DNA of 64,000 bases, taken from contig DATJLQ010000007.1 in assembly GCA_035509415.1 (NCBI GenBank), positions 696 through 64,695 on the forward strand. Direction: 5' to 3'. Source of the stretch: Alphaproteobacteria bacterium. GTDB taxonomy: Bacteria > Pseudomonadota > Alphaproteobacteria > JACZXZ01. This document shows positions 1 through 64,000 of the stretch, piece after piece. The stretch's first letter is position 1; every line of letters starts with the position of its first letter. Both the position numbers and the translations under genes were made by a program. A model generated the notes under the pieces. The model saw nothing but the letters and a program-made list of their open reading frames with translations, searched no databases and was not told the origin of the DNA.

Positions 1-797
1 GCCTCGCGGGGGCGCGGCTGCAAGTCGAGGCCATGAAGGCGACCTATCGCCAGCGCCGCGCGGACCTCCAATCGGCCGAGGACACGCTTGCCTATCGCCA
101 GCGCGAGTTCGACCGGCAGAAGCGCCTCATCGGCTCGGGTGTGGCGTCCCAGGCGCAATACGACCAGGCGAGCAACGCGCTCGTGGTCGCGCGCCAGCAG
201 GTCGAGGCGGCGCAGCAGCAGATCGCGAACGTGCTCGCGAGCCTGGGCGGCAATCCCGACATCCCGATCGACCAACACCCGTCGGTCGAGGAGGCCCAGG
301 CCCGGCTCGACCGCGCCAAGCTCGATCTCTCCTACACCGTGATCGCAGCCCCCGACGACGGCATCGTGACGCGCGTCGAGAAGCTCCAGGTGGGCGACTA
401 CGTCAACGCCTCGACGCCGGTGTTCGCCCTTCTCTCGACCCACCGCATCTGGGTCGAGGCCAATTTCAAGGAGGTCGAGCTCACCCACATGCGCGCGGGC
501 CAGCCCGCGACCATCGAGGTCGACACTTATCCGGATCACGATTTCACGGGCAAGGTCGAGAGCCTGAGCCCGGGCACGGGGGCGGTGTTCTCGTTGCTGC
601 CGCCGCAGAACGCGTCGGGCAATTGGGTCAAGGTGGTGCAGCGGCTTCCGGTGCGCATTTCGATCGACGATCCGAGTGCGTCCGCCCCGCTTCATGCGGG
701 GTTGAGCGCCTCGGTCGAGGTCGACACGGGCTATCGGCGCTCGCTCGGCGCGCTGTTCGATTGGCTCTTCGGCTCCTCGAGCTCGAGCAAGCCGTGA
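1..797 (+). CDS. HlyD/EmrA-family membrane fusion protein of an efflux pump. C-terminal part only; the 5' end lies outside the window.
   Basis: The translation (..VIAAPDDGIVTRVEKLQVGDYV...PATIEVDTYPDHDFTGKVESLSPGTGAVFSLLPPQNASGNWVKVVQRLPVRISID) is typical of EmrA/HlyD beta-barrel and MP domains. The ORF is open to the window start. Its stop TGA at 795-797 overlaps the GTG start of the next gene. Confidence 0.8.
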   Translation, partial: LAGARLQVEAMKATYRQRRADLQSAEDTLAYRQREFDRQKRLIGSGVASQAQYDQASNALVVARQQVEAAQQQIANVLASLGGNPDIPIDQHPSVEEAQARLDRAKLDLSYTVIAAPDDGIVTRVEKLQVGDYVNASTPVFALLSTHRIWVEANFKEVELTHMRAGQPATIEVDTYPDHDFTGKVESLSPGTGAVFSLLPPQNASGNWVKVVQRLPVRISIDDPSASAPLHAGLSASVEVDTGYRRSLGALFDWLFGSSSSSKP

Positions 798-2299
798 GCG
801 CCAGCGTCTCGATTTCGGTCGCCCGCAAGGCGGCCCGCTTGGCGTTGCCGGCGCTCCTGAGCATGCTTGCGGCTTGCACGGTCGGGCCCAATTTCAAGCC
901 GCCTCAGACCCCGGCGCCCAGGAGCTACGCGGCCGCGGGCGAGCGCGATCTCGAAGCGGGCGGCATTTCCGAGGCGGGCCAACGCGTCTCGCTCGGCAAG
1001 CAGCCCGCGGGCCCGTGGTGGAACGCGTTCAAGTCGGCGGAGCTCGATCGCACGATCGCATTGGCGCTCGCGGGCAACCGCAATCTCGAATCCGCGCGCG
1101 CGAACCTCGCCGCGGCGGAGGAGGCGGTCGCGGCGGCGGCGGGCGGCGAGCTCCCGCAAGCGAGTGCCGCCGCGAGTGCCGCGCGGGAAAAGCTCAACGC
1201 CCAGTCCTTCGGCCTCAAGCAGCCGATCCCGCGCTTCAATCTCTATTCGATCGGGCCGGCCGTGAGCTTCGATCTCGATCTCTTCGGCGGCACGCGGCGC
1301 CTCGTCGAGGAGAAGGCCGCACTCGCCGAGGTCGCGGACGACAGGCTCGCGGCGGCGCGCCTCGCCCTCGCGGGCAACGTCGCGACCCAGGCGTTCGCCG
1401 TCGCGACGGCGCGCGCGGAGATCGCGACCGTCCAGCAAATCCTCAAGGACGACGCGGAAAACCTGAAGCTCGTACGCGGCGCCTTTTCGGCGGGGGCGGT
1501 GACGCAGGTCGACGTGCTGAGTGCGGAGAGCCAGCTCGCCAACGACCGCACGCTTCTCCCGCCGCTCGACCAGCGTCTCGCCGTGGCGCGTCATGCGCTC
1601 TCGATCCTGGTGGGCCAAGCGCCCGCCGATTGGGCGCCGCCCGCGTTCGATTTCGACCGCATCGCGCTGCCGCAGGATTTGCCGCTGAGCCTGCCTTCGG
1701 CGCTCGCCCACGACCGGCCCGACATCCGCGCCGCCGAGGCCGAGCTTCACGCCGCCACCGCCGAGATCGGCGTCGCGACCGCGCGCCTCTATCCCGACGT
1801 GAACCTCACCGCGTCGCTCGGCCAGACCGCGAACGTCTTCGGCCATTTGTTCGACGGCGCGAACACGGTCTGGAGCCTCGCGACCGGCCTCACCGCGCCG
1901 ATCTTCACTGGCGGCACCCTCGAGGCCGAGAAGCGCGGCGCCGAGGACAAACGCGAGGCGGCCTACGCGGCCTATCAGGAAGTGGTGCTTCAGTCGTTCG
2001 GCCAGGTGGCCGACCGGCTCGAGGCGCTCGCCCATGACGGCGTGCTGTTGGAGGAGAACGAGCGCGCGGCCGACATCGCCGCAGCCTCGCTCAAGCTCAC
2101 GCGCGTGAGCTACAACGCGGGCAATACCGGCATCCTCCAGGTGCTCGACGCCGAGCGCGCGTCGAACGAGGCGCGCCTCGGCACGGTGCGTGCGCGCGCC
2201 GAGCTCTATCGCGACACGGCCGAGCTGTTCCTCGCGCTCGGCGGCACCGTGCCCGCGCCTACGACGCCTGCGGCACCCGAGGCATCGGCCAAGCCCTAA
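794..2299 (+). CDS. Efflux transporter outer-membrane lipoprotein, NodT/OprM family.
   Basis: GTG start at 794 overlaps the upstream stop (GTGA). Lipoprotein signal with lipobox (..LLSMLAAC TVGPNFKPP). Two OEP repeats. Typical RND/MFS outer-membrane factor. Confidence 0.85.
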   Translation: MSASVSISVARKAARLALPALLSMLAACTVGPNFKPPQTPAPRSYAAAGERDLEAGGISEAGQRVSLGKQPAGPWWNAFKSAELDRTIALALAGNRNLESARANLAAAEEAVAAAAGGELPQASAAASAAREKLNAQSFGLKQPIPRFNLYSIGPAVSFDLDLFGGTRRLVEEKAALAEVADDRLAAARLALAGNVATQAFAVATARAEIATVQQILKDDAENLKLVRGAFSAGAVTQVDVLSAESQLANDRTLLPPLDQRLAVARHALSILVGQAPADWAPPAFDFDRIALPQDLPLSLPSALAHDRPDIRAAEAELHAATAEIGVATARLYPDVNLTASLGQTANVFGHLFDGANTVWSLATGLTAPIFTGGTLEAEKRGAEDKREAAYAAYQEVVLQSFGQVADRLEALAHDGVLLEENERAADIAAASLKLTRVSYNAGNTGILQVLDAERASNEARLGTVRARAELYRDTAELFLALGGTVPAPTTPAAPEASAKP

Positions 2300-2390
2300 G
2301 CGGCCGGACCCGATCCGGGCCCGAATCGCCAATCCTTTGAGGGATTTGGACCAAGGCGCCCCTTGACCCGCGACGCCTTGCGGGTTTAAC

Positions 2391-2405
2391 GTTCATGCCG
2401 TGAAC
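2391..2405. promoter_or_regulatory. Inverted repeat GTTCA-N5-TGAAC upstream of cysD, a candidate regulator binding site. It is followed by a second TGAAC direct repeat.
   Basis: GTTCATGCCGTGAAC is seen directly. The same half-sites recur at 9666-9680 and 9910-9924. Confidence 0.45.
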
Positions 2406-2438
2406 ATGAACGCCGTCCGGGCGGCGGAGAAGGCTTTT

Positions 2439-2462
2439 CGCCCGGATTGCGGTAGCATGGGC
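2439..2462 (+). promoter_or_regulatory. Conserved 24-nt element CGCCCGGATTGCGGTAGCATGGGC in the cysD leader or promoter.
   Basis: Matches 10039-10062 at 22 of 24 positions (CACCCGGACTGCGGTAGCATGGGC). Located 35 nt before the cysD ATG. Confidence 0.5.
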
Positions 2463-2497
2463 CGCGCGCCGCATCCACGCCGAACCACGGTCTCCGG

Positions 2498-3295
2498 ATG
2501 ATCTCCCCGCTCGACGGTCTCGAGGCAAGAACCATCCATATTCTGCGCGAGGCGCAGGCGCGCGTGGCGCCGTTGGTGCTTCTCTGGTCGATGGGAAAGG
2601 ACAGCACGGCGCTGTTGTGGATGGCGCGCAAGGCGTTCTTCGGGCGCGTGCCGTTTCCCGTGGTCCAGCTCGATACCGGCATGGAGCTCGACGAGGTCTA
2701 CGCGTTCCGCGACCGCATCGCGCGCGATTGGCAGCTCGACCTCGCGATCGAGCTTTGCCCGCCCGAAGGATCGGTCGCGGCGGATCTGCCGCCCGCCGCG
2801 CGTGCCGCGGCGCGCAAGACCGAGGGACTGAAGAACCTGATCGCGCGGCGCGGGCTCCACGGCATCCTGGTCGGCATCCGGCGCGACGAGCAGGCGACGC
2901 GCGCGAAGGAGCGCATGTTCAGCCCGCGCGGCGCCGGCGGCGAATGGCACTTGCGCGAGCAGCCGGCCGAGCTGTGGGGCCAATACTTGACCGAGGTTCC
3001 GCCGGGCGGCCATGTGCGCATCCATCCACTGCTTCCCTGGCGCGAGATCGACGTGTGGCGCTACACGAAGCGGGAGGCGATCCCTTTCGTTCCGCTCTAT
3101 CTCGCGCGCGGCGGCAAGCGCTACCGCTCTCTCGGCGAGAAGAACATCACGGCCCCCGTCGCCTCGAGCGCCGCGTCGATCGACGCCATCATCGCCGAGC
3201 TCGAGACGACCGAGATCGCCGAGCGCGCCGGACGCGCCATGGATCGCGAGACCGAGGACGCGTTCGAGCGCCTGCGCGCCGCGGGGTACATGTGA
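2498..3295 (+). CDS. cysD: Sulfate adenylyltransferase subunit 2 (CysD/NodP-like).
   Basis: PAPS-reductase-fold ATP-sulfurylase small subunit. Motifs LLWSMGKDSTALLWMA and GIRRDE match. Translationally coupled to the next gene (GTGA). Confidence 0.9.
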   Translation: MISPLDGLEARTIHILREAQARVAPLVLLWSMGKDSTALLWMARKAFFGRVPFPVVQLDTGMELDEVYAFRDRIARDWQLDLAIELCPPEGSVAADLPPAARAAARKTEGLKNLIARRGLHGILVGIRRDEQATRAKERMFSPRGAGGEWHLREQPAELWGQYLTEVPPGGHVRIHPLLPWREIDVWRYTKREAIPFVPLYLARGGKRYRSLGEKNITAPVASSAASIDAIIAELETTEIAERAGRAMDRETEDAFERLRAAGYM

Positions 3296-5202
3296 CGGCG
3301 GCCGAAGAGCCGGCGCCGCGCGAGCGCCTCGCGATCGCCGTGGTCGGCCATGTCGATCACGGCAAATCGACGCTCATCGCGCGGCTCCTCTACGAGGCGG
3401 GGCTGGTGCCCGAAGCGAAACGCGCCGAGCTCGAGGCCGCGAGCCGCCGGCGCGGCACTTCGCTCGAATGGTCCTATCTCCTCGATGCGTTCCAGGCCGA
3501 GCGCGACCAGGCGGTCACCATCGATGCGACCCACGCGGCGCTCGCGACGGCGCGGCGCGACTACCTTCTGATCGACGCGCCCGGCCACAAGGAATTCCTC
3601 AAGAACATGCTCGTGGGGGCTGCGCAGGCGGACGCCGCCATCCTCGTGGTCGACGCGACCGAGGGGGTCGCCGAGCAGACGCGCCGCCACGCCTATCTGC
3701 TTTCGCTGCTCGGCATCGCCGACCTCGTGGTCGCGATCAACAAGATGGACGCGGTCGGCTACGCGGCCGCGCGTTTCGAGGCGCTAAGCGCCGAGATCCG
3801 GCGTCATCTCGAAGCGCTCGGCCTCGCGCCGCCCGCGATCGTGCCGGTCGCGGCGCGCGAGGGGGCCAATCTTGTTAGCCCGTCGAGCGAGATGCCCTGG
3901 CATCGCGGGCCGACGCTGCTCGCTTCCCTCGACCTTCTCGCGGCGCCGAGCGCGCGCGCCGATCTGCCGTTGCGATTTCCGGTCCAGGACGTCTACCGCA
4001 TCGACGGGAAGCGCATCATCGTGGGGCGCATCGAGTCAGGGACGCTCGCGCTCGGCGACCGGCTTCTTTTCGCGCCCGGCAATCACGGCGCGCGCGTGAA
4101 ATCGATCGAGACCTGGCCGGAGCGGCCCGAGTCCGCGGCGCCCGTGCGCGCCGAGGCGGGCCAATCGATCGGCCTCACCCTCGACGAGCCGATCTTCGTC
4201 GAGCGCGGCGACGTCGCGAGCCATGAGACGCGGCCACCCATGCTTACCCACGTGTTTCGCGCGCGGCTCCTCTGGCTCGCGGAGAAGCCGCTCGCCGTCG
4301 GCGCGGTCTACCGCCTGCGGCTCGGCACGCGCGTGGCGCAAGTCACGGTCCAGGCGATCGAGCGCCTGATCGACACGGGCAGCCTCGCGCCGCGCAAGGC
4401 CGACAAGATCGGCCGCAACGAGGTCGGCGAGGCGATCCTGCGTAGTCCGAGCCTGCTCGCCCTCGACGCGCGCAGCGCCGATCCCGCCCTCGGCCGCTTC
4501 GTCCTGGTCGAGGGCTACGAGGTGGTGGGTGCCGGAATCGTCGACATGGAGGGTTTCCCCGACGAGCGCCAAGCGTTCGCGGTCCACGGCGCCGGCCGGT
4601 TCGAGACCGATCATCTCCTCGCCCGCGACGCGCGCGCCCGGCGCAACGGCCATCAGGGGGCGGTCATCTGGTTCACCGGCCTCTCGGGTGCGGGCAAGTC
4701 GACCCTCGCGATGGAGGTCGAGCGGCGCCTGTTCCTCGCCGGCTATCAGGTCTATGTGCTCGACGGCGACAATGTGCGGCGCGGCCTCAACGCCGATCTC
4801 GGCTTCGCGCCCGATGACCGGGTCGAGAACATCCGGCGCGTGGGCGAGGTCGCGATGCTGTTCGCGGACGCGGGCTTCATCGTCATCACCGCCTTCATCT
4901 CGCCCTACATCTCGGACCGCGCCCGCGCGCGCGCCGCGGCGGCCCAGGGCGCCTTCCACGAGGTCTACATCAAGGCCGATCTCGAGCTTTGCGAGCGGCG
5001 CGACCCGAAGGGCCTCTATAAGCGCGCGCGCGCGGGCGAGATCCCGGACTTCACCGGCGTCTCAGCACCCTACGAGCCGCCGCCGGCGCCCGAGCTCACG
5101 GTCGACACGGGTGCTTGCTCGATCGAGGAATCGGTCGCGCGGGTCCTCGCCTATATCGAGCGGCACGTGGCGCTGAAGCCGCCCGACGCGGGACGCGGAT
5201 GA
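3292..5202 (+). CDS. cysNC: Bifunctional sulfate adenylyltransferase subunit 1 / adenylylsulfate kinase (CysN-CysC fusion, NodQ-like).
   Basis: GTG start at 3292 overlaps the cysD stop. N-terminal GTPase (AIAVVGHVDHGKSTL, DAPGH, NKMD). C-terminal APS kinase P-loop (VIWFTGLSGAGKSTLA). The upstream ORF extension to 2617 is a frame artefact. Confidence 0.9.
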   Translation: MTAAEEPAPRERLAIAVVGHVDHGKSTLIARLLYEAGLVPEAKRAELEAASRRRGTSLEWSYLLDAFQAERDQAVTIDATHAALATARRDYLLIDAPGHKEFLKNMLVGAAQADAAILVVDATEGVAEQTRRHAYLLSLLGIADLVVAINKMDAVGYAAARFEALSAEIRRHLEALGLAPPAIVPVAAREGANLVSPSSEMPWHRGPTLLASLDLLAAPSARADLPLRFPVQDVYRIDGKRIIVGRIESGTLALGDRLLFAPGNHGARVKSIETWPERPESAAPVRAEAGQSIGLTLDEPIFVERGDVASHETRPPMLTHVFRARLLWLAEKPLAVGAVYRLRLGTRVAQVTVQAIERLIDTGSLAPRKADKIGRNEVGEAILRSPSLLALDARSADPALGRFVLVEGYEVVGAGIVDMEGFPDERQAFAVHGAGRFETDHLLARDARARRNGHQGAVIWFTGLSGAGKSTLAMEVERRLFLAGYQVYVLDGDNVRRGLNADLGFAPDDRVENIRRVGEVAMLFADAGFIVITAFISPYISDRARARAAAAQGAFHEVYIKADLELCERRDPKGLYKRARAGEIPDFTGVSAPYEPPPAPELTVDTGACSIEESVARVLAYIERHVALKPPDAGRG

Positions 5203-5222
5203 GCGCCGACTCGGGGGATGCG

Positions 5223-6212
5223 TTACGCCGCGCGCGGCTTGGACGCGATCATCATGAAGCCGCTCACGGCGAGGTCCGCGTCGGCGACCGGCGCGAACTC
5301 GCGCGCGAGGTGCGGGCGCATCGCGCGCACGGTCTCGAGCGCCGTCGCACGCAAGCCGGGATCGATTTCGTCCCACGGTATGGGTGCTCCGAGCCCGTCC
5401 TCGCGGCCCGCGAGGTTGGTCACGAGGAAGCGGCAGTCGATTTTCGCCGCCGCGGCCCAGGCCTTGTAGCGATGGAGCAGCACGCGATTGGGCCGGCCGC
5501 TGTTCGCCACCATGCGCCGGAAGATGGCGCGCGGCACGGTGAGGAAGGTGAGCGGATGACGCCCGGCGAACATGCCATGGTCGCGCAGGTCGATCTGATG
5601 CACGAGGACGCCGCCGGGCACGAGCGCCCGCATCATGCCGTCGAGGCCGCGGATCGGATCGAGGAGATGCTCCATCACCGCGGTCGAGAGGATCGCCGAA
5701 TAGGTGGGCGGGAGCGACGCGAAATAATCCTCGGCCGCGACGCCGTAGACGTATTTGACGCCGCGGATGTTGCGCTCGGCGGGCGCGCCGTCGAACAGGC
5801 GCGCGAGATCGTGCTTCTCGGCGAGCGCGCGGTAGATCGGCGTCTGCACTGTTTCGTCGCGCTCCGAGCGGAAGCGGTCGATCGCGTGCACCTCGGCGGC
5901 GCCGCGCGCGAGCAGCAGCAACCCCACGCCCAGATTGTCGCCCGGGCCGATCTCGGCGACGGTGCCCTCGAAACGCGCGCGCCCGACGGCCGCCGCGTAG
6001 CTCTCGGCCACATGCTCGATGTAGCGCACCGACTCTTCGACCGGGATCGTCGCGTGGGTGGTGCCCGATTCGGTGCCGACGCGGCCGAGCGCGAGGCGCA
6101 AGCCGTCGAGCGCGTCGAGCACGAGATAGCCCACGCAGGTGAGGGGCACGCTCGCGCGCACCAGCTTCTTGAGCGCCGCGCGCGGCGAGGCGGGGGTGTC
6201 GGTCGGGCTCAT
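5223..6212 (-). CDS. Class I SAM-dependent methyltransferase.
   Basis: Rossmann motif I (VAEIGPGDNLGVGLLLLARGA) and an acidic post-I residue. 329 aa. Convergent with cysNC. Confidence 0.7.
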   Translation of the reverse strand: MSPTDTPASPRAALKKLVRASVPLTCVGYLVLDALDGLRLALGRVGTESGTTHATIPVEESVRYIEHVAESYAAAVGRARFEGTVAEIGPGDNLGVGLLLLARGAAEVHAIDRFRSERDETVQTPIYRALAEKHDLARLFDGAPAERNIRGVKYVYGVAAEDYFASLPPTYSAILSTAVMEHLLDPIRGLDGMMRALVPGGVLVHQIDLRDHGMFAGRHPLTFLTVPRAIFRRMVANSGRPNRVLLHRYKAWAAAAKIDCRFLVTNLAGREDGLGAPIPWDEIDPGLRATALETVRAMRPHLAREFAPVADADLAVSGFMMIASKPRAA

Positions 6213-6316
6213 GGGCTCCGAAGGGGCTCAGTCGTGGCAGCCGGGCGAGACGGTAGCGCAATCGAGGCGCAGGGAGAAGGCGCCTCGGACGCCGGCACGC
6301 GAGCGGCATACGCGCC

Positions 6317-7441
6317 ATGAAGATCGTCATCCTCTGCCGCTCGCTCGATTATGGCGGCGCCGAGCGCCAGGCGATCCTTCTTGCGCGCGGCCTCGCGGCG
6401 CGCGGCCACGCGGTGGCGTTGGCGCTCTTCTATCGCGGCGGACCGCTCGAGGCCGGGCTCGCGGGGACCGACCTGCGCGTTCACGATCTCGCGAAGCGCG
6501 GGCGCTGGGACGCGCTCGGATTCTTCGTGCGTCTCGTGCGCTTCCTCCGCCGCGAGCGGCCCGACATCGTCTATGGATTCCTTCCCGTGCCGAACCTCGT
6601 GGCGGCGCTCGCGAAGGCTTTCGTGCGCACACCGCGACTCGTGTTCGGCGTGCGCGCGGCGGGCATGGATCTCGCGCATTACGATTGGCTCGCGCGGCTT
6701 TCCTACCGGCTCGAGGCGCAGCTGTCGTCGCGCGCCGATCTTGTCATCGCCAATTCTGAAGAGGGTGCGCGCGACATCGCGCGACGCGGCTTCCGCGCGC
6801 GCAAGGTCGCGGTGGTCGCGAACGGCATCGACACCGAGAATTTCGCGCGCGATCCCGCGGCCCGCTTGGCGCTGCGGCGCGACTGGGGCGTTCCGGAGGG
6901 GGCGTTCCTCGTCGGCCATGCGGGGCGCCTCGATCCGATGAAGGGGCACGATCTGTTCCTTGAGGCGGCGGCAAATCTCGCGCGCGACGATGCGGGCTTG
7001 CGTTTCGTTTCGGTCGGCGCGGGCGACCGCACCTATCTCGCCCGGCTGAAGCTGCGCGCAACTTCGCTCGAGCTCGAGGGACGCCTCATTTGGGCGGGCG
7101 GCCGCGCCGACATGGCGCGTTGCTATGCGGCGCTCGATCTCTTCTGCTCCTCCTCGCGCTACGGCGAGGGATTCCCAAACGTCGTCGCGGAAGCCATGGC
7201 CTGCGGCGTTCCCTGCGTCGCGACCGATCTGGGGGCCGCGCGCGCGATCGTGGGCGAGCTCGGCCTCGTCGTCCCACCCGGAGACGCGAGCGCGCTGGCC
7301 AAGGCCCTCGCAACCATGATCGGGCGCGTCAAGTCGGAAGGTCCGAGCCTCGCGGCATCCACGCGCCGCTCGATCGAGACGCGGTTCGGCGTCGTGCGGC
7401 TTGCGGCCGAGACCGAGGCGCTGCTCCGGGACCTCGCCTGA
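6317..7441 (+). CDS. Glycosyltransferase family 4 (GT-B fold).
   Basis: N-terminal MKIVILCRSLDYGGAERQ and a C-terminal EGFPNVVAEAMACGVPCVATD (EX7E-like) motif typical of GT4. Confidence 0.8.
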   Translation: MKIVILCRSLDYGGAERQAILLARGLAARGHAVALALFYRGGPLEAGLAGTDLRVHDLAKRGRWDALGFFVRLVRFLRRERPDIVYGFLPVPNLVAALAKAFVRTPRLVFGVRAAGMDLAHYDWLARLSYRLEAQLSSRADLVIANSEEGARDIARRGFRARKVAVVANGIDTENFARDPAARLALRRDWGVPEGAFLVGHAGRLDPMKGHDLFLEAAANLARDDAGLRFVSVGAGDRTYLARLKLRATSLELEGRLIWAGGRADMARCYAALDLFCSSSRYGEGFPNVVAEAMACGVPCVATDLGAARAIVGELGLVVPPGDASALAKALATMIGRVKSEGPSLAASTRRSIETRFGVVRLAAETEALLRDLA

Positions 7442-7448
7442 AGGCGCA

Positions 7449-8618
7449 TCAGGTATCGCGCGCGTCGACCAGCTCGCGATAAAGCGCGTCGTAGGCGCCA
7501 ACGCAGGCCGCGAGCGAGAATTCCGCCTCGACGCGCGCGCGGCCCGCTTGGCCCATACGCGCGGCCGACCCGCGATCGCCGGCGAGCGATGCGATCGCAG
7601 CCCCAAGCTTCGCCGGATCGCGCGGCGGCACGAGAAGGCCCGTCGCGCCGTCGGCGACCGCCTCGGGATTGCCGCCCACATTGGTCGCGATCACCGGCAG
7701 CGCCGCCGCCATGGCCTCGAGGATCGCGTTGGAGAAGCCTTCCTCGTGCGACACCAAAAGCGCGAGGTCGGCCGCGACGTAAAGCGGCGCCGTGTCGCTC
7801 ACGAGCCCGAGCCAGCGCAGATTCTCCGCGATGCCGAGGCGGGCCGCGCGCGCCGCGAGCGAGGCACCCGCGCCATCGTCGCGGCCCGCGCATAGGAGCA
7901 GCCACGGCTTGGGCAAACGGCCCTCGATCGCGCCGAGGGCATCGAGCAGATCGGCATGGCCCTTGTAGGGAATGATGTTGGCCACCAGCAGCATGACGAA
8001 GGCGTCGGCGGGAACGCCGAGCGCGCGCCGCGCCTCGGCCCGCTGCGCCGCGGTCGCGACGGGCGCCGTCTCGATGCCGTTATAGATGAGGCGCAGCTTC
8101 TCCGCCGGCACGCCCTCCGCCGCGAGCTCGCCCATCACGGCGCGGCTGTTGCCACTGATGCGCGCCATGAAGGGATGGAGGAGACGCTCGAGCCGGGCGA
8201 GGAGCGGGCGCTCTGCCTGATAGGCGTTGAGGCTGCGCCGGCTCATGACGAGGTTGCGGCGCCCGGTCGCGAGTGCGGCGATCCCACCCACCACGTAGTT
8301 CGCCGGCAGGAAGAAATGCACGATCGCCGGCCGGCGGCGCATCATCTCGATCATCGAGGCGCCCGTCACCGCGAGAAGGCGCAGGCCGCGCGCGAGGATC
8401 GACGCGCGTCCGCTGCGCGCTCGGGCGCCGAAGCGCGACACGCGCACCGGAACGCCCCGGGCCTCGAGCGCGTCGGCCATGCGGCCGCGCTCGACCAGGC
8501 AGTAGATCTCGGGCTGCCAGACGCGCCGGTCGAGGGACGAGGCGATCTGCACGAGATGGCGTTGGGTCCCGCCGATCTTGAGCGAATCGATGACGTAAAG
8601 GATGCGGCGCGGCGTCAT
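7449..8618 (-). CDS. Glycosyltransferase family 4.
   Basis: N-terminal [17 protein letters not shown] and C-terminal [27 protein letters not shown] match GT4. Coupled (ATGA) to the upstream gene on the minus strand. Confidence 0.8.
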
Positions 8619-9565
8619 GGCACGGCAAAGCCCGCGATGGAATCATGAGCATAATGCGCCTCGGCTGAGCGCCATAGCACCTCGAAGCCGCGCCTTCCCT
8701 TGCGATAGATGCCGCCCTTGACCGGCGAGGACGCGCCGTCGTTGCTGCCGGTCGCGAGCAGGCCGCCCGCGCCGAGCCCCTCGAACAAGCGGCCCACGAC
8801 GGACGCCAGCGCCGCGCGGTCGAAATAGGATTCGTTGAGCACGTTCATGGCGCGGACGAGATCGGCCGGGCGCGGGAGCGGCGAGGGGTCGCGGAGATCG
8901 TGGGCGATCAGGTGGAAACGCGCATCGCGCGCGGCGAGCGCCGAGGCGCGCGGCGAGGCAAGGGTGAGCGTCTCGGCCTCGATCCTGTGGGCGCGCTCCG
9001 CCTCGAGGAGGCGCGGGAGGCGGCAGCGCTCGACGTATTGCAGGACGGCGTAATTCACCGGATAGAGCCGGAAATTCTCGCGCTCGCGCGCGACGACGTG
9101 GAACACGAAGGGCCGCGCGCCGAGCTCGAGCACGCGGCCGCCGCGGTCGAGCACCGCATGGACGCGGCCCGCGCGCAGCACGCGGAGCTCGGTGTCGTAG
9201 TCGGACGCGTAATAGTCGAGTTGGGCGTAGCGGGGTGCGAGCTTCTCGAACAGCTCGGCCGCGGTGCGCGCGTCGCTGACGCCGGCATCGTGGACCGTAA
9301 GCGGTGCGTCGGCCGCGAAGCGCTCGGCGACGAATGCCAACACACGCGCGTCGAAATCGTCGAAGCGGTGCCGTTGGGTGCGCTTATAGGCGCCGCGCGC
9401 GTCGGCGAAATGCTCGAGGATGAGCTCGGCCGCGCGCTCCGGGTCGGCGGCTTGGGCGATCTTGGCGTAGAGTGCGACCGAAATGCGCCGCCTTCCGCCG
9501 AACAGGGTGCGGAGCCGTCTCGGGTCGGCAAGCGCCTCGATGTCCTGCACTCCGGTTTTCAGCAT
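8615..9565 (-). CDS. Hypothetical protein, possibly a SAM-dependent methyltransferase. First gene of a minus-strand pair with the GT4.
   Basis: 316 aa. Weak motif-I-like LTVHDAGVSDARTAAEL followed by YYASDYD. No confident family assignment. Confidence 0.5.
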   Translation of the reverse strand: MLKTGVQDIEALADPRRLRTLFGGRRRISVALYAKIAQAADPERAAELILEHFADARGAYKRTQRHRFDDFDARVLAFVAERFAADAPLTVHDAGVSDARTAAELFEKLAPRYAQLDYYASDYDTELRVLRAGRVHAVLDRGGRVLELGARPFVFHVVARERENFRLYPVNYAVLQYVERCRLPRLLEAERAHRIEAETLTLASPRASALAARDARFHLIAHDLRDPSPLPRPADLVRAMNVLNESYFDRAALASVVGRLFEGLGAGGLLATGSNDGASSPVKGGIYRKGRRGFEVLWRSAEAHYAHDSIAGFAVP

Positions 9566-9665
9566 CGCGGCCTATGGGCGCTGGCAAGCGCGGGCGTCGG
9601 GTCGGACCGATGGTCCGCGGCGCGCGAGCCTCCGGGGAACGCGGCCGCACGCTCGAATCGCGCTT

Positions 9666-9680
9666 GTTCGTATCGTGAAC
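9666..9680. promoter_or_regulatory. Inverted repeat GTTCG-N5-TGAAC in the divergent intergenic region. The extended palindrome CTTGTTC-N7-GAACAAG spans 9663-9683.
   Basis: Seen directly. Lies about 100 bp upstream of the minus-strand gene start at 9565. Confidence 0.45.
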
Positions 9681-9909
9681 AAGCAGGGCCGGCAATAATA
9701 AAGCGCCGCCCGGGCGGGGGCACTTCCGCGCTCAAGATCGCTTCGGCGTTAGGCTTTCTCGCCGATCGGGCCGGATTGGCGCGCTTTCGGGTCCCCCGAG
9801 CGAGGCCGGCCTTTGGCTGTAAGATCCCTTGGCTCCACGCTTTTTCCGGCCGAAGGCGCCCGGCTTGGGTACGCGGACCCCTTGACGGCAGGGACGCCCA
9901 AGTGTAATC

Positions 9910-9924
9910 GTTCACGCCATGAAC
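9910..9924. promoter_or_regulatory. Inverted repeat GTTCA-N5-TGAAC upstream of the nonulosonic-acid operon.
   Basis: GTTCACGCCATGAAC, about 150 bp upstream of the ATG at 10077. Confidence 0.45.
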
Positions 9925-10038
9925 AAGGGCGCCGGAGCGGGCGCCCTCGCCCGAGAGGCGCGCGACGTTGGAGTGTTGCACGCCGTCCGATCTCGGCACC
10001 GCCACGCGTCCGTCCATGTTGGTCCGGTGAAGGCACTT

Positions 10039-10062
10039 CACCCGGACTGCGGTAGCATGGGC
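10039..10062 (+). promoter_or_regulatory. Second copy of the conserved 24-nt element, immediately upstream of the nonulosonic-acid operon.
   Basis: Located 15 nt before the ATG at 10077. Near-identical to 2439-2462. Confidence 0.5.
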
Positions 10063-10076
10063 GTCTTCTCGATTTC

Positions 10077-10739
10077 ATGAGCGAAACCTTCCTTCCCATC
10101 ATCGTCATCGGCGCGGGCGGCCACGGACGCGTGGTCGCGGACGCGCTTGCGGCCGCGGGCCGCCGCGTGCTCGGCTTTTGCGACGCCGATCCGGCGCTCG
10201 GCGGCCGCACCGTCGCCGGCCGGCCCGTGCTCGGCGGCGACGACGCGGTCGAGCGACACACGCCGGCGCACGTCGAGCTCGCCATGGGGATCGGCGCCGC
10301 GGGTCGCAAGCCTGCCGCCGCCATGGCCGAGCGCGCTGCGCTCATCGGACGTTGGCGCGCGCGCGGCTACGGGTTCGCGTCGGTGATCCATCCCTCGGCG
10401 ACGCTCGCGCGGGATTGCGCGACGGAAACGGGCCTGCAGGCCATGGCGCGCGTCGTGGTCCAAACCGGAAGCCGCCTCGGCGCCGACTGCATCCTCAACA
10501 CCTCCGCCTCGATCGATCACGATTGCATCGTGGGTGCCAACGCGCAGATCGGGCCGGGTGCCGTGCTCGGCGGTGCGGTGACCGTGGGGGAGGGCGCCTA
10601 TATCGGCATCGGTGCCACGATCCTGCAGGGCGTTACGATCGGCGCGGGCGCCGAGATCGCGGCGGGTGCCGTCGTGCTCGCGGACGTGGCCGCCGGGGCG
10701 CGCGTCATGGGAGTTCCGGCGCGCGAGGTCGCGCGATGA
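10077..10739 (+). CDS. Sugar O-/N-acetyltransferase, NeuD/PglD/LegH family (left-handed beta-helix).
   Basis: N-terminal Rossmann-like IVIGAGGHGRVVADAL followed by hexapeptide repeats (IGPGAVLGGAVTVGEGAYIGIGATILQGVTIGAGAEIAAGAVV). Confidence 0.85.
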   Translation: MSETFLPIIVIGAGGHGRVVADALAAAGRRVLGFCDADPALGGRTVAGRPVLGGDDAVERHTPAHVELAMGIGAAGRKPAAAMAERAALIGRWRARGYGFASVIHPSATLARDCATETGLQAMARVVVQTGSRLGADCILNTSASIDHDCIVGANAQIGPGAVLGGAVTVGEGAYIGIGATILQGVTIGAGAEIAAGAVVLADVAAGARVMGVPAREVAR

Positions 10740-11791
10740 AATCCTGGCGCAAATCGCTGGTCGCACCGGAGCGCACCCTGCGCCAGGCGATGGAGCTCCT
10801 CGAGGCGGAGGGGCTCCAGGTGGTGCTCGTGGCCGACGCCGAGGGCCGCCTCAAGGGTCTCATCACCGACGGCGACATCCGGCGCGGACTCCTCAACGGG
10901 TTGGCGCTCGAGGCGCCGGTGAGTGCGGTGATGAATCCGAGCCCGGTGGTCGGGCGCGTGAGCGACAGCCGCGAGCATTTGACGGCGCTCTTGCGCACCC
11001 ACGAGAAGCGCATCCACCATCTGCCGCTGCTCGACGAGGCCGGCCGCATCGTCGAGCTCTTCACGGTCGACGACATCGTCGCGGTACCCTTGCGCTCGTC
11101 GCTCGTGGTGCTGCTCGCGGGCGGGCGCGGCACGCGGCTCCGCCCACTCACCGAGGATTGCCCCAAGCCCATGCTGCGCGTCGGCGGCCGCCCGATCCTC
11201 GAGACCATCATCGGGCGCTTCCAGCTCCACGGGCTCCATCGCTTCCGCATTGCGATCAACTATCTGGGTGCGATGATCGAGGATTACTTCGGCGACGGCG
11301 CGCGGTGGGGGGCGGAGATCGAGTATTTGCGCGAATCCCAGCCGCTCGGCACCGCGGGGCCGGTCAAGCTTCTCGCACCCCGGCCGGACGAGCCGTTCTT
11401 CGTCATGAACGGCGATCTCCTCACCACGGTCAATTTCGACCATCTCATGAGGTTCCACCAGGAGCACAAGGCGCCGCTCACCATGTGCGTGAGCGAGCAT
11501 GCCTATTCCGTGCCCTACGGTGTCGCCCAGACCGCGGGCGTGTACCTCCGCGAGCTGGTCGAGAAGCCGCGCTACCGGAGCCTGGTCAATGCCGGTATCT
11601 ACGTCGCCGACCCGGACGTGCTCGATCTCATCCCGCCGGACGCCCGCTTCGACATGACCGAGCTGATCGACGCACTGCTCGCCGCGCGCCGCCCGCCGGC
11701 CGTGTTCCCGCTGCACGAATACTGGGTCGATGTGGGCGAGCGCGAGGACTACAATCGCGCGATCCAGGAATACGGCGACATTTTCGAGTAG
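10736..11791 (+). CDS. CBS-domain sugar-phosphate nucleotidyltransferase (PtmE-like).
   Basis: ATGA overlap with the upstream stop. N-terminal CBS pair. Nucleotidyltransferase motif LLAGGRGTRLRPLTEDCPKPML. Confidence 0.8.
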   Translation: MKSWRKSLVAPERTLRQAMELLEAEGLQVVLVADAEGRLKGLITDGDIRRGLLNGLALEAPVSAVMNPSPVVGRVSDSREHLTALLRTHEKRIHHLPLLDEAGRIVELFTVDDIVAVPLRSSLVVLLAGGRGTRLRPLTEDCPKPMLRVGGRPILETIIGRFQLHGLHRFRIAINYLGAMIEDYFGDGARWGAEIEYLRESQPLGTAGPVKLLAPRPDEPFFVMNGDLLTTVNFDHLMRFHQEHKAPLTMCVSEHAYSVPYGVAQTAGVYLRELVEKPRYRSLVNAGIYVADPDVLDLIPPDARFDMTELIDALLAARRPPAVFPLHEYWVDVGEREDYNRAIQEYGDIFE

Positions 11792-11819
11792 ATCGCGAAC
11801 CCGCCGCGGAGTGACGCGC

Positions 11820-12989
11820 ATGATCGACCAATTCTTCTTCCAGCTCAACAACCGGCTCCATTACGGCCTCGGCTGGAGCCGCAAGCTCGGCGCCTTCCTC
11901 CAGGAGAAGGGCTACCGCGCACCCGCCCTTCTGGTCGATGCCGGGGTCGCCGAGCGCAATCCCTATTATCGCGAGATCGCGGGCCTCGTCGCGGCGGCGG
12001 GGTTCGCCGCCCCTGAGATCCTGCTGCGCGCGACCGAGGAGCCGTCCTACGATTATCTCGACGAGGTCGCGGCGCGGGTGCGCGCGTTGCCCGCGCTCGA
12101 CGTCATCGTCGCGATCGGCGGCGGCAGCGCCCTCGACACGGCCAAGGCGGTCGCGGCGTTGCGCACCAATCCGGGCTCCGGTATCGAGTATCGCGGCTTC
12201 GACAAGATCGGCATCGCGCCGGTCGACACGATCTGCATTCCGACCACCGCCGGCACCGGGAGCGAGGTCACGATCAACGCGGTCTTCACCGACAAGCGCG
12301 AGATGCGCAAGCTCGGCATCAACGGCCGTCACATGCACGCGACCTGGGCCGTGCTCGACGCCGAATGGACCGCGAGCTGCCCCAAGAGCGTCGCCGTCTC
12401 GTCGGGCGTCGACGCGTTGGTGCACACGCTCGAAAGCTTCACGACGACCAATTCGAACCCGCTCGTGCGCGCCTTCAACCGCGAGGCGTTCCGGCTTCTC
12501 TACGAGAATCTGCCCGCCTTGGTCGAGGAGCCTGGGAACGCGGAGAAGCGCCAGCACCTGCTGCTCGCGGCCTATCTCGCGGCGGCTGGCCTGTTCAATT
12601 CGGGCTCGGGCATCGCGGGGGCACTCTCATACCCGATCGGGGTCCATTTCAAGGTGCCCCATGGGATCGGCGGCGGCATCTTCGCGGCCTCGATCGTCGC
12701 GTACAATGTCGAGCGCGGCTACCACGACTATGCCGAACTCCTCGACGTGGTCGAGCCCCATCCCGGCTGGAGCGCCGAGCGGAAGGCGCGCCGCTTCGTC
12801 GACGCGCTGCAGGCGCTGGTCGACCGGCTCGGCGTGCCGCGCCATCTCGACCAATGGGGCATCTGCCGCGCGAACCTCAAGGAGGTCGCGACCCTCATGC
12901 TGCCGCTCCAGGCGGCGTTCAACCAGAACCCGGTCGCCTTCTCCGCCGAGCGCGACGTGCCCGCGATCCTCGCGAAGCACGTCGCCTGA
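11820..12989 (+). CDS. Iron-containing alcohol dehydrogenase family protein.
   Basis: Fe-ADH fold signatures (GGGSALDTAKAVA, His-rich metal site HGIGGGIFAASI). In-frame ATG at 11820 within the longer ORF. Confidence 0.75.
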   Translation: MIDQFFFQLNNRLHYGLGWSRKLGAFLQEKGYRAPALLVDAGVAERNPYYREIAGLVAAAGFAAPEILLRATEEPSYDYLDEVAARVRALPALDVIVAIGGGSALDTAKAVAALRTNPGSGIEYRGFDKIGIAPVDTICIPTTAGTGSEVTINAVFTDKREMRKLGINGRHMHATWAVLDAEWTASCPKSVAVSSGVDALVHTLESFTTTNSNPLVRAFNREAFRLLYENLPALVEEPGNAEKRQHLLLAAYLAAAGLFNSGSGIAGALSYPIGVHFKVPHGIGGGIFAASIVAYNVERGYHDYAELLDVVEPHPGWSAERKARRFVDALQALVDRLGVPRHLDQWGICRANLKEVATLMLPLQAAFNQNPVAFSAERDVPAILAKHVA

Positions 12990-13045
12990 GCGGCACCGCC
13001 GGCATTCCCGCAACCGTCTATTCATCGAGCGCACGAGGAAAAACC

Positions 13046-14236
13046 ATGGCCGGCTATGAAGTGTTCGGCGAGGAAGAGCGCCGCGCGATCAACGAGATTT
13101 TCGACCTCAACGGCGGCATCCTGTTCGCCCACGGCTTCGACGCCCTCCGGAAGGGCGTCTACCGCGTGCGCGAGTTCGAGCGCGCCTTCGCGACGCGTCT
13201 CGGCGCCAAGCACGCCCAGGCGGTTTCGTCCGGGACCGCCGCGATCAAGGTGGCGCTTCAGGCGCTCGGCGTCGGGCGCGGCGACGAGGTGATCACCCAG
13301 TCCTTCACCTTCGTCGCAACCGTCGAGGCGATCCTCGAGACCGGCGCCAAGCCGGTGATCGTCGACATCGACGACACGCTGAACATGGACCCGCGCGCGT
13401 TCGAGGCGGCGATCACGCCCAAGACCAAGGCGGTGGTGCCGGTGCACATGATGGGCGAGGCGGCGGCGCTCGACGAAATCGTCGCCATCGCGCGGCGCCA
13501 CAAGATCCTGGTCATGGAGGACACCGCCCAGGCGCTCGGGGCGCGCTACAAGGGCCGCATGCTCGGCACCATCGGCGACATCGCCGCCTTCAGCACCGAC
13601 GCGGGCAAGACCATCAACACGGGCGAGGGCGGGCTCGTGGTCACCAACGAGGATGCGCTCTACGAGCGCGCGCGCGGTCTCCACGATCACGGCCACGAAT
13701 ACAGCAAGACCCTCGGGCGCGGTCAGGAGGGGGCGATCTGCGTCGGCTTCAACTTCCGCATGACCGAGCTCCAGGGTGCGGTCGGCCTGGCGCAGCTCGC
13801 GAAGCTCGACATGATCGTCGGGCGCCAGCGCGAGAACAAGGCGAAGCTCATGGCGCGCCTCAGGAAGCTGCCGCTCAAGTTCCGCCGCAGCCTGGATGGC
13901 GCGGGCGATCTCTCCGACACGATCGTGTTCTTCCTCGCGAGCTCCGCCAAGGCGAACGCTTTCGTCGCCGAGATGGCGAAGGAGGGGCTGGGGACGAAGA
14001 ACCTGCCCGACGCGGTGCGTTGGCATTTCGCGCGCCATTGGCAGCACATGTTCGAGGCGACCGGCTATTACCGCGACAGCTACCGGAGCGAATGGCGCGC
14101 CTCGGCCGATCTCCTCGAGCGCGCGGTCGCGATCCCGGTCATGGTCAAGATGGACGACGCGCGCATCGACACCGTGGCGTCCAAGCTCGAATCGATCACC
14201 GAGCGCGTCGTCTCGTCGAACGAGCCCGCCGCTTGA
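13046..14236 (+). CDS. DegT/DnrJ/EryC1/StrS-family PLP-dependent aminotransferase or dehydratase.
   Basis: Family-typical sequence (TGEGGLVVTNEDALYERARGLHDHG, FNFRMTELQGAVGLAQLAKLD). The upstream ORF extension is a frame artefact. Confidence 0.8.
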   Translation: MAGYEVFGEEERRAINEIFDLNGGILFAHGFDALRKGVYRVREFERAFATRLGAKHAQAVSSGTAAIKVALQALGVGRGDEVITQSFTFVATVEAILETGAKPVIVDIDDTLNMDPRAFEAAITPKTKAVVPVHMMGEAAALDEIVAIARRHKILVMEDTAQALGARYKGRMLGTIGDIAAFSTDAGKTINTGEGGLVVTNEDALYERARGLHDHGHEYSKTLGRGQEGAICVGFNFRMTELQGAVGLAQLAKLDMIVGRQRENKAKLMARLRKLPLKFRRSLDGAGDLSDTIVFFLASSAKANAFVAEMAKEGLGTKNLPDAVRWHFARHWQHMFEATGYYRDSYRSEWRASADLLERAVAIPVMVKMDDARIDTVASKLESITERVVSSNEPAA

Positions 14237-14955
14237 CGCTTCTCGCCTTCATTCCCGCGCGCGGCGGCTCAAAAGGAATCCCGCGCAAGAACATGGCGCT
14301 TCTCGCGGGCCGGCCGCTGCTCGGCTATACGCTCGCCGCGGCCAAGGCGTCGCGCGCGGTCTCCGAGATTTTCGTCTCGACCGACGATGACGAGATCGCG
14401 GCATTCTCCGAGGCCGAAGGCGTCGCGGTTCCCTATCGCCGCCCGAAGGCGCTCGCGACCGACACGGCACCCATCATCGACGCGGTCGTCGACGCGCTCG
14501 ATTGGCGCATGCGCGCGGGGCTGAGCGAGCCGGCTGCGATCGCGCTCCTGCAGCCGACCTCGCCCTTTCGTGCCGCCGCCGATATCGACCGCGCGGCTGC
14601 GGAATTCGAGGCGTCGGGCCGCGAGAGCCTGGTCGCGGTGCACGAAATGGCCGAGCATCCTTACGAATGCGTGCGCGCGAGCGGGGAGGGCTGGAGCCCG
14701 CTCGCGACGCCGCCCACCCCCGCGACGCGACGCCAGGATTACGGCCCCGAGCGCTTTCTTTTCATCAACGGCGCCCTCTATATCGCGACGCCCAGATTCC
14801 TCAGGCGGCGCCACGCCTTCGTCGTTCCCGGCGAGACGGCGCTCTTCGAGATGGACCCGGTGCGGGGCGCCGACATAGACGATCTCGACGATTGGCATCG
14901 CGCCGAGGCGCTGCTCGCCTCGCCCGCGCTCAAGGGGCGCTTGGCGCTCGCCTAG
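14233..14955 (+). CDS. Acylneuraminate cytidylyltransferase-family protein (CMP-nonulosonic acid synthetase, NeuA/LegF-like).
   Basis: TTG start overlaps the upstream stop (TTGA). N-terminal LAFIPARGGSKGIPRKN signature of the CMP-NeuAc/KDO synthetase family. Confidence 0.75.
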   Translation: MTLLAFIPARGGSKGIPRKNMALLAGRPLLGYTLAAAKASRAVSEIFVSTDDDEIAAFSEAEGVAVPYRRPKALATDTAPIIDAVVDALDWRMRAGLSEPAAIALLQPTSPFRAAADIDRAAAEFEASGRESLVAVHEMAEHPYECVRASGEGWSPLATPPTPATRRQDYGPERFLFINGALYIATPRFLRRRHAFVVPGETALFEMDPVRGADIDDLDDWHRAEALLASPALKGRLALA

Positions 14956-14985
14956 AACGACACGCTCGCTTGGAAGGACGACGAG

Positions 14986-16140
14986 ATGCCGAGCCGCGAC
15001 AACGACCCCTATTTCCGCCATCTGCGCCGCGTCGTCGACGAAAGCGATCCTGCGCTTTCGGACGACGCGAAGTCGCGCGCCTGGGCCGAGGGCGAGCGAG
15101 TCCACGCCGAGGTGCTGGCGCCGTTGAAGCTCGCGGGGCGCACGATCCTGCTGGTGGGTGGGGCGGGCTATATCGGGACGCCGCTCACGGCGGCCTTGCT
15201 CGAGCGCGGCTACGGGGTCGTGTGCCTCGATTTGCTGCTCTACCGCAACCAAGCGTGCGTCACGCCGTTTCTCGGCCATCCACGTTATCGCTTCGTGCGC
15301 GGCGATCTCGCCGACGCGGCCGCAATCGAGCGCGCGCTCGAGGGGGTGAGCGACGCGATCCTGCTCGCGGGCCTGGTCGGCGACCCCATCACCGCGCGTT
15401 ATCCCGAGCATGCCCAGGCGATCAACGACGAGGGCATGGCTTCGCTGATCGCGCGGCTCAAGGGGCGCGGGCTCAACAAGCTCGTGTTCGTCTCGACCTG
15501 CTCGAACTACGGCGAAATTCCCGCCGACGCCACGGCGGACGAGGAATTCCCGTTGAAGCCTCTCTCGCTCTACGCCAAGGCCAAGGTGCGCATGGAGGGC
15601 CTCGTGCGCGACGCGCGCGGCAACGCGGACTATTGCGCGACCGTGTTGCGTTTCGCGACCGCCTTCGGCCTCTCGGGCCGCATGCGCTTCGACCTCACGG
15701 TGAGCGAGTTCACGCGCGACCTGTTCGCGGGCCGCACCCTCGAGGTCTACGACGCCGATACCTGGCGCCCCTATTGCCATGTGCGCGATTTCGCGCGCGC
15801 CCTCATCCGCGTGCTCGAGGCGCCGCGCGCGGACGTGGCCTTCGAGGTGTTCAACGCGGGCGGCGACGTGAACAATTTCACCAAGGGCATGATCGTGGAC
15901 GCGGTGCGCAAAGAGCTGCCGCGGGCGCAGTTCAAGTTCGTCGAAGGCGGGCGCGACCGGCGCAATTACCGCGTCGACTTCGCCAAGATCCGACGCGTGC
16001 TCGGCTTCGAGCCGCGCGTCACGGTGGCGGACGGGATTCGCGAGCTGGTCGCGGCCTTGGGCCAGGGCTTCTTCGCCGATTACGACGACCGGCTCGATTT
16101 CTACCGCAACCGGGAAATCGCCTACCAACGCCCGCGATGA
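14986..16140 (+). CDS. NAD-dependent epimerase/dehydratase (extended SDR), a candidate nucleotide-sugar 4,6-dehydratase.
   Basis: GxxGxxG (LVGGAGYIGTPL) and YxxxK (YAKAK) motifs. 384 aa. Confidence 0.75.
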   Translation: MPSRDNDPYFRHLRRVVDESDPALSDDAKSRAWAEGERVHAEVLAPLKLAGRTILLVGGAGYIGTPLTAALLERGYGVVCLDLLLYRNQACVTPFLGHPRYRFVRGDLADAAAIERALEGVSDAILLAGLVGDPITARYPEHAQAINDEGMASLIARLKGRGLNKLVFVSTCSNYGEIPADATADEEFPLKPLSLYAKAKVRMEGLVRDARGNADYCATVLRFATAFGLSGRMRFDLTVSEFTRDLFAGRTLEVYDADTWRPYCHVRDFARALIRVLEAPRADVAFEVFNAGGDVNNFTKGMIVDAVRKELPRAQFKFVEGGRDRRNYRVDFAKIRRVLGFEPRVTVADGIRELVAALGQGFFADYDDRLDFYRNREIAYQRPR

Positions 16141-17360
16141 GCAGCATTTCTTCCAGTCCCGTGACGAAGCCGACGCTCGACTCCGCGACCGATCCTGCGG
16201 TGGCCGCCGTGCTCGCGGCGTTGCGCCAAGTGGCCGGTGCTGCCGCGAATGCGCCGATCGGCCTTCATGAGCCCGAATTCGCGGGCCGCGAATGGGATTA
16301 CGTCAAATCCTGCCTCGATACGGGGTGGGTCTCGTCGGCGGGCGCGTTCGTCGACCGGTTCGAGCGCGAGCTCGCGGACTACACGGGCACGCGTCATTGC
16401 ATCGCGACGGTCAACGGCACGGCGGCACTCCATCTGGCGTTGCGCTTGGCCGGCGTCGAAGCGGGCGACGAGGTGATCGTGCCGACCATCGGCTTCATCG
16501 CGACCTGCAACGCGGTTTCCTATTGCGGCGCCGTGCCTCATCTCGTCGATAGTAACGAAACGACTCTCGGCATGGATCCGGCGAAGCTCGGCTCCTGGCT
16601 CGACGAGATCGCCGAGCGTCGCACCGGCGGCGCGCTCTTGAACCGCCGCACGGGACGGCGCCTCGCGGCAATCGTGCCGATGCACACCTTCGGCCATCCG
16701 GTCGAGATCGATGCGCTCCTCGAGCTCGCCGCGCGTTGGAACATTCCGCTCGTCGAGGACGCGGCCGAATCCTTGGGCTCGACCTATCGCGGGCGCCATT
16801 GCGGCAGCTTCGGGCGTTTGGCGGCGCTGAGTTTCAACGGCAACAAGATCGTGACGACCGGGGGCGGCGGGGCGGTGCTCACCGACGATGCCGAGCTCGC
16901 GCGCCGCGCGAAGCATCTTTCGACCACGGCCAAGCTCTCGCACCGCTGGCGCTTCGACCATGACGAGGTCGGCTACAATTACCGCCTTCCGAACTTGAAC
17001 GCGGCCTTGGGCTGCGCACAGCTCGAGCGCATGCCGTCCTTCCTCGCGCGGAAGCGCCGCCTCGCGGAATCCTACCGCGCCGCCTTCGCCGGCATTGCGG
17101 GCGTGCGCGTCTTCGAGGAGCCGGCCCACGCGCAGAGCAACTACTGGCTCAACGTCATCCTGGTCGAGCCTAAGCTGCGCGACCCGATCCTCGCCGCCAC
17201 CAACGAGGCCGGGCTCATGACGCGTCCCGCTTGGACGCCGATGCATCGCCTCCCCATGTACGAGTCGGCGCCGCGTATGGACGATCTCTCGGTCGCTGAG
17301 GAGATCGAGCGTCGCCTGATCAATCTTCCGAGCAGCGCGGGCCTCGCGGGCCATGACTAG
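16137..17360 (+). CDS. LegC/PseC-type nucleotide-sugar aminotransferase (DegT family).
   Basis: ATGA overlap. Motifs WDYVKSCLDTGWVSSAG and SFNGNKIVTTGGGGAVLT are typical of UDP/GDP-4-keto-6-deoxy sugar aminotransferases. Confidence 0.85.
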   Translation: MSSISSSPVTKPTLDSATDPAVAAVLAALRQVAGAAANAPIGLHEPEFAGREWDYVKSCLDTGWVSSAGAFVDRFERELADYTGTRHCIATVNGTAALHLALRLAGVEAGDEVIVPTIGFIATCNAVSYCGAVPHLVDSNETTLGMDPAKLGSWLDEIAERRTGGALLNRRTGRRLAAIVPMHTFGHPVEIDALLELAARWNIPLVEDAAESLGSTYRGRHCGSFGRLAALSFNGNKIVTTGGGGAVLTDDAELARRAKHLSTTAKLSHRWRFDHDEVGYNYRLPNLNAALGCAQLERMPSFLARKRRLAESYRAAFAGIAGVRVFEEPAHAQSNYWLNVILVEPKLRDPILAATNEAGLMTRPAWTPMHRLPMYESAPRMDDLSVAEEIERRLINLPSSAGLAGHD

Positions 17361-18567
17361 TCCGACGCCCCGGAAAGTCTGCGTCGTCACCGGCTCGCGC
17401 GCGGAATACGGCATCCTGCGCCCGCTGCTCGCGGCCCTCAAGGCAGACCCGGGCTTCGAGCTCCGGCTCGTCGTGTGCGCGATGCATCTCTCGGCCACCT
17501 TCGGCCTCACCTATCGCGAGATCGAGGCGGACGGCTTCGCGATCGACCGCCAGGTCGAGATGGCGCCCGACGCGGACACGGCCGCCGGGGTGACGAAGTC
17601 GATCGGCCGCGGCTGCATCGGCTTCGCCGACGCCTTTGCCGAGCTCAAGCCCGATCTCCTGGTTCTTCTGGGCGACCGCTACGAGATTCTGGCCGCGGCG
17701 GCGGCGGCGCTCGTCGCGCGCATTCCGGTCGCGCACATCCACGGCGGCGAGCTCACCGAGGGCGCCATCGACGACGCGATCCGGCACGCGGTCACCAAGA
17801 TGTCCCATCTCCATTTCTGCGCCGCCGAGACCTATCGCCAACGCGTGATCCAGCTCGGCGAGGCGCCCGAGCGCGTATTCACCGTGGGCGCGCTCGGCCT
17901 CGACAATCTCGCTGCCATCCCGCTCATGAGCCGGCACGAGCTCGAGACCGATCTCGATTTCCGCTTCGGCGACCGGATGGTGGTCGTGACTTACCATCCG
18001 GCGACCCTCGAGGCGGGCGATCCCGCGGCCGGGCTCGCCGCACTCCTCAAGGCGCTCGACCGGTTCCCCGAATTGCGCGCGGTGATCACCTATCCCAACG
18101 CGGATGCGGGGGCGAACGCGCTCATCGACGGGATCGAGGCCTACGCCGCGCGGCGCAAGGGCCGCGTCCTCCTGGTGAAGTCGCTCGGCACCCGGCGTTA
18201 TCTGAGCCTCGTGGCCCAGGCCGCCGCAGTTATCGGCAATTCGTCGAGCGGCATCATCGAGGTTCCGTCCTTCCGCGTGCCCACGGTCAATCTCGGCACG
18301 CGCCAACGTGGCCGCCTGCGCGCGGCGTCGATCGTCGATTGCGCCGAGGAGCCGGAGGCGATCCTGCGCGCGATCCAGACCGCACTCTCGTCCGAGTTCC
18401 GCGCAGGGCTCATGGGCATGGCGAATCCCTATGGCGACGGCAAGACCGCGCCGCGCATTCTCGAGCGCCTGCGCGCGGCCGATCTCGAGGCGCTGCCGAT
18501 GAAGCGCTTTTACGATCTGCCGCGCGTGACGGCGGACGCGCGCGAGACGGCGGCGGCGAATCCATGA
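17353..18567 (+). CDS. neuC: UDP/GDP-N-acetylglucosamine 2-epimerase (hydrolysing), NeuC/LegG family.
   Basis: Motifs KVCVVTGSRAEYGILRPLL and HIHGGELTEGAIDDAIRHAVTKMSHLHF are characteristic of NeuC. Confidence 0.85.
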   Translation: MTSPTPRKVCVVTGSRAEYGILRPLLAALKADPGFELRLVVCAMHLSATFGLTYREIEADGFAIDRQVEMAPDADTAAGVTKSIGRGCIGFADAFAELKPDLLVLLGDRYEILAAAAAALVARIPVAHIHGGELTEGAIDDAIRHAVTKMSHLHFCAAETYRQRVIQLGEAPERVFTVGALGLDNLAAIPLMSRHELETDLDFRFGDRMVVVTYHPATLEAGDPAAGLAALLKALDRFPELRAVITYPNADAGANALIDGIEAYAARRKGRVLLVKSLGTRRYLSLVAQAAAVIGNSSSGIIEVPSFRVPTVNLGTRQRGRLRAASIVDCAEEPEAILRAIQTALSSEFRAGLMGMANPYGDGKTAPRILERLRAADLEALPMKRFYDLPRVTADARETAAANP

Positions 18568-19637
18568 CGCGCACGCTCGTCATCGCCGAGGCCGGGGTCA
18601 ATCATAACGGCTCGGCCGAGCTCGCGCTCGAGCTCGTCGACGTCGCGGCGGCGGCGGGCGCCGACGTGGTCAAGTTCCAGACCTTCCGCGCCGACGCGCT
18701 CGTCACGCGCGACGCCCCCAAGGCCGCGTACCAGAAGGAGCGCACTGCCGGCGACGATCAATACGCGATGCTCAAGGCGCTCGAGCTCGACCGCGCGATG
18801 CATGAGCGGCTCGCCGCGCGCTGCACGGAGAAGGGGATCGAGTTTCTCTCGACCGCCTTCGACCTCGAGAGCCTGGACCTCGTGGTCGCGACGGGCGTCA
18901 AGCGCCTCAAGATTCCATCGGGCGAGATCACCAACGGCCCGTTCCTCCTGGCCGCCGCGCGCAAGAAGCTTCCCATGGTGCTTTCGACCGGCATGTCGAC
19001 CCTCGACGAGATCGAGGAAGCGCTCGGCGTCGTCGCCTTCGGCCTCCTCGCGCCGTCGCAATCGAAGCCGACCCGCGCCGCTTTCGCCGAGGCCTTTCGC
19101 GCCCCCGAGGCCGCGGCGGCATTGCGCGCCAAAGTGACGCTGCTTCATTGCACCACGAGCTATCCGGCCGCGCTCGCGGACGTGAATTTGCGCGCCATGG
19201 ACACGATGGCCGAGCGCTTCGGCCTTCCGGTCGGCTATTCCGACCACAGCGAGGGGATCGAAGTGGCGCTCGCGGCGGTGGCGCGCGGGGCCACCACCCT
19301 CGAGAAGCACTTCACGCTCTCGCGCGATTTGCCGGGCCCGGACCACAAAGCCTCCCTCGAGCCCGCCGAGCTCAGGGCGATGATCGCGGGCATCCGGCGC
19401 GTCGAGGCGTGTCTCGGCAGTGCCGCCAAGGCGCCGACCGCGGCCGAGCGTCCGATGCAGGGGATCGCGCGTCATAGCCTCGTCGCCGCGTGCGCGATCG
19501 CGGCGGGCGAGGTGTTCAGCGAAAGGAACCTCGCCTCGAAGCGGCCCGGCACCGGCCTTTCGCCCATGGGCTATTGGGACCTGCTCGGCCGCCGCGCCGC
19601 GCGCGCCTACGCGCCCGACGAGCTGATCGACCAATGA
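18564..19637 (+). CDS. neuB: N-acylneuraminate (nonulosonic acid) synthase NeuB/LegI with C-terminal SAF domain.
   Basis: ATGA overlap. N-terminal LVIAEAGVNHNGS and a complete SAF/antifreeze-like C-terminus. The upstream ORF extension is an artefact. Confidence 0.9.
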   Translation: MTRTLVIAEAGVNHNGSAELALELVDVAAAAGADVVKFQTFRADALVTRDAPKAAYQKERTAGDDQYAMLKALELDRAMHERLAARCTEKGIEFLSTAFDLESLDLVVATGVKRLKIPSGEITNGPFLLAAARKKLPMVLSTGMSTLDEIEEALGVVAFGLLAPSQSKPTRAAFAEAFRAPEAAAALRAKVTLLHCTTSYPAALADVNLRAMDTMAERFGLPVGYSDHSEGIEVALAAVARGATTLEKHFTLSRDLPGPDHKASLEPAELRAMIAGIRRVEACLGSAAKAPTAAERPMQGIARHSLVAACAIAAGEVFSERNLASKRPGTGLSPMGYWDLLGRRAARAYAPDELIDQ

Positions 19638-19648
19638 TTTCGAGCCCC

Positions 19649-20863
19649 TCAATCGCGCGGCTTTGCGCCGTCGGAATAAACCGCGTCGCCGAGGAGGGCC
19701 CGCGCGGCCGTGAGCGCCGTGGGCTCGCGCGAGGCGCCGGGGCGGGCGAGGAAAGCGCGCGCATAGGCGTCGTAGGCCGCGTCGTCGAGCGTGGCCCAAT
19801 CGCGCGGCAACGCGGGCTCGGCCATGTCGAGCCGCGGCGCGCCGAGCCAGCTTGCGAAGCGCGCGATCGTGACGCCGTAGGGAGTCGCTTCCATCGCGGC
19901 GCCCGCGAGCAGCAGCACCGGCTTCCGGAACGCGACCGCGAAGCCGAGCGAGGTCGAGCAATGGGCGAGCACGAGACGCGCCCCCCGTACGAGCGCCGCC
20001 GTGCGGCCTTGCGCGATCTCGCGCCCGCCGAAGAGCTCGGCGGACCCGTAGCGCGCCTTGGGATGGGCGGCCACGACGACGTTGAGCCCGGTCTCGCGCT
20101 CGATGCGGTCGAAGGCGTTGCGCAGCAGCTCGAAATAGCGCTCCGGTGCGATGGGCGGCGGCGCCGCGCCGATGAGCGCGAAATCGGGATGGGATACGAA
20201 CATCTCATCGAGGAACACGGCATAGGCGCCGTCGGGTGCGGGCTCGGGCCGCGCCATCTCGGCGCGCGCGAGGCCCATGTCGAAGCTCTCGACGTCGACC
20301 ACGCGCGCGCGCGCGGGATGGGGGAAATGGGCCGTAAGCGCGCCGGGCGCATCCCCCGCCTTGAGCCAGATTGCCGGTGCGGCGAGTGCCGCGTAGCCGA
20401 GATCCCGGTCGAAGCGCCGGCACGCGAAACGCTTTGCGAGATGAGCCCAAAGGAGCGCATCCTGCGCGCGCGCGTGGAGATATTCATCCATGCCGCGCGT
20501 CGTCTTCCAGGGGCGGCGATGGAAAGTCGGGAGGGCGCCTTGGGTGAAGACCGCGTAGCGCACGCCCTTTCGCGCGAAGAGCCGGTAGAGCCAGGCGCTC
20601 TCATGATTGAGCGCCACGTCGGCCAGGACCGCGTCATGATCGGTGAGGCGCGCGAGATGGCTTTCGGCCGCCGCGACCGTTTGAGGCCGCACGGTGCTGG
20701 GGAAGAGAGGGGCTGCGGCCCCATCGACCGTGAGGCCGACCGGCCCATGGAGCTCGACGATCTCGACCTCGAGCCCGCGGCGCCGTGCCTCGTCGAGGCC
20801 GAGACGGGCCCAATCCCGCTCGGCGAACACGCCGCCATAGACGAAGACGATCCGGCTTGCCAT
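19649..20863 (-). CDS. Hypothetical protein. Possibly a GT-B-like glycosyl (ulosonic-acid) transferase.
   Basis: About 404 aa from the internal ATG at 20863. The ATG at 20941 would overlap the divergent ABC gene. The C-terminal half has Rossmann-like VVVAAHPKARYG...LVLAHCSTSLGFAVAFRKPVLLL. No confident family. Confidence 0.5.
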   Translation of the reverse strand: MASRIVFVYGGVFAERDWARLGLDEARRRGLEVEIVELHGPVGLTVDGAAAPLFPSTVRPQTVAAAESHLARLTDHDAVLADVALNHESAWLYRLFARKGVRYAVFTQGALPTFHRRPWKTTRGMDEYLHARAQDALLWAHLAKRFACRRFDRDLGYAALAAPAIWLKAGDAPGALTAHFPHPARARVVDVESFDMGLARAEMARPEPAPDGAYAVFLDEMFVSHPDFALIGAAPPPIAPERYFELLRNAFDRIERETGLNVVVAAHPKARYGSAELFGGREIAQGRTAALVRGARLVLAHCSTSLGFAVAFRKPVLLLAGAAMEATPYGVTIARFASWLGAPRLDMAEPALPRDWATLDDAAYDAYARAFLARPGASREPTALTAARALLGDAVYSDGAKPRD

Positions 20864-20940
20864 CGCGCGCGAGCCCCCGAGGACGCATGCCGCGCCCGTC
20901 ATATCGCACTCTCCGTGCGCCGCGCCAGGGGAATTCGGCA

Positions 20941-22779
20941 ATGAGGAACCGGCTCGCCGGCTATGTCGCCTTCGCGCGCCAATGCGCGACGCTGCTCGCC
21001 GACAACAAGGCGATCTTCGCCGTCTTCCTCGTGGTGTCGCTCCTGGGGGCGCTCACCGAGGGCCTCACCATCTCGCTCCTGGTGCCGATCCTCGACAACC
21101 AGGGCGGCCAGGGCTCGTTCGCCGGCGTTCCCTATTTCGGCGCCATCGCCGGCCTGTTCGGCGAGGTTTCGCCGAGCGAGCGCATCGAGATCGCCGCGAT
21201 CGCGATCGCGGTCCTGATCGTGCTCCGGAACCTGCTCCAATTCTCGGTCGACGCGTTGAGTGCCGTGATCCCGCTGCGCCTCCAGGAGAATTTCGCCAAC
21301 CGCGGCTACCGCGCGCTGATGGAGGTCGAGATCGGCTTCATCCACGCGCGCGAATACGGCGTGCTGTTCAACGGCGTGAGCGGCTGGGCCAAGGGTGTCA
21401 CGATGCTGCTCACCAACGTCGCGACCGTGGTGTGGGGAGCGCTCATCGTCGCGATCTACCTGGTCATGATGCTCGCGATCTCGGTGCCGCTCACGTTGCT
21501 CTCGATCGCGTTCATGGGCGGAATGTCGCTGGTGCTGCGCTGGCTGACCTCGGGGCCGCTCCGGCGCGCGGGCAAGCGCTCGAACGACGCGGTCGGCCGG
21601 GTCAACCAGCTGCTCATGGAATCGGTGGGCGGGATGAAGGTGATCCGCCTCGCGAGCGCCGAGACGACCATGATCGGCGCGTTCGGCGCCGCGGTCAGGA
21701 ACTCGCTCGAGGCCGAGCGCGGGGCGGCCAAGATCCAGGCGACCGTCCAGCCCGTGATGACGGCGGGCGCGGGACTGTTCATCTGCGCGCTCCTGCTTGG
21801 GAACGCGGCCTTCAACGCGTCGAACCCGAACGCCTGGGTCGGCTCGATCCTCCTGTTCCTGTTCCTGCTCTACCGCCTGGTGGGACCGATCGGCAACATC
21901 AACGGCGCGCGCGCGCGTATCGTCAAATACATCCATTCCTTCGACATGCTCAACGAATTCTACCGCGAGACCGCGGCGGCGCGGCAGCCCAACGGCACGC
22001 GCGCCTTCGAGGCCTGGCGCCGCGACATCGCGTTCGACCGCGTTTCCTTCGCCTACGCCAAGGCGGACGCGCCCGCGCTCCACGACGTCTCGACGCGCAT
22101 CGAGCGCGGCACGATGGTCGCGATCGTCGGCCCGTCGGGGGCCGGGAAGACAACCTTCATCTCGCTGCTCGCGCGCCTCTACGACCCGCGGGAGGGGAGC
22201 GTGCGCATCGACGGCACCGACCTCCGCGAATTCGACGTGCGCGGCTGGCGCCACCATTTGGCCGTGGTGACCCAGGACACCTTCATCTTCAACGACACCG
22301 CCGCGCGCAACATCGCGTTCGGGCGCGAGAACGCGACCCTCGACGAGATCCGCAACGCGGCCCGGCTCGCGGCCGCGGACGAGTTCATCGCCGGCATGCC
22401 CGAGGGCTACGACACGGTGCTCGGCGATCGCGGCGTGCGCCTTTCGGGCGGTCAGCAGCAGCGCATCGCGATCGCGCGCGCGGTGCTCGCGAACCCGGAC
22501 CTATTGATCCTCGACGAGGCCACGAGCCACCTCGATACCTTCACCGAGCGCGCGATCCAGGACGCGATCGATCGTGTGTCGCGCGAATGCACCGTGGTGG
22601 TGATCGCGCACCGCCTCTCGACCGTGCGCCGCGCCGACAAGGTGATCGTGATGGAGGGCGGACGCATCGTCGAGGAGGGATCGCACAAGGCGCTCATGGC
22701 GCGCCGCGGCCTCTATTGGGAGATGGTCGAGCATCAGCGCTTCGACATGTCGGACGAAGCGAGCGCGGCGTCGGCATGA
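20941..22779 (+). CDS. ABC transporter, fused permease/ATP-binding protein (type I exporter, MsbA-like).
   Basis: Six predicted TM helices, then Walker A (GPSGAGKTT), the ABC signature (LSGGQQQRIAIARA) and Walker B (ILDEATSHLD). Confidence 0.85.
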   Translation: MRNRLAGYVAFARQCATLLADNKAIFAVFLVVSLLGALTEGLTISLLVPILDNQGGQGSFAGVPYFGAIAGLFGEVSPSERIEIAAIAIAVLIVLRNLLQFSVDALSAVIPLRLQENFANRGYRALMEVEIGFIHAREYGVLFNGVSGWAKGVTMLLTNVATVVWGALIVAIYLVMMLAISVPLTLLSIAFMGGMSLVLRWLTSGPLRRAGKRSNDAVGRVNQLLMESVGGMKVIRLASAETTMIGAFGAAVRNSLEAERGAAKIQATVQPVMTAGAGLFICALLLGNAAFNASNPNAWVGSILLFLFLLYRLVGPIGNINGARARIVKYIHSFDMLNEFYRETAAARQPNGTRAFEAWRRDIAFDRVSFAYAKADAPALHDVSTRIERGTMVAIVGPSGAGKTTFISLLARLYDPREGSVRIDGTDLREFDVRGWRHHLAVVTQDTFIFNDTAARNIAFGRENATLDEIRNAARLAAADEFIAGMPEGYDTVLGDRGVRLSGGQQQRIAIARAVLANPDLLILDEATSHLDTFTERAIQDAIDRVSRECTVVVIAHRLSTVRRADKVIVMEGGRIVEEGSHKALMARRGLYWEMVEHQRFDMSDEASAASA

Positions 22780-23771
22780 CCGCATTTCCGAAGCGCGCCG
22801 CCGTCACCACGGCGCCGTTCGGCGCCCTCGACCCCGCGCCCCTCGAGCTCGCGGCGGCGGCGGGTGTCGCGCTCACGCTCAATCCCTACGGCCGGCGCCT
22901 CCAGGCGCACGAGGTCGCGGGCTTCCTCAAGGATCATCCGGTCGTGATCGCGGGCACCGAGCCGCTCAACGAAGCGGTGATGGACGCGTGCCCGGGGCTC
23001 AAGGCGATCTGCCGGGTCGGGGTCGGCCTCGACAGCGTGGATTTGAGTGCCGCGCGGCGGCGCGGCATCGCCGTCTCCTACACGCCCGACGCGCCCTCGA
23101 CCGCGGTCGCCGAGCTCGCGGTCGGCCTCATTCTCGATCTCTTGCGCGGCGTGGCGCCCGCGGACCGCGCGCTGCGCCAGGGCGAATGGACGCGCACGAC
23201 CGGCGCGCGCATCGCCCGCTCGACCGTGGGCGTGCTCGGCGTGGGACGCATCGGGCGGCGCGTCATCCACCATCTCCTCGGCGGATTCCCGGGCGTGCGC
23301 GTTCTCGCGCACGATCTCAATCCCGACCTGTCCCTCGACGGCGTCGAATGGGTCGACAAGGAGACGATCTATCGCACGGCGGACGTCGTCACCGTGCATC
23401 TGCCGCTCACCGCCGCGACCAAGGACCTGATCGGCGCGCGCGAGCTCGCCGCGATGCGGCCCTCGGCGGTGCTGGTGAACACGGCGCGTGGCGGCATCGT
23501 GAACGAGCGGGACCTTGCCGCGGCGCTTGCCCAAGGCGTCATCCAGGCCGCGGCGATTGACGTTTTCGAGCACGAGCCCTACAAGGGCCCGCTCGCTCAG
23601 TCGCCGCGTACGCTCCTGACCTGCCACATGGGCTCGATGACCGCCGATTGCCGCGCCCAGATGGAGACGGAGGCGATGCGCGAGGCGATCCGCTTTCTCG
23701 CGGGCGAGCCCTTCGCGTCGCCGGTACCGGACGAGGAATATGCCATTGCCGAGCAGCTTCACCGGGCTTGA
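22776..23771 (+). CDS. D-isomer-specific 2-hydroxyacid dehydrogenase (phosphoglycerate dehydrogenase-like).
   Basis: ATGA overlap. NAD-binding motif VGVLGVGRIGRRV and catalytic R/E/H motifs. The long ORF 20982-23771 is a frame fusion artefact. Confidence 0.8.
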   Translation: MTAFPKRAAVTTAPFGALDPAPLELAAAAGVALTLNPYGRRLQAHEVAGFLKDHPVVIAGTEPLNEAVMDACPGLKAICRVGVGLDSVDLSAARRRGIAVSYTPDAPSTAVAELAVGLILDLLRGVAPADRALRQGEWTRTTGARIARSTVGVLGVGRIGRRVIHHLLGGFPGVRVLAHDLNPDLSLDGVEWVDKETIYRTADVVTVHLPLTAATKDLIGARELAAMRPSAVLVNTARGGIVNERDLAAALAQGVIQAAAIDVFEHEPYKGPLAQSPRTLLTCHMGSMTADCRAQMETEAMREAIRFLAGEPFASPVPDEEYAIAEQLHRA

Positions 23772-24447
23772 GCGCGGCCTCGAGGCCGCGATCCTCGATT
23801 TCGACGGCGTCGTCGTCGAATCGACCGGGATCAAGACCGAAGCGTTCCGCGCGCTGTTCGCCGATTTCCCCGCGCGCGTCGACGCGATCGCGGCCCTCCA
23901 CCAGCGCCATGCGGGCGTCGACCGCTACGCCAAGTTCGACATGATTTATCGCGACATTCTCGGCCTGCCGCTTTCGGCCGAGACGCGGCGCGCGTTGGGC
24001 GAACGCTTCGCGCGTTTGGTCGAGGAGCGGGTCGTCGCCTGCCCGATGGTCGTCGGGGCCGGCGAGCTGCTGGCTTCCCTCGAGGGGCGCGTGCCGGTCG
24101 CAATCGCCTCGGCGACGCCCCAGGCCGAGATCGAGCGCATCGTCGCCAAACGCGGGCTCGGGCGATTCTTCGCCGCGGTACGCGGAAGCCCGCCGGACAA
24201 GACGGGCATCGTGCGGGCACTCCTGGCCGAGCGGGGCTGGAACCCATCGGCGACGCTCATGATCGGGGACGCGATCGCGGATTTCGAGGCGGCGCGCGCG
24301 AGCGGCCTCGCCTTCATCGGCCGCGCCGTGCCGGGCGAGCGCCATCCGTTCCCGGACGGCGTCGCGGTGGTCGACGATCTGACCGGCCTCGCCGCGACCC
24401 TTCTGGGCGATGCGCGCGGCACCATGCGCGCGAGGGCGATTTCATGA
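23740..24447 (+). CDS. HAD-superfamily hydrolase (phosphatase or beta-phosphoglucomutase-like).
   Basis: Motif I ILDFDGVVVEST plus later HAD motifs. The predicted start overlaps the upstream gene by 32 nt, so the true start may be downstream. Confidence 0.65.
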   Translation: MPLPSSFTGLERGLEAAILDFDGVVVESTGIKTEAFRALFADFPARVDAIAALHQRHAGVDRYAKFDMIYRDILGLPLSAETRRALGERFARLVEERVVACPMVVGAGELLASLEGRVPVAIASATPQAEIERIVAKRGLGRFFAAVRGSPPDKTGIVRALLAERGWNPSATLMIGDAIADFEAARASGLAFIGRAVPGERHPFPDGVAVVDDLTGLAATLLGDARGTMRARAIS

Positions 24448-25322
24448 GAATTCTCGTGACCGGCGGCAGCGGCTTCCTCGGCAGCCACGTCGCGGACGCG
24501 CTCACCGAGGCGGGCCACGAGACGATCGTGTTCGACCGCGCGCCGTCTCGCTGGATCGGGCCCAAGCAGCGCATGATCGTGGGCGACGTGCTCGATGCCG
24601 GCGCCGTCGCGACGGCGATGGAGGGATGCGGCGCCGTCTACCATCTCGCGGCCCTTGCCGACATCGACGCCGCGCTCGAGCGCCCGCGCGAGACCGTCGA
24701 GGTCAACATCATGGGCACGGTGAATTTGCTCGAGGCGGCGCGCGCGGCCAAGATCGGGCGCTTCGTGTTCTCGAGCTCGATCTACGTCTATTCGCGTCAG
24801 GGCTCGTTCTACCGCACCACCAAGCAGGCGTGCGAGCATTTGATCGAGGACTACCGCGAGCGCTTCGGCCTCGCCTACACGATCCTGCGTTACGGCTCGC
24901 TCTACGGACCGCGCGCCGACCGCAGCAACTATCTCCATAGCCTGCTCGCCCAGGCGCTCGAGGCGCGGCGCATGGACCATTACGGCACCGGCGACGAAGT
25001 GCGCGAGTACATCCACGTGCGCGACGCGGCCGCCATGAGCGTCGACGTGCTCGCGCCCGAGTTCGCCGACCAGATCATCCATCTCGCGGGCCGCGAGCGC
25101 ATGACCAGCCGCGACATGCTCGCCATGATCCGCGAGATGCTGGGCGGCGACGTGACGGTCAATTTCGAGAATGCCCTCTCGCCCGGCCATTACGTCCAGA
25201 CGCCGTACAACTACACGCCGCGGCTCGGCCGGCGCCTGACGCGCGACACCTACATCGACCTCGGCCTCGGGCTCCTCGATTGCCTGCAGCAGATCGACGC
25301 CGAGCGCACGCAAGAACGCTAG
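24444..25322 (+). CDS. NAD-dependent epimerase/dehydratase (SDR).
   Basis: ILVTGGSGFLGSHV motif and YxxxK (YRTTKQA). Confidence 0.8.
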   Translation: MRILVTGGSGFLGSHVADALTEAGHETIVFDRAPSRWIGPKQRMIVGDVLDAGAVATAMEGCGAVYHLAALADIDAALERPRETVEVNIMGTVNLLEAARAAKIGRFVFSSSIYVYSRQGSFYRTTKQACEHLIEDYRERFGLAYTILRYGSLYGPRADRSNYLHSLLAQALEARRMDHYGTGDEVREYIHVRDAAAMSVDVLAPEFADQIIHLAGRERMTSRDMLAMIREMLGGDVTVNFENALSPGHYVQTPYNYTPRLGRRLTRDTYIDLGLGLLDCLQQIDAERTQER

Positions 25323-25332
25323 GGAGCGAAGC

Positions 25333-26079
25333 ATGATCGTCGCCATCCTCATCGGCCGCGAAGGCTCGTCCGGCTATCCGGGGAAGAACGTGCTTCCGGT
25401 CCTGGGGAAGCCGCTGGTCGCCTGGCCGCTCGAGGCCGCGAAGTCGGTCGCCGAGATCGGACGCATCTACGTCTCGACCGATAGCCCGTCGATCAAGGCG
25501 ATCGCGCGCGAATACGGCGCACGCATCATCGAGCGGCCGGCCCATCTCGCGACCAAGGCGGCGCTCGGCGAGCACGCCTACGAGCATGCGCACCAGGTGA
25601 TCGCGGCCGAGCTCGCGCGCGAGGGGCAGACGGCCGAGCTCTACGTGCTGCTGATGGCGAACGCGCCGACCGTCTCGGCGGCGCAACTGCGCGAAGGCAT
25701 CGCGGTGCTGCGCGCCCATCCAGAGTACGATTCCGCGGTGACCGTGTCCTGCTACAACATGTGGAGCCCGTTGCGCGCGCGCAAGATCGGTGCCGACGGG
25801 CTCCTGCATCCCTTCGTGCCGTTCGAGACGTTCGGCGATCCGAAGACGCTCAATTGCGACCGCGACAGCCAGGGCGATTCCTGGTTCGCCGACATGGGCG
25901 TGTCGATCGTGCGGCCGAAGAATCTCGACCGGCTCGAGGACGGGCTTCTGCCGCAGAAATGGATGGGCCAGAAAATCTACCCGATCAGGAACGAAGGCGG
26001 GCTCGACGTCGATTATCCGTACCAGATGCCGCAAGCCGAGTTCTGGCTCAAGGCCCAGGGCGGCACCAAGGGGAAATGA
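25333..26079 (+). CDS. Acylneuraminate cytidylyltransferase-family protein (second CMP-sugar-acid synthetase paralogue).
   Basis: N-terminal AILIGREGSSGYPGKN matches the family motif. Confidence 0.8.
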   Translation: MIVAILIGREGSSGYPGKNVLPVLGKPLVAWPLEAAKSVAEIGRIYVSTDSPSIKAIAREYGARIIERPAHLATKAALGEHAYEHAHQVIAAELAREGQTAELYVLLMANAPTVSAAQLREGIAVLRAHPEYDSAVTVSCYNMWSPLRARKIGADGLLHPFVPFETFGDPKTLNCDRDSQGDSWFADMGVSIVRPKNLDRLEDGLLPQKWMGQKIYPIRNEGGLDVDYPYQMPQAEFWLKAQGGTKGK

Positions 26080-27221
26080 CCGTGCCCAAGCGCGAGGACG
26101 GCGGCGCTCCAAGGATGGGCGCGGCCCCGCGGCCCCGGGACCATCTCGCCGGCTTGAGCCGCGACAGCGATTGTCTCGGCGAGCGCACGCGCTTCGTGTG
26201 CCTCGACCGGAACGAGCGGCCGAGCGCGTGGCCGGAGGCGGATTTCCGCGCGGCCCTCGCGACCCTCAAGCCGACCGACTTCAATCATTATCCCGATCTC
26301 GGCCCGCTCTATGAGCGGCTGGTGCGCGCGACCGGCTTGCCCCAGGCGCGGCTTGCGGTGGGTGCCGGCTCGGACGCCCTCATCCGGCGCGCGCTTCACG
26401 CCTATCTCAGGCCAGGCGACAAGCTGCTCTCGCCCGATCCGAGCTACGGCATGTACGCGGTGTGGGCGCGTATCTTCGAGGCGGAGCATGTCGCGGTCCC
26501 CTACGGCGCCGATCTGCGTCTCGACCTCGACGGCTTCATCGCGCGCATCGAGACGGCGCGGCCGCGCGTGGTCGCGATCGCCAACGCCGACCAACCGACC
26601 GGCGCCATGCTCGCGCGCGACTCCCTGCTCGCCATCGTCGATGCCTGCGCGCGCATGGGCGCGTTGTGCCTCGTCGACGAGGCCTATCACCCGTTCTCGC
26701 CCGTGACCCTGCTCGGCGACGTGCGCGACCGTCCGTCGCTCCTGGTGCTGCGTAGCTTCTCCAAGAGCGGCGGCATCGCGGGCCTGCGCGTCGGCTTCGC
26801 CGCGGGCGACGCGGAGGCGATCCGCGCCCTCCACGCCGTGCGCAGCCCGGGCGAGGTCGCCTCGCTCTCGGCCGCGATCGCCTGCTACCTGCTCGACCGG
26901 CCGGAGATTTTCGAGCGCCATCGCGCCGAGGTCGAGGAGGGGCGCGCGCGCCTCCTCGCGGCGGCGGCGTCGCTCGGCTTCGAATGCCCGCCCTGCCACG
27001 GCAATTTCCAGCTCGTGCGCACGGCGCCGCTCGCGCCCAAGGCGCTCGCCGCAGCCCTCGAGCGGCGCGGCTACCTCGTCCGCGCCGGCTTCGGCTTCGC
27101 GCCCCTCAAGGACGCGATCCGCGTGACGCTCGACGGCCCGGCGGTGATCGATCCCTTCGTCGCGGCGCTCGAGGAAAGCTGCGCCGAGCTGCGCGCGGCC
27201 GCGGCACCCGCCGGCACCTGA
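26076..27221 (+). CDS. HisC-like class I/II PLP-dependent aminotransferase (CobD-type decarboxylase not excluded).
   Basis: ATGA overlap. PLP-lysine region SFSKSGGIAGLRVGF is typical of histidinol-phosphate aminotransferase and CobD homologues. Confidence 0.75.
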   Translation: MTVPKREDGGAPRMGAAPRPRDHLAGLSRDSDCLGERTRFVCLDRNERPSAWPEADFRAALATLKPTDFNHYPDLGPLYERLVRATGLPQARLAVGAGSDALIRRALHAYLRPGDKLLSPDPSYGMYAVWARIFEAEHVAVPYGADLRLDLDGFIARIETARPRVVAIANADQPTGAMLARDSLLAIVDACARMGALCLVDEAYHPFSPVTLLGDVRDRPSLLVLRSFSKSGGIAGLRVGFAAGDAEAIRALHAVRSPGEVASLSAAIACYLLDRPEIFERHRAEVEEGRARLLAAAASLGFECPPCHGNFQLVRTAPLAPKALAAALERRGYLVRAGFGFAPLKDAIRVTLDGPAVIDPFVAALEESCAELRAAAAPAGT

Positions 27222-27266
27222 GCGCGCCCAGATCGTTCGCCCGGATTCCCCGACCGAGGAGCCACT

Positions 27267-28358
27267 ATGACCGTGAAGATCGCCCTCATCGGCTGCGGCC
27301 GCGTCGCCGGCCATCATCTGCGCTCGGTCGCCTCGATCGAGGGCGCCCAGGTGGTCGCGGTGTGCGACCTCGTGGCCGACAAGGCGCGCGCATACGGCGA
27401 GAAGTTCAACGTCGCCTGGTTCACCGACTACCACGCCATGCTGCGCGCGCTGCCGGAGATCGACGTGGTCTCGATCATCACGCCGTCGGGCATGCATGCC
27501 GAGCACGGCATCGACGTGATGCGCCGCTACAAGAAGCACATCCTGGTCGAGAAGCCGACCTTCATGCACCCGGCGCAGCTCAACGAGGCCTACGACCTCG
27601 CCGAGGCGTCGGGCTTGCGCATCTTTCCAGTGTTCCAGAACCGCTACAATCGCGCCGTGGCGCGGGTCAAGGCAGCACTCGCGCGCGGCGAGCTCGGCGA
27701 GATCCGCATCATGGCGGTGCGCGTGCGCTGGTGCCGGCCCCAGCGCTATTACGAGCTCGCACCCTGGCGCGGCACCTTCTCCCACGATGGCGGCTGCCTC
27801 GGCAATCAGGGCATCCACCATATCGATCTGCTGCGCTATCTCGGCGGCGAGGTCGACCGGCTCAATGCCACGCTACGCACCCTTGGCGCCACGATCGAGG
27901 TCGAGGACACGGCGATCGCCACGCTCACCTACCGCAGCGGGGCCGTGGGCGTGGTCGAGGTCACGACGGCGGCGCGACCGGACGATTTCGAGGCGTCGCT
28001 CTCGATCGTGGGCTCGAAGGGGCTCGCCGAGCTCGGCGGCTGGGCGGTCAACGAGCTCCGGACCTTCACGCCCGATCCGGCCGTTTGCGCCGAGGCGAGC
28101 GAGAAGTTTCCCGACGTCTACGGCTTCGGCCATTTCGAGGTCTATCGCAACCTGGTGGCCGACCTCGCCGGGCGCCGGTCCTTTCCGGTCGACCGGCGCG
28201 ACTGTCTCAGCTCGATCAACCTGCTCCACGCCTTCTATCGCTCCGACGAGGAGGGCGGCTGGATCGACGTCGCGGCGGGCCGCGCGTCCGACCGGCTGGG
28301 CCGGCCGAACGAGGCGCTCTCCAACCTCTACCGCACGCCGGCGCCGAGCGCGCCCTGA
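27267..28358 (+). CDS. Gfo/Idh/MocA-family oxidoreductase.
   Basis: N-terminal KIALIGCGRVAGHHL Rossmann fold and EKP motif (ILVEKPTF). Confidence 0.8.
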   Translation: MTVKIALIGCGRVAGHHLRSVASIEGAQVVAVCDLVADKARAYGEKFNVAWFTDYHAMLRALPEIDVVSIITPSGMHAEHGIDVMRRYKKHILVEKPTFMHPAQLNEAYDLAEASGLRIFPVFQNRYNRAVARVKAALARGELGEIRIMAVRVRWCRPQRYYELAPWRGTFSHDGGCLGNQGIHHIDLLRYLGGEVDRLNATLRTLGATIEVEDTAIATLTYRSGAVGVVEVTTAARPDDFEASLSIVGSKGLAELGGWAVNELRTFTPDPAVCAEASEKFPDVYGFGHFEVYRNLVADLAGRRSFPVDRRDCLSSINLLHAFYRSDEEGGWIDVAAGRASDRLGRPNEALSNLYRTPAPSAP

Positions 28359-28361
28359 AAG

Positions 28362-29147
28362 TTGCCGCTCGTGACCGCGAAGAACATCGTCTACCGGACC
28401 GACGGGATCGCGCGCTATTTCGAGCGCCATCGCCGCCATTGGGACGAGTTCTATCCCTCCGAGCGCTGGGTGTTCGAGGCGATCGCGCGCGAGCGGTCGA
28501 GCCTCGGCGCGGTGCTCGACGTCGGCTGCGCGTTGGGCGGCCTGGGCACGGCCTTGGCCGAGCGCTTCCCGCTCGAGCGCTATGTCGGCGTCGACATCAA
28601 CCGCCAGGCGATCGAGGCGGCGCAGGCGCGTCCCGCCGCGATCCCGAGCGAGTTCATCGCGGGCGATATTTGCGATTGCGCGCCGCTTGCGGGCCGCGTC
28701 TTCGATCTCGTCGCGGCGCTGAGCGTGGTCGATTGGAATCTCGACGGCACCGGCATCCTCAAGGCGTGCTGGGAGCGCGTGGCGCCGGGCGGCCATCTCG
28801 TGCTTTCGCTCCGGCTCACCCCGGGCGCGGGCGTGCGCGATCCCGCGCGAAGCTTCCAGTACATCTGGCACGGCGCCGAGCCGCCGCCCGCGGACGCGGA
28901 GCGCGCACCCTATGTGGTGCTCAATGGGGTCGACGCGCTGCGGCTTCTCGCGAGCCAAGTGCCCGCACCCGCGCGCATTCTCGGCTACGGCTATTGGGGC
29001 CGTCCGTCCGCGACCGCGCGCACGCTTTACGAGCGGCTCGTCTTCGCGGTGTTCGCGCTCCGCAAGGCCGCGGCGGGCGAGACGCCGGACGAGCCGGCGC
29101 TCGAGCTTCATTTGCCATCGTCGGTGCTGCTTCCGGCGGCGCGATGA
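28362..29147 (+). CDS. Class I SAM-dependent methyltransferase.
   Basis: Motif I VLDVGCALGGLG. Non-ATG (TTG) start assumed. 261 aa. Confidence 0.65.
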   Translation: MPLVTAKNIVYRTDGIARYFERHRRHWDEFYPSERWVFEAIARERSSLGAVLDVGCALGGLGTALAERFPLERYVGVDINRQAIEAAQARPAAIPSEFIAGDICDCAPLAGRVFDLVAALSVVDWNLDGTGILKACWERVAPGGHLVLSLRLTPGAGVRDPARSFQYIWHGAEPPPADAERAPYVVLNGVDALRLLASQVPAPARILGYGYWGRPSATARTLYERLVFAVFALRKAAAGETPDEPALELHLPSSVLLPAAR

Positions 29148-31024
29148 CGGGCGCGGCCGAGATCGTCATGCTGCCCGCGGACGAGGCGAGCCCGGATGCG
29201 CTCGAAGCGTGTGCCGCGCGCGGCGCCTTCGCGGTGCTTTATCTGGGATCGTCCTTCGCGGCCCTGGCCGCGCTCGAGCGCGCGCTCCCCGCGGGCTGGA
29301 CGCTGGTGCCGGTGGGCGACGGGCTGCGGCGTGCGGCGGAGTCGCTACGCCGGGAATTCCTCGATCTCGACGCCGCGGTGCTGCGCCCGGGTGTCGCGCG
29401 CGATTGGTGGGACGCGACCCATCTCGGCGAGCGCAATCCCTTGTCCTCGACCCTCGGGCTCGATCTCGCGCGTTTCTTTTTTCTGCTCGAGACGCTGCGG
29501 CGCCACGAGCGATTGCTCGTGCTGTGCGACGATCGCGCGCGTTGCCGCCTCTACGACGCCGAGATGCGCCGCCGCGGCCATCGCGTCGGCTGGGGCGGGC
29601 CGGGACGCGCGCGGCCATTGGGCGAGGGGGTGCGCGCCATCGGCTACGTCTTGCGTTGCCTTGCGCGCGGCGTCCGGGTCCGGCTTCGCGGCTGCGCCGA
29701 CTATCGCCGGCGCCGCCGCCTGTTGCGCTCGCTTCGACTTGCGCGGCCGCTCGACCTCGAAGGTTTACGGCGCGCCCGGGTGCTGCTGGTCTCGTGGCTA
29801 CGCGCCGAGACCTTTCCGCCGGGTGCGGCCTTGCCCGACGACGCCTATCTCCCGGGCTTCGCGGCGACCGCGACGGCCGCGGGCGAGGGCGTCGCCTATC
29901 TCATGCGCGCGGCTCCCGGGCTCGAGGATTACGCGGCCGCGGCGCAGGGTGCCCTCGCCTCGAGGGTTCCAGTGCTGATGTTCGAGGAGCTGGCGCCCGC
30001 GGGCGCGATGCTCGCGGCGGCGTTCATTTCCATGGCGCTGCCGTGGCGCGTGCCGCGCGCGACGCTCGCGGGCGAGGACGTGGGCGCCATCCTACGTCTC
30101 GGCGCCTGGCGCGAGCTCGGCAGCTTCGACGTCGTGACCGCCTTCGGCCACAAGGCCCTGTGCCAGACGCTCGCGCGGCTCGGCGCCGCACCCGCCTCGC
30201 TCGCCCATCCCTACGAGCATCAGCCCTGGGAAAAGATGCTGCGCCGAGGATTGCGCCGCTGGCTGCCCGATGCGCGCGTGATCGGGGTGCAGCACGTCCC
30301 GTTCGCCCGGACCTATCTGAGCCTGTTTCCGAGCCGGCGCGAGATCGAAAGCGGCCTCATTCCGGACCGGCTTTTGGTCGCGGGCGAGGGATACGCGGAC
30401 TGGTTCCGCGCCGTGGGTTTCCCTCCCGGGCGCCTCGCGGTTCTGGGCGCCGTGCGTTATGCCAAGCCGTCGCGCGCGGCCGAAACGGGAGGCCGTGGTA
30501 TCCTGTGTTGCACGAGCATCGATCTCGCGGAATCGATCGAGCTCGTCGCCAAGGCAGCGCTCGCGAGCCGCGGGCTCGGCCGCACCGTCACGGTCAATTA
30601 TCACCCCGCGACGGGCGAGGATTTCCGCCGCGCGTTGCGCGAGGGGGCGGCGCGCATCGCAGGCGGCGACCTCGACCATCTCGGCTACGTCGACGCACCG
30701 GCCGCGACGCTCCTCGACGACGCGCACCTGGTCCTTTATTGCACCTCGGCCGCGGTCTTCGACGCGCTGCTTGCGGGCAAGCCTGCGGTCTTCGTCGGGC
30801 GCGAGACCGATCTCGACTACGACAAGGCGCCCGACGGATTGACGACGCGGTGCCGCACGGTCGGGGAATTGCGCGCGATCCTGGCCGCTTCCTTTGCCGA
30901 GCCCGCCGGCGACGCGGCGCGCGCGCCGCGTACGGCCGAGCTCGAGCGCTGGATCGCGCCGGTCAAGGAGTCGATCCTGCGCGCGGCCCTGTCGCTCGCG
31001 CCGCGCGAAGCCGTTCCGGCGTGA
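29144..31024 (+). CDS. Large hypothetical protein (626 aa). A candidate glycosyltransferase, possibly of the KpsC/KpsS capsule-synthesis type.
   Basis: ATGA overlap with the upstream stop. Two-lobed Rossmann-like organisation. No confident motif match. The long ORF 26984-31024 is a frame artefact. Confidence 0.5.
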   Translation: MTGAAEIVMLPADEASPDALEACAARGAFAVLYLGSSFAALAALERALPAGWTLVPVGDGLRRAAESLRREFLDLDAAVLRPGVARDWWDATHLGERNPLSSTLGLDLARFFFLLETLRRHERLLVLCDDRARCRLYDAEMRRRGHRVGWGGPGRARPLGEGVRAIGYVLRCLARGVRVRLRGCADYRRRRRLLRSLRLARPLDLEGLRRARVLLVSWLRAETFPPGAALPDDAYLPGFAATATAAGEGVAYLMRAAPGLEDYAAAAQGALASRVPVLMFEELAPAGAMLAAAFISMALPWRVPRATLAGEDVGAILRLGAWRELGSFDVVTAFGHKALCQTLARLGAAPASLAHPYEHQPWEKMLRRGLRRWLPDARVIGVQHVPFARTYLSLFPSRREIESGLIPDRLLVAGEGYADWFRAVGFPPGRLAVLGAVRYAKPSRAAETGGRGILCCTSIDLAESIELVAKAALASRGLGRTVTVNYHPATGEDFRRALREGAARIAGGDLDHLGYVDAPAATLLDDAHLVLYCTSAAVFDALLAGKPAVFVGRETDLDYDKAPDGLTTRCRTVGELRAILAASFAEPAGDAARAPRTAELERWIAPVKESILRAALSLAPREAVPA

Positions 31025-31097
31025 CGCGCGCCCCGAAATCCGAAGAATTCCAGCGATCATTGCGCGCCCGAGCGCGCGCCCCCAGAGGAGAACGACC

Positions 31098-31973
31098 ATG
31101 ACCGCCCAGCCCGTCCGCATCGGCAAGAAGTCCGTCGGTCCCGGCCAGCCCTGCTACATCGTGGGCGAGATCGGCATCAACCACAATGGCGACCTCGCGA
31201 TCGCGAAGAAGCTCATCGACCGAGCGGTCGAATTCGGCTTCGACGCGGTCAAGTTCCAGAAACGCACGGTCGACGTGGTCTACACGCCCGAGGATCTGGC
31301 GCGCGAGCGCGAATCGCCGTTCGGCAGCACCAATGGCGACCTGAAACGCGGCCTCGAGTTCGGCGCGGCGCAATACAAGGAAATCGATGCGTATTGCCGC
31401 GCGCACGGCATCGATTGGTTCTGCTCGCCCTGGGACGAGGGCAGCGTCGACTTTCTCGAGCGCTTCGACCCCGTATGCTACAAGATCGCGTCGGCCTGCC
31501 TGACCGACGACGGGCTCCTCAAGCACATCAAGGCCACGAAGCGTCCGATCGTCCTCTCGACCGGCATGAGCACGCTCGACCAGATCGACCGCGCGGTCGC
31601 GATCCTCGAGGGCACGCCGCTCATCCTTCTCCACACCAACTCGACCTATCCCTCGAAGCACGAGGAGCTCAACCTCTCGGTGATTGCGAGCTTGCGCGCG
31701 CGTTACGGGAAGCCGGTCGGCTACAGCGGCCACGAGCCGGACGTGATCCCATCGGTCATGGCGGCGTCTGCCTACGACGCCTGCATGGTCGAGCGCCACA
31801 TCACCCTCGACCGCGCGATGTGGGGCACCGATCAGGCGGCGAGCCTCGAGCCGCGTGGCATGGAGCTGATGGCGAAATACATCCGCACTTGGGAAGTGGT
31901 GCGCGGCGACGGCAAGAAGCGCGTTTACGACAGCGAGATCCCGATCCTCAAGAAGCTGCGCCGGGTCGGCTGA
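31098..31973 (+). CDS. NeuB-family sugar-acid synthase lacking a C-terminal SAF domain (KDN/Neu5Ac-9-phosphate-synthase-like or PseI-like).
   Basis: RBS AGGAG 7 nt upstream. N-terminal CYIVGEIGINHNGDL and the NeuB TIM-barrel core. 291 aa, with no SAF domain. Confidence 0.8.
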   Translation: MTAQPVRIGKKSVGPGQPCYIVGEIGINHNGDLAIAKKLIDRAVEFGFDAVKFQKRTVDVVYTPEDLARERESPFGSTNGDLKRGLEFGAAQYKEIDAYCRAHGIDWFCSPWDEGSVDFLERFDPVCYKIASACLTDDGLLKHIKATKRPIVLSTGMSTLDQIDRAVAILEGTPLILLHTNSTYPSKHEELNLSVIASLRARYGKPVGYSGHEPDVIPSVMAASAYDACMVERHITLDRAMWGTDQAASLEPRGMELMAKYIRTWEVVRGDGKKRVYDSEIPILKKLRRVG

Positions 31974-31990
31974 GGCGCGCACCCATTCCC

Positions 31991-33148
31991 ATGACCGCGA
32001 CGCTCCGCCTTCTGCATTTGGTGAACAGCCACAGCACCAACGTGGGCAATGGGGCGCTCGCCGACGGTGCCGAGCGCGTGCTGGGCGAGGATCTGGCGGC
32101 ACCGGTCTCGTGGTCGCGCGTGCCGTGGGACGATTACACCTTCGGGCTCAAGAAATTCGATCGGGATTTCGTAGGCGCGATCAACCGCTCGGACGGCATG
32201 ATCGTGGGCGGTGCGGTCACGATCAACGGGCGCGCCTATCTCGAGCACGCGGGCATGCGCTTCGACCTTCCGCCAGCGCTTTGGCCGGAGATCCGTAAAC
32301 CATTGATCTTCTACGGGATTTCCTACCGACATTGGGCGGGCCAGCGGTTCCATCACGCGGACAAGCTGCGTTGGGCGTTCGACCACGCGCTCGGGCGCCA
32401 AGACATGCTGCTCGCGTTGCGCAACGACGGCACGCGCGAATGGCTCGAAGGCGCGCTCGGCATCGCGAGCGATCGGCTCCACGTAATCCCCGATCCCGCG
32501 GTGTTCGTCGAAGCCGACGACGCGGCGGCCGCGGCGGACGATCTTGCGCTCGATCCCGGGCGACCCAACATCGTGCTCGCCCTCAACGACGAGGATTCGG
32601 CCGAGCGCTACGGCACACCCGAGCGGCGCATGGAAGTGCTGCGCGGGATTGCCCAGGCGCTCGAGCCCGTGCTCGATGCGCGCGGCGCAAATCTCGTCTT
32701 GGCGCCCCATTATTTCGACGATCATCGCATGATCGCCGACTTCATCGCGTGCTGCCGCCCGCAGCTCGCGCACCAGCGCATGATCTCGACCGGCCTCGCG
32801 CGCATGGCGGACGCGAAGCGCTTCTACGGCCGCTACGCCCGTGCCCAGCTCGTGATCGCGATGCGCGTCCACGCCATGTCGCCCTCGATCGGCCTCGGCG
32901 TGCCGATGATCCCGCTCGTGACCCAGGACCGGCTCGGCCGCTTTCTCGACGATGTCGGCTTGGGCGACCTGGCGATCGACGCGCTCGCACCCGATCTCGC
33001 GGGTCGCCTCCGCGTTGCCATCGAGGCGGCGCTCGACCGGCCCGACGAGCTGCGGCGCCGCTTCCGCGTCACGCGCGACGGCATGCGCGCGCGGCTCGGT
33101 GCCTTCAATCGAAAGGTGGGGGAATTGCTTCATGGCCAAACGCGCTAA
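31991..33148 (+). CDS. Polysaccharide pyruvyl transferase family protein (CsaB/WcaK-like).
   Basis: 385 aa. PS_pyruv_trans-like pattern (LHLVNSHSTNVGNGAL...). Confidence 0.7.
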   Translation: MTATLRLLHLVNSHSTNVGNGALADGAERVLGEDLAAPVSWSRVPWDDYTFGLKKFDRDFVGAINRSDGMIVGGAVTINGRAYLEHAGMRFDLPPALWPEIRKPLIFYGISYRHWAGQRFHHADKLRWAFDHALGRQDMLLALRNDGTREWLEGALGIASDRLHVIPDPAVFVEADDAAAAADDLALDPGRPNIVLALNDEDSAERYGTPERRMEVLRGIAQALEPVLDARGANLVLAPHYFDDHRMIADFIACCRPQLAHQRMISTGLARMADAKRFYGRYARAQLVIAMRVHAMSPSIGLGVPMIPLVTQDRLGRFLDDVGLGDLAIDALAPDLAGRLRVAIEAALDRPDELRRRFRVTRDGMRARLGAFNRKVGELLHGQTR

Positions 33149-33644
33149 GTCCGCCGCGCGTCCGCGTCTCGATCCGGCGCGCGTGGCGCTCATCGTGTTC
33201 GATTTCGACGGCGTGCTCACCGACAACCGCGTGCTTGTGCTCGAGGACGGACGCGAGGCGGTCCTTTGCAGCCGCGCCGACGGGCTCGGCTTCGACGCGT
33301 TGCGCGCGGCGCGCATTCCGACGCTCATTCTCTCGACCGAGCGCAATCCGGTGGTGGCGGCGCGCGCGCGAAAGCTCGGCGTGCCGGTGCTCCAGGCGGT
33401 CGCCGACAAGGCGCAGGCGCTCGAGGCCCATTGCATTGCCGCGGGCATCGCGCTCGCGAGCGTGGTCTATGTCGGGAACGACCTCAACGATCTCAAGGCC
33501 ATGGGGACGGTCGGGCATCCGGTCGCGGTCGCCGACGCCCATGAGCGTGTGCGTAAGGCGGCGCGTTACGTGCTTAAAGCGGCGGGCGGCGAGGGGGCCG
33601 CGCGCGAGCTGGTCGAGCGGCTCATGGGCCTCGCGGTCGGATAG
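33132..33644 (+). CDS. KdsC-family HAD-IIIA phosphatase (3-deoxy-ulosonate-phosphate or acylneuraminate-9-phosphate phosphatase-like).
   Basis: Motif I VFDFDGVLTDN and C-terminal GNDLNDL motif as in KDO-8-P and KDN-9-P phosphatases. Confidence 0.8.
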   Translation: MAKRAKSAARPRLDPARVALIVFDFDGVLTDNRVLVLEDGREAVLCSRADGLGFDALRAARIPTLILSTERNPVVAARARKLGVPVLQAVADKAQALEAHCIAAGIALASVVYVGNDLNDLKAMGTVGHPVAVADAHERVRKAARYVLKAAGGEGAARELVERLMGLAVG

Positions 33645-33647
33645 GCG

Positions 33648-34394
33648 ATGGCCGAGATTCTCGCCCTCATTCCCGCGCGCGGCGGGTCGAAGTCGATCCC
33701 GCGCAAGAACCTGCTCCCGCTCGCGGGGCGGCCGCTCATCGTCCATTCGATCGAGCAGGCGCGCGCCTCGCGCCTGGTTTCGCGCGTGATCGTCACGACC
33801 GACGACGCCGAGATCGCGGCGGTCGCCAAGGCGGCGGGTGCCGAGGTGCCGTTCTTGCGGCCCGCCGAGCTCGCGCGCGACGACTCCCTCGACATCGAGT
33901 TTCATCGCCACGCGCTCGACTGGCTCGGCGCGCAAGAGCGCTATCGGCCCGACGCCGTCGTCAATCTTCGGCCCACCAATCCGACCCGGCGCCCCGCGAC
34001 CATCGACCGCGCGATCGAGACGTTCCTCGCCCATCCCGAGGCGGATTCGCTCCGCTCGGTCTCGCTCGCCGAGCAAACGCCCTACAAAATGTGGCTCATC
34101 GGCGCCGATGGCTGCTTGGCGCCGGTGGCCGCGCTCCCGGGCACGACCGAGCCCTACAACCTTCCGCGCCAGCGCCTGCCGCTGGTCTATTGGCAGAACG
34201 GCTATGTCGACATCGCCTGGACGCGCACCGTGATGGAGAAGCAATCGACCACGGGGACGCGCATCCTGCCCTTCGTGATCGAGGAGCGGAGCGTCGACAT
34301 CGACTATCCGGACGAGGTCGCGGACGCCGAACGCGCCATCGCCGAGGGCGACGCCGAGGCGAACGGCTCGGCCGGAAAGCGTCACCCGTCATGA
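33648..34394 (+). CDS. Acylneuraminate cytidylyltransferase-family protein (third paralogue).
   Basis: N-terminal LALIPARGGSKSIPRKN. Confidence 0.8.
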   Translation: MAEILALIPARGGSKSIPRKNLLPLAGRPLIVHSIEQARASRLVSRVIVTTDDAEIAAVAKAAGAEVPFLRPAELARDDSLDIEFHRHALDWLGAQERYRPDAVVNLRPTNPTRRPATIDRAIETFLAHPEADSLRSVSLAEQTPYKMWLIGADGCLAPVAALPGTTEPYNLPRQRLPLVYWQNGYVDIAWTRTVMEKQSTTGTRILPFVIEERSVDIDYPDEVADAERAIAEGDAEANGSAGKRHPS

Positions 34395-35422
34395 AGTTCC
34401 TCGTTTGCGGCCTGGGCTCGATCGGCCAGCGCCATGTGCGCGTGCTGCGCTCGCTCCTCGGCGACGAGGCCACGATCTACGTCCATAGGAAACGCGGCCT
34501 CGACATCGTCATCAACGACGACATGACGGCGATCCAGGGCCGCGATCCGGTCGCCCATTACGGGCTCATCGACGAGCCGTCCTTCGAGCGCGCCCTTGAG
34601 CGCGAGCTCGATGCCGTGCTGGTGACCAATCCGATCTCGATGCATGTGGAAACCGCGCTCGCCGCGGCCGAGCGCGGGCACAATCTCTTCATCGAGAAAC
34701 CCTTGGGCGCCTCGCTCGACGGGGTCGAGCGGCTCGAATCGCTGGTCGCGCGGAGCGGGCTCGTGACCCATGTGGGCTATCAGCTGCGCTTCCATCCCGC
34801 CCTGCGCCTGATGCGCGAGCTGTTGCAGGAGGGTGCCATCGGCGATCCGATCGCCGCGGAGGTCCATTTCGGCGAATGGCTGCCGGGCATGCACCCCTAC
34901 GAAGATTACCGCACGAGCCATGCGGCGCGGCGTGACCAGGGTGGGGGTGCCATCCTGTGCCTGAGCCACGACATCGATTACGCCACGTGGTTGTTCGGCC
35001 TGCCGAGGGTGCTGTTCGCGGTCGGCGGCAAGCTTTCCGATCTCGAGATGGACGTCGAGGACACGGCCTCGATCCTGATGCAATGCGGCGCGAGCGGCCG
35101 GCCGGTGCCGGTCCAGGTCCATGTCGACTTCGTCCAACGCGTGCCGCGGCGGTTTTGTCGCATCGCCGGCACGCGCGGCACGATCGCGTGGGATTATCAC
35201 CGGAACCAGGTGACGATCGTGGATGCGGCCGGGAACGAGACAGAGCGGAGCTTCCCCGGCTGGCAGCGCAACGACATGTTCCGGGCCCAGATGGCCCATT
35301 TCATCGCCTGCCTCGGCGGCGCGGAGCGGCCGCAGATCCCCGTTTCGGCCGGGGCCGCGACGCTCAGAGTCTGCCTGGCGGCGAAGCAATCCCTCGAGAC
35401 CGGGAAGGCGGTGACCCTATGA
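34391..35422 (+). CDS. Gfo/Idh/MocA-family oxidoreductase.
   Basis: ATGA overlap. KFLVCGLGSIGQRHV Rossmann fold and EKP motif. Confidence 0.8.
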   Translation: MKFLVCGLGSIGQRHVRVLRSLLGDEATIYVHRKRGLDIVINDDMTAIQGRDPVAHYGLIDEPSFERALERELDAVLVTNPISMHVETALAAAERGHNLFIEKPLGASLDGVERLESLVARSGLVTHVGYQLRFHPALRLMRELLQEGAIGDPIAAEVHFGEWLPGMHPYEDYRTSHAARRDQGGGAILCLSHDIDYATWLFGLPRVLFAVGGKLSDLEMDVEDTASILMQCGASGRPVPVQVHVDFVQRVPRRFCRIAGTRGTIAWDYHRNQVTIVDAAGNETERSFPGWQRNDMFRAQMAHFIACLGGAERPQIPVSAGAATLRVCLAAKQSLETGKAVTL

Positions 35423-36267
35423 GCACGAGCTCCAAGGACGGCGGCGTCGGCGCGCGCTTCCGCCTCGACGGCAAGGTGATCGCGATCACCGGCGGCGGCG
35501 GCTTCTTGGGCCCGCGCCACGCCGAGGCGATCGCGGAAGCGGGCGGCGTTCCGGTGCTGCTCGACATCAGGCGCGCGGCAGCCGAGGCGGCAGCGGCGGC
35601 GATCTCGAAGACCGGCGCCGAGGCACTCGGCCTCGGCTGCGACATCACCGACCCGGCCGCGGTGCGCGCCGCGCTCGCTACGGTGCTCGCGCGTTACGGC
35701 CGCATCGACGGGCTCGTCAACAACGCCGCCAACGATCCCAAGGTCGACACCGACGGCGCGGTCCAGAATTCGAGCCGGCTCGAGACCTTCCCGCTCGCGC
35801 TCTGGAACGCGGACCTCGCGGTCGGGCTCACGGGCGCTTTCGTGTGCGCGCAGGCGTTCGGCGGCGAGATGGCGCGCCGGCGCTCGGGCGTCATCCTCAA
35901 CATCGCGTCCGACCTCGCCGTGATCGCGCCCGACCAGCGCCTCTATCGCCAGCCCGGCCTCGCGCCCGAGGCGCAGCCGGTCAAGCCCGTGACCTATTCG
36001 GTGTTCAAGGCCGGGCTCCTGGGCCTCAACCGCTATCTCGCGACCTATTGGGCCGAGGCGGGGGTGCGCGTCAACGCGCTCTCGCCGGGCGGCGTCCATA
36101 ACGGCCAGGACGACGCCTTCGTCGCGCGCCTCGCGGACCTGATCCCGCTCGGCCGCATGGCGCGCGCGGACGAATACAAGGCGGCCGTCGTGTTCCTGCT
36201 GTCCGACGCTTCGTCCTACATGACCGGCGCCAACCTGGTCATGGATGGCGGCCGCAGCACCTGGTAG
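35419..36267 (+). CDS. SDR-family oxidoreductase (short-chain dehydrogenase).
   Basis: ATGA overlap. Motifs VIAITGGGGFLG, NNAA and YSVFK (YxxxK). Confidence 0.8.
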   Translation: MSTSSKDGGVGARFRLDGKVIAITGGGGFLGPRHAEAIAEAGGVPVLLDIRRAAAEAAAAAISKTGAEALGLGCDITDPAAVRAALATVLARYGRIDGLVNNAANDPKVDTDGAVQNSSRLETFPLALWNADLAVGLTGAFVCAQAFGGEMARRRSGVILNIASDLAVIAPDQRLYRQPGLAPEAQPVKPVTYSVFKAGLLGLNRYLATYWAEAGVRVNALSPGGVHNGQDDAFVARLADLIPLGRMARADEYKAAVVFLLSDASSYMTGANLVMDGGRSTW

Positions 36268-36311
36268 CGCGCAGGACCGCGCAACAAGAAACGGAAACGG
36301 GCCGCATCGAG

Positions 36312-37613
36312 ATGGTTAAAAGAGTTTATTTCCACATCGACGAGGTGGCGCGCGATTCGGTCGTCGCCGCCAATCTGAAGCGCGTGCTGGCGGCGCGCGG
36401 CATCGAGCTCGTCTACGGCAACCGGCCGTCGAGCCGGTTCCTGCCGCGCGTGTGCCCGTTCGACGCGCTCGTCCTGCCGACCGTGCAGTTCGTCCAGGCG
36501 GTCGCCCCGGATCCCACGGCTCCCATGCCGCCCATGATCGTGCTGCCGACCGAGGGCATCGGCGGCATTCCCGAGGACCCGAAGCGCGCGGCGTTGAAGT
36601 TCCTGGGCGATCCCTTCATGGCCGGCGACCGGCGCTGGGTCGAGAAGGTCGCGGCCTTTTGCCTCTGGGGCAAGCAGCAGCTCATCGGCTTCGAGCAGTT
36701 CGCGCCCCATCTCGCGGATCGCTGCCACGTGATCGGCCATCCGCGCTTCGACCGGCGCTGCCTGCCGCGGCCGCGGCCGCGCGCGGCGAGCGGCGACGGG
36801 ACCGTGCGCATCGGGCTCCTGACCCGCTACTCGATGCTCAACCCGTTCGACGGGCGCACGGCCTTGACCTATGTCCACTCGGCGCGCCGCTCCAAATTCC
36901 ACCATATCCAGCTGCAGCCCGACCCGACCCTCGATATCGAGGATCTTTATTTCACCAACGTGTCGGATTTGCGCGTCACCTTCGATCTCATCGACCGGCT
37001 CGACCCGCAACGCCATCGCGTGGCGCTACGCATCCATCCGCGCGAGGACCGCACCCATTGGGAAGCGCTGGCGGCGGCGCAGCGTCTGCCGATCTCGATC
37101 GCACCCTGGGACCAGCCCTTCATCCATTGGCTCGAGGAGGTCGACTGGATGGTGGCCCCGCCCTCCACCAGCTTCTACGACGCCTTCGTCATGGGAAAAC
37201 CGGTGGTCTGCATCGATCGCATCGCGCCCAAGCGCAAGGCGCATGTGCTGCCCTTGAGCGACGATTCCTCGCGCATCATCGATTACACGTTCCGGCCCAA
37301 GAGCTTGGACGAGCTCATGGCCCTGATCGCGCGCCCGCCGGCCGGGCCGGTCGAGCTCTCGGCGCCGGTCGCAACGCTTCTCGCCAACGACGCCCATTAC
37401 CCCGAGTGCGGCCGCTCGCTCGACGCGCTCGCCGACGTGTGCGAGCTCGTGATGCGCGCGCACCCGGTCGAGCAGCGCGCGTCCGAAAGTCTCCGCTACG
37501 GGCTCCTCACCGCGGTCGACGGGCTGCGCCAGCGCCGGATGGTGGACCAGGGGGCCTGGTTCCGGCTCGACCGCGGCCGGCGCCGCTGGATCGACGGGCT
37601 GGCGGCCGTCTAG
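36312..37613 (+). CDS. Hypothetical protein (433 aa). A candidate surface-carbohydrate biosynthesis protein or glycosyltransferase.
   Basis: No defined motif. Last gene of the long plus-strand operon. Confidence 0.5.
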   Translation: MVKRVYFHIDEVARDSVVAANLKRVLAARGIELVYGNRPSSRFLPRVCPFDALVLPTVQFVQAVAPDPTAPMPPMIVLPTEGIGGIPEDPKRAALKFLGDPFMAGDRRWVEKVAAFCLWGKQQLIGFEQFAPHLADRCHVIGHPRFDRRCLPRPRPRAASGDGTVRIGLLTRYSMLNPFDGRTALTYVHSARRSKFHHIQLQPDPTLDIEDLYFTNVSDLRVTFDLIDRLDPQRHRVALRIHPREDRTHWEALAAAQRLPISIAPWDQPFIHWLEEVDWMVAPPSTSFYDAFVMGKPVVCIDRIAPKRKAHVLPLSDDSSRIIDYTFRPKSLDELMALIARPPAGPVELSAPVATLLANDAHYPECGRSLDALADVCELVMRAHPVEQRASESLRYGLLTAVDGLRQRRMVDQGAWFRLDRGRRRWIDGLAAV

Positions 37614-38428
37614 GACTCGACGAGCTCGATGCGCTCGAGCGTTGCGACTGCGGCGGGGTCGAGGGCACCCGGCCCGAAGATCACCGGATAGGTGCGCCCC
37701 GACTTCGTGTGCCGGATGTTCGCGTCCATCAAGCACAGCGTCATGGCGCGCCGCGAATTGTCGGTCTTGTTGGGGCCGGAGCGGTGGAGGAGGGCGCAGT
37801 GGAACACGACCGCGTCGCCCGCCTCGAGCTCGATCATGCGGCGCCGGTCGGCCGGCGCGTAGCGCGCCTCGTCCTCGGCCTTGAGCAGGTGGCCGTCGCC
37901 GATGCGGCCGTGCTTGTGCGAGCCGACCGCGAATTCCATGCACCCGCTTTCGACCGTGGCGTCGTCGAGCGCGATCCAGAGCGTGAGCGAGGGCGATGCG
38001 CTCATCGGCCATTTGGCGCTCACGTCCTGGTGGAACGGCAGCTCGCCCGCGATGCGCGCCGGTTTGTTGAACAGCATCGCGCGCATGCTCGAGACCGCGG
38101 GCCCGATCAAGGCCTCCGAGAGCGAGCGGATGGTCGCGCACTGGAACAGCGCCAGGAACAGCGGGTCGTACTCGAAGCCCTTGATCTTGCGGTAGTCGCG
38201 GCTCGGGCCGCTGAACCGCGTCGTGTCCCACTGCACGCCGTCATAGTCGCCGGTGCCGGAGTCGCGCTGGAAGAACATGCCCGGGCGGGCGATGCGCCCA
38301 TCCATCAGATCGTCGATGCGGCGCGACAATTCGGCGGTCTCGGCCGGCGTCAACAGGTCGCGCAGGAAGAAGAAGCCGTCCTCCTCGAACTGGCGGCGCT
38401 GCGTTTCGGTGAACGGACGCGTGGTCAT
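37610..38428 (-). CDS. Phytanoyl-CoA dioxygenase (PhyH) family Fe(II)/2-oxoglutarate-dependent oxygenase.
   Basis: Facial triad HxD...H (PFHQDVS...H) in a 272-aa protein from the ATG at 38428. The longer ORF to 38797 is a GC-rich upstream extension. Confidence 0.75.
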   Translation of the reverse strand: MTTRPFTETQRRQFEEDGFFFLRDLLTPAETAELSRRIDDLMDGRIARPGMFFQRDSGTGDYDGVQWDTTRFSGPSRDYRKIKGFEYDPLFLALFQCATIRSLSEALIGPAVSSMRAMLFNKPARIAGELPFHQDVSAKWPMSASPSLTLWIALDDATVESGCMEFAVGSHKHGRIGDGHLLKAEDEARYAPADRRRMIELEAGDAVVFHCALLHRSGPNKTDNSRRAMTLCLMDANIRHTKSGRTYPVIFGPGALDPAAVATLERIELVES

Positions 38429-38519
38429 GGCTTGGCCCCGGGCTCGAAAGCGGCCGGCATCATAGGTCGGCGGCCGCGTCGTGACAATCGTTTGGCTGCC
38501 GGCTCCTGCGTCGCGGCGC

Positions 38520-39440
38520 TCAGCCCGCCTCGGCCGCGAGGTAATAATGCCGCACCGCCGCGTCCGCCGCGGCTCCCGTGCCGAGGCGAAGCGGGATCGC
38601 GCGCGCCTCGCGCACGGCAAGGCCGGCCTCCTCGGCATAATCCCGGTAATCGTGCGACCAGGCGAAATTGCCGCGCCAGCGGCTGTGTGCGCCGAGCGGC
38701 CGCCCGTCGGGGCGCCAGGTCTCGCCGAAGATCGTGCGCAGCCTGCCGCGACGCGCGAAGGCTTGGAACATCGCGGCGACATGCTCCGGCTGCACATATT
38801 GAAGCGCTCCGTTGGAATAGAGGATGAGCGGCGGCACCTCGGGAATGCGCGCCATGAGCGCGTGGGCGCGCGCGACCTCGAAGCGGAGGTTGGGGAGACG
38901 ATGGACGCGCGCCGCGCGCGCGACGATGGCGGGGTCGATGTCGGTGCCGAGGAAGGACAGTGCGGGAAAGCGCTGCGCGTAATGGGCCATTTCGCGGCCC
39001 GACGAGCAGCCGATCTGGACCGTGAGTGCGTTGGGCGGGGCCGCGGCCAACGCCGCCTCCAGCCCGTCGAACCAGGGGCAGGCCGCGTCGAACGCGAGAT
39101 CGCCGACCTTGCCTTCGCGCCGGATCGGCGTCTCTTCGTAATGCTCGGCCCAGGACACGCCGGACTCGCCGGCCATGCAGATGTCCTTGAGCGCCTCGCG
39201 CCGGTCGGGATCGGGCTCGGCGAGGTAGCGCGTCGCGATCCAGCGTTCGAAAAGGGCCGGGAAGGCGAGGCGCTCGAAGCCCGTGCGGCGCTCCGGAAGA
39301 TGCCAAGTCGCCAGCACCCGCTCGATGCGCGCCGCGGGCCAAAGCGTCAGAAGACAAGCGCCGAGCGCGCGCGTCGCGGCCGTGCGCGCGGCGGCGCGCG
39401 GATCGCGCACGGCGGTCGTGAGCTTCCTCAGGACTTGCAT
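38520..39440 (-). CDS. Putative class I SAM-dependent methyltransferase.
   Basis: Motif-I-like LTVQIGCSSGREMAHY. Start chosen at the internal ATG (39440) to avoid a head-on overlap with the divergent GT2 gene. Confidence 0.55.
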   Translation of the reverse strand: MQVLRKLTTAVRDPRAAARTAATRALGACLLTLWPAARIERVLATWHLPERRTGFERLAFPALFERWIATRYLAEPDPDRREALKDICMAGESGVSWAEHYEETPIRREGKVGDLAFDAACPWFDGLEAALAAAPPNALTVQIGCSSGREMAHYAQRFPALSFLGTDIDPAIVARAARVHRLPNLRFEVARAHALMARIPEVPPLILYSNGALQYVQPEHVAAMFQAFARRGRLRTIFGETWRPDGRPLGAHSRWRGNFAWSHDYRDYAEEAGLAVREARAIPLRLGTGAAADAAVRHYYLAAEAG

Positions 39441-39549
39441 CGATGACCCGAATCGGAACGAACGGCGGCAGCGAGCCTCGCGTGGATGACGGTGGCGCAG
39501 GGTCGTGCGTCCGTCAAGAGCGCTCGGCGCGCGCGCGGGGAGGTCCATC

Positions 39550-40455
39550 GTGAGCGCCGCACGCCCGCGCGTCTCGGTGCTGATGACGAGCTACAATCCC
39601 GGGCCCTATCTCAAGCCCGCGCTCGACAGCATCCTCGCCCAGACGCTCACGGACTTCGAGCTCGTGGTGGTCGAGGACGGGTCGACCGACGGCTCGAAGG
39701 CGCTGCTCCACACCTATGCGGCGGCCGACGCGCGTATCCGGCTCCACGACCTCGGGAAGAACATCGGCCGCACGCCCGCGCTCAATCTCGGCCTAAGCGC
39801 CGCGCGCGGCGATTATGTCGCGGTGCTCGACGCGGACGATCTCGCGGCACCCGACCGGCTCGCGCGCGAGGCCGAGCTCCTCGATCGCCGTCCCGACGTG
39901 GTCCTGGTCGGAAGCTTCGTCCGCTTCGTCGACGATTCGAACACCGTGCTCGGCGTCTCGACGCCGCCGACCGACGCCACGGCGCTTTCCGAGGCGCTCG
40001 CCTATTCCAACCCGTTCCCCCATTCGAGCGTGATGTACCGGCGGCGCGCGGCGCTCGCGGCGGGCGGCTATCCGAAGGACTTCGCCTACGCCCAGGATTT
40101 CGCGCTCTGGATCGCGCTCGCCGGCAAGGGCGCCTTCGCCATGATCGACGCGTTCCTCGCCGAGGTGCGCGAGCATCGCACGCCGACCCGCCTCGCGGTG
40201 AGCCCGCAACATCTCGCGAGCCGCGCCCGCGACGGCGTCATCCTCTATCGGCGCGCGCGGAAGTTGCCCGGTCTCTCCGCCGCGGCGCGACAGCGCGGTC
40301 GGGTGTTCCTCGCGGGCCTCCGCTACGGCTACGCGCGCGAGTTCGCGGCGGCCGGGCGTTGGGGCCCGGCGCTCCGGGAGCTCGCGGGCGCATTCGGCGC
40401 GGCGCCGCTCCATTGTCTCGGCCGGCTTTTCACGCGGCGCGCCGCCGGACGCTGA
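39550..40455 (+). CDS. Glycosyltransferase family 2.
   Basis: GGGGAGG RBS 6 nt before the GTG at 39550. Motifs VSVLMTSYNPGPYL and DxD (LDADDL) match GT2. Confidence 0.8.
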   Translation: MSAARPRVSVLMTSYNPGPYLKPALDSILAQTLTDFELVVVEDGSTDGSKALLHTYAAADARIRLHDLGKNIGRTPALNLGLSAARGDYVAVLDADDLAAPDRLAREAELLDRRPDVVLVGSFVRFVDDSNTVLGVSTPPTDATALSEALAYSNPFPHSSVMYRRRAALAAGGYPKDFAYAQDFALWIALAGKGAFAMIDAFLAEVREHRTPTRLAVSPQHLASRARDGVILYRRARKLPGLSAAARQRGRVFLAGLRYGYAREFAAAGRWGPALRELAGAFGAAPLHCLGRLFTRRAAGR

Positions 40456-40475
40456 GCGCCCATCGATCGCCCCTC

Positions 40476-40511
40476 GAGGGCCGGGTTCGCGCCGCGAATC
40501 CGGCCTTTTTT
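40476..40511 (+). terminator. Rho-independent terminator between the convergent GT2 gene and lptD.
   Basis: GC-rich hairpin GGCCGGGTTCGCG/CCGCGAATCCGGCC followed by TTTTTTATT. Confidence 0.5.
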
Positions 40512-42756
40512 ATTGGTTGTTGCTGTTGCTGTTGTTGAGGCTGCCGCCGATCGGGATCGTGGTGAAGCTCTTGAAGATCAGCGTCACGAGGATGCTGGTG
40601 CTGGGCATGACGGGGCCGCTTTGGGTGTAGCTGCGCGAGAGCACCGCGGTCATGTTGAAGCATTCGTCGTCGTAGATCGCCGACGCCGAGATGCTGCTCA
40701 AGCGGCCGACGGTGAAGTTGTAGACGGTGCCGGAAGTGGCGCTCCAATGGTCGGTGATCTTGACGTTCGGCGTGAATTGCCCCTCCTGCACGCCCTGGAT
40801 GCCGACCCCCGGCACCTGCTGGGTGACCGAGAGGTAATTGGCGCTGAGCGTGTAGCCCGAAGGGCCGAGCGTCGCGCTGACGAGCGTGCTGCGCGGCGAG
40901 AAGTCGGTCGGCGAGAGCAGGTAGCGGTAGGTGACGTCGACGTCCTTCAAGGGCTTGATCTGCACGTGGCCGACATAATCCGACTGGTGGCCCGAAAGGC
41001 CGGAGTAGGTGGTGAACGTGTCGTCGGTGTGCGGCCGGTAGAGCTGGCCGAAGAACATGTTGGCGGTGCCGCCCTTGCTGCCGTAGGCGCCGATGCTGGT
41101 GCCGTAGATCACGCGCTCGCCGCCGTCGACTCGGTCGACGCCGGGAAACGGATTGAGGTTGTACATGTTCGTGTCGTCGAGCTCGAAGGCGAGGCTGTCC
41201 TGGTTCGGGATCAGGAAGCTGTTGCGACCCTGGGGACCGCCGATGAACGCGACGTGCGGCTCGATCAGCTCCTCGACCGTACCGGCCTGGCGCACCCAGG
41301 GATAACGCCAATCGAGCTTGATCTGGGGCAGCATGCGCCCCGCCGAGGTGTCGGTCCTGAGGGCGGTCGGGTTGTTCGGGTTGATGTTGTCGCTGGTCGA
41401 GTAGCCGTCGGTCTCGAAGCTGAGGGCGAGGTCGTACATCTGACCGTCGGACGCGGTGTAGGGCAGGTCCCACTGGGTGCGTTGAGACAGGCGCCGCGAG
41501 TCGACGCCGACCGGCGTCGAGAGGTTGAGAGCGCTCGCGTCGACGGTCCAGCGCTGGCCGTGCGAGCCCGGCTCGCTCACATAGTTGAACTGGTAGGACG
41601 GCGCGATGACGGGCAGCGTGTCGGTCGGCACGGTCGTGCGCAAATCCTGGAACGCGTAGGCATCGAGCGAGTTGTAGCTGCGGCCGAAGAATCCCTCGGC
41701 ATAGGCGCGCGAGGTGAGCAGCGTGCTGCTCGGCGCGGTGAGGAGCTTGTAGTAGGCGATGTAGGTCTGGGTGGTTTCGCGATAAGCGTCGAAGCCGGCG
41801 CGCCAATTGTCGTTGATGTCGACGATGCCGCGCGCGTTCACGTTGCCGCCGATCGAATCCTGGTGGCTGTCGAGGGGCGAGCTGGCCCCCGTGAGGCTGC
41901 CCTGGACGTCGAGCGCCGCGTCGCCCCAGCGCTCGCGGTACTCGCCGTCGAACACCTGGCCGCCCTTGGTGGTGAAGATCGGGTTGAGCAGCACGTCCTT
42001 GTCGGGGCCGAGGGTCTGGAAGTAGGGCACCTGGATCAGCGTGCCGAGTTGGGTGCTGACGCCGTAGGTGGGCATCAGGAAGCCGCTCTTGCGCTTCACC
42101 GTCGGGTCGGGGAACTGGAAGTAGGGCGTCCAGCCGACCGGGACGCCGAACATCTCCATGGTCGCGTCCTCGAAGCGGATCTCGTGGTCGGTGTCGTCGT
42201 GGGTGATGTCGCGCGCCTCGACCTGCCACAGGGGTGCGCGCGTCGGGTCCTTCTTGCACGGCGCGCACAGCGAATAGACGCCGTTCGCCATCTCGGTGAG
42301 GTTGCCGTTGCCGCCGAGGCGCGCGCCGGTCGCCGCCATGCGCGCGTGGTCCGAAAGCAGCAGGCGGAAATCCTGGATCGCGCCCTGCTTCAGCCCCTCG
42401 CTCAGCTCCATGTAGCTCGCGAACACGACGTCGCCGTCGGGCTGCAGCAGGCTCACATTGCCCGACGCGGTCACGAGATCGACGCGCTGGTTGTAGGTGA
42501 CCGTGTCGGCGAGCAGCACGCGCTCGTTCTGCGAGATCTGGACGTGGCCGGAGGCGACCACGATGCCGAGATCCTGGTCGTAGGAGACGCGGTCGGCCTT
42601 AAGCAGCGCCGGTGCCGAGGAGCGGGTGAGCTTGCCGCCGTAGCCCGGCGACTTCGACTGCGACGGGGGCGTGCCGGGTGTGCCCTGGGCGCGCGCCAAG
42701 GGCGCGAACAGCACCATGAGCCCGCATAGCAGGAGTGCCGGGAAAGTCCGCCGCAC
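40510..42756 (-). CDS. lptD: LPS-assembly outer-membrane protein LptD (OstA).
   Basis: 748 aa. Signal peptide, N-terminal OstA domain and a large C-terminal beta-barrel. Confidence 0.9.
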   Translation of the reverse strand: MRRTFPALLLCGLMVLFAPLARAQGTPGTPPSQSKSPGYGGKLTRSSAPALLKADRVSYDQDLGIVVASGHVQISQNERVLLADTVTYNQRVDLVTASGNVSLLQPDGDVVFASYMELSEGLKQGAIQDFRLLLSDHARMAATGARLGGNGNLTEMANGVYSLCAPCKKDPTRAPLWQVEARDITHDDTDHEIRFEDATMEMFGVPVGWTPYFQFPDPTVKRKSGFLMPTYGVSTQLGTLIQVPYFQTLGPDKDVLLNPIFTTKGGQVFDGEYRERWGDAALDVQGSLTGASSPLDSHQDSIGGNVNARGIVDINDNWRAGFDAYRETTQTYIAYYKLLTAPSSTLLTSRAYAEGFFGRSYNSLDAYAFQDLRTTVPTDTLPVIAPSYQFNYVSEPGSHGQRWTVDASALNLSTPVGVDSRRLSQRTQWDLPYTASDGQMYDLALSFETDGYSTSDNINPNNPTALRTDTSAGRMLPQIKLDWRYPWVRQAGTVEELIEPHVAFIGGPQGRNSFLIPNQDSLAFELDDTNMYNLNPFPGVDRVDGGERVIYGTSIGAYGSKGGTANMFFGQLYRPHTDDTFTTYSGLSGHQSDYVGHVQIKPLKDVDVTYRYLLSPTDFSPRSTLVSATLGPSGYTLSANYLSVTQQVPGVGIQGVQEGQFTPNVKITDHWSATSGTVYNFTVGRLSSISASAIYDDECFNMTAVLSRSYTQSGPVMPSTSILVTLIFKSFTTIPIGGSLNNSNSNNQ

Positions 42757-42762
42757 GGCCTC

Positions 42763-43866
42763 TTACCCGTCCTCGAGATGGAACAGGACGGCGCTGCCGA
42801 GCAGCGTGCTCGCACCCGCCGGACTCCACGCCGCGAGGAAGATCGGAATCGTGGCGCTGAGGCCGAGCGCGAACACCACGTCGGAGAGGAAGTAGATGAG
42901 GAAGCCGGTGAAGACGCCGAGCGCGATCAAGAGCAGCGTGCCGCCGCGCCGCTGGTGGCGCAGCGAGAAGCTCGCGGCGATCAGCACCATGGCGCATTGG
43001 AGCAGCGGGTCGGCGAGCAGCGAGTTCCAATAGAGCCGGTGGCGCTGGGCCGAAAAGCCCGCGCGCTGGAGCACGTCGATGAAGCGCGGCAGGTCCCAGA
43101 ACGAGATCGATTCGGGCGAGGCGAAGCTGTTCTGGATCTCGTTGAAGGTGAGCTCGGTCGGGACGCGGAGCGTCTTCTCGAAGCGCGGCGGCCGGTCGGG
43201 CGACGCGCGCCAGGCGTTCGTGAGGTCCCAGTCGCCGGCCTTGAGCCGTGCGCTCGTCGCGTCGATGCGGCCGACGAAGCGGTCGTTGGCGCCGAAGCGG
43301 AAGAAGGTCACGTCGTGGAGCTCGAAATTGTTGAAATCGTGCGACGTCACGCGCAGCGCGTGCACGATCACGTCGCCGCCGGGATCGTTCTCGCGCAGCC
43401 AGAATCCGGTGTCGGAGACCGAGAGCATGCTGGTCTTGCCCTTGAGGTACTTGTTCTCGAGCTCCTCGTAGCGGAACAGCATGGCGGACGCGACCGGGTT
43501 GAGCATGGTGATCTTCGCGACCCCGATCAGGAACGCGAGAAAGAGCGCCGGGAAGATGAACTGCCAGACCGAGACGCCGACCGAGCGCACCACGATCAGC
43601 TCCTGGCTGCGCGTCAAGCGCCAGAAGGCGAGCATGGCGCCGAACAGGACCGCGAACGGGATCACCTGCTCGGTCAGGTGCGGCAGCTTGAACAGCGACA
43701 TCGACAGCACGACCGAGAACACCGCGTTGTCCTTCGAGTTCGCGCGCCGCAGCGTCTCGACCAGGTCGAACAGAAAGCTCACGCTCACGAAGGCCATGAG
43801 GATGGCGCCGAACGCGGCCAGGAACTGGCGTCCGAAATAGATCGAGAGCGTGGGCGAGGTGCGCAT
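42763..43866 (-). CDS. lptG: LPS export ABC permease LptG.
   Basis: YjgP/YjgQ-family permease. Six TM helices with a periplasmic beta-jellyroll. Confidence 0.85.
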   Translation of the reverse strand: MRTSPTLSIYFGRQFLAAFGAILMAFVSVSFLFDLVETLRRANSKDNAVFSVVLSMSLFKLPHLTEQVIPFAVLFGAMLAFWRLTRSQELIVVRSVGVSVWQFIFPALFLAFLIGVAKITMLNPVASAMLFRYEELENKYLKGKTSMLSVSDTGFWLRENDPGGDVIVHALRVTSHDFNNFELHDVTFFRFGANDRFVGRIDATSARLKAGDWDLTNAWRASPDRPPRFEKTLRVPTELTFNEIQNSFASPESISFWDLPRFIDVLQRAGFSAQRHRLYWNSLLADPLLQCAMVLIAASFSLRHQRRGGTLLLIALGVFTGFLIYFLSDVVFALGLSATIPIFLAAWSPAGASTLLGSAVLFHLEDG

Positions 43867-43913
43867 CTAGCGCTCCTTCCGCGCGCAGGCGCCGTTCGAG
43901 GCGGCCCGGCGCG

Positions 43914-45059
43914 TCACGGCGAGCCCGCGGCTTCCGCCGGGCCGTCGAGCCCCTCGAACCAGGCCTTGGGGCGGCGCCGCGGCGGGCGCACGAGGTAGAG
44001 GGCGGCGAGCGCGAGCGGCACGAAGCAATTGACGTAGAGGAGCGGGAGGAGCGAGAGGTCCTTCCCGGCGACGTTCTGGATGCCGACCTCGGCCGCCTGC
44101 AGGAAAACGACGCACAGGATCGCGACCAGGACGCGCAGCGTCTGGCCCTGGCGGCTGAAATCGCCCGAGAGCAGGGCCGCGAGCCCGATGAGCGTGAAGG
44201 TGAAGGCGTAGAACGGGCTCACCAGGCGCTGGTGCGCCTCGACGATGAGCTGGCCGAAATAGAACCGGTCGTTGGCATCGTTCATGTTGGGATGGAGCAG
44301 CTCGCCGAGGAAGCGCTCCTGGGGCCGGCGCCATTGGTTCTCGATGCCTTGGGAGAGCCAGCTCAAATCGACGCTGTACCGGTCGAAATAGAGGATCGAG
44401 AGGCGGCCGTCGGTGGGGTTCACCTCCTGGCGGTTGCCGTTGAACAGGACCACGCGCGGCCCGTCGGGCGAGGAGATCAGCTCGCCGCGCTCGGCGGTGT
44501 AGGTCACCGGACGTTTCGGGTTGCGCATGTCCTCGACCAGGATGCCCGCGAGCTCGCCGTCGCCGACGCGCGAGCGCACATAGACCGTGAGCCCGTCGCC
44601 GATCGTGTTGAACTTGCCCTCCTGCAGCAGGAGCGCCGAGAAGTTGTTGTGGATCGCGAACTCGAGGTCCCGGAAGTCGCGGTACGAGGCCGGGAGGAAA
44701 TAGAGGTTGATCGCGTAGGCGGCGACCAGCACGACGCCCGCGATCGCCAGGGCCGGAAGGGCGAGCGACATCTGGCTCACGCCGATCGAGCGCAGCACCA
44801 CCAGCTCGCGGTCCATCCAGAGCTTGTTGTAGGTGAACAGCACCGAGCTGAAGAGGGCGATCGGCAGCACGATCGCGAGGAAGCTCGGCAGCAGGAGCGC
44901 CGTGAGGTAGAGGAAGGTGCCGAACGAAATGCCCTTGTCGACGATCAATTCGACGAAGCGCAGCGACTGGGTGAGCCAGATGGCGCAAGTCAGGCAGAAG
45001 CTGACGAACAGCATCGCGACGAGAAGCTGCTTCAGAATGTAACGGCCGTGCGCCTTCAT
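43914..45059 (-). CDS. lptF: LPS export ABC permease LptF.
   Basis: YjgP/YjgQ family. Start at the internal ATG 45059 (MKAHGRYILKQLL). Confidence 0.85.
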   Translation of the reverse strand: MKAHGRYILKQLLVAMLFVSFCLTCAIWLTQSLRFVELIVDKGISFGTFLYLTALLLPSFLAIVLPIALFSSVLFTYNKLWMDRELVVLRSIGVSQMSLALPALAIAGVVLVAAYAINLYFLPASYRDFRDLEFAIHNNFSALLLQEGKFNTIGDGLTVYVRSRVGDGELAGILVEDMRNPKRPVTYTAERGELISSPDGPRVVLFNGNRQEVNPTDGRLSILYFDRYSVDLSWLSQGIENQWRRPQERFLGELLHPNMNDANDRFYFGQLIVEAHQRLVSPFYAFTFTLIGLAALLSGDFSRQGQTLRVLVAILCVVFLQAAEVGIQNVAGKDLSLLPLLYVNCFVPLALAALYLVRPPRRRPKAWFEGLDGPAEAAGSP

Positions 45060-45294
45060 GGAAGGCTTTATAACCCGGCGCGCGCTTCCTGGATAGGCCG
45101 AAATGCCGCGCTTGCCCAAGAGGTTAGGCGCTCCGGGCGAAGGCGCGGCGCCTTGCAGGACGGGCCCATGCCGTCATGCTTGCGTAAGCGTGCCGGCGGC
45201 CGCGCGCACCCGACGCGCGGCGTGCGCCTGTGTCGCGCAAAAAAGCGCGCGGGCGACCCGGGCGTCGTCGATCCGGATCGCCCGCGCGAGACCG

Positions 45295-45540
45295 CTACTC
45301 GGCGTCGGTTTCCTCGAACTCCTCGATCTCGCCGTGATGCTCGGCGTGCAGCTTGCCCGCTTCGCCCGCATGGTGCTCGGCGTGAAGATGGTGGCCGTGG
45401 GCGACATGCGCGTGGTGCGCCGCCGTCTCGTGCTCCTCGTCCTTGTGGAGCTCCGCCGCGCGGCGGTGATGGAGTGCCGCCTGCTCGTGATGGTGGGCGG
45501 CGGTCTCGTGGTGCTGGGCGAGCTTTTCGACGTGCTTCAT
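45295..45540 (-). CDS. Histidine-rich small acidic protein (81 aa, about 28% His). Putative metal-binding or stress protein.
   Basis: AGGAG RBS 8 nt upstream. The sequence has HH/HHH runs (MKHVEKLAQHHETAAHHHEQAALHH...HAEHHAGE...). Confidence 0.6.
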   Translation of the reverse strand: MKHVEKLAQHHETAAHHHEQAALHHRRAAELHKDEEHETAAHHAHVAHGHHLHAEHHAGEAGKLHAEHHGEIEEFEETDAE

Positions 45541-45686
45541 GGGATGTCACTCCTAGGGGGACGCGGACCGTCCGTCCGCGCCCCACCCTTAGGAGCTTTG
45601 GATTGCAGCGAGGGCGCCGATTCGAAGTCGCGTCGGCCGCAATTCGGCGACGGGTTCGTGATGGTGCCGTGTCGCTTTCGCGTCGC

Positions 45687-46556
45687 CTAGAAGCGGCCCG
45701 CCTCGTAATCCTTGAACGCCTCGAGGATTTCCTCGCGGCTGTTCATGACGAAGGGGCCGTAGCGCACGACCGGCTCGTCGAGCGGCTGCCCCGCGATGAG
45801 CAGGAGGCCCGCCGCCTTGCCGTGGGCCGCGACCGCCAGCGTCTCGCCGTCGGAAAGCAGCGCCGTCGTCCCGCGCGGCACGATCTCGTCGCCGATCTTG
45901 GCCTCGCCCTTGTAGACGTAGGCGAAGGCCGTGTGGCCGGGCGTCACCGGCACGGTCCAGGCCGCACCTTTGTCGAGGCGCAGATCGAGGAACTCGGGCG
46001 CCACGTCGATGCCGCGCACCGGCCCCTCGACGCCGCCGACCTTGCCCGCGATCACGCGCGCGAGCACGCCCGGCGCGGGCTCGATCTCGGGGATCTTGCC
46101 GGCGGCGAACTCCTGGTAACGCGGCGCCCGCATCTTGTCGCGCGCGGGCAGGTTGACCCAGAGCTGGAAGCCCCACAGCAATCCCTTTTCCTGCTCGGGC
46201 ATCTCGGAATGGACGATGCCGCGGCCCGCGGTCATCCATTGCACGTCGCCCGCCTCGATCACGCCGTTGTGACCCTTGTTGTCGCCGTGGCGCATCTTTC
46301 CCGCGAGCATGTAGGTCACGGTCTCGAAACCGCGATGGGGATGCTCGGGGAAGCCGGCGATGTAGGCGCCCGGATCATCGGAGCGGATCTCGTCGAGCAG
46401 AAGGAACGGATCGAGCTCGCTGAGGCGCGGATTGCCGATCGCGCGGTTGAGGCTGACGCCGCCGCCGTCCTGGGTCGGCATCGCCGGTATCGTCTTGGTA
46501 ACGCCGCGCGCGGCTCGCGTGCCCGCGGCGTCCTTGGTCTTGGTTTCCGTGGCCAT
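45687..46556 (-). CDS. Pirin-family protein (bicupin).
   Basis: Motif FPEHPHRGFETVTYMLAG with the His metal site. 289 aa. Confidence 0.85.
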   Translation of the reverse strand: MATETKTKDAAGTRAARGVTKTIPAMPTQDGGGVSLNRAIGNPRLSELDPFLLLDEIRSDDPGAYIAGFPEHPHRGFETVTYMLAGKMRHGDNKGHNGVIEAGDVQWMTAGRGIVHSEMPEQEKGLLWGFQLWVNLPARDKMRAPRYQEFAAGKIPEIEPAPGVLARVIAGKVGGVEGPVRGIDVAPEFLDLRLDKGAAWTVPVTPGHTAFAYVYKGEAKIGDEIVPRGTTALLSDGETLAVAAHGKAAGLLLIAGQPLDEPVVRYGPFVMNSREEILEAFKDYEAGRF

Positions 46557-46618
46557 GTTGGCATCCTCCGTTGGCGCGTTAGATCGGGCGCCGCGCGCAC
46601 GCCGTCAAGTGCGGGCAC

Positions 46619-47242
46619 CTAGACGTAACCGAGGCTTTGCAGCACCTCGGCGCTGCCCTCGAGGATCATGTTGATCGCGACCAAGGCCACCGCCGCGAGG
46701 CCGACATAGACGAGCCATGGATAGCGCCCGAGATAGCGCGCGATCGCGTGCGCCGCGAACGCCATGAGGGCGATCGAGAGCGCGAGGCCGATGCCGAGCA
46801 CCCAGGGATGCTGATGCGCGGCCCCCGCGACCGCGAGCACGTTGTCGAGCGAGAGCGACAGGTCGGCGAGCGCCACCTGGAAAATCGCCTGGCGCATGGT
46901 CTTGGGTGCCTGGCGCGACGCCGGCTCGGACCCCGCGTTTGTCGGCGGCGCCAATTCGTGGCGCGTCTCGCGCCAGATCTTCCACGCGACCCATAGAAGA
47001 AGGAGGCCGCCCGCGAGCGTGAGCCCCACGATCGCGAGCAGCGGCACCGCGACGAAGGCGAGCGCCACGCGCAGAAGGGTCGCGAGTGCGACACCGTAGA
47101 AGATCACGCGCCCGCGGCGCTCGGGCTCAAGGCCGCTCGCGGCGAGGCCGAGGATGATCGCGTTGTCGCCCGACAGCACGATGTCGATCACGATCACCGC
47201 GCCCAGGCTCGCGAGGGCGGCAAAATCGAATTCCGGGCTCAT
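46619..47242 (-). CDS. TerC-family integral membrane protein.
   Basis: Duplicated TerC motifs LSGDNAIILG and LSLDNVLAV. Confidence 0.8.
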   Translation of the reverse strand: MSPEFDFAALASLGAVIVIDIVLSGDNAIILGLAASGLEPERRGRVIFYGVALATLLRVALAFVAVPLLAIVGLTLAGGLLLLWVAWKIWRETRHELAPPTNAGSEPASRQAPKTMRQAIFQVALADLSLSLDNVLAVAGAAHQHPWVLGIGLALSIALMAFAAHAIARYLGRYPWLVYVGLAAVALVAINMILEGSAEVLQSLGYV

Positions 47243-47440
47243 GGCCCGGAAATCCTACACCATTCGGGGTGCCGACGGTCGAGCGGCCAAACCCGGCGGC
47301 CGAACCCGGCCGAGCGAGACCCGGCGGGACGAGATCGGGCCCAAATCCCGGTTGCGACGCCGCCTGACTTGTGTCAACCAACCGGAGCCGGGCCGCCGGT
47401 CGGTCAATAGAAGTCCCGCGGCGCGGCAGGAGAGCCCATT

Positions 47441-48562
47441 TTGGTAAGCCGCATCACCGCGATCTACCGCATCGAGAGCGACGCGCACGCGATCGGCGCG
47501 CGCGCCCAGGCGCTCGCGGTCGAGCAAAGCGTAGAGATGCCGGTCGCGGCGATCGACGACCGCATGGTGCTCGACGAGATCGTCGGGCGCATCGAGGGGA
47601 TCGAGGAGTTGGCACCCGGCCGGTTCGAGGTGCGTATCGGGCTCGCGGTCGCGACCACCGGCCCCGAGGTCGGCCAGCTCATGAACATGCTGTTCGGCAA
47701 CAGCTCGATCCACCCGGACATCGAGCTCCACGACGCGATCCTGCCGCCCGAAATCCTGACCGCGTTCGGCGGGCCGCGCCACGGGCTCGAGGGATTGCGC
47801 GCGCGCGTCCGCGCCGAGGGGCGCGCCATGACCTGCTCGGCCTTGAAGCCGCAGGGTTTCGCGCCCGCGCGCCTTGCCGAGCTCGCGCGGCGCTTCGCTC
47901 TCGGCGGCATCGACTACATCAAGGACGATCACGGCCTCGCCGACCAGGCCTATAGCCCGTTCGACGAGCGCGTGGGCGTCTGCGCCGAGGCGGTCGCGAA
48001 GGCGGCGCGCGAGACCGGCCATCCGACGCGCTATTTGCCGAGTCTCTCGGGCGATCTCGACCGGCTCCGGGCGCAGGTGAAGCGCGCGCGCGCGGCCGGG
48101 CTCGACACACTCCTGATCGCGCCGCTGGTCGTGGGGTTGCCCGCGTTCCATGCGTTGGTGCGCGAGAATCCGGACATGGCGTTCATGGCCCATCCCGCAC
48201 TCGCGGGCGCCGCGCGTTTCGCGCCCCCACTTCTGTTGGGAAAGCTGTTTCGGCTGTTCGGTGCCGACGCGACCGTGTTCCCGAATCACGGCGGCCGCTT
48301 CGGCTATTCGCGCGAGACCTGCGCGGCGCTGGCCGACGCGGCGCGCGGCGCCTGGGGTGCGCTCGAGCCCGCGGTGCCGGTGCCCGCGGGCGGGATGACG
48401 CCGGAGCGCGTGCCGGAGATGCTTGACTTCTATGGGACCGAGGTCATGCTCCTCATCGGCGGCGGACTGCTCGCGGCGCGCGAGCGGTTGACCCAGGAGA
48501 CGGCGGCGTTCGTCGCGCGCGTCGCCGAGATCAAGGGCACGAGCCGCGGGCGCAGGCGATAG
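47441..48562 (+). CDS. RuBisCO-like protein (form IV RLP).
   Basis: RuBisCO large-subunit barrel with the GGIDYIKDDHG motif, but no canonical carboxylase active-site set. 373 aa. Confidence 0.8.
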   Translation: MVSRITAIYRIESDAHAIGARAQALAVEQSVEMPVAAIDDRMVLDEIVGRIEGIEELAPGRFEVRIGLAVATTGPEVGQLMNMLFGNSSIHPDIELHDAILPPEILTAFGGPRHGLEGLRARVRAEGRAMTCSALKPQGFAPARLAELARRFALGGIDYIKDDHGLADQAYSPFDERVGVCAEAVAKAARETGHPTRYLPSLSGDLDRLRAQVKRARAAGLDTLLIAPLVVGLPAFHALVRENPDMAFMAHPALAGAARFAPPLLLGKLFRLFGADATVFPNHGGRFGYSRETCAALADAARGAWGALEPAVPVPAGGMTPERVPEMLDFYGTEVMLLIGGGLLAARERLTQETAAFVARVAEIKGTSRGRRR

Positions 48563-48571
48563 TCGAGGCCA

Positions 48572-48622
48572 GGCGAACGTCGTGACTGGGCGAACGTCGT
48601 GACTGGTCGAACGTCGTGACTG
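48572..48622. repeat. Tandem direct repeat, 3 x 17 bp (GGCGAACGTCGTGACTG), between the RLP and cupin genes.
   Basis: Seen directly. The third copy has G to T at position 2. Confidence 0.85.
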
Positions 48623-48649
48623 GGCCATCGCCGTAAGAGGGCGGAAGCC

Positions 48650-49168
48650 ATGAGCGTCGATCTCAAGAACAAGAGCAAGACCGTATCCGCGCGCGCGGCG
48701 CCGACGCGCGACGACGATGCGCGTTTCCGCGCCTTTGCGGACGGCTTCGAATGGAGCGGGGTCGAGCGCCTTCCATACAAGGAGGAGGGCAGCGCTCCCT
48801 TCAAGTCGATCTCGCGCCAGATTCTGTTCGCCGACCCGAAGCTCCACTGCGAGCTGCGTTATTTCGAGATGGCGCCGGGCGGCTACTCGACCCTCGAGCG
48901 GCACGAGCACGTGCATGCGGTGATGATCCTGCGCGGCCGCGGCGAGTGCCTGCTCGGGAATTCGGTGCGCGCGGTGAAGACGAACGACCTGATCTCGATC
49001 CCGTCGATGACCTGGCACCAGTTCAAGGCCTCGGCGGGCGAGCCGTTCGGCTTTCTCTGCATGGTGAATGCGGAGCGCGACAAGCCGCAGCTCCCGAGCG
49101 CGGACGAGCTTGCATCCCTCAAGGCCGACCCGCGGCTTGCGGCGTTTCTCGCCAATTATCGCTCTTGA
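48650..49168 (+). CDS. Cupin-domain protein.
   Basis: Cupin motifs (TLERHEHVHAVMILRGRG). RBS AGAGGG upstream. Confidence 0.75.
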   Translation: MSVDLKNKSKTVSARAAPTRDDDARFRAFADGFEWSGVERLPYKEEGSAPFKSISRQILFADPKLHCELRYFEMAPGGYSTLERHEHVHAVMILRGRGECLLGNSVRAVKTNDLISIPSMTWHQFKASAGEPFGFLCMVNAERDKPQLPSADELASLKADPRLAAFLANYRS

Positions 49169-49746
49169 AGTACGTGCGCGCGGCTCAGGCGGACGCGCCC
49201 TCGGTCGCCGCGATCTTGCGCCGCACGGCGACGCGCGCCTCGCTCACGGTGCGGAACGCGCTGCCGTCGAGCCCGTCGAGCGGCGGTACCGACGAGTAGA
49301 ACAGGAATCCCTCGCTCGCGCGCACCAGAATCCCGGCGGGCGCCCCGAGGAGCGTGAAGATCACGGTGTCCGACTTGCGCATTCGCTCGATCCTTGGCCC
49401 GTTTCCTCGCGCGGCAGGTCTCAATTCCTTGCCGGACCAGACTCGCGCCGCCGGCCCGACTTCGGACCGACTCTTCACATACAGGAATTTCGTGACATTC
49501 CTGCGGAAGCCTGTCGAGCCTACGGCCGGGGGCCGGGTTTTAGGGGGCGCTGTCTAGCATAGTTTTGATCTAGATCAAAAATCTTTCCCCATGCTGCAGC
49601 GCGACGACGGCTCTGCCACGGCGCGCGAATGGGGGCGCTGCGGCGCACAATCGCCGGGAAACGACCTGACGACATCGTGCGAACCATGCATAATTCGCAA
49701 GGCAAGCTTGCGCGCGCCTTCGGCGGCCTAGGAGCGGGACGATCCC

Positions 49747-51750
49747 ATGAAGATCAAAAAGACGCGGGCCACGCCGTCCCGGAAGAAGATCGCGAAGGGT
49801 GCGCCGCAGCGCGAACGCCGGCGCGGCGAGGTCGCGGCCCTGCGCACCGAGCTCGCGACCAGCGAGGCGCGTTTCAGCTTGCTGACCGCGATCGCGGCAG
49901 CCCCCATCCTGCTGCTCACGCCGGCGCTCGAGGTATTCGAGATCAACGACGAGGCCGAGGCGGTCTACGGCCGCCGGCGCGCCAATCTCGTCGGGCGCGA
50001 TTATTTCGCGGCCCTCGATCCCGAGCGCATCGGCGGGCTCACCGAATCCGATTTCGATGCCGTGCTCGCGGGGCGCACCGTGCGCGGCGTCGAGGGTGTG
50101 GTGCGCCGGCCCGACGGCAGCGAGCGCGCCCTCCTGTGGAACGCGAGCCGGCTTCTCGACTCGGCCGGCCGCGTCCTCGGCATCGTCGCGGTCGCCCAGG
50201 ACGTGACCGAGCGGCGCCAGGTCGAGGAGGCGCTGCGCGAGCGCGAGGCGCGGCTGAGCTCGATCATCGCGACGGCACCCGACGCGATCATCACCATCGA
50301 CGGGCGCGGCACGATCCAGTCCTTCAGCATCGCCGCCGAGAAGATGTTCGGCTACGAGGCGGGCGAGGTGATCGGGCGCAACATCAAGATGCTCATGCCC
50401 AATCCCTACCGCGACCGCCACGACGGCTATCTCGCGCGCTACCGCCGCACCGGCGAGAAGCGCATCATCGGCACCGGCCGCGAGGTCGAGGCGCAGAAGA
50501 AGGACGGCAGCGTGTTCCCGATGGAGCTCGCGGTGGGCGAGGTCAAGGTCGGCGGCACGCGCATCTTCACCGGCTTCATCCGCGACCTCTCGGCGCGCGC
50601 GCGCATGGAGGCCGAGCTGCGCCAGGCGCAGAAGATGGAGGCGGTCGGCCAATTGACCGGCGGCGTCGCGCACGACTTCAACAATCTCCTGACCGTGATC
50701 ATGGGCAATCTGGAGATGCTCGGAGACCGGGTCGTGTCGGCGGCCGAGCGCGAGCTCGTGGGCGAGGCGCAGGAGGCGGCCGAGCTCGGCGCCCAGCTCG
50801 CGGGCCGCCTCCTCGCCTTCGGCCGGCGCCAGGCGCTGAGCCCGAAGCCGATCCAGTTGAGCGCGCTGGTCAAGGACATGGTCGTGCTGTTGTACCGCTC
50901 CCTCGGCGAGACGGTGCGCATCGAGACGCGCCTCGCCCAGGATTTGCCGCTTACCCTCGCGGATCCGGGACAGGTCGAGAACGCGCTCCTGAACCTCGCG
51001 ATCAACGCGCGCGACGCCATGCCCCAGGGCGGCCTGCTCACGATCGAGACCGCGACCGTCGAGCTCGGCGTCGAGGACGCCGTCTATACCGAGATTCATC
51101 CCGGCCGCTACGTCATGCTGGCGGTGATCGACACCGGAATCGGCATGCCGCCCGAGGTCGCCGAGCGCGCCTTCGAGCCCTTCTTCACGACCAAGCAGGC
51201 GGGGCTCGGCAGCGGCTTGGGCCTGAGCATGGTCTATGGCTTCGTGCGCCAGTCGGGCGGTGCCGTGCGGCTCGAAAGCGCTCCCGGGCGCGGCACCACA
51301 GTACGCATGTTCCTCCCCGTGGCGCCCGACGAGATCCCCGCGACCGACGAGCGGGGCGGCGAGACGTCGCAGTCGGTCGGCGGCGGCGAGACCATCCTCG
51401 TGGTCGAGGACGATGCGCGCGTGCGGCGCGTCTCGGTGCGGCACCTCGAGGCGCTCGGCTACAAGGTGATCGCGGTCGAGGACGGGCCCGCGGCGCTCGC
51501 GTTGCTCGACGCCGGGACGCCGGTCGATCTTCTCTTCACCGACGTCGTCATGCCGGGCGGAATGAGCGGGCTCGATCTCGCGCACGAGGCGCGCGCGCGC
51601 CGGCCCGAGCTGCCCATTCTCGTGACCTCTGGCTATACCGATCCCGGAACCGCCGAGCGCGGGCTGCCCTCGGGGAGAACCGGCTGGCTCGCCAAGCCCT
51701 ATCAGACGGGCGCGCTCGAGGCGTCGCTACGCGAGCTTCTGGGAGGCTAG
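49747..51750 (+). CDS. fixL: Hybrid oxygen-sensor histidine kinase FixL (heme-PAS, HisKA, HATPase, C-terminal receiver).
   Basis: The FixL heme-PAS signature (FGYEAGEVIGRNIKMLMPNPYRDRHDGYLARYRRTGEKRIIGTGREVEAQKKDGSVFPMELAVGE) is followed by the H-box (VAHDFNNLL), N/G boxes and a receiver (ILVVEDD...DLLFTDVVMPG). The minus-strand ORF 49570-51585 is its antisense shadow. Confidence 0.85.
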   Translation: MKIKKTRATPSRKKIAKGAPQRERRRGEVAALRTELATSEARFSLLTAIAAAPILLLTPALEVFEINDEAEAVYGRRRANLVGRDYFAALDPERIGGLTESDFDAVLAGRTVRGVEGVVRRPDGSERALLWNASRLLDSAGRVLGIVAVAQDVTERRQVEEALREREARLSSIIATAPDAIITIDGRGTIQSFSIAAEKMFGYEAGEVIGRNIKMLMPNPYRDRHDGYLARYRRTGEKRIIGTGREVEAQKKDGSVFPMELAVGEVKVGGTRIFTGFIRDLSARARMEAELRQAQKMEAVGQLTGGVAHDFNNLLTVIMGNLEMLGDRVVSAAERELVGEAQEAAELGAQLAGRLLAFGRRQALSPKPIQLSALVKDMVVLLYRSLGETVRIETRLAQDLPLTLADPGQVENALLNLAINARDAMPQGGLLTIETATVELGVEDAVYTEIHPGRYVMLAVIDTGIGMPPEVAERAFEPFFTTKQAGLGSGLGLSMVYGFVRQSGGAVRLESAPGRGTTVRMFLPVAPDEIPATDERGGETSQSVGGGETILVVEDDARVRRVSVRHLEALGYKVIAVEDGPAALALLDAGTPVDLLFTDVVMPGGMSGLDLAHEARARRPELPILVTSGYTDPGTAERGLPSGRTGWLAKPYQTGALEASLRELLGG

Positions 51751-51825
51751 GCCGCTATCGTATCGAAATAAGGCGCACCCCCACCCAGCTTGCGCTAGGG
51801 CGCGGCTTCGCCTCGCCAACCCTGC

Positions 51826-51847
51826 GCAACCCTCCCCCCTTCAGGGG
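51826..51847. terminator. Bidirectional hairpin terminator between convergent fixL and the OmpR-type regulator.
   Basis: Perfect 9-bp stem CCCTCCCCC-TTCA-GGGGGAGGG. G/T-rich flank. Confidence 0.5.
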
Positions 51848-51901
51848 GAGGGTAGGGTGGGGGGTGACGGTTTGGAATAGCCGACGGAGCATTAGGCCGC
51901 G

Positions 51902-52630
51902 TTAGGCCTCGGTCACCTCGGTCGCGAAGATGTAGCCCGCACCGCGCACCGTCTTGATCAGCTCGGGATGCGCGGGGTCGCGCTCGATCTTGCGCCGGAG
52001 CCGCACGACCTGGGTGTCGATCGCGCGGTCGAACGCCGCCCAATCGCGCCCCTTGACCCGGTCCATGAGCTGGTCGCGGTCGAGCACGCGATTGGGGCTC
52101 GAGACGAAAGCGCGCAGCAACTCGAATTCGCCGCCGGTGAGCTCGACCGGCTCGCCGCTCGCGCGCCTCAATTCGCGCTTCAAGAGATCGAGGCGCCAGC
52201 CCGCGAAGGCGAGCACGTGGCCGCGCTCCGATTTCGCCTCGACCGGCTCGGCCGGCGCGCAGGGGGCGCGGCGCAGCACGCTACGCACGCGCGCCAGCAC
52301 CTCGCGCAAATGGAACGGCTTGGCGATGTAGTCGTCCGCCCCCGCCTCGAGCCCCGCGACCCGGTCGATCGGATCGCCCATGCCGGTCAGGATGATGATC
52401 GGCACCGCCGAGCGCTGGCGTACCTCGCGCGCGAGGCTGAGCCCGTCGTCGCCGGGCATGACGAGGTCCAAGAGGATCAGATCGATCCCGCCCTGGGCGA
52501 ACGCGGCGCGTAGGCCGGCGCCGTTCTCGGCCAGGCTCACGCGCAGGCCCGCCTCCACGAGGTAATTCTGCAGCATGGTGCGGATGCGCTTGTCGTCGTC
52601 GACCACCAGGATATGGGGGACATCGCTCAT
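51902..52630 (-). CDS. OmpR/PhoB-family DNA-binding response regulator (FxkR-like).
   Basis: Receiver (ILVVDDD...LILLDLVMPGDDG) plus C-terminal winged helix (LTGGEFELL...GAGY). Confidence 0.8.
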   Translation of the reverse strand: MSDVPHILVVDDDKRIRTMLQNYLVEAGLRVSLAENGAGLRAAFAQGGIDLILLDLVMPGDDGLSLAREVRQRSAVPIIILTGMGDPIDRVAGLEAGADDYIAKPFHLREVLARVRSVLRRAPCAPAEPVEAKSERGHVLAFAGWRLDLLKRELRRASGEPVELTGGEFELLRAFVSSPNRVLDRDQLMDRVKGRDWAAFDRAIDTQVVRLRRKIERDPAHPELIKTVRGAGYIFATEVTEA

Positions 52631-52828
52631 GGCTGGGACAAAACGCGTTACATATCAATGCGTTGATCTTGGCCGCGCGGTGCTTCGCGCCGTCACCTTT
52701 TGTCACATTTCGCCAATTGTTGAAACCACTTTCCGCTTTCCCCGCCATCAACGCGCGACAGGACGCCCTTAAGTCTGAACGCGGCGCCGGGGACCGACCC
52801 TGGTGCGAGGCAAACCGAGGAGGGCACC

Positions 52829-53560
52829 ATGTACGCACACGCCGCCGCTGCCGCAGTTCTCGCTGCGGCTCCCGTCTTCAACCGAGGCGCTTCCGCGATC
52901 TTCCAGGGCACCGAGCGCATGGGCGCCGTGCGCATGGGGGCCGCGGGCACGGTCCAGAAGCTCGAATCGGGCAAGACCCTGTTCGCCGAGGGCGACGACG
53001 CCGAGAACGTCTACGAGCTGATGAGCGGCATGGTGAAGCTCTTCAAGCTGCTCCCCGACGGACGGCGCCAGATCACCGGCTTCCTCTGGTCGGGCGACAT
53101 CATGGGCGTGGCCCATTCCGAGCTCTATCTCTACGGCGCCGAGGCGATCACGGACGTGGTCCTGTGCCGCTACCCGCGCGCGCGCTTCGACGACCTGGTC
53201 GACCAGGTTCCCGGTCTCGGGCGTCGCGTGCTCAAGGTCATCGCGCGCGAGCTGAGTGCCGCGCAGGAGCAGATGCTGCTGCTCGGCCGCAAGACCGCGG
53301 TCGAGAAGATCGCGAGCTTCCTCCTCGACATGGCCGAGCGTCAGCTCGAGCAGCTCGAGACGCGGGGCTGCGTGCTGGTGCCGATGGGCCGCAGCGACAT
53401 CGCCGACTATCTCGGCCTCACGACCGAGACCGTGAGCCGCACCCTCACCAAGCTCAAGCAGGACCACGTGATCGCGTTGCCGAGCCCGGCGCGCGTGACG
53501 GTCGAGAACCGCGATCGCCTCGCGGAGCTCGCTGCGGGGGACGGCGACGAGGATTTCTAA
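52829..53560 (+). CDS. fixK: Crp/Fnr-family transcriptional regulator, FixK-type (no N-terminal Cys cluster).
   Basis: cNMP-like domain (VKLFKLLPDGRRQITGF) and C-terminal helix-turn-helix (RSDIADYLGLTTETVSRTL). RBS GAGGAGGG upstream. Confidence 0.85.
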   Translation: MYAHAAAAAVLAAAPVFNRGASAIFQGTERMGAVRMGAAGTVQKLESGKTLFAEGDDAENVYELMSGMVKLFKLLPDGRRQITGFLWSGDIMGVAHSELYLYGAEAITDVVLCRYPRARFDDLVDQVPGLGRRVLKVIARELSAAQEQMLLLGRKTAVEKIASFLLDMAERQLEQLETRGCVLVPMGRSDIADYLGLTTETVSRTLTKLKQDHVIALPSPARVTVENRDRLAELAAGDGDEDF

Positions 53561-54022
53561 ATGCGTCACATGGAAGGACATGGGGGCATGATCGCGGCAT
53601 TGAGAGCGGCGCCGCCCAAATCGGGAAAGCCCTATCTCGGGCGGCGCGCCCTCGTGATCGAGGGCGATGCCAAGTCGCGCGCGCTGTGCGTCGAGCGGCT
53701 CGAGCGTCTGGGCTTCGAGGTGGTCGAGGCCGTGGGCGGCGTCGATGCGCTGCGCGCGGCGCGCCTCGAGACGCCGGACGTGATCCTGCTCGATACCGAG
53801 CTGCACGACGTGCCGGGGGTCGAGCTGATCCGCTGGCTTTGCGCCGATCCTGCGCTTGCGCGCGTGCCGATCGCGGTCGTGGTCGCATCGGCGCGGCGGC
53901 GCTCGGCGCCGAGCGCGATCGCGGCCGGCGTCCGCGCCGTGCTCGAGAAGCCGTTCACCGCCGCCGACATCGACGACGCGATCGCAGAGGCACTTCCGCT
54001 TCCCGACCCGGCATCGCCATGA
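53561..54022 (+). CDS. Single-domain response-regulator receiver protein (FixT-like candidate).
   Basis: REC fold (VILLDTELHDVPG, K in EKPF). Its start abuts the fixK stop. Confidence 0.65.
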   Translation: MRHMEGHGGMIAALRAAPPKSGKPYLGRRALVIEGDAKSRALCVERLERLGFEVVEAVGGVDALRAARLETPDVILLDTELHDVPGVELIRWLCADPALARVPIAVVVASARRRSAPSAIAAGVRAVLEKPFTAADIDDAIAEALPLPDPASP

Positions 54023-54395
54023 GGGGCCGCGATTCGGGCGCGGCGCTCGGCTGAAGAAAGCCTCGAGCCCGCGCCCGGTCGCGAAGTCGGCGTCGCCACG
54101 CTAGCGTGCATTTTAGGAAAATACCGACATTCGCGGCGTCAACGCCGCGCATTTCCGCGTTTCCGCGCCCCGCCTGTGCGAGCGAAGCGATATGGCACCG
54201 GGTGCCCGCACTTTTTTCGGGCAAAGCCGTGCTTGAATTCGCACGTCGCTCGACCGCGCCGCAATAATTTGGCACTCTCATATACGATCCAACGGGGCGG
54301 CGGCCCGGCTCGCTTTCGAACGACCAGCGTGACGGACCGTTGCCGCGCATCGGGGACATTTCCAGTGCGTGTCATTCAACGGAGGGAGCCGTCAC

Positions 54396-55394
54396 ATGAG
54401 CATCGTTCAGAATCTGTTCGGATCGCCGGCCCGCGGGCGGGGCCAGCCCGAACCCACTCTGCGCGCGCCCGAACTCCATCGCGACGCGAGCGCCGTTCCG
54501 GCGCACGTCGAAGTGGCGAATTGGCGTTACGAGAACATCGACGTCGAGCTCGATCCCGAGGCACGGACCTTCTGGTGCTTCATGCGCACCAAGGAGCGCG
54601 GCAGCTTCACGCTCGAGCTGATGCAGGACATCGCGCACATGCAGCGCTCCTTCCCGCGCCTGTTCGCCGAGCGCGCGCACGAGCCGGAGAAGCCGTTCGA
54701 GTACTTCGTGTTCGCGTCGCGCATTCCGGGCACCTACAATCTGGGCGGCGATCTCGGCTTCTTCGCCGAGCGCATCCGCGCGCGCGACCGCGCGGCCTTG
54801 AGCCTCTACGCCCACACCGCGGTGCGCGCGATCCACAAGAACCACACCGCGTTCGACGTGCCGGTCGTGACCATGGCCTTGGTCCAGGGCGACGCGCTCG
54901 GCGGCGGGTTCGAGTGCGCGCTCTCGCTCGACATGATCGTGGCCGAGCGCAGCGCCAAGATGGGGCTGCCGGAGATCCTGTTCAATCTCTTCCCCGGCAT
55001 GGGCGCCTACAGCTTCCTCTCGCGCCGGCTCGACGCCGCGCGCGCCGAGAAGATGATCCTCTCGGGGAAGATCTACAGCGCCGAGGAGCTCCACGAGCTC
55101 GGCATCGTCGACGTTCTGGCGGACGACGGCAACGGCGAGGAGGCGGTGCGCGAGTACATCGACCGCCACGCCTACCGGCACAACGCCTATCGCGGCGTGT
55201 TCCAGGCGCGGCGCCGGGTCAATCCGGTGCCGTTCGACGAGCTGCGCGACGTGGTCGACATCTGGGTCGAGGCGGCGCTCAGCCTCAAGGAAGCGGACTT
55301 GCGCAAGATGGAGCGGCTCACCGCGGCGCAGAACCGGCGCCGTGCCGCGACCGCCCAGCCCGAGCCGGTCGTCTCGGCGCTGCCGGCGGAGTGA
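54396..55394 (+). CDS. Enoyl-CoA hydratase/isomerase (crotonase) superfamily protein. Candidate RpfF/DSF-synthase-like enzyme.
   Basis: Crotonase fold (ALVQGDALGGGFECALSLDMIVA, LPEILFNLFPGMGA). GGAGGG RBS 9 nt before the ATG at 54396. Confidence 0.7.
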   Translation: MSIVQNLFGSPARGRGQPEPTLRAPELHRDASAVPAHVEVANWRYENIDVELDPEARTFWCFMRTKERGSFTLELMQDIAHMQRSFPRLFAERAHEPEKPFEYFVFASRIPGTYNLGGDLGFFAERIRARDRAALSLYAHTAVRAIHKNHTAFDVPVVTMALVQGDALGGGFECALSLDMIVAERSAKMGLPEILFNLFPGMGAYSFLSRRLDAARAEKMILSGKIYSAEELHELGIVDVLADDGNGEEAVREYIDRHAYRHNAYRGVFQARRRVNPVPFDELRDVVDIWVEAALSLKEADLRKMERLTAAQNRRRAATAQPEPVVSALPAE

Positions 55395-55552
55395 CGGGTC
55401 CGGCCGCGGCCGTTTGACGGTTCAGAAGGCCCTGCCCGGCGACGGGCAGGGCCCCTCCGCGCGGAAGCCGTCCGCGGCGGATGCGAGACGACACCCGGCG
55501 CCCGTCGCGGGCGTCGGCCCCCCCAAGGCCCGATCGGGCCCGATCCAGCCCC

Positions 55553-58093
55553 TCAGCTCGTGCTTTCCGACTGATTGTCCGCGGCGAGATGCTGCTGCAG
55601 CGCGCGCCGCAAGCGCTCGAACTCGGCCCTGAGCCGCTCGACGTGGCGCGGCCCGTGCTCGGCGAGCTCGGCCAGCGTGATCTGGCGCCATTGCAGGCAG
55701 AGATCGTAGAGCGCCTTGGCGCCGATGTTGGCGGCGCCGCTCCTGAGCGCGTGCACCTTGGCGCGGAACGCCGGCACGTCGCCCTCGTCGACCGAGGTCG
55801 CGAGGCTCTCGAGCACCACTTCGGCGTCGCGCAGGAACTCCTTCACGAGCTCGGCGAGGAACGGTTTTCCGCCCAGCTCCTCGAGCTCGCCGAGCGTCGC
55901 GCGGTCGACGGTCGGAACGAAGCTCGCGGCCTGGAAGCGCGGATGGGACGCGATGTCGGTCACGGGTGCGCGCTCGGCGTCGGTCGCAGCGGCAAGCGGG
56001 GCCGCGGGCGCGAGGCTGCGGATCACCTCGAGGAGCCGCGCCGGCTCGACCGGCTTGGTGACGCAGGTGTCGAGCCCGGCCTCGGCGCAACGCGCCGCGA
56101 CCTCGGGCGTGGTGTCGGCGGTGAGGGCGATGATCGGCACGTGCGGCTCGCCGAGCGAGGCGAAGCGATAGAGCTTGGTCGCCTCGATGCCGTTCATCAC
56201 CGGCATGTTGATGTCCATCAGCACGAGGTCGAAGCGCGACTGCTCGAGCGCGTCGAGCGCCTCCTCGCCGTTGCTGACGATGCGCGATTCGTAGCCCGCG
56301 CGCTCGAGGATCTTCGCGATCACGCGCTGGTTGATGCGGTTGTCGTCGGCGACCAGGATACGCAGCTTCCGGTGCGCGCGGGGTGCCGGCACCGGCGCCT
56401 CGCCCACGGCGGGTGCCCGGCGCAGGATCGCCGCGATCGAGAGCGCGCCCCAGAGCTCGCTCTCGCCGAGGGCGGGCGAGAGGGCGGTGGCGAAATGCCG
56501 GCGCAGCGCCAGTGCCGGAAGCTGCGGCGGCACCGCGTCGTCGATCAGCACCAGCGGGAGCCGGCCCGCGGGATCGAGGCCCTGAAGCGCCGAGGCGAGC
56601 GCGTCGACGTCGGCGGTGACGCCCGCGCGATGCAGCATGAGCGTGTGCCACGAGCCGTCGACCGAGTTGCGCAAGAGGCCGATCGCCTGGGCGGCGCTCG
56701 CGACCGTGCGCAGGGTGACGCTCCAGGGAGCGAGGCGTTGGCGCAGCCGCTCCGCGAGCCCGCTGTCGGCGCTGAGCAGCAGCACCTCGGAGCCCGCGAA
56801 GGCGGGGGCCGTCGGCGCCTCGGCCTGGCGCTCGAGATCGAGGGTGAACCAGAAGGTGCTGCCCGCGCCGAGCGAGCTCTCGACGCCGATCTCGCCGCCG
56901 AGCCGCTTCACCAGGCGCTGGCAGATCGCGAGGCCGAGGCCGGTGCCGCCGAAGCGGTCGATGATGGTCTCGTCCGCCTGGGTGAAGCTCTCGAAGATGC
57001 GGCCCACCGCGTCGGGCGCGATGCCGATGCCGGTGTCCGACACCTCGACGCGCAGGCGCACCTTGGAATCCGCGAGCGGCGTCGCGTCGACCGCGAACAC
57101 CACGCCGCCCGCGTCCGTGAACTTGACCGCGTTGCCGGCGAGGTTGAGCAGGATCTCGTGGAGATGGCGCCGCTCGCCATGGAGCAGCAGCGGCGTGCGC
57201 GTCGTGAGGTGGATGGCGAGGCGCAAATTCTTCGCGCGCGCCTGGGCGGTCACCAGGCCGCGCACGTCGCTCAAGAGCTCGCCCAGGTCGAAATCGACCA
57301 GGTTCACGGGCATGGCCCCCGCCTCGATGCGCGAGAGATCGAGGATGCCGTCGATGAGCGCGAGCAACGACTTCGCGGCCCCCTGGATGGTGCGCGTCAT
57401 GTCGTGCTGCTCGGGATCGAGGCGCGTGTCCGTCAAGAGTCCGCCCATGCCGATGATGGCGTTGAGCGGCGTACGCAGCTCGTGGCTCACGCTGGCCAAG
57501 AACATGCTCTTCGCCTGGTTCGCCGCCTCGGCCTGCTGCTTCGCGACCGAGAGCTTCTTGATCAGCGTCCCGGCATAGAGCGGGATGATGAGGAGGCCCG
57601 CGAGCAGGCCGAGCGAAAGATTGAGATGGTCGCCCCAGAAGGGCGTGGTCGCGATCACGAGCGAGAAGCCGAGCATCGCCTCGGCGGTCGCGATCAGGAG
57701 GGACCGGACGCCGAAGCGGAAGCCGTTCCCCAGCACGACCCAAAGATAGATCGGGAAGATCGCGGCCGTGACGGCGCCGCCGAGATAGAGCTGGATCGAC
57801 ACCCCCGCCATGTCGCCCGCAAGGGCGATGTTCCGGCGCACCAGCGAGGCGTGCGGGCGCCACAGGATGTGGGCGAAGATCGCGATCGTGACGCCGGTAT
57901 AGACGAACATCACGACCAGCGCCGGGTCGAGCGCGCCGCCGCGGTGGATCAGAAGATAGACGATGATGGCGATGCAGAAGGCGAGCCGGTTGAAGCTCAT
58001 CTCGTGCTCGCTGTCGGGACGGCCGCGCAGCTCGGCCGCGAGGCGGCCGATGACCGAGAGCGAGTTCTTGGGTGCCGCGTCGGGTTCGCTCAT
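55553..58093 (-). CDS. Hybrid sensor histidine kinase with 5-6 TM input domain, HisKA, HATPase, receiver and C-terminal HPt (RpfC-like architecture).
   Basis: H-box [14 protein letters not shown]-box GGTGLGLAI, receiver ILVADDN...LVLMDINMP, HPt [13 protein letters not shown]. Start set at ATG 58093. A GTG at 58162 is possible. The plus-strand ORF 55481-58405 is its antisense shadow. Confidence 0.8.
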
Positions 58094-58100
58094 CCTCGGC

Positions 58101-58664
58101 TCAGCCCTTTCGTCCGCGCGTGCGGAAGACGCGCGCGTGCCGCTCCTCGGCCGCCTCGGCACCCCGGCGCACGAGCGGCAGCACGTAGGTCTCGAGCGTT
58201 TTCACGGGCGCCGGCTCGTCGCGCGCGACCGGGCGCACCACGAGGCCGCCGAATACGTGGCTCAAAGCGCCCGCGTCGTCCGCGAGCGGCGCCAACACGG
58301 TCTCGACCCGGCAGGGATGCGCATCGAGCGCGCAGGTGCCGGCCGCGACCGCGGGTGCCGACGACGCGATCACGAGCTCGAACGCCTCGATCCAGGACGC
58401 GGTGAAGGCGCCGAACTCGAAGTCGCGCACGCTGCAGCCGCGCACGTCGCGGCGGAACGCGTGCGCCGCCTCCTCGCCCATGAGGCGCATGCGCGCCTCG
58501 GCGCCGTCGATCTCGGCGAGCAGGACCACCGGCAACAGGCTCGGGATCTCGACCGGATCGATGTCGCGCCGCGCGGGCATTTGACGCGTGCCGCGCTTGC
58601 GGTTCCAGTAGCGCAGCACCGCCGCCAGGCGCGGAAACTGCACGTCGGTCTCTTCGGTCGTCAT
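58101..58664 (-). CDS. Small PAS-domain protein, co-oriented upstream of the hybrid kinase.
   Basis: PAS-like fold. Start uncertain: ATG at 58664 or GTG at 58694. Confidence 0.55.
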
Positions 58665-58982
58665 TCCTCCGGCCCCAACTTTGGCGCGTCGCACCCGGAC
58701 GTTACGCTCGTACGACGCGGCATTCTACCGGGATTTTGCGGTTTGTTGAGCCGAATGCGCGCGGGGCGCCGCCGCACCCGCGTCCCACGCGCGTGCGTGG
58801 GACGCGGCCCAATCCCAGTAATGGTTCGACGGTTACTGGCTCGATCGGGCACAGCAGCGCGCAATCCTTGCGCGTTCCGGGCCTCGATTGGGCATCGGCA
58901 ACTAACGGCGCGCCGCGCGCCCGCCGCGATGTCGAAAATATTAGAGATATATTATCGATTAGATCACCACGGTCGCTAAAGA

Positions 58983-60671
<1,689 letters not shown>

Positions 60672-60912
60672 GGCGCGCTATCGCGGGTTCTGCGCCGTCA
60701 ATCCGCGACGCGCCTTCGGTCGCGCCCGAACAGGCGCGTCGGCGCCGCCTGGTTCGAGAGATACGGGTCGCGTCCCTGCGAGGGATCGCCCGCCGCGAGC
60801 GTGTCGTGGATCGGCGTGTCCAATGCGGTCACCGGGACGGGCGCTCGGTATTAGGGCGCAAACGCCACCAATGGGCGCTTGGGTTTAGGCATGAGCGGCT
60901 TATCTTGGCACC

Positions 60913-61380
60913 ATGGCCGAGCCGCAAGTCATATACGCACTGCGCAAGAAGCGCAACAAGATCGAAGCCGCGATTGCTGGGTACGAGCGCAAGATCAAGG
61001 AAGCCCAAGCCGACCTGGCGCACGTCACGGCGTCCCTGCGGCTGTTCGAGCTCTCGGGCGACCCGAGCGAGTTCCCGGCCTACATCGACCTTAACCGAAT
61101 CCTGCGGCGCGGAGAGACGACGCGCCTGTGCCTGGACGCCCTCAAGGCCGAAGGGCCGCTCGACACGCGCCAGCTCACCCAGCGCGTCATGGCGACCAAA
61201 GGGCTCAACCAGGACGACCGGGTGTTGGCAAAGGCCATTGCGCTGCGAATCGTCCAAACCTTGCGCGTGAAGGCTCTACGAGGTGGCTTGTTGGACGGTT
61301 CCGAACGCCGAAAGGGCGCATGTGTTTGGCGACTAACGTTGGGGACCACCCGAATTGACGCGCGGCCACGAGAAGGCTAA
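60913..61380 (+). CDS. Hypothetical protein.
   Basis: 155-aa ORF at the boundary where GC content starts to drop. No recognisable family. Confidence 0.4.
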   Translation: MAEPQVIYALRKKRNKIEAAIAGYERKIKEAQADLAHVTASLRLFELSGDPSEFPAYIDLNRILRRGETTRLCLDALKAEGPLDTRQLTQRVMATKGLNQDDRVLAKAIALRIVQTLRVKALRGGLLDGSERRKGACVWRLTLGTTRIDARPREG

Positions 61381-61859
61381 AGCTGGAGTAACTGAGATAT
61401 CACAATATGGTTACAGAGGATCGAAATTGTGGCCGAAAAATATCACGTGAAATCAAAGGATTGCTGGCTTCGTGTCTTTGGGTCCGCTGGAGTTGCTTTC
61501 GTTGCCATTGGCGCTACATCAGATAACCTAGTAAAGTTCCTATGGGGGCCGGGTTATATGTGGATCGTGGGCGGCAGCGTTTTGGCAGCGCTTTGGGCCT
61601 ATGAGACATACTGCTTTTGGGCGCCACAAGATGGATCTTGAGCATCACATCTGCCGGGTTTGTACATTCCTGGGGCGAGATGTCCCATGGGGATTTATGA
61701 TTGCGGCAGCGATCATTTCTATAACGCCTTTGGGAGAGGGCTGGCAGAGGTGGTCGGCATATTTGCTCGCCTTTAGTTTGTTTCTCCTTGCAATCACTTA
61801 TCTCGTAAGGAGATTTGTTCTTTCGCGTCATTAGCCTGGACCTAAGTGGTCTACCCATA

Positions 61860-63000
61860 AATCAGGCGCGCGACGCTCCAGCTGTGCGGACTGCCGATCA
61901 TTATTTGACCGTCAAACGTAACCATGGTTACGTTTATAAGTGGCTTTTTTCTCTAAATGCCGCTGCCAGTAACCACAGAAATCGACTGACGGCTTGCGCT
62001 TCATCGCGAGCGCCGCAATTTGGTTGACCTGATCGCCGTTCGGCGTGCGGCGATTATCTTCACGCCACGATGCCTCTTGTGCGTACCGAAGTAGATAAGG
62101 GCCTGCAATGTGGTGGTGATGCCCAATCTCACCCCGGCGCATGCGGCTAAAAAATTCCTCAGCCCAATTCGTGCATGCTCCGTCGAGGCTGTACGCTTCC
62201 TCGTGATTGATGCGCTTCATTTCGAAGCGGTCGTGTAGTTCGTCCCAGGCACGGGCTTCATCGGCATTGACGGTCGTGCCTTTCGCGATGCGGGACCGAA
62301 TGAAATCAAGCGCCTGCCCTTCGGTACGAAAGACGGCGGGAAGCGAATTGCCGCCACGCTCGCGGATCACCACGACGCATTGGCGCTTCCCGCTCTTGTT
62401 CTGCCACAAGCGCCGATCGCGCCTGTTCTCCCGCTCGTTTGCAGGCTTGACGTAGCCGCCAAAAAATCCGCCGTCGATTTCGCGGGTCTTGCCATCTCCG
62501 CCGACCACGCGCCCTTTCAATTCGCCTGCCATCACTTCGCGCATCTTGTGCGCCAAGACGAAACTGGCCTTGTACGAAATGCCGAGATCGCGGCTAAGCG
62601 CGAGCATGCTCTTGCCCTTAACCTCATTACAGAAAATCGCAATTGCCGCGAGATAGCCGCGCAAGGGCAGTTTGTGTGAAGCGAACAGGGTGCCGGACGT
62701 AACCGAGAAATCTGCCCGGCAGCCCCCGCACCGCCAACGCGGGGCCCCGTGAGGGCGCCGGCAGTCGTACACCTTCGGTGAGCCGCATTTCGGGCGGTAC
62801 GGCGCGCCGTCAGTCTCGGGCCAGCGCACCTTGCAAAACAGCGCTTCCGCTTCGACGTCCGAAAGCCGCATGACCTGGGCCAAGGTCAGGCTTTTCGCGG
62901 CTCGGGACAGGAGGAAGTGCTGTGCCATGGGTGTCATTTATGACACCTACGGGCGGCCTTGTCAAAGGGAAACGTGTCAGATATGCTCCTTTTTAGTCAG
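61860..63000 (-). mobile_element. IS1595-family insertion sequence (approximate extent).
   Basis: Transposase gene flanked by palindromes at 61916-61935 and 62932-62947. Exact terminal inverted repeats were not resolved. Confidence 0.45.
61912..62937 (-). CDS. IS1595-family transposase (ISXO2-like DDE domain with N-terminal zinc-ribbon).
   Basis: Zn-ribbon CGSPKVYDC...RWRCGGCRADFSVTSGTLF plus a DDE_Tnp_IS1595 core. The gene lies in a low-GC segment. Confidence 0.85.
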   Translation of the reverse strand: MTPMAQHFLLSRAAKSLTLAQVMRLSDVEAEALFCKVRWPETDGAPYRPKCGSPKVYDCRRPHGAPRWRCGGCRADFSVTSGTLFASHKLPLRGYLAAIAIFCNEVKGKSMLALSRDLGISYKASFVLAHKMREVMAGELKGRVVGGDGKTREIDGGFFGGYVKPANERENRRDRRLWQNKSGKRQCVVVIRERGGNSLPAVFRTEGQALDFIRSRIAKGTTVNADEARAWDELHDRFEMKRINHEEAYSLDGACTNWAEEFFSRMRRGEIGHHHHIAGPYLLRYAQEASWREDNRRTPNGDQVNQIAALAMKRKPSVDFCGYWQRHLEKKATYKRNHGYV

Positions 63001-63002
63001 GA

Positions 63003-63254
63003 GTGACCCCTTTGGGCCTAGCTAAATCCGAGGCTGAAGTTGCCGAACGCGCATCCCGCTATCTCAAGGCGGAGCTAAAGCGCGCTGGCATTACCTATGA
63101 GGAATTGGCTCAACGATTGAAAAAACATGGTTTACCGGACGAAACCGTTGATTCCATCAAGGCCAAGCTCAAGCGCGGCACGTTTGCCGCGACCTTCTTT
63201 CTGGCTTGCCTCGCGGCGCTTGAATTGGAGGGAGTTCGGTTAGAAGATATTTAG
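63003..63254 (+). CDS. Hypothetical small protein in the low-GC segment.
   Basis: 83-aa ORF, Lys/Glu-rich. No family assignment. Confidence 0.35.
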   Translation: MTPLGLAKSEAEVAERASRYLKAELKRAGITYEELAQRLKKHGLPDETVDSIKAKLKRGTFAATFFLACLAALELEGVRLEDI

Positions 63255-63300
63255 GCAATACTATCCTTTTGAACGCGGTGACCGTATGGGGAGGGCGGGC

Positions 63301-64000
63301 ATGACGCTAAAAGAGCAATGGCGCCACCCCGCTCACATACAGAAGCAAAAGAACGCCGAGAGAAAAGAGCGGGAACGCCAGCAACACAATGACCATATAC
63401 AAATAGTCACTGCGCTTAACCGCATCAGCGACCAACTTGCCGCTGATGAACAGCAAGAGAGTCGCGATCACAGAAAGCGTGCATGTCGTGAGTGGATGAC
63501 TATCATTTTGATTTTTGCGACCGTGACGACGGCCGGAATCGGAGACTGGATATTCTATCTGACGATGCGGGACGCCCGTATCGCTTCTGCTAATCAGCAC
63601 AGTGACAGCACTTCGGTTATGATTGCTGATAGCCGTGCGTGGGTCGGACCAGTCGATTCGAATTTTAGGTCGCCCCCTGTGAAAGATCAGGAAATTATAG
63701 GAATCATTCTTTACCATAATACTGGGCGCGAACCCGGTCAGAACAGTGCACACGACGTAGTTGCGTACATCGGAAGCGTTGCTGATGATAACAGCGGCAA
63801 ACTCACCTCCAAAATCAACCAATATGTGACTAACTGTCTCGCCGCGCCAGAGCACGTGGGAGGGGAGGTAATTTACCCATCGACCGGATTTAGCTCGATG
63901 ACGACTGAATTCCAGGTTCCAAAAGAGGATGTAACCCAAGACGTAATTGATGGAAAAGCCTACATTGTCGTGCAGGGTTGCTTCATCTACAGAACCGCTG
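63301..64000 (+). CDS. Hypothetical membrane-anchored protein (5' partial; continues past the window end).
   Basis: ATG at 63301 preceded by GGGGAGGG. The ORF is open to 64000. A charged N-terminus is followed by a TM helix (WMTIILIFATVTTAGIGDWIFYL). It is more protein-like than the antisense ORF 63307-63939. Confidence 0.45.
   Translation, partial: MTLKEQWRHPAHIQKQKNAERKERERQQHNDHIQIVTALNRISDQLAADEQQESRDHRKRACREWMTIILIFATVTTAGIGDWIFYLTMRDARIASANQHSDSTSVMIADSRAWVGPVDSNFRSPPVKDQEIIGIILYHNTGREPGQNSAHDVVAYIGSVADDNSGKLTSKINQYVTNCLAAPEHVGGEVIYPSTGFSSMTTEFQVPKEDVTQDVIDGKAYIVVQGCFIYRTA

Follow-up and report, generated by a model that had tools for sequence, protein, structure and literature searches.

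Three probable transferases of activated acids in a sugar-acid island of an uncultured alphaproteobacterium

The island and its biosynthetic modules

The three proteins considered here, termed A, B and C, are encoded in an island of an uncultured alphaproteobacterium, within a window of 64,000 nt (the whole stretch of contig DATJLQ010000007.1 that was analysed). Their genes occupy positions 19649-20863 on the minus strand (A, 404 aa), 29144-31024 on the plus strand (B, 626 aa) and 36312-37613 on the plus strand (C, 433 aa). Spurious long ORFs are common at the window's G+C content of 70%; the frames and strands of A, B and C are backed by third-position GC and the GC1>GC2 pattern of a frame plot, and the three ORFs singled out by the first-pass annotation are real genes. 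Homologue alignments begin at residue 1 in each case, which supports the predicted start codons.

Each gene adjoins a set of biosynthetic genes. Upstream of A lies a legionaminic-acid-type module (10077-19637, plus strand) that encodes a PglD-like N-acetyltransferase, a CBS-nucleotidyltransferase protein (PtmE-like), an Fe-ADH, a DegT protein and cytidylyltransferase 1 (14293-14955), followed by a 4,6-dehydratase-type SDR, a second DegT protein, a hydrolysing 2-epimerase and NeuB1 (18564-19637), which scores above the TIGR03569 cut-off. Just 11 bp separate the NeuB1 end of this module from the 3′ end of the convergent gene A. On the other side of A, 77 bp away and divergent, is a gene for a fused TMD-NBD ABC exporter of 612 aa (20941-22779, plus strand); at syntenic loci the B-module operon begins with this exporter gene. 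The B module itself (22776-29147, plus strand) comprises a PGDH-like 2-hydroxyacid dehydrogenase, a HAD protein, an SDR, cytidylyltransferase 2 (25333-26079), a HisC/CobD-like PLP enzyme, a GFO/IDH/MocA oxidoreductase and a methyltransferase whose stop codon overlaps the ATG of B (ATGA). Between B and C, the C module (31098-36267, plus strand) carries a short NeuB2 that lacks a SAF domain, a pyruvyl-transferase-like protein, a KdsC/Kdn-9-P-phosphatase-like HAD (start probably at 33183), cytidylyltransferase 3 (33648-34394), a GFO/IDH/MocA protein and an SDR. At the level of gene content, the earlier proposal that the island makes several CMP-activated acids is thus sound, given its three CTP_transf_3 cytidylyltransferases, two NeuB synthases, hydrolysing 2-epimerase and KdsC/Kdn-9-P-phosphatase-like HAD. 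All of the cytidylyltransferases belong to CTP_transf_3, the CMP-ulosonate synthetase family, with PseF and KdsB as their best NCBIfam matches, and no TagD- or IspD-type enzyme was found in the island.

Fold and conserved motifs

None of the three proteins has a significant Pfam family, in agreement with the first-pass annotation, which had seen no classical GT2 or GT4 motifs in them, and all of their matches to named families fall below curated cut-offs. No profile search placed A, B or C in a kinase, hydrolase or other non-transferase family, the kind of assignment that would speak against the transferase role first proposed for them. The Rossmann-like halves that had been anticipated are borne out for B and C, whose AlphaFold2 models (pLDDT 88.9 and pTM 0.89 for B; pLDDT 94.5 and pTM 0.93 for C) match GT-B structures. 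Across the two models, over 140 PDB entries matched at E≤1e-3, every one a GT-B-type enzyme, with Foldseek E values in the range of about 1e-8 to 1e-7 (~1e-7 for B). The B model consists of one GT-B unit (residues ~205-590) preceded by a distinct N-terminal alpha/beta domain and a long helix (residues 1-200). For C, the top matches are TagF-like capsule polymerases, one of which was solved with CMP, followed by 2-epimerases and TagF. The closest solved structures are TagF-like polymerases (TagF, Bcs3, Cps3D) and NeuC/WecB-type 2-epimerases; unlike those systems, A, B and C have CMP-ulosonate-type cytidylyltransferases as genomic partners. Searches of the PDB sequence set with single sequences and profiles of all three families gave only noise.

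A conserved motif signature was found in the three families, which supersedes the earlier remark, attached to the KpsS/KpsC comparison, that there was no confirming motif. The His-Pro of A aligns in register with those of B and C, and the three align over a common HP...ST core with scores of 29-39, relative to 20 or less for reversed profiles and unrelated proteins. The likeness of A to B and C extends over only ~70-80 residues (E 4e-4 to 8e-3), and the A-B profile alignment has no confident columns beyond this core. In C, the motif takes the form (K/R)XHP (Arg240-Ile-His242-Pro243; 37029-37040, plus strand), with R/K, H and P each conserved in 100% of 50 members and the first position being R in 82% and K in 18%. 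In A, His267-Pro268 (VVVAAHPKA; 20060-20065, minus strand) is conserved at 96% and 99% in the family as A-A-H-P, with R/K at +2 in 95%. In B, His487-Pro488 (30602-30607, plus strand) is invariant in nine close homologues and conserved at 89% and 91% in 74 wider loci. Position -2 of the HP is N in B itself (N-Y-H-P), and in its wider family it is K/R in 44% and N in 45%, so that the full (K/R)XHP form, which is common to sialyltransferases and Kdo transferases (PMC12887879), belongs to the C family only. Absence of K/R at -2 in A and B is still compatible with membership of that group, as KrkA has Ser at this position (PMC12887879).

A downstream Ser/Thr pair accompanies the HP in every case. 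It is Ser285-Thr286-Ser287 in C (37164-37172, plus strand; 100/100/94% conserved), 43 residues after His242; Thr534-Ser535 in B (30743-30748, plus strand), 47-48 residues after the HP, where 94% of the wider family has S/T at the Ser535 column; and Ser303-Thr304 in A (19952-19957, minus strand; 92%/90% conserved), at +36/37. In the retaining ulosonic-acid transferases GT99, GT107, GT118 and GT140, an HP motif is followed ~44 residues downstream by a Ser pair that binds the CMP phosphate, with a spacing of 44 between His227 and Ser271 of KrkA (PMC12887879). By analogy, A, B and C probably share the type of HP...S/T core with which sialyl- and Kdo-transferases hold CMP.

Each protein also has a conserved block of charged residues outside this core. 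In A, FLD219-E220....H225-P-D227 (20183-20209, minus strand; D 97%, H 90%, D 96%) may contain catalytic or sugar-binding residues. The EHQPWEK block in the N-terminal Rossmann domain of B (30215-30235, plus strand) is a candidate acceptor or catalytic site; it is invariant in close homologues, and its 100% conservation in the wider loci is circular because the block was itself the search pattern. In C, the four charged residues of D10-E11-V-A-R14-D15 (36339-36356, plus strand), in a loop after the first N-terminal strand, are invariant and could provide a catalytic base or acceptor site.

Protein families and their genomic partners

Protein A appeared to be an orphan when a word-indexed homologue search gave two hits, a picture overturned by an exhaustive HMMER search (E≤1e-3), which recovered at least 3,083 cluster representatives, most of them full-length. 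These represent at least 3,000 clusters at 50% identity, spread over Alphaproteobacteria, Bacteroidota and methanogenic archaea, and profile searches with A led to no family of Pfam or NCBIfam. A-family loci were located with a pattern from a 20-sequence subset, since a 92-sequence alignment had no conserved stretch, and 55 of them span at least 18 kb. A NeuB gene is situated within 10 kb in 48 of these 55 (87%), in both bacteria and archaea. Other frequent neighbours are a CMP-synthetase (42/55), a PtmE-like protein (33/55) and a 2-epimerase (32/55). As a control, NeuB was found in four of 23 B-family loci. The gene for one A homologue, P0064, comes immediately after a complete Leg-type operon, with every step of the pathway already provided for. 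No match to A or C turned up among 72,556 plasmids searched by tblastn, which gives no link to the rhizobial plasmid-borne K-antigen regions.

NeuB is seldom found near B-family genes, and where it does occur, a canonical Epimerase_2 is present too. Its partners form a conserved module of one specific cytidylyltransferase type with dehydrogenase, HAD, SDR and aminotransferase genes. The cytidylyltransferase nearest to a B-family gene is of the window's type 2 in 22 of 26 loci; when pairing of each family with its own cytidylyltransferase was tested, it held only for this combination, as type 3 scores nearest for A and C merely because it is the most canonical sequence. At three loci (L169, L171 and L003), the type-2 enzyme adjoins a pyruvate aldolase (HpcH_HpaI or HMGL-like). 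A 502-aa unannotated gene at B's module position in L169 is not significantly B-like (E=0.031). The PGDH-like, HisC/CobD-like and HAD partners of B could yield a phosphorylated non-sugar donor. By sequence, B matches TIGR04326 (E=1.3e-13, 50.2 bits; cut-off 250) at positions 329-578 of the 602-position model only; this covers 250 residues in the C-terminal part of the model and leaves the N-terminal ~340 residues of B unmatched.

The C family is a sister clade of TIGR04396, the BFO_1060 family and GT38. All 50 members match TIGR04396, to which C itself scores 45.6 bits against a cut-off of 125, and many C homologues bear that name in JGI annotation. TIGR04396 and TIGR04326 are both uncharacterised "surface carbohydrate biosynthesis proteins", and our literature search found no paper on either; searches with TIGR/LIC family names and for recent Leg/Pse transferase families likewise found nothing covering these clades. 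The BFO_1060 / Tanf_01245 family of Tannerella forsythia (NCBIfam NF046086), genetically implicated in the transfer of Pse/Leg derivatives during protein O-glycan synthesis (PMC5420450), resembles C in size (~430-450 aa), in its GT-B/TagB-like fold, in its HP motif and in its position beside nonulosonic-acid genes. Of the C family, 41 of 50 members match it (best E=1.7e-12), but C itself reaches only 15.4 bits against a cut-off of 200, and the DXD and D/E-D/E-G motifs of the Tannerella enzymes were not identified as conserved in the C family. C is thus a distant relative rather than a member, and A and B have no detectable match to the BFO_1060 family.

Similarly, the GT38 alpha-2,8-polysialyltransferases (PF07388) share with C the GT-B fold and the (K/R)XHP motif. 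They match 22 of 50 C-family members weakly across the HP region (best 2.5e-5) and C itself at 16.7 bits (gathering 23.3; E=0.0057) over residues 210-256 (~47 residues), as befits a remote relative. The N-terminal D/E-D/E-G motif of GT38 and bacterial sialyltransferases is lacking in C, which has T80-E81-G82, with E81 invariant, T/S at position 80 and S/G/T at position 82, and, as a separate invariant acidic cluster, D10-E11...D15. GT38 enzymes are found in Neu5Ac capsule loci, whereas C belongs to an unusual short-NeuB/phosphatase module, and a polymerase role for C is unsupported. CTP_transf_3 is nearby in all eight C-family loci examined and NeuB in seven of them. The C-module gene set also lies beside C-family genes in L170 and L171, the latter of which holds a B-family and a C-family member together with two cytidylyltransferases.

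Candidate functions and significance

Taken together, A, B and C most likely attach activated acids to a surface glycan. We consider it somewhat probable (roughly 60%) that they are soluble or peripheral GT-B-fold transferases, each using the cytidine-nucleotide-activated acid of its adjacent module. The earlier argument that the CMP-activated acids call for dedicated transferases fits C best, A reasonably and B loosely. It gains from the GT-B folds of B and C, the HP...S/T core of all three and the remote kinship of C to Pse/Leg transferases and polysialyltransferases; for B, whose wider family NeuB does not accompany, ulosonic-acid transferase is a candidate assignment only. Close linkage to biosynthetic genes would suit a transferase no better than an enzyme of tailoring or of a late biosynthetic step.

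An unlikely alternative is a biosynthetic role for at least one of the proteins, with B as the likeliest case: as a nucleotide-sugar hydrolase or 2-epimerase resembling NeuC/LegG or PseG, it would release a sugar substrate for a synthase and transfer nothing to a glycan. UDP-GlcNAc 2-epimerases are prominent among the Foldseek matches of B and C, with NeuC (5zlr) at rank 2 for B, and the HP-bearing strand is not specific to transferases, since it is also present in NeuC-type epimerases. Indeed, TVTVNYHPATGE of B aligns with VVVTYHPATLE of the window's own NeuC/LegG-type enzyme in a profile alignment of 64 columns that includes an identical YHPAT (score 30.3, E=0.005), and A has local profile similarity to LegG (E=0.014). 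Moreover, the modules downstream of A include NeuB2 but no recognisable Epimerase_2 or PseG, and B lies directly upstream of NeuB2. However, none of the three reaches even E≤1 with Epimerase_2 (PF02350) or Glyco_tran_28_C, against 3e-93 for the genuine LegG. The scarcity of NeuB near B-family genes, and the canonical Epimerase_2 that accompanies it there, also speak against this role, as do the completeness of the pathway without A in A-family loci and the sequence relatives of C, which are transferases and not epimerases. Judging by NCBIfam matches, the NeuB2/phosphatase/cytidylyltransferase set could start from a sugar phosphate and dispense with a hydrolysing epimerase.

Equally improbable is a TagF/TagB-like phosphotransferase role for B or, with lower likelihood still, for C, in which an alcohol- or acid-phosphate unit from a CDP-activated non-sugar donor would be added in place of glycosylation with a CMP-ulosonic acid. 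This would accord with the TagF-like polymerases and TagF among the best structural matches of C, and with the phosphoglycerate-dehydrogenase-like enzyme, HAD phosphatase and HisC/CobD-like PLP enzyme beside B, the last from a group that acts on phosphorylated substrates. A small NTP_transferase-like gene also follows B in many loci, and the Tannerella transferases were first recognised by their TagB-superfamily domain (PMC5420450). Against it, Pfam searches gave no Glyphos_transf match for any member of the A, B or C families, the three cytidylyltransferases in the island are of the PseF/KdsB-like type, and the pyruvate aldolase beside type-2 cytidylyltransferases points to a 2-keto-3-deoxy acid as the donor.

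The size-based suggestion of the first-pass annotation, that the proteins are KpsS/KpsC-type retaining beta-Kdo transferases (GT107), is very improbable and was rejected: although sizes are roughly alike, the HP motif is common to GT99 and GT107 and three of nine B-family members touch Capsule_synth at E≥0.013, none of A, B and C matches Capsule_synth (PF05159) significantly, B is one GT-B unit with an extra N-terminal domain rather than two tandem modules (~675 aa) as in GT107 KpsC, and the QXXXD nucleophile of retaining Kdo transferases is absent, the strand-loop before the HP reading AVFLDE..HPD in A, ILCCT(S/G)I(D/E)LxESIE in B and IGLLTRxxxLN in C. The N-terminal domain of GT99 and GT107 enzymes is reduced and displaced (PMC12887879), whereas the B and C models match canonical, not modified, GT-B enzymes, a difference that extends to the whole group of retaining ulosonic-acid transferases with CMP-activated donors, GT99 (WbbB), GT107 (KpsC/KpsS), GT118 (KpsS1, Pse) and GT140 (KrkA).

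For A, B and C as transferases, we infer catalytic activity, donor and acceptor identity, residue roles, stereochemistry and membrane topology. The donor of A would be a legionaminic-type acid from the upstream module, that of B whatever cytidylyltransferase 2 activates, and that of C the product of the short-NeuB, KdsC-like phosphatase and cytidylyltransferase-3 module. The C-terminal Rossmann domain would hold the nucleotide, whose phosphate would be contacted by the HP histidine together with the Ser/Thr pair that follows it, and whose cytosine, in C, would be contacted by the Arg at position -2 from that histidine. The N-terminal domain would hold the acceptor and supply catalytic carboxylates (D10/E11/D15/E81 in C; E358/E363 in B). 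The acceptor would be a growing glycan, probably lipid-linked, at the cytoplasmic face, and the product may then be flipped or exported by the fused ABC exporter, whose gene lies between A and the B module.

A broader hypothesis, which we offer tentatively and rate at somewhat below an even chance, is that the A family is an unrecognised glycosyltransferase family, a general non-flagellar legionaminic-acid transferase of Bacteria and Archaea, and that the B family is a second new family for a different CMP-acid made without a NeuB synthase. The A family would add legionaminic acid, a sialic-acid-like sugar, to lipid-linked surface glycans, and B points to a further activated acid.

Nonulosonic acids such as legionaminic and pseudaminic acid decorate many bacterial and archaeal surfaces and shape immune and phage recognition. 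To our knowledge, the enzymes that attach them have been described for few systems, namely Maf proteins on flagellins, KpsS1 (GT118) and the Tannerella enzymes. A 2018 study of archaeal N-glycans stated that the legionaminic acid transferase was unidentified in any organism that uses the sugar for protein glycosylation (PMC6137143). The island described here offers three concrete candidates, one from a large family that has neither a Pfam nor an NCBIfam model. If the transferase role is not confirmed, A, B and C stay ordinary hypothetical GT-B proteins; if it is confirmed for A, this family would make glycan structures predictable from genomes and would provide new enzymes for chemoenzymatic legionaminic-acid glycoconjugates and probably a new CAZy family.

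Coding sequences and biosynthetic modules

The window has a G+C content of ~70%, so that chance alone leaves long frames open in each of the six reading frames. GC content at the third codon position, together with GC1 exceeding GC2, marks which frame is coding in this region and bears out the coordinates, frames and strands of the three ORFs that the first-pass annotation had proposed as novel glycosyl or ulosonic-acid transferases: A (19649-20863, minus strand, 404 aa), B (29144-31024, plus strand, 626 aa) and C (36312-37613, plus strand, 433 aa). Their start codons are also supported, since homologue alignments begin at the first residues, and the ATG of B overlaps the stop codon of the upstream methyltransferase gene. 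The original observation is confirmed. Database records identical to these proteins carry only the name "hypothetical protein."

Annotation of the neighboring genes with Pfam and NCBIfam delineated three biosynthetic modules. The first, of legionaminic-acid type (10077-19637), contains a PglD-like acetyltransferase, CBS-nucleotidyltransferase, Fe-ADH, two DegT aminotransferases, a dehydratase-type SDR, a cytidylyltransferase, a hydrolysing 2-epimerase and NeuB, which scores above the NeuB/LegI-type equivalog cut-off. We take these genes to be PtmE/LegB/C/G/H/I/F-like, after the Campylobacter pathway. A is convergent with this module, 11 bp from its end, and divergent from a fused ABC exporter, with 77 bp between them. 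The second module (22776-29147), followed by B, encodes a phosphoglycerate-dehydrogenase (PGDH)-like enzyme, HAD, SDR, second cytidylyltransferase (25333-26079), HisC/CobD-like PLP enzyme, GFO/IDH/MocA oxidoreductase and methyltransferase. The third (31098-36267), followed by C, has genes for a short NeuB that lacks the SAF domain, a pyruvyl-transferase-like protein, a HAD resembling KdsC/Kdn-9-P phosphatase, a third cytidylyltransferase, an oxidoreductase and an SDR. Because three such modules could be annotated, the premise that the island makes several CMP-activated acids needing transferases holds at the gene level. Two GT4 genes, one GT2 gene and LptD/F/G flank the island.

Several other features were observed in and around the island. 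The ABC exporter gene (20941-22779, plus strand) opens the B-module operon in syntenic loci (L005, L091, and L111), in the order ABC, dehydrogenase, HAD, SDR, cytidylyltransferase and, further on, B; its product may act as a PglK/MsbA-like flippase once the lipid-linked glycan is complete. Two ORFs listed as 31991-33148 and 32952-33644 show an apparent 197 bp overlap. In the latter, the KdsC-like match runs only from about residue 77 onward, so the true start is probably 33183, leaving no real overlap. At 37610-39440 (minus strand), a PhyH-family dioxygenase gene, convergent with C and overlapping it by 4 bp, and then a methyltransferase gene possibly encode tailoring enzymes for the glycan or acid; a GT2 gene (39550-40455) comes after this pair. 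Directly upstream of the island, genes for a CysD-like protein (PAPS_reduct domain) and a CysN/CysC fusion (GTPase and APS kinase; 2498-5202, plus strand) suggest a dedicated PAPS supply, and the island possibly makes a sulfated glycan. No sulfotransferase was identified, and a Pfam search of a nearby 316-aa ORF (8615-9565, minus strand) returned no match. Elsewhere, a 373-aa protein (47441-48562, plus strand) weakly matches the RuBisCO large-chain catalytic domain (E = 6e-21) and is probably RuBisCO-like (form IV) rather than a carboxylase. Across 60000-64000, where further ORFs lie at 61912-62937 and 63307-63939 (both minus strand), G+C drops from ~0.70 through 0.62 to 0.56 at the end, and this DNA may be foreign or recently acquired. 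The window has no tRNA or Rfam matches.

Family searches and the shared nucleotide-binding core

The earlier remark that A, B and C lack GT2 and GT4 motifs agrees with our Pfam search, which assigned none of them significantly to any family, including GT2, GT4, Capsule_synth, Epimerase_2 and Glyphos_transf. NCBIfam gave sub-threshold matches only: B to TIGR04326, over 250 C-terminal positions of the model (E = 1.3e-13; 50 bits vs. a cut-off of 250), and C to TIGR04396 (45.6 vs. 125) and, faintly, to the BFO_1060 family. Both TIGR models describe uncharacterised surface carbohydrate biosynthesis families. No PDB chain was detectable for the three by sequence or family profile, and a literature search found no experiment or solved structure for their clades; we infer the donors, acceptors and catalysis of all three. 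The suggested likeness to KpsS and KpsC did not survive. None of the three gives a significant Capsule_synth match, none has in its C-terminal domain the QXXXD nucleophile motif by which retaining Kdo transferases are defined, and the model of B is not that of a two-module protein. Together these results speak against a KpsC/KpsS-type identity.

Pairwise BLAST among A, B and C found nothing significant. In all three profile-profile comparisons, one shared stretch of ~70-80 residues aligned in a common register, with HP on HP and S-T on S-T (scores 29-39, E from 4e-4 to 8e-3), with no confident extension beyond this core. Reversed profiles and unrelated window proteins scored ≤20, so the similarity is real, though limited to the central part of the nucleotide-binding domain. 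The B profile also matched the window's NeuC/LegG-type epimerase with a similar score (30.3, E = 0.005), aligning TVTVNYHPATGE of B with VVVTYHPATLE, and the S-T block of A aligned more weakly with the same enzyme. The HP strand is therefore common to a broader GT-B/epimerase superfamily and no proof of transferase activity.

Protein C, a predicted nonulosonic-acid transferase

The proposal that all three are dedicated acid transferases is supported in part, and best for C, which very probably is an ulosonic/nonulosonic-acid transferase. An AlphaFold2 model built from a 50-sequence alignment (mean pLDDT 94.5, pTM 0.93) matched only GT-B-type enzymes in the PDB by Foldseek, led by the TagF-like capsule polymerase multienzymes 8a0m, 8a0c (a CMP complex) and 8qoy (E ~2e-8) and followed by UDP-GlcNAc 2-epimerases, SenB and TagF. 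When 50 family members were scanned separately, only three models recurred, all weakly: TIGR04396 (50/50), the BFO_1060 family (41/50, best 1.7e-12) and the GT38 polysialyltransferase PF07388 (22/50, best 2.5e-5). Knock-outs of the BFO_1060 family in Tannerella lose the terminal Pse or Leg derivative of the O-glycan (PMC5420450). Sialyltransferases (GT29/38/42/52/80) and retaining Kdo transferases (GT99/107) share a (K/R)XHP motif, whose His, with a Ser pair, binds the CMP phosphate (PMC12887879). In the C family, R/K-x-H-P is present in 100% of members, and S-T-S (100/100/94%) lies 43 residues past it, compared with 44 from His227 to Ser271 in KrkA (PMC12887879).

Eight C-family loci were examined, the window and seven homologues at 30-41% identity. 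A CTP_transf_3 gene lies within ~10 kb in 8/8 and NeuB is present in 7/8; two homologues sit directly after a pseudaminic-type operon, and the window's C-module gene set recurs in two loci (L170 and L171). C is thus placed in a sister clade of TIGR04396, the BFO_1060 family and GT38, a member of none, and is predicted to be a new addition to the nonulosonic-acid transferases, a group known only loosely so far. Genes of the LIC12162 family (PF27859; "LIC12162 family transferase" in NCBIfam) repeatedly adjoin C-family genes (L007, 13975-15720; L170, 16134-16930), so that nonulosonic-acid loci hold a further candidate transferase family, likewise uncharacterised.

Proteins B and A

A word-indexed search found only nine relatives of B. 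Its AlphaFold2 model is nevertheless confident (pLDDT 88.9, pTM 0.89) and has an extra alpha/beta domain and long helix over residues 1-200, then one GT-B unit, with generic GT-B Foldseek matches (a GT4 mannosyltransferase, NeuC, 2-epimerases, trehalose-6-P synthase and GT1 enzymes). Close homologues keep H487-P488 and S535 without exception; across 74 metagenomic loci, H is kept in 89%, P in 91% and S/T at the S535 column in 94%, with K/R at the -2 position in 44%. Unlike those of A and C, B-family loci seldom carry NeuB (4/23 long loci). Their conserved neighbors are a PGDH-like dehydrogenase, SDR, HAD, HisC/CobD-like enzyme and, specifically, the window's second cytidylyltransferase type. 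Identity of this type between loci is 56-87%, against only 24-55% for B in those loci, and in 22/26 loci no other cytidylyltransferase lies nearer; an NTP_transferase-like gene and a GT2 gene usually come after B. B is, then, a GT-B enzyme with a functional link to a single cytidylyltransferase, and a candidate transferase. In three loci (L003/L004, 7545-10008; L169, 9598-11134; L171, 13193-15690), the gene of that cytidylyltransferase type adjoins a pyruvate aldolase gene (HpcH_HpaI or HMGL-like), which hints that an unusual 2-keto-3-deoxy acid, formed independently of any NeuB-type synthase, is activated with CMP; no aldolase of this kind is encoded in the B module of the window. One of these loci, L171 (Logan SRR24750911), carries both a B-family gene (673-2625, minus strand; hhalign 97%, HP motif KPHP) and a C-family gene (8001-9335, plus strand), with two cytidylyltransferases, a short NeuB, an HpcH_HpaI aldolase, a pyruvyl-transferase-like gene, an ABC exporter and an MptE-like (Maf-related) gene.

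As the HP strand does not prove transferase activity, two rival readings stay alive, mainly for B. One is a nucleotide-sugar hydrolase/epimerase, which is disfavored by the lack of Epimerase_2 profile matches and by the rarity of NeuB near B-family genes. The other is a TagF-like phosphotransferase, which is disfavored by the lack of Glyphos_transf matches and by the island's cytidylyltransferases, all of CMP-ulosonate type. We regard A and B as unmodelled or uncharacterised families of the GT-B, cytidine-nucleotide-dependent kind.

A word-indexed search found two relatives of A, and an exhaustive HMMER search 3,083 cluster representatives at E ≤ 1e-3 (1,971 at E ≤ 1e-10), mostly of ~400 aa and matched end-to-end. 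No Pfam match recurred among 92 members, three of which weakly touched TIGR04326. Conserved blocks read AVFLD(E/Q)....HPD, VVIAAHP(R/K) and H-x-S-T...FAV..(R/K)KP. Eighty loci, each from a distinct GTDB species, included bacteria (Omnitrophota, Syntrophia, Bacteroidota, Magnetospirillum, Gammaproteobacteria) and archaea (Methanoperedens, Methanolobus, Methanoregula). Cultivable species with an A-family gene include Paramagnetospirillum caucaseum, Flavobacterium limi, Capnocytophaga bilenii and Methanolobus psychrotolerans. Sequence of 18 kb or more was available for 55 loci, and NeuB was present in 48 of these, vs. 17% of the B-family loci used as control glycan loci; a CMP-synthetase was present in 42/55, a PtmE-like nucleotidyltransferase in 33/55 and a NeuC/LegG-type epimerase in 32/55. 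At one locus (P0064), the A-like gene comes after a complete Leg-type operon and overlaps an ABC exporter gene; the Leg-type pathway there is complete without it. A is the more interesting lead, since its family is large, extends across both Bacteria and Archaea and is tightly linked with clusters of legionaminic type.

Follow-up and report, generated by a model that had tools for sequence, protein, structure and literature searches.

A widespread gene cassette for a putative CMP-activated, sialic-acid-like sugar in an alphaproteobacterial surface-glycan operon

The seven genes at positions 22776–29147 of the window (a 64,000-nucleotide stretch of the alphaproteobacterial contig DATJLQ010000007.1), together with the adjoining gene that extends to position 31024, are best explained as one form of a cassette that has spread horizontally and that makes and tailors a CMP-activated 2-ulosonic sugar. 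We assign this reading a probability of about 0.5. The cell surface is the most likely destination of the sugar donor, and the product is best read as a CMP-linked amino-deoxy, methylated ulosonic acid. The cassette is common to hundreds of bacterial and archaeal species, with very little change between them, and seems to be unstudied so far.

The proposed pathway, whose substrate, step order, and site of modification are inferred, would proceed as follows. The cytidylyltransferase CTP2 would form the CMP-sugar; the WlbA-like dehydrogenase Gfo1 would oxidise the nucleotide-linked sugar at one secondary hydroxyl, leaving a ketone; and the HisC-like enzyme would turn this ketone into an amine by transamination. 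Sister loci have a FabG-like reductase instead, which would re-reduce the ketone and yield an epimer, in an ElaC-like manner. The product would then be methylated by the methyltransferase, and the GT-B protein would pass the sugar to a glycan. For this window, the neighbouring Leg/NeuB genes most likely provide a nonulosonic acid (NulO) as the sugar, and the outcome would be an amino-deoxy NulO. Sugar aminotransferases acting on nucleotide sugars are usually of the DegT type and not of the HisC type, which counts against this explanation. It is supported by the natural occurrence of an 8-amino-8,9-dideoxy NulO in the O-antigen of Tenacibaculum maritimum (PMC3210612).

All seven genes are located on the plus strand and have GC3 values of 0.86–0.92 (window GC content, 70%). 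The coordinates and Pfam/NCBIfam matches bore out the families named in the original prediction (Table 1). The intergenic gaps within the block are −32, −4, 10, −4, 45, and 3 nt. At the upstream end, the 2HADH gene shares 4 nt with the preceding ABC exporter gene; at the other end, the methyltransferase gene likewise runs 4 nt into the downstream gene for a 626-aa protein. Given these short gaps and the overlaps at both ends, the block is part of one operon; the functional unit reaches at least position 31024. The block sits inside a 27-kb surface-glycan operon, which also encodes a legionaminic-acid pathway. LegC, NeuC, NeuB, and NeuD were identified in the window above curated cutoffs, together with a second NeuB; the assignment of a putative LegB 4,6-dehydratase is weak.

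Table 1. Genes of the block and of its immediate surroundings
Feature	Coordinates	Strand	Basis of assignment
Fused TMD-NBD ABC exporter (context)	20941–22779	+	ABC_membrane + ABC_tran
D-2-hydroxyacid dehydrogenase (2HADH), sub-module B	22776–23771	+	2-Hacid_dh + 2-Hacid_dh_C, Pfam 168 + 80 bits
HAD-IA phosphatase or mutase, sub-module B	23740–24447	+	HAD_2/Hydrolase matches
Extended SDR, GalE/PelX-like epimerase or oxidoreductase type, sub-module B	24444–25322	+	Epimerase, 159 bits
Cytidylyltransferase CTP2, predicted CMP-ulosonic-acid synthetase	25333–26079	+	CTP_transf_3, 53 bits (cutoff 22.6)
HisC-like class I/II PLP enzyme, predicted keto-sugar aminotransferase, sub-module A	26076–27221	+	Aminotran_1_2, 142 bits
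Gfo/Idh/MocA dehydrogenase (Gfo1), WlbA type, predicted secondary-hydroxyl oxidiser, sub-module A	27267–28358	+	
Class I SAM methyltransferase, tailoring	28362–29147	+	Methyltransf_11/25/12 matches
626-aa GT-B-fold protein, candidate transferase for the activated sugar	29144–31024	+	AF2 fold, locus position

A single biosynthesis and tailoring unit around a NeuA/KdsB-type cytidylyltransferase had been proposed, and both the coupling of the genes and their recurring neighbourhood agree with this. The genomic-context survey covered 46 complete loci, in which block genes recur beside CTP2 across phyla. In other phyla, the neighbours of the cytidylyltransferase include homologues of five of the seven block genes, so the grouping is not a matter of chance. 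Protein families, their conservation, the alternation of genes, and gene fusions were observed directly.

The anchor of the cassette is CTP2, which is 62–90% identical in 361 species representatives of bacterial phyla and archaea, from Alphaproteobacteria to Methanoregula. Residues R9, K18, D225, and D227 do not vary, and CTP2 retains the P-loop Arg/Lys as well as the DxD motif. The AF2 model of CTP2, a check suggested at the outset, matches CMP-Pse, CMP-Neu5Ac, and CMP-Kdn synthetases, followed by KdsB. By sequence and predicted fold, CTP2 is NeuA/PseF-like, but it does not reach the equivalog cutoffs of PseF and KdsB (72/205.7), which counts against the preferred explanation. It shares 30–38% identity over aligned stretches with the two other cytidylyltransferases of the window and, judged by sequence, is a distinct and unusually conserved subfamily. 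More distant relatives of CTP2, at 35–41% identity, carry a fused GT29 sialyltransferase-like domain. With these fusions and the predicted fold, the amino-sugar-acid donor of the original prediction is the best current reading.

The genes for the oxidase and for the enzyme acting second flank CTP2 and display alternation. Among the 46 complete loci, the second slot is occupied by a HisC-like gene in 24 and by a FabG-like reductase gene in 22 (both, 2; neither, 2; Fisher p = 1e-8), while the oxidase slot holds Gfo in 15 and a radical-SAM/SPASM enzyme in 22 (both, 0; p = 3e-6); since the loci are phylogenetically non-independent, these p-values overstate the evidence. All four combinations of oxidase and second-slot genes were found. 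Across loci, the HisC-like gene adjoins the cytidylyltransferase gene and a Gfo or radical-SAM gene; the partner of the HisC-like enzyme is the Gfo/Idh/MocA dehydrogenase and not 2HADH. Its alternation with a ketoreductase favours transamination of a ketone over the previously considered role of a CobD-type decarboxylase. The PLP-binding K230 as well as D201, Y204, and R238 are conserved. The best PDB matches of Gfo1 are the WlbA UDP-GlcNAcA 3-dehydrogenases 3q2k (203 bits) and 3q2i (198 bits). The match to 3ezy, described as the nearest PDB entry to ElaA, is only 77 bits, which counts against an ElaABC-like reading.

Homologues of the methyltransferase are present in 8 of the 46 complete loci; other families, MT21/FkbM and MT23, occur in related loci. 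The 626-aa protein has no Pfam match and only weakly resembles TIGR04326, ‘surface carbohydrate biosynthesis protein’. Its AF2 model (pLDDT 89) gives generic GT-B matches. Equivalent proteins of 600–660 aa, including a LIC12162-family transferase (484 bits), are encoded at the same position in other loci.

The closest described logic is that of ElaABC from Acinetobacter baumannii KL49 and Vibrio vulnificus, a system for CMP-Leg5,7Ac2 synthesis and C8 epimerisation that consists of a CTP_transf_3 protein, a Gfo/Idh/MocA enzyme oxidising C8 of CMP-Leg, and a FabG-like reductase (PMC13656337). Compared by family description, both systems are compact mobile modules with a CTP_transf_3 synthetase, a Gfo/Idh/MocA enzyme for a CMP-sugar, and a second enzyme acting on the ketone, and sister loci of the block carry an ElaABC-type trio including the FabG-like reductase. 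By analogy, the block would follow the same scheme of CMP-activation, oxidation of a hydroxyl, and re-reduction, except that the ketone would be transaminated: its reductase slot holds the HisC-like PLP enzyme. Further differences are the radical-SAM/SPASM enzyme in the oxidase slot of many relatives, the WlbA-like character of Gfo1, the distinct subfamily of CTP2, and the additional 2HADH–SDR–HAD trio. Oxidation of a nucleotide-linked sugar acid followed by transamination is also the logic of WlbA/WbpB and WlbC/WbpE, the UDP-GlcNAcA 3-dehydrogenase and aminotransferase of ManNAc3NAcA synthesis. In contrast to that system, the aminotransferase of the block is HisC-like and not DegT-type, the predicted carrier is CMP instead of UDP, and equivalents of WbpA, WbpD, and WbpI are absent from the block.

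The trio encoded at 22776–25322 forms another conserved sub-module linked to the cytidylyltransferase. 2HADH (38 of 46 complete loci) is equally common with the HisC-like gene (21 of 24 loci) and without it (18 of 22). Conserved residues include the catalytic R238/E267/H284 and D180, which specifies NAD, and the family has an invariant Gly (Gly60) at the Arg position of the Arg-Ser motif. This Arg makes direct contact with phosphate in all SERA enzymes and also occurs in PDXB (PMC6303947). The SDR gene (40 of 46 loci) mostly follows the 2HADH gene directly; its product is closest to PelX, a UDP-GlcNAc 4-epimerase (6wjb, 116 bits), conserves S111/Y123xxxK127 and D31, and lacks the TDE dehydratase motif. 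The HAD-IA gene was found in about 28 of 46 loci; conservation across 38 homologues covers DxD (D20, D22), S124, K154, D177, and D181. The preferred explanation gives no step to these three of the seven genes, which counts against it.

The trio may provide a keto-acid without NeuB. 2HADH would turn a phosphorylated aldonic acid drawn from central metabolism, such as 6-phosphogluconate, into a 2-keto acid; the HAD enzyme would dephosphorylate it; CTP2 would activate it and so pull the unfavourable oxidation forward; and the SDR, Gfo1, the HisC-like enzyme, and the methyltransferase would tailor the CMP-sugar. We regard this route as possible though rather unlikely; if true, the cassette would be self-sufficient and would add a third, non-NulO acidic sugar to the cluster. 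The presence of 2HADH irrespective of the alternating genes agrees with it, as do several features of the NeuB context, some of which count against the NulO reading. Among 55 loci with a length of 15 kb or more, only 10 have a NeuB homologue within 10 kb, the 45 others including a Methanoregulaceae cluster bounded by topoisomerase VI genes with no NeuB in view; no aldolase or synthase family recurs across loci; and the window contains three CTP_transf_3 genes versus two NeuB genes. NeuB might, however, lie more than 10 kb away, and loci without 2HADH show no NeuB enrichment (1 of 8 versus about 7 of 38). The Gly at the Arg-Ser site would admit a substrate longer than 3-PG, and 2-ketogluconate reductases belong to the same superfamily as 2HADH. 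Against this, the HAD enzyme is absent from about 40% of loci; we know of no CMP-hexulosonate of this kind, and none was found in a literature search.

Gene fusions also favour this route. CTP2 proper is fused to 2HADH in locus L036, and CTP'–2HADH fusions occur in eight further loci as well as in P0199 and P0242. In most of these, the CTP' domain has an altered P-loop (K to R, Gly-Ser lost) and is found together with a separate CTP2; such domains may serve for binding and not as the next catalytic step. An analogous fusion, which favours the preferred explanation, is the prophage-encoded EpaA, which combines CTP_transf_3 with a reductase and, with the short-chain SDR EpaB, converts Pse5Ac7Ac to 8-epi-Pse (PMC12053666). 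The partner domain of EpaA is an aldo-keto reductase and not a D-2-hydroxyacid dehydrogenase, and that system has no aminotransferase.

The original prediction saw an echo of serine-type logic, in which a 2-hydroxyacid phosphate is converted to a 2-aminoacid phosphate. On this model, the dehydrogenase, the PLP enzyme, and the phosphatase would carry out serine- or PdxB-like chemistry on a small 2-hydroxyacid phosphate, and the resulting amino- or hydroxy-acid (glycerate, serine, serinol, or 2-hydroxyglutarate) would serve as a non-sugar substituent, possibly CMP/CDP-activated. This is improbable. As in SerA–SerC–SerB and PdxB/CobD, a SERA-like dehydrogenase, a PLP enzyme, and a HAD phosphatase are encoded in one operon, and 2HADH is nearest to a type IIIH PGDH (PDB 1wwk, 171 bits). 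HisC-family enzymes act on phosphate esters, and HisC-like enzymes accompany a HAD phosphatase in Campylobacter Cj1435–1437. Also, 2-hydroxyglutaryl, glyceroyl, and glycolyl groups are known on such glycans, the Tannerella glyceroyl gene being not yet known. Serine-type logic is nevertheless mostly wrong for this block, because 2HADH lacks the phosphate-binding Arg and the HisC-like enzyme, which is not a SerC, pairs with Gfo; 2HADH is as frequent in loci without a PLP enzyme. Moreover, the block has no ligase, ATP-grasp enzyme, or acyltransferase for attaching the acid, it lies in a glycan cluster, and all fold relatives of CTP2 activate 2-ulosonic sugars. Judged by sequence, 2HADH is SERA-like but no canonical PGDH. 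Standard serine or cobalamin biosynthesis was rejected: the scores for PGDH (202/454), HisC, the best NCBIfam model of the PLP enzyme (206/276.55), and CobD (154/290.55) are all under curated cutoffs.

O-antigen clusters are mosaics, and mere co-location of several unrelated sugar pathways, or a CDP-linked phospho-substituent made by CTP2 (CDP-glycerol-type logic), would fit the generic fold matches of the GT-B protein and the CTP2 scores below all equivalog cutoffs, but is very improbable in view of the cross-phylum co-occurrence, translational coupling, and CTP2–2HADH fusions, the sialyltransferase-like fusions indicating a CMP-sugar donor, the lack of a PEP mutase motif, and the lack of a TagF-like match among the top fold matches of the GT-B protein.

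Upstream of the block, the adjacency of ABC exporter and 2HADH genes is shared with the alphaproteobacterial loci L001, L004, L006, L014, and L027. The exporter gene of the window has an alternative start at position 20785.

Genes in the window, which has a GC content of about 70%, were called by third-position GC. The seven genes of the original prediction were confirmed in place with GC3 values of 0.86–0.92, and family-model searches returned the same seven families that had been named for them. Translational coupling links the genes (gaps of -32, -4, 10, -4, 45, and 3 nt) and extends to an ABC exporter gene upstream and to the gene of a 626-aa protein downstream. The block is part of a single plus-strand operon (approximately 10077 to 37613), a surface-glycan cluster flanked by genes for GT4 glycosyltransferases, LptD, and LptF/G. 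It is predicted to be a new form of the 'activate, oxidise, re-process' scheme already described for the tailoring of CMP-activated, sialic-acid-like sugars.

Positions of the block genes, the adjoining 626-aa gene, and the two NeuB genes in the window
Feature	Position	Strand	Remark
D-2-hydroxyacid dehydrogenase (2HADH)	22776-23771	+	
HAD-IA	23740-24447	+	
Extended SDR	24444-25322	+	GalE/PelX-like catalytic signature; dehydratase motif absent
CTP_transf_3 cytidylyltransferase (CTP2)	25333-26079	+	
HisC-like class I/II PLP enzyme	26076-27221	+	
Gfo/Idh/MocA dehydrogenase (Gfo1)	27267-28358	+	
Methyltransferase	28362-29147	+	
626-aa candidate transferase	29144-31024		Predicted GT-B fold (pLDDT 89); no specific family match
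NeuB	18564-19637		
Second NeuB	30894-31973		C-terminal SAF domain absent; true start probably near 31098

Variants of this gene set, referred to here as the cassette, recur in other genomes, anchored by the unusually conserved CTP2. More than 120 protein clusters share 78–90% identity with this enzyme. A genome scan revealed it in 361 species representatives, ranging from soil Alphaproteobacteria to methanogens; the best 80 of these 361 display 62–86% identity. The bacterial carriers belong to the Alphaproteobacteria, Acidobacteriota, Chloroflexi, Planctomycetes, Elusimicrobia, Actinomycetota, Nitrospirae, and Bacteroidota, and the archaeal ones to Methanoregula and Hadarchaeota. Carriers include Terasakiella sp. 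A23 (locus L039), which is in culture, and a complete Methanoregulaceae chromosome (OY970361.1). No published characterisation of this very widespread cassette was found in the literature. The other two cytidylyltransferases of the window, CTP1 and CTP3, share 30–38% identity with CTP2 over the aligned stretches, which in CTP1 comprise the first 77 residues only. Close annotated relatives on plasmids were also sought, and every match was less than 40% identical and represented an ordinary PseF/NeuA gene.

CTP2 matched PF02348 (CTP_transf_3) with 53.1 bits, as compared to the gathering cutoff of 22.6, and reached none of the named equivalog cutoffs (PseF, 72.2 bits of the 205.7 required; KdsB models, at most 47 bits). 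All 16 family members compared share the P-loop residues R9 and K18 and the C-terminal Asp-x-Asp residues D225 and D227; the metal site is assigned by motif analogy with D211/D213 of ElaB. The AlphaFold model of CTP2 (pLDDT 76; the lid is modelled with low confidence) gave 9ftc, 6ifd, 1qwj, and 9t4z, and then KdsB, as top Foldseek matches (E 1e-15 to 1e-10; TM 0.6–0.7). Namely, synthetases of CMP-pseudaminic acid, CMP-Neu5Ac, and CMP-Kdn ranked first, with KdsB after them. An exhaustive search for fusions identified CTP2 family members joined to a methyltransferase or to a 2-hydroxyacid dehydrogenase, as well as distant relatives (35–41% identical) joined to a GT29 sialyltransferase-like domain. 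Protein P0130, considered as a possible Rosetta-stone fusion of CTP2 and the HisC-like enzyme, covers no more than the N-terminal ~130 aminotransferase residues and was therefore treated as a remnant. One of the related loci, L084, includes a phage structural module with portal, S78 protease, capsid, and tape measure genes (6267-9279), which carries genes for a SIS_2 isomerase, a methyltransferase, and a CTP_transf_3-GT29 sialyltransferase-like fusion (P0189). This phage may glycosylate some target with a sialic-acid-like sugar.

Open reading frames from 83 related loci were clustered and the recurrent families were annotated; family counts refer to the 46 loci with at least 7 kb on either side of CTP2. 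The SDR292-like family was present in 40 of these loci, 2HADH in 38, and the HAD family in about 28. The genes for 2HADH and the SDR nearly always adjoin each other, often with the HAD gene following, and this sub-module occurs with any of the alternating enzymes described below. The cassette is cleanly combinatorial, built around two pairs of enzymes that replace each other. The first pair consists of the HisC-like enzyme (24 loci) and a FabG-like short-chain reductase (22 loci; in L009, for example, at 12634-13395); two loci have both and two have neither. The second pair consists of a WlbA-like Gfo dehydrogenase (15 loci) and a radical-SAM/SPASM enzyme (22 loci), which were never found together (0/46). 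Fisher p values are ~1e-8 for the HisC/FabG and 3e-6 for the Gfo/radical-SAM alternation, both overstated since the loci are related. All four combinations were seen (10, 9, 5, and 15 loci), and the alternating genes directly flank CTP2, as in 'rSAM>CTP>FabG' and 'CTP>HisC>Gfo'. The position of the 626-aa protein is held in other loci by large proteins, including a LIC12162-family transferase.

The nearest solved relatives of Gfo1 are WlbA enzymes (203 bits), which oxidise a nucleotide-linked sugar acid just ahead of transamination. Unlike the WlbA/WbpB pathway, the block lacks a DegT-type aminotransferase, an acetyltransferase, and a 2-epimerase, and the partner of the dehydrogenase is HisC-like. 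Two characterised systems offer a further comparison. In ElaABC, a CTP_transf_3 synthetase acts with a Gfo/Idh/MocA enzyme, which oxidises the C8 hydroxyl of CMP-Leg5,7Ac2, and with a FabG-like reductase to yield the 8-epimer (PMC13656337). EpaA/EpaB, which convert pseudaminic acid to 8-epi-pseudaminic acid, are a CTP_transf_3-reductase fusion and a short-chain SDR (PMC12053666). Given this makeup, sister loci of the oxidase-CTP-reductase type resemble Ela-type cassettes. The block shares with ElaABC the proximity of CTP_transf_3 and Gfo/Idh/MocA genes. However, it has no FabG-like reductase, as found in 22 of the 46 sister loci, and the HisC-like enzyme fills this slot. With a PLP enzyme in place of the reductase, amination of the ketone is predicted by analogy. 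An 8-amino-3,5,7,8,9-pentadeoxy-nonulosonic acid occurs naturally in Tenacibaculum maritimum (PMC3210612), in a serotype that also bears 2-hydroxyglutarate. A possible link between the cassette and this sugar is a lead; genes relevant to it are not described in the Tenacibaculum O-antigen paper.

Alternatively, the cassette could be a self-contained, NeuB-independent pathway to an undescribed class of CMP-activated acidic sugars; we consider this reading unlikely. Here, a SERA-derived dehydrogenase would oxidise a phosphorylated aldonic acid to a 2-keto acid, the HAD phosphatase would remove the phosphate, and the dedicated, ultra-conserved cytidylyltransferase would activate the free acid. 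The resulting CMP-sugar would then be diversified by the interchangeable enzymes, with Gfo or radical SAM as the oxidase and a HisC-like or FabG-like enzyme to process the ketone. Such a route agrees with the finding of NeuB within 10 kb of CTP2 in only 10 of 55 related loci, and with the lack of NeuB in a Methanoregulaceae locus whose limit is set by topoisomerase VI genes. It also agrees with the presence of three cytidylyltransferases versus only two NeuBs in the window, and with a genuine CTP2-2HADH fusion with a normal CTP2 P-loop in locus L036 (9995-11830). However, most fusions to 2HADH, those in L017 (10687-12522) and seven other loci, contain a cytidylyltransferase domain whose P-loop is altered to GRAENQPFPGRN, with Lys replaced by Arg, and a separate CTP2 is always present as well. 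Moreover, loci without 2HADH are not compensated by NeuB, many loci do without the HAD enzyme, and no such sugar was found in the literature. An anticorrelation of 2HADH and NeuB, which would favour this route, was not seen in the related loci. No aldolase or synthase family recurs in the related loci, which is in line with NeuB independence; as a candidate replacement of NeuB, an HpcH/HpaI-family pyruvate aldolase was detected only in L087 (262-1092), as a divergent neighbour of the CTP2 homologue on one short metagenomic contig, and in no other locus. The literature on hexulosonic-acid glycans, the LIC12162/TIGR04326 families, and Tannerella glyceroyl genes offered nothing usable.

The original prediction, which had proposed a CMP-activated amino- or hydroxy-acid substituent, is supported in part; its serine-type component is not. 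The serine-type logic fails at the Arg-Ser motif. The Arg of this motif contacts the substrate phosphate directly, is invariant in SERA, and is also found in PDXB (PMC6303947). In 2HADH, this Arg is replaced by Gly: G60-T61 align to R51-S52 of 1wwk, the phosphoglycerate dehydrogenase (PGDH) of P. horikoshii, and A59, G60, and E62 are invariant among 47 homologues. The catalytic residues R238, E267, and H284 and the NAD-specifying D180 are conserved, and the score of 202.4 is below the NCBIfam PGDH equivalog cutoff of 454. With its Arg/Glu/His triad intact, 2HADH is probably active on another 2-hydroxy or 2-keto acid. Loci with and without the PLP enzyme contain 2HADH equally often, and the block contains no ligase able to attach a free acid. 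The HisC-like enzyme retains the fold-type-I PLP contacts in 37 homologues (K230, the PLP lysine, D201, Y204, and R238) but scored below the equivalog cutoffs for HisC (206/276.55 bits) and CobD (154/290.55 bits). Its neighbours, both here and across 83 related loci, are all glycan genes, with no histidine or cobalamin genes among them; together with the low PGDH, HisC, and CobD scores, this argues against a serine or cobalamin pathway as the home of these homologues. Phosphonate logic, as in fosfomycin synthesis (a cytidylyltransferase, B12-radical-SAM enzyme, and Fe-dependent alcohol dehydrogenase), was dismissed, as no PEP mutase motif EDKxxxxxNS occurs in the window or the 83 loci.

In the window, nonulosonic-acid genes lie on both sides of the block; among related loci, NeuB lies within 10 kb in only the 10 of 55 noted above. 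A legionaminic-acid-type pathway is encoded upstream of the block (10077-19637), with LegC (534/420 bits), NeuC (476/236), NeuB (460/400), and NeuD (208/161), all scoring above their curated cutoffs, together with a putative LegB 4,6-dehydratase that matched generic SDR models only, a PtmE-like CBS-nucleotidyltransferase, and the first cytidylyltransferase. The latter gene lies at 11811-14955 with those for an Fe-dependent alcohol dehydrogenase and a second DegT aminotransferase. KdnB/KdnA (Kdo8N) was rejected for this dehydrogenase/DegT pair; the dehydrogenase is FucO-like (132 bits), with just 85 bits for KdnB. Downstream, genes for a polysaccharide pyruvyl transferase and a KdsC-like HAD phosphatase come after the second NeuB (30894-33644), which suggests synthesis of a second ulosonic acid via a phosphorylated route. 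Next, the third cytidylyltransferase, a Gfo/Idh/MocA enzyme, and a short-chain SDR (33648-36267) are coupled with gaps of -4 and -4. By family, this trio corresponds to ElaB, ElaA, and ElaC, which perform 8-epimerisation of CMP-legionaminic acid.

Sialic-acid-like sugars shape the recognition of microbes by phages, hosts, and immune systems. Few means of making them are known, namely NeuB-type synthases, activation of the NeuA type, and a small number of epimerisation cassettes. If the tailoring reading holds, transamination and radical-SAM oxidation would join the toolkit for CMP-sugars, and amino-nonulosonic acids, such as the 8-amino sugar of T. maritimum, would gain a genetic explanation. 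Otherwise, an acidic surface sugar made by a new route would come to light; should this route be NeuB-independent, it would define a new family of sialic-acid-like surface sugars, spread by horizontal transfer among 361 or more species of bacteria and archaea. Solving the cassette would also yield rules for annotating thousands of metagenomic 'cytidylyltransferase' and 'hypothetical' genes.

Two ~430-aa proteins without a Pfam match, encoded at 19649-20941 (minus strand, mid-operon) and 36312-37613, are candidates for membrane proteins of the polymerase or ligase type. The operon is closed by two minus-strand genes (37610-39548), one for a PhyH-family Fe/2-oxoglutarate dioxygenase and one for a methyltransferase, which immediately precede a GT2 gene and lptD and may encode additional tailoring enzymes. 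No tRNA or Rfam matches were obtained in the whole window. The GC content drops from ~0.69 to 0.56 at 60000-64000, and an IS1595-family transposase-like gene, as judged from its translated sequence alone, is located at 61912-62937 on the minus strand.

Follow-up and report, generated by a model that had tools for sequence, protein, structure and literature searches.

The window analysed here is a 64,000-nucleotide stretch of DNA from an alphaproteobacterial metagenome-assembled genome (MAG). It encodes a NeuB-like synthase, a KdsC-type phosphatase and a cytidylyltransferase, with a polysaccharide pyruvyl transferase gene between the first two. Do these genes specify a sugar acid made through a phosphorylated intermediate, and what would the product be? 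Our analysis indicates that positions 31098-36267 are probably a single, horizontally mobile module of six translationally coupled genes for a CMP-activated nonulosonic acid of the KDN type. The six genes belong to recognisable families, are coupled, and are conserved as a set.

Gene organisation and distribution

An earlier note on this DNA had described four genes ending at 34394. They were borne out by the calls of a codon-usage gene caller on this window (70% G+C) and by clear family matches (Table 1). The genes are tightly packed: 17 nt separate the synthase (NeuBs) from the pyruvyl transferase (Pyr) gene, Pyr overlaps the phosphatase gene by 17 nt, and 3 nt lie between the latter and the cytidylyltransferase gene (CTP3). 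Upstream of NeuBs is an RBS-like sequence (AGAGGAGAA), and a Shine-Dalgarno-like run (GGTGGGGGAA) precedes the phosphatase ATG at 33132. The phosphatase has an alternative GTG start at 33183, but we favoured 33132 because the homologues are 166-185 aa long. ATGA stop/start overlaps at 34391 (CTP3/Gfo) and 35419 (Gfo/SDR) show that the operon continues beyond the end previously given. Hence, the unit ends at 36267 and includes a conserved pair of Gfo/Idh/MocA and SDR oxidoreductases that had been omitted.

Table 1. Features of the window and loci used in the comparison.
Feature	Position or locus	Strand	Basis or context
Separate non-phosphorylated legionaminic-acid-type route, outside the module	10077..19637	+	Family matches
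626-aa protein encoded ahead of the module, distant member of the TIGR04326 family (surface carbohydrate biosynthesis)	29144..31024	+	
NeuBs, SAF-less NeuB family, predicted nonulosonate-9-phosphate (KDN-9-P-type) synthase	31098..31973	+	PF03102 match
Pyr, predicted PS_pyruv_trans-family ketal-pyruvyl transferase	31991..33148	+	PF04230
KdsC-family (C0 HAD) phosphatase, predicted nonulosonate-9-phosphate phosphatase	33132..33644	+	NCBIfam, motif residues
Predicted CMP-nonulosonate synthetase (cytidylyltransferase #3 of the window, CTP3)	33648..34394	+	PF02348
Gfo/Idh/MocA oxidoreductase (PtmF-like), module member	34391..35422	+	Pfam GFO_IDH_MocA and C-terminal domains
SDR oxidoreductase (PtmA-like), module member	35419..36267	+	adh_short_C2, 148 bits
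Uncharacterised ~430-aa protein	36312..37613	+	TIGR04396, faint polysialyltransferase match
Pyr orthologue loci	L001, L085-L090		Inside or beside module

Related modules occur in distant bacterial phyla as well, and one Omnitrophota contig has the six genes in identical order. The ~430-aa protein encoded downstream (start at ATG 36312 or GTG 36345) matched TIGR04396, "surface carbohydrate biosynthesis protein", with 43 bits, below the cut-off, and its orthologue (53%) adjoins the module in L087. It could conceivably be a transferase for the CMP-sugar. Whether the gene preceding NeuBs belongs to the module is uncertain; its product scored 50 bits against TIGR04326 (cut-off 250), with no Pfam match and no orthologue in the related loci examined. 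The genes for LptD, LptF and LptG lie 3-8 kb downstream, and the window encodes several GT4/GT2 glycosyltransferases.

The second sugar-acid route claimed for this DNA is indeed present and non-phosphorylated, but its type is legionaminic, not Neu5Ac. Its NeuC (476 bits), NeuB with SAF (460 bits) and LegC-family aminotransferase (535 bits) scored above their cut-offs. It also includes a NeuD-type acetyltransferase, a PtmE-like CBS-nucleotidyltransferase, an Fe-ADH, a DegT protein, cytidylyltransferase #1 and a dehydratase.

The synthase and the phosphatase

NeuBs matched the Pfam NeuB profile over residues 39-274 of 291 (233 bits, E 4e-69), and the same search gave no match to a SAF domain. 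The alignment showed that it keeps the metal-binding His and the PEP-binding Lys, and that its FQKR and GTDQ motifs are common to proven users of mannose-6-phosphate (Man-6-P). NeuBs and the P. parvum and BT1714-like synthases also have in common a K-R following the FQ motif and the pattern G[TS]D[QH]. Its SAF-less relatives form a tight clade (50-77% identity) with members in Alphaproteobacteria, Myxococcota, Chloroflexi, Verrucomicrobiota, Actinomycetota and one archaeon. In 285 of 300 bootstraps this clade grouped with the Kdn-9-P synthetase of P. parvum and a BT1714-like synthase, the latter taken from a contig where it lies beside a 99%-identical copy of BT1713. NmNeuB, SpsE, PseI and LegI-type enzymes fell on the opposite side of the split. 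NeuBs is 35-38% identical to proven KDN-9-P synthases, versus 26-33% to non-phospho enzymes, and this modest identity counts against the assignment. The same is true of the curated NCBIfam equivalog cut-offs, missed by NeuBs (230 bits with the NeuB model, cut-off 400), the phosphatase and the cytidylyltransferase.

The phosphatase matched Hydrolase_3 of Pfam (43 bits) and has the DxD motif. Its NCBIfam scores were close to each other: 93 bits for KdsC (cut-off 208), 88 bits for the KDN-9-P phosphatase model (cut-off 180) and 87 bits for the YrbI subfamily. Residues E70, R78 and K81 align to Glu56, Arg64 and Lys67 of BT1713, positions which we take to mark KDN-9-P phosphatases rather than Kdo-8-P phosphatases. 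E-R-K occupies these positions in 69 of the 87 aligned phosphatases (loci and references), whereas R-R-S and R-R-E were seen in two Kdo-8-P phosphatases of solved structure.

Genome context links the two enzymes. A KdsC-type HAD phosphatase adjoins the SAF-less synthase in 73 of 80 genome loci. Most of these loci also have an adjoining cytidylyltransferase (best matches: 34 CTP3-like, 30 CTP1-like, 4 CTP2-like), while legionaminic genes are missing from nearly all.

Comparison with known systems

Bacteroides thetaiotaomicron has the same three-step logic in the same three families: BT1714 (KDN-9-P synthase), BT1713 (KDN-9-P phosphatase) and BT1715 (CMP-KDN synthetase). The genes are clustered as in the window, the synthases fall on a common side of the NeuB tree, and the phosphatases share the substrate-binding residues of BT1713. 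Identity to the window proteins amounts to 35-37% (synthase) and about 37% (phosphatase). At 346 aa, the Bacteroides synthase includes a SAF domain, and it has TKR in place of the QKR motif; the clusters viewed lack both the pyruvyl transferase and the Gfo/SDR pair. The Kdn-9-P synthase of P. parvum (312 aa) is SAF-less like that of the window and strictly Man-6-P-dependent (PMC6200933, with sequence and assays), and 181 of 300 bootstraps place it as the closest outgroup to the SAF-less clade. FQKR, SGH and GTD(H/Q)AASLEP motifs are common to it and NeuBs, but it is eukaryotic and 33-35% identical, its genes are unclustered, and the alga yielded no dedicated phosphatase. Loss of the SAF domain is thus not diagnostic of phospho-sugar use, since the Bacteroides KDN-9-P synthase has the domain and the P. 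parvum enzyme lacks it.

Streptomyces loci carry SAF-less clade members with 54-55% identity in the order CTP-HAD-NeuB, without the pyruvyl transferase or the Gfo/SDR pair. In L080 a single ORF covers both the cytidylyltransferase and the phosphatase matches. Streptomyces phosphatases belong to the subfamily of the window enzyme (about 54% identity), whose best PDB match is 3MMZ (150 bits). Streptomyces walls contain Kdn teichulosonic acid (PMC11481543), and SCO4879-4881 (neuA/neuB) lie within a PhoP-activated wall-polymer cluster (PMC3479208). It should be noted that the loci compared are those of the SAF-less clade and may not be orthologous to SCO4881 itself. The vertebrate NANS/NANP/CMAS pathway also uses a phosphorylated acceptor, dephosphorylation and then CMP activation. 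NANS probably shows motif similarity to the window synthase family but has a SAF/AFP domain, NANP is of a different HAD subfamily, and fusions of CMAS-like CTP-transferase and KdsC-like domains also occur in the bacterial family (L085, L091).

Cytidylyltransferase and oxidoreductases

CTP3 matched CTP_transf_3 with 81 bits and the PseF model with 120 bits, below the cut-off of 206. The window encodes three cytidylyltransferases, and similarity to CMP-Kdn synthetases did not distinguish between them. Orthologues of CTP3 (52-67% identity) are found in the same module in L001 and L085-L090, and in the Chloroflexi and Myxococcota cassettes no cytidylyltransferase other than a CTP3-type one is within reach. 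The Gfo/Idh/MocA protein has orthologues in L087, L089 and L090 (52-65%) and more distant ones in the Chloroflexi and Myxococcota cassettes (33-41%); the SDR has them in the same three loci (56-69%). The best NCBIfam model of the SDR is NF006619/PRK09186 (154 bits, below cut-off), presumably a PtmA-type model.

Proposed pathway and alternatives

In the pathway that we propose, the SAF-less synthase would use PEP and a hexose 6-phosphate (Man-6-P being the likeliest) to make a 3-deoxy-nonulosonate 9-phosphate (KDN-9-P). The KdsC-type phosphatase would take off the 9-phosphate, and the cytidylyltransferase would form the CMP-sugar for the adjacent uncharacterised transferase. With a second PEP, Pyr would attach a pyruvate ketal to the product; the simplest assumption is that it goes onto the ulosonic acid itself, at the 7,9 (or 8,9) diol that loss of the phosphate sets free. 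The Gfo/SDR pair may perform an undefined redox step, in sugar-phosphate supply or in tailoring of the (CMP-)sugar. The succession of synthase, phosphatase and CMP activation through a phosphorylated ulosonate, as the earlier note had it, is upheld by the tree, the adjacency in the 80 loci and the phosphatase marker residues; such a route is likely, and we strongly infer a nine-carbon product. The chances that the specific sugars are Man-6-P and KDN are about even; they are somewhat lower for pyruvate on the ulosonic acid as opposed to an adjacent sugar.

Pyr matched PS_pyruv_trans over profile positions 1-277 of 280 (60 bits, cut-off 25.3). Its AlphaFold model (pLDDT 94.5) has a GT-B-like fold and matches Pvg1p (5AX7), among many GT-B proteins. 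Its invariant residues R144, R206, R292-x-H294 and R314 are spaced as are R148, R207, R306-x-H308 and K328 of CsaB (PMC10435577). Six loci retrieved independently and a Devosia genome locus have orthologues (48-57% identity) within the module or next to it; Devosia, Magnetovibrio and Omnitrophota are among the lineages, besides several metagenomic contigs. The presence of Pyr in the window is not accidental. Pyr is absent from many modules (Streptomyces, Chloroflexi, Myxococcota) and is therefore an accessory gene.

Pyr might instead serve the same glycan programme by forming a classical 4,6-ketal on a hexose or hexosamine next to the ulosonic acid in the lipid-linked repeat, which is a less probable but serious reading. 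The characterised members, among them CsaB, WcaK and Pvg1p, all work on assembled glycans, whether lipid-linked or polymeric, and none on free or CMP-sugars; hexoses that receive a 4,6-pyruvyl group outnumber other targets by a wide margin (PMC6801904, PMC10435577). The glycosyltransferases of the window would fit such a target. Yet Pyr lies between synthase and phosphatase, or straight after the phosphatase, in modules whose surrounding glycosyltransferases are wholly different between lineages. Moreover, among the matches listed, nearly all contigs with this Pyr subfamily also carry a SAF-less synthase; 36 contigs are apparently common to the two lists of 120 best matches. Finally, ulosonic acids with a pyruvate ketal on the exocyclic diol are natural residues: 7,9-pyruvyl-Kdn in the teichulosonic acid of Promicromonospora citrea and 7,8-pyruvyl-Kdo in Cobetia marina, bacteria of other phyla than the MAG (PMC6801904). 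The Kdn precedent and the conservation of Pyr in unrelated lineages strengthen the original suggestion of a pyruvylated product, with the ulosonic acid as its putative target.

It is rather unlikely that the route is phosphorylated but leads elsewhere than to KDN, the Gfo/SDR pair, possibly with other island enzymes, making an unusual hexos(amin)e-6-phosphate for a neuraminic-acid-like or epimeric nonulosonate. The window, L087, L089, L090 and the cassettes of Chloroflexi and Myxococcota all keep the pair together with the cytidylyltransferase. PtmA-linked precursor supply reportedly runs from Fru-6-P to GlcN-6-P (Schoenhofen et al. 2009). An equal trio (PtmA-LegF-PtmF: SDR, CTP_transf_3 and Gfo/Idh/MocA) occurs in legionaminic clusters of Campylobacter, Vibrio and Plesiomonas (PMC4481668) and in L091, which speaks against our assignment. 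In these clusters PtmA was assigned to nucleotide-sugar precursor supply (PMC4481668), so the acceptor of the module may be something other than plain Man-6-P. The Methylomagnum cassette has sugar-modifying genes of its own upstream (transketolase-like and aminotransferase genes), which hints at acceptor variation within the SAF-less clade. However, the trio of the window travels with a phospho-sugar synthase and a phosphatase, and most related loci lack Leg genes. The synthase tree is not split by presence of the pair: Streptomyces, without it and with known Kdn chemistry, groups with Anaerolineales, which have it. The module also lacks an acetyltransferase or 2-epimerase, and Man-6-P is freely available.

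A pathway with no phosphorylated intermediate is improbable. NeuBs would then be a spare legionaminic synthase or a plain ManNAc-using NeuB, with the HAD protein acting elsewhere, e.g., on a sugar-phosphate precursor. The legionaminic-type pathway of the window would suit this, as would PDB 6NCS, a SAF-less NeuB in the non-phospho branch, and an Azospirillum thermophilum plasmid where the SAF-less gene lies divergently beside a Leg operon, with no LegI in the stretch viewed. But 6-deoxy Leg precursors cannot carry a 6-phosphate, and yet the phosphatase is regularly paired with the synthase. Its carboxylate-binding Arg and Glu/Lys pair fit an ulosonate-phosphate phosphatase, the synthase clade groups with phospho-sugar users, Leg genes are rare around it, and the window already has a full-length NeuB with SAF. 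The Kdo-8-P logic also considered earlier, i.e. a housekeeping KdsC of the LPS core with a KdsB-like cytidylyltransferase, is very improbable despite the nearby lpt genes and the slightly higher KdsC score, which is far under its cut-off, because the phosphatase has the Glu and Lys of BT1713 where solved Kdo-8-P phosphatases have Arg and Ser/Glu, its partner is a NeuB-family enzyme and not a KdsA-type synthase, and Streptomyces, Gram-positive bacteria without Kdo synthesis, also have the cassette.

The pyruvylated Kdn and Kdo residues have been described as chemical structures, with no genes assigned in the review (PMC6801904). The KDN-type module with its built-in pyruvyl transferase is thus a candidate gene set for pyruvate-capped KDN, known until now from chemistry only.

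Genes and operon layout

The window has a G+C content of 70%, and raw lists of open reading frames are therefore full of spurious frames. With a codon-usage caller trained on the window we found one long operon on the forward strand, from about 10.1 kb to 37.6 kb. An earlier note had described four genes in this region: a NeuB-family synthase lacking the SAF domain (NeuBs), a polysaccharide pyruvyl transferase (Pyr), a KdsC-type phosphatase (HAD), and a cytidylyltransferase (here CTP3, the third of three in the window). The caller and the family matches recovered all four with the same coordinates. The genes are tightly packed (from NeuBs to CTP3, a 17-nt gap, a 17-nt overlap and a 3-nt gap), and a Shine-Dalgarno-like run precedes the ATG of the phosphatase. 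The unit is longer than the span first proposed, since two ATGA overlaps run into the genes of a Gfo/Idh/MocA oxidoreductase (Gfo2) and then of an SDR oxidoreductase (SDR). We refer to these six genes as the module.

The sequence of synthase, phosphatase and CMP activation had been correctly named in the same note. The three-step logic is that of Bacteroides thetaiotaomicron (BT1713, KDN-9-P phosphatase; BT1714, KDN-9-P synthase; BT1715, CMP-KDN synthetase), of the Prymnesium parvum route, and of vertebrate NANS/NANP/CMAS. None of NeuBs, Pyr, HAD and CTP3 reached a curated NCBIfam equivalog cut-off. By their profile scores they are family members and not close copies of characterised enzymes. 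The module proteins belong to a distinct bacterial clade.

Genes of the module, the separate legionaminic-type (Leg) route of the window, and Pyr-bearing loci in other genomes
Feature	Position or source	Strand	Description
NeuBs	31098-31973	+	291 aa; PF03102, 233 bits; no SAF domain
Pyr	31991-33148	+	Full-length PS_pyruv_trans, 60 bits (cut-off 25.3)
HAD	33132-33644	+	Small C0-type; KdsC 93, BT-type KDN-9-P phosphatase 88, YrbI subfamily 87 bits
CTP3	33648-34394	+	CTP_transf_3, 81 bits
Gfo2	34391-35422	+	Gfo/Idh/MocA oxidoreductase
SDR	35419-36267	+	SDR oxidoreductase
Leg route	10077-19637		NeuD-type acetyltransferase, PtmE-type CBS-nucleotidyltransferase, Fe-ADH, two DegT aminotransferases, cytidylyltransferase, dehydratase, NeuC, NeuB with SAF
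L001	Devosia MAG		NeuBs-Pyr-HAD-CTP
L085	540-kb NCBI assembly contig		NeuBs-Pyr-HAD-CTP, HAD and CTP fused
L086	JGI contig		NeuBs-Pyr-HAD-CTP
L087	ENA contig		NeuBs-HAD-Pyr; on the other strand CTP-Gfo-SDR and a homologue of window 36312-37613
L088	Magnetovibrio blakemorei		NeuBs-Pyr-HAD-CTP
L089	Alphaproteobacterial MAG		SDR-Pyr ... NeuBs-CTP-Gfo
L090	Omnitrophota contig		NeuBs-Pyr-HAD-CTP-Gfo-SDR, the exact window order, 48-71% identity

The SAF-less synthase

NeuBs matches the whole PF03102 profile (positions 1-241 of 241; 233 bits against a gathering cut-off of 22.1). The alignment shows conservation at the columns of E25, K53, Q55, K129, H215, H236 and D247 of NmNeuB, which lie in the motifs GEIG, KFQ, YKIAS, SGH, ERH and GTD. 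At the position of NmNeuB E134 the SAF-less clade has Cys or Ser, the P. parvum enzyme Ser and the BT1714-like one Asp. NeuBs remains below the NeuB/NnaB equivalog TIGR03569 (230 bits, cut-off 399.65) and has no SAF match; the window's other NeuB (18564-19637), by contrast, scores 460 bits with this profile and has the SAF domain. In the database search, the top 120 clusters share 67-100% identity with NeuBs, and nearly all are 289-297 aa long. Among genomes taken at one per species, 593 relatives turned up; the best 80 belong to Alphaproteobacteria, Myxococcota, Chloroflexi, Verrucomicrobiota, Actinomycetota (many of them Streptomyces), Melainabacteria-like Cyanobacteria, and one archaeon.

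We compared the clade with two KDN-9-P synthases whose dependence on Man-6-P is biochemically proven. For P. parvum, we translated the expression construct given in the PMC6200933 supplement. The BT1714-like enzyme was read from a contig bearing a 99%-identical copy of BT1713, reached by a search with the BT1713 sequence of the same supplement. BT1714-like synthases (L081, 578-1618; L082, 4359-5399) contain, besides the SAF domain, a segment inserted behind the first helix; neither is present in the proven algal synthase, which is SAF-less like NeuBs. The idea that SAF loss marks the use of phospho-sugars was rejected, given the SAF domain of the BT1714-like enzyme and the position of the SAF-less 6NCS in the non-phospho branch. 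A SAF domain can therefore go together with phospho-sugar use, and its loss is no hallmark.

By MAFFT alignment, the window clade and both proven KDN-9-P synthases share a basic K-R pair directly after the FQ/MT motif, where ManNAc-using NeuB, PseI and LegI-type enzymes have T-[HYF]. They also share a P..[FWY]G.T[YN]G segment in the next loop, and G[TS]D[QH] instead of GPD. In the human enzyme the corresponding loop favours the phosphorylated substrate (PMC8208679). In a neighbour-joining tree of 250 columns, anchored by these two proven phospho-sugar synthases only, the SAF-less clade and both references split off in 285 of 300 bootstraps from NmNeuB, SpsE, PseI, three LegI-type proteins and the SAF-less 6NCS of Leptospira. 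The window synthase is 35-38% identical to the proven KDN-9-P synthases, versus 26-33% to the enzymes of the other branch. With two proven references, the tree is good but not conclusive evidence that members of the SAF-less clade use phospho-sugars. The literature that we searched offered no biochemical characterisation of the SAF-less bacterial clade; SAF-less branches had been noted, and read only as "environmental" and possibly less efficient enzymes (PMC8208679).

The phosphatase and the cytidylyltransferase

The alignment of HAD with BT1713 (PDB 3E81/4HGO) is ungapped across the relevant region, and the four HAD motifs (FDFDGVLTD, LILST, DK and GNDLND) align and are intact. Residues E70, R78 and K81 of the window phosphatase fall on Glu56, Arg64 and Lys67 of BT1713. 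Lu et al. 2009 and Daughtry et al. 2013 reportedly found that Arg64 binds the ulosonate carboxylate in both phosphatase lineages and that the Glu/Lys pair separates KDN-9-P from Kdo-8-P phosphatases. The E-R-K combination occurs in 69 of the 87 aligned phosphatases (loci and references), with Glu and Lys kept in most others; in the solved Kdo-8-P phosphatases 3MN1 and 4UM5 these positions read R-R-S and R-R-E.

HAD might be a housekeeping KdsC, and its best profile score is indeed to that family, though below the NF007019 cut-off (93 bits versus 208) and with Glu and Lys at the marker positions. The E/R/K residues and the intact motifs disfavour this, and also argue against a phosphatase of a non-ulosonate precursor. 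HAD also scores below the KDN-9-P phosphatase equivalog NF058599 (87.9 bits, cut-off 180). By sequence it falls into a subfamily of its own, and the nearest solved structure there is 3MMZ, a "putative HAD family hydrolase" of Streptomyces avermitilis with no assigned function (150 bits). Since it carries the E/R/K markers, 3MMZ is probably the enzyme that dephosphorylates Kdn-9-P in teichulosonic acid synthesis. Streptomyces walls bear Kdn-containing teichulosonic acid (PMC11481543), and SCO4879-SCO4881 (neuA/neuB) belong to a PhoP-activated cluster for a phosphate-free wall polymer (PMC3479208). These walls, this cluster and 3MMZ give the SAF-less CTP-HAD-NeuB loci of Streptomyces their relevance, on the assumption that the loci are orthologous to SCO4881.

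CTP3 matches PF02348 with 80.7 bits (cut-off 22.6), and its N-terminal motif of the PARGGSK(S/G)IxxKN type reads IPARGGSKSIPRKN in the translation. Similarity to the CMP-Kdn synthetases of P. parvum and Bacteroides does not allow KDN specificity to be inferred for it: with the algal enzyme, the window's first cytidylyltransferase (CTP1) scores above CTP3, and all three have hardly any match to the Bacteroides one. The three were therefore assigned to pathways by synteny.

The module in other genomes

We searched the best 80 genome loci of the SAF-less clade with the window proteins. A KdsC-type HAD adjoins the synthase in 73 of them, and most also have a cytidylyltransferase (best match CTP3 in 34, CTP1 in 30, CTP2 in four). 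LegB, LegC, NeuC and NeuB with SAF are absent from nearly all. One type of cassette, in Streptomyces and others, consists of CTP-HAD-NeuB only. The other, in Chloroflexi and Myxococcota, has an additional Gfo/Idh/MocA protein and SDR; in Myxococcota the trio of SDR, Gfo and cytidylyltransferase lies between synthase and phosphatase. In one locus (L080) a single ORF spans the cytidylyltransferase and HAD matches.

Several neighbouring genes vary. A B12-binding radical-SAM protein and an RNase_T-family protein (L085, 13300-15404; L086, 13308-15409; L088, 6524-8627) occupy the slot that Gfo and SDR have in the window, L087 and L090, and resemble another tailoring set that serves the same core. 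A PhyH-family dioxygenase is encoded just after the module (37610-38428, reverse strand). On an Azospirillum thermophilum plasmid (NZ_CP029359.1; L091, 9042-10576) PhyH and a TylF-type O-methyltransferase follow a SAF-less NeuB and a CTP-HAD fusion; these may be conserved tailoring functions, e.g., hydroxylation or O-methylation. On a Methylomagnum ishizawai plasmid (NZ_AP019784.1; L092, 2901-8513) SAF-less NeuB and HAD-IIIA are directly preceded by a split transketolase-like pair, a class-III aminotransferase and an SDR. This arrangement suggests that part of the clade condenses another sugar phosphate, made for the purpose.

The pyruvyl transferase

Pyr matches PF04230 almost end to end (positions 1-277 of 280) and stays below the CsaB equivalog TIGR03609 (24 bits versus 213). 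Its R144, R206, R292-V-H294 and R314 are invariant across 37 homologues. Their spacing matches that of the PEP-binding residues of CsaB (R148, R207, R306-x-H308, K328) and Pvg1p (R217, R266, R337-x-H339, K361) (PMC10435577). The AlphaFold model (pLDDT 94.5) has a GT-B-like fold of two Rossmann domains, and Foldseek returned GT-B enzymes, with Pvg1p (5AX7) at rank 37 (E 2.6e-5, TM 0.46/0.52). The modelled fold is thus consistent with Pvg1p and non-discriminating, as the fold search did not separate pyruvyl transferase from epimerase or glycosyltransferase. A PDB sequence search gave noise only, a metagenome scan for relatives gave 570 pattern matches with none confirmed, and tblastn against plasmids found no match.

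Pyr occurs in only two of the best 80 species-level loci, and is much commoner among the closest relatives of NeuBs on the contigs examined. The database search found only 214 clusters at E <= 1e-5, and 36 "longest contig" sizes were identical between the best 120 Pyr matches and the best 120 synthase matches. The Pyr subfamily is therefore dedicated largely to the module. The glycosyltransferases that flank Pyr-bearing modules vary between lineages. Pyruvylated residues of this kind occur in nature: the teichulosonic acid of Promicromonospora citrea contains 7,9-pyruvyl-Kdn, and Cobetia marina has 7,8-pyruvyl-Kdo; the review that describes them assigns genes to neither (PMC6801904).

The redox pair

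The two oxidoreductases are encoded beside the CTP_transf_3 gene (CTP3-Gfo2-SDR), and the same trio occurs in L087, L089, L090 and the loci of Chloroflexi and Myxococcota. SDR is below the NF006619 equivalog (154 bits, cut-off 255). Gfo2, SDR and CTP3 could be mere genes of the Leg route: the trio is known from legionaminic clusters, where PtmA was placed in precursor supply (PMC4481668, Table 5), and it stands in the Leg operon of the A. thermophilum plasmid. Yet it accompanies phospho-route genes in the window, and in three other phyla without Leg genes. We rejected the Leg route as the sole explanation because in Chloroflexi and Myxococcota the trio joins the SAF-less synthase and the phosphatase with no Leg genes within 8 kb. 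The presence or absence of the Gfo/SDR pair does not split the synthase tree, which mildly favours a common acceptor with Gfo/SDR tailoring downstream. That the oxidoreductase pair accompanies a cytidylyltransferase in two chemically different pathways raises the question of the real function of PtmA/PtmF-type proteins. In the literature searched, we found no description of a dedicated Pyr and a PtmF/PtmA-like pair conserved within such a cassette.

The surrounding glycan island

The island is of the surface-glycan type: it encodes GT4 and GT2 glycosyltransferases, an MsbA/HepA-like ABC exporter and CysD/CysNC, and LptD, LptF and LptG come after these. In the Leg route, one of the DegT aminotransferases is a member of the LegC family (535 bits, cut-off 420), NeuC scores 476 bits and the full-length NeuB with SAF 460 bits (cut-off 400). 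By these matches the route is of the legionaminic-acid type, without a phosphorylated nonulosonate, which bears out the proposal that two mechanistically different pathways coexist here. An additional Fe-dependent alcohol dehydrogenase and the second DegT, between the PtmE-like gene and the first cytidylyltransferase (11811-14236), hint at a modified Leg derivative.

A further sub-module (22776-29147) encodes a PGDH-like D-2-hydroxyacid dehydrogenase, a HAD_2 phosphatase, an epimerase/reductase, the second cytidylyltransferase, a HisC/CobD-like aminotransferase, a Gfo/Idh/MocA protein and a methyltransferase. Such a set resembles a pathway for a CMP/CDP-activated phospho-amino-alcohol or glycerate-type substituent. 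In 11 of the 80 loci, mostly Anaerolineales, a CTP_transf_3 and 2-Hacid_dh pair is also encoded at a distance of 2-8 kb from the SAF-less NeuB cassette. Beside the GT4 glycosyltransferases, a CysD-like protein with a PAPS_reduct domain and a CysN/CysC fusion (2498-5202; sulfate to PAPS) suggest that the island glycan may be sulfated; no sulfotransferase was recognised.

Three sizeable genes without Pfam matches (8615-9550 and 19649-20902, reverse strand; 29144-31024, forward strand, with only a 50-bit TIGR04326 match) are candidates for novel transferases or polymerases. The TIGR04396-like gene at 36312-37613 has a faint polysialyltransferase match and an orthologue only in L087, and is a weak candidate for the transferase that would put the sugar onto the glycan. 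The unannotated proteins of about 430-480 aa that flank modules in different lineages could not be unified: phmmer sorts them into two families, and hhalign leaves them apart (probabilities of 2-10%; the single value of 81% links two families from outside the window). Towards its right-hand end (60001-64000) the window drops in G+C from about 0.69 to 0.62 and 0.56, which may reflect a foreign insertion or an RNA/IS region.

Proposed pathway and significance

In the pathway that we propose, the SAF-less synthase would condense PEP with a hexose-6-P, most likely Man-6-P, to a nonulosonate-9-P. HAD would then remove the 9-phosphate, CTP3 would activate the sugar with CMP, and a separate transferase, for which 36312-37613 is a weak candidate, would move it onto the glycan. 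Pyr would add a ketal from a second PEP, on the free sugar, the CMP-sugar or the assembled glycan. A 7,9 or 8,9 ketal needs prior loss of the 9-phosphate, which fits the position of Pyr beside the phosphatase gene. A more specific version seems to us rather unlikely: that the product is CMP-7,9(or 8,9)-O-(1-carboxyethylidene)-KDN or an epimer, with Pyr acting on the free or CMP-bound monosaccharide directly after loss of the 9-phosphate, and the PtmF/PtmA-like pair serving general CMP-nonulosonate tailoring and not precursor supply. If true, the product would be a new nucleotide sugar, Pyr would be the first ketal-pyruvyl transferase at the precursor level, and pyruvylated ulosonic acids would have their first assigned gene set.

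Detections of KDN and other nonulosonic acids in environmental bacteria are growing in number, and to our knowledge the only biochemically defined bacterial KDN pathway is that of Bacteroides. The present analysis links to the phosphorylated logic a very large clade with generic annotations ("N-acetylneuraminate synthase family protein" and "HAD-IIIA hydrolase"), and provides a usable annotation rule, i.e., a SAF-less NeuB with the FQKR motif beside a HAD with the E/R/K markers. The variant with Pyr and the redox pair recurs in different phyla. With it, pyruvylated KDN/Kdo residues, so far known from structural chemistry only, gain their first concrete candidate genes, and it has a cultured carrier, Magnetovibrio blakemorei, which makes it testable.
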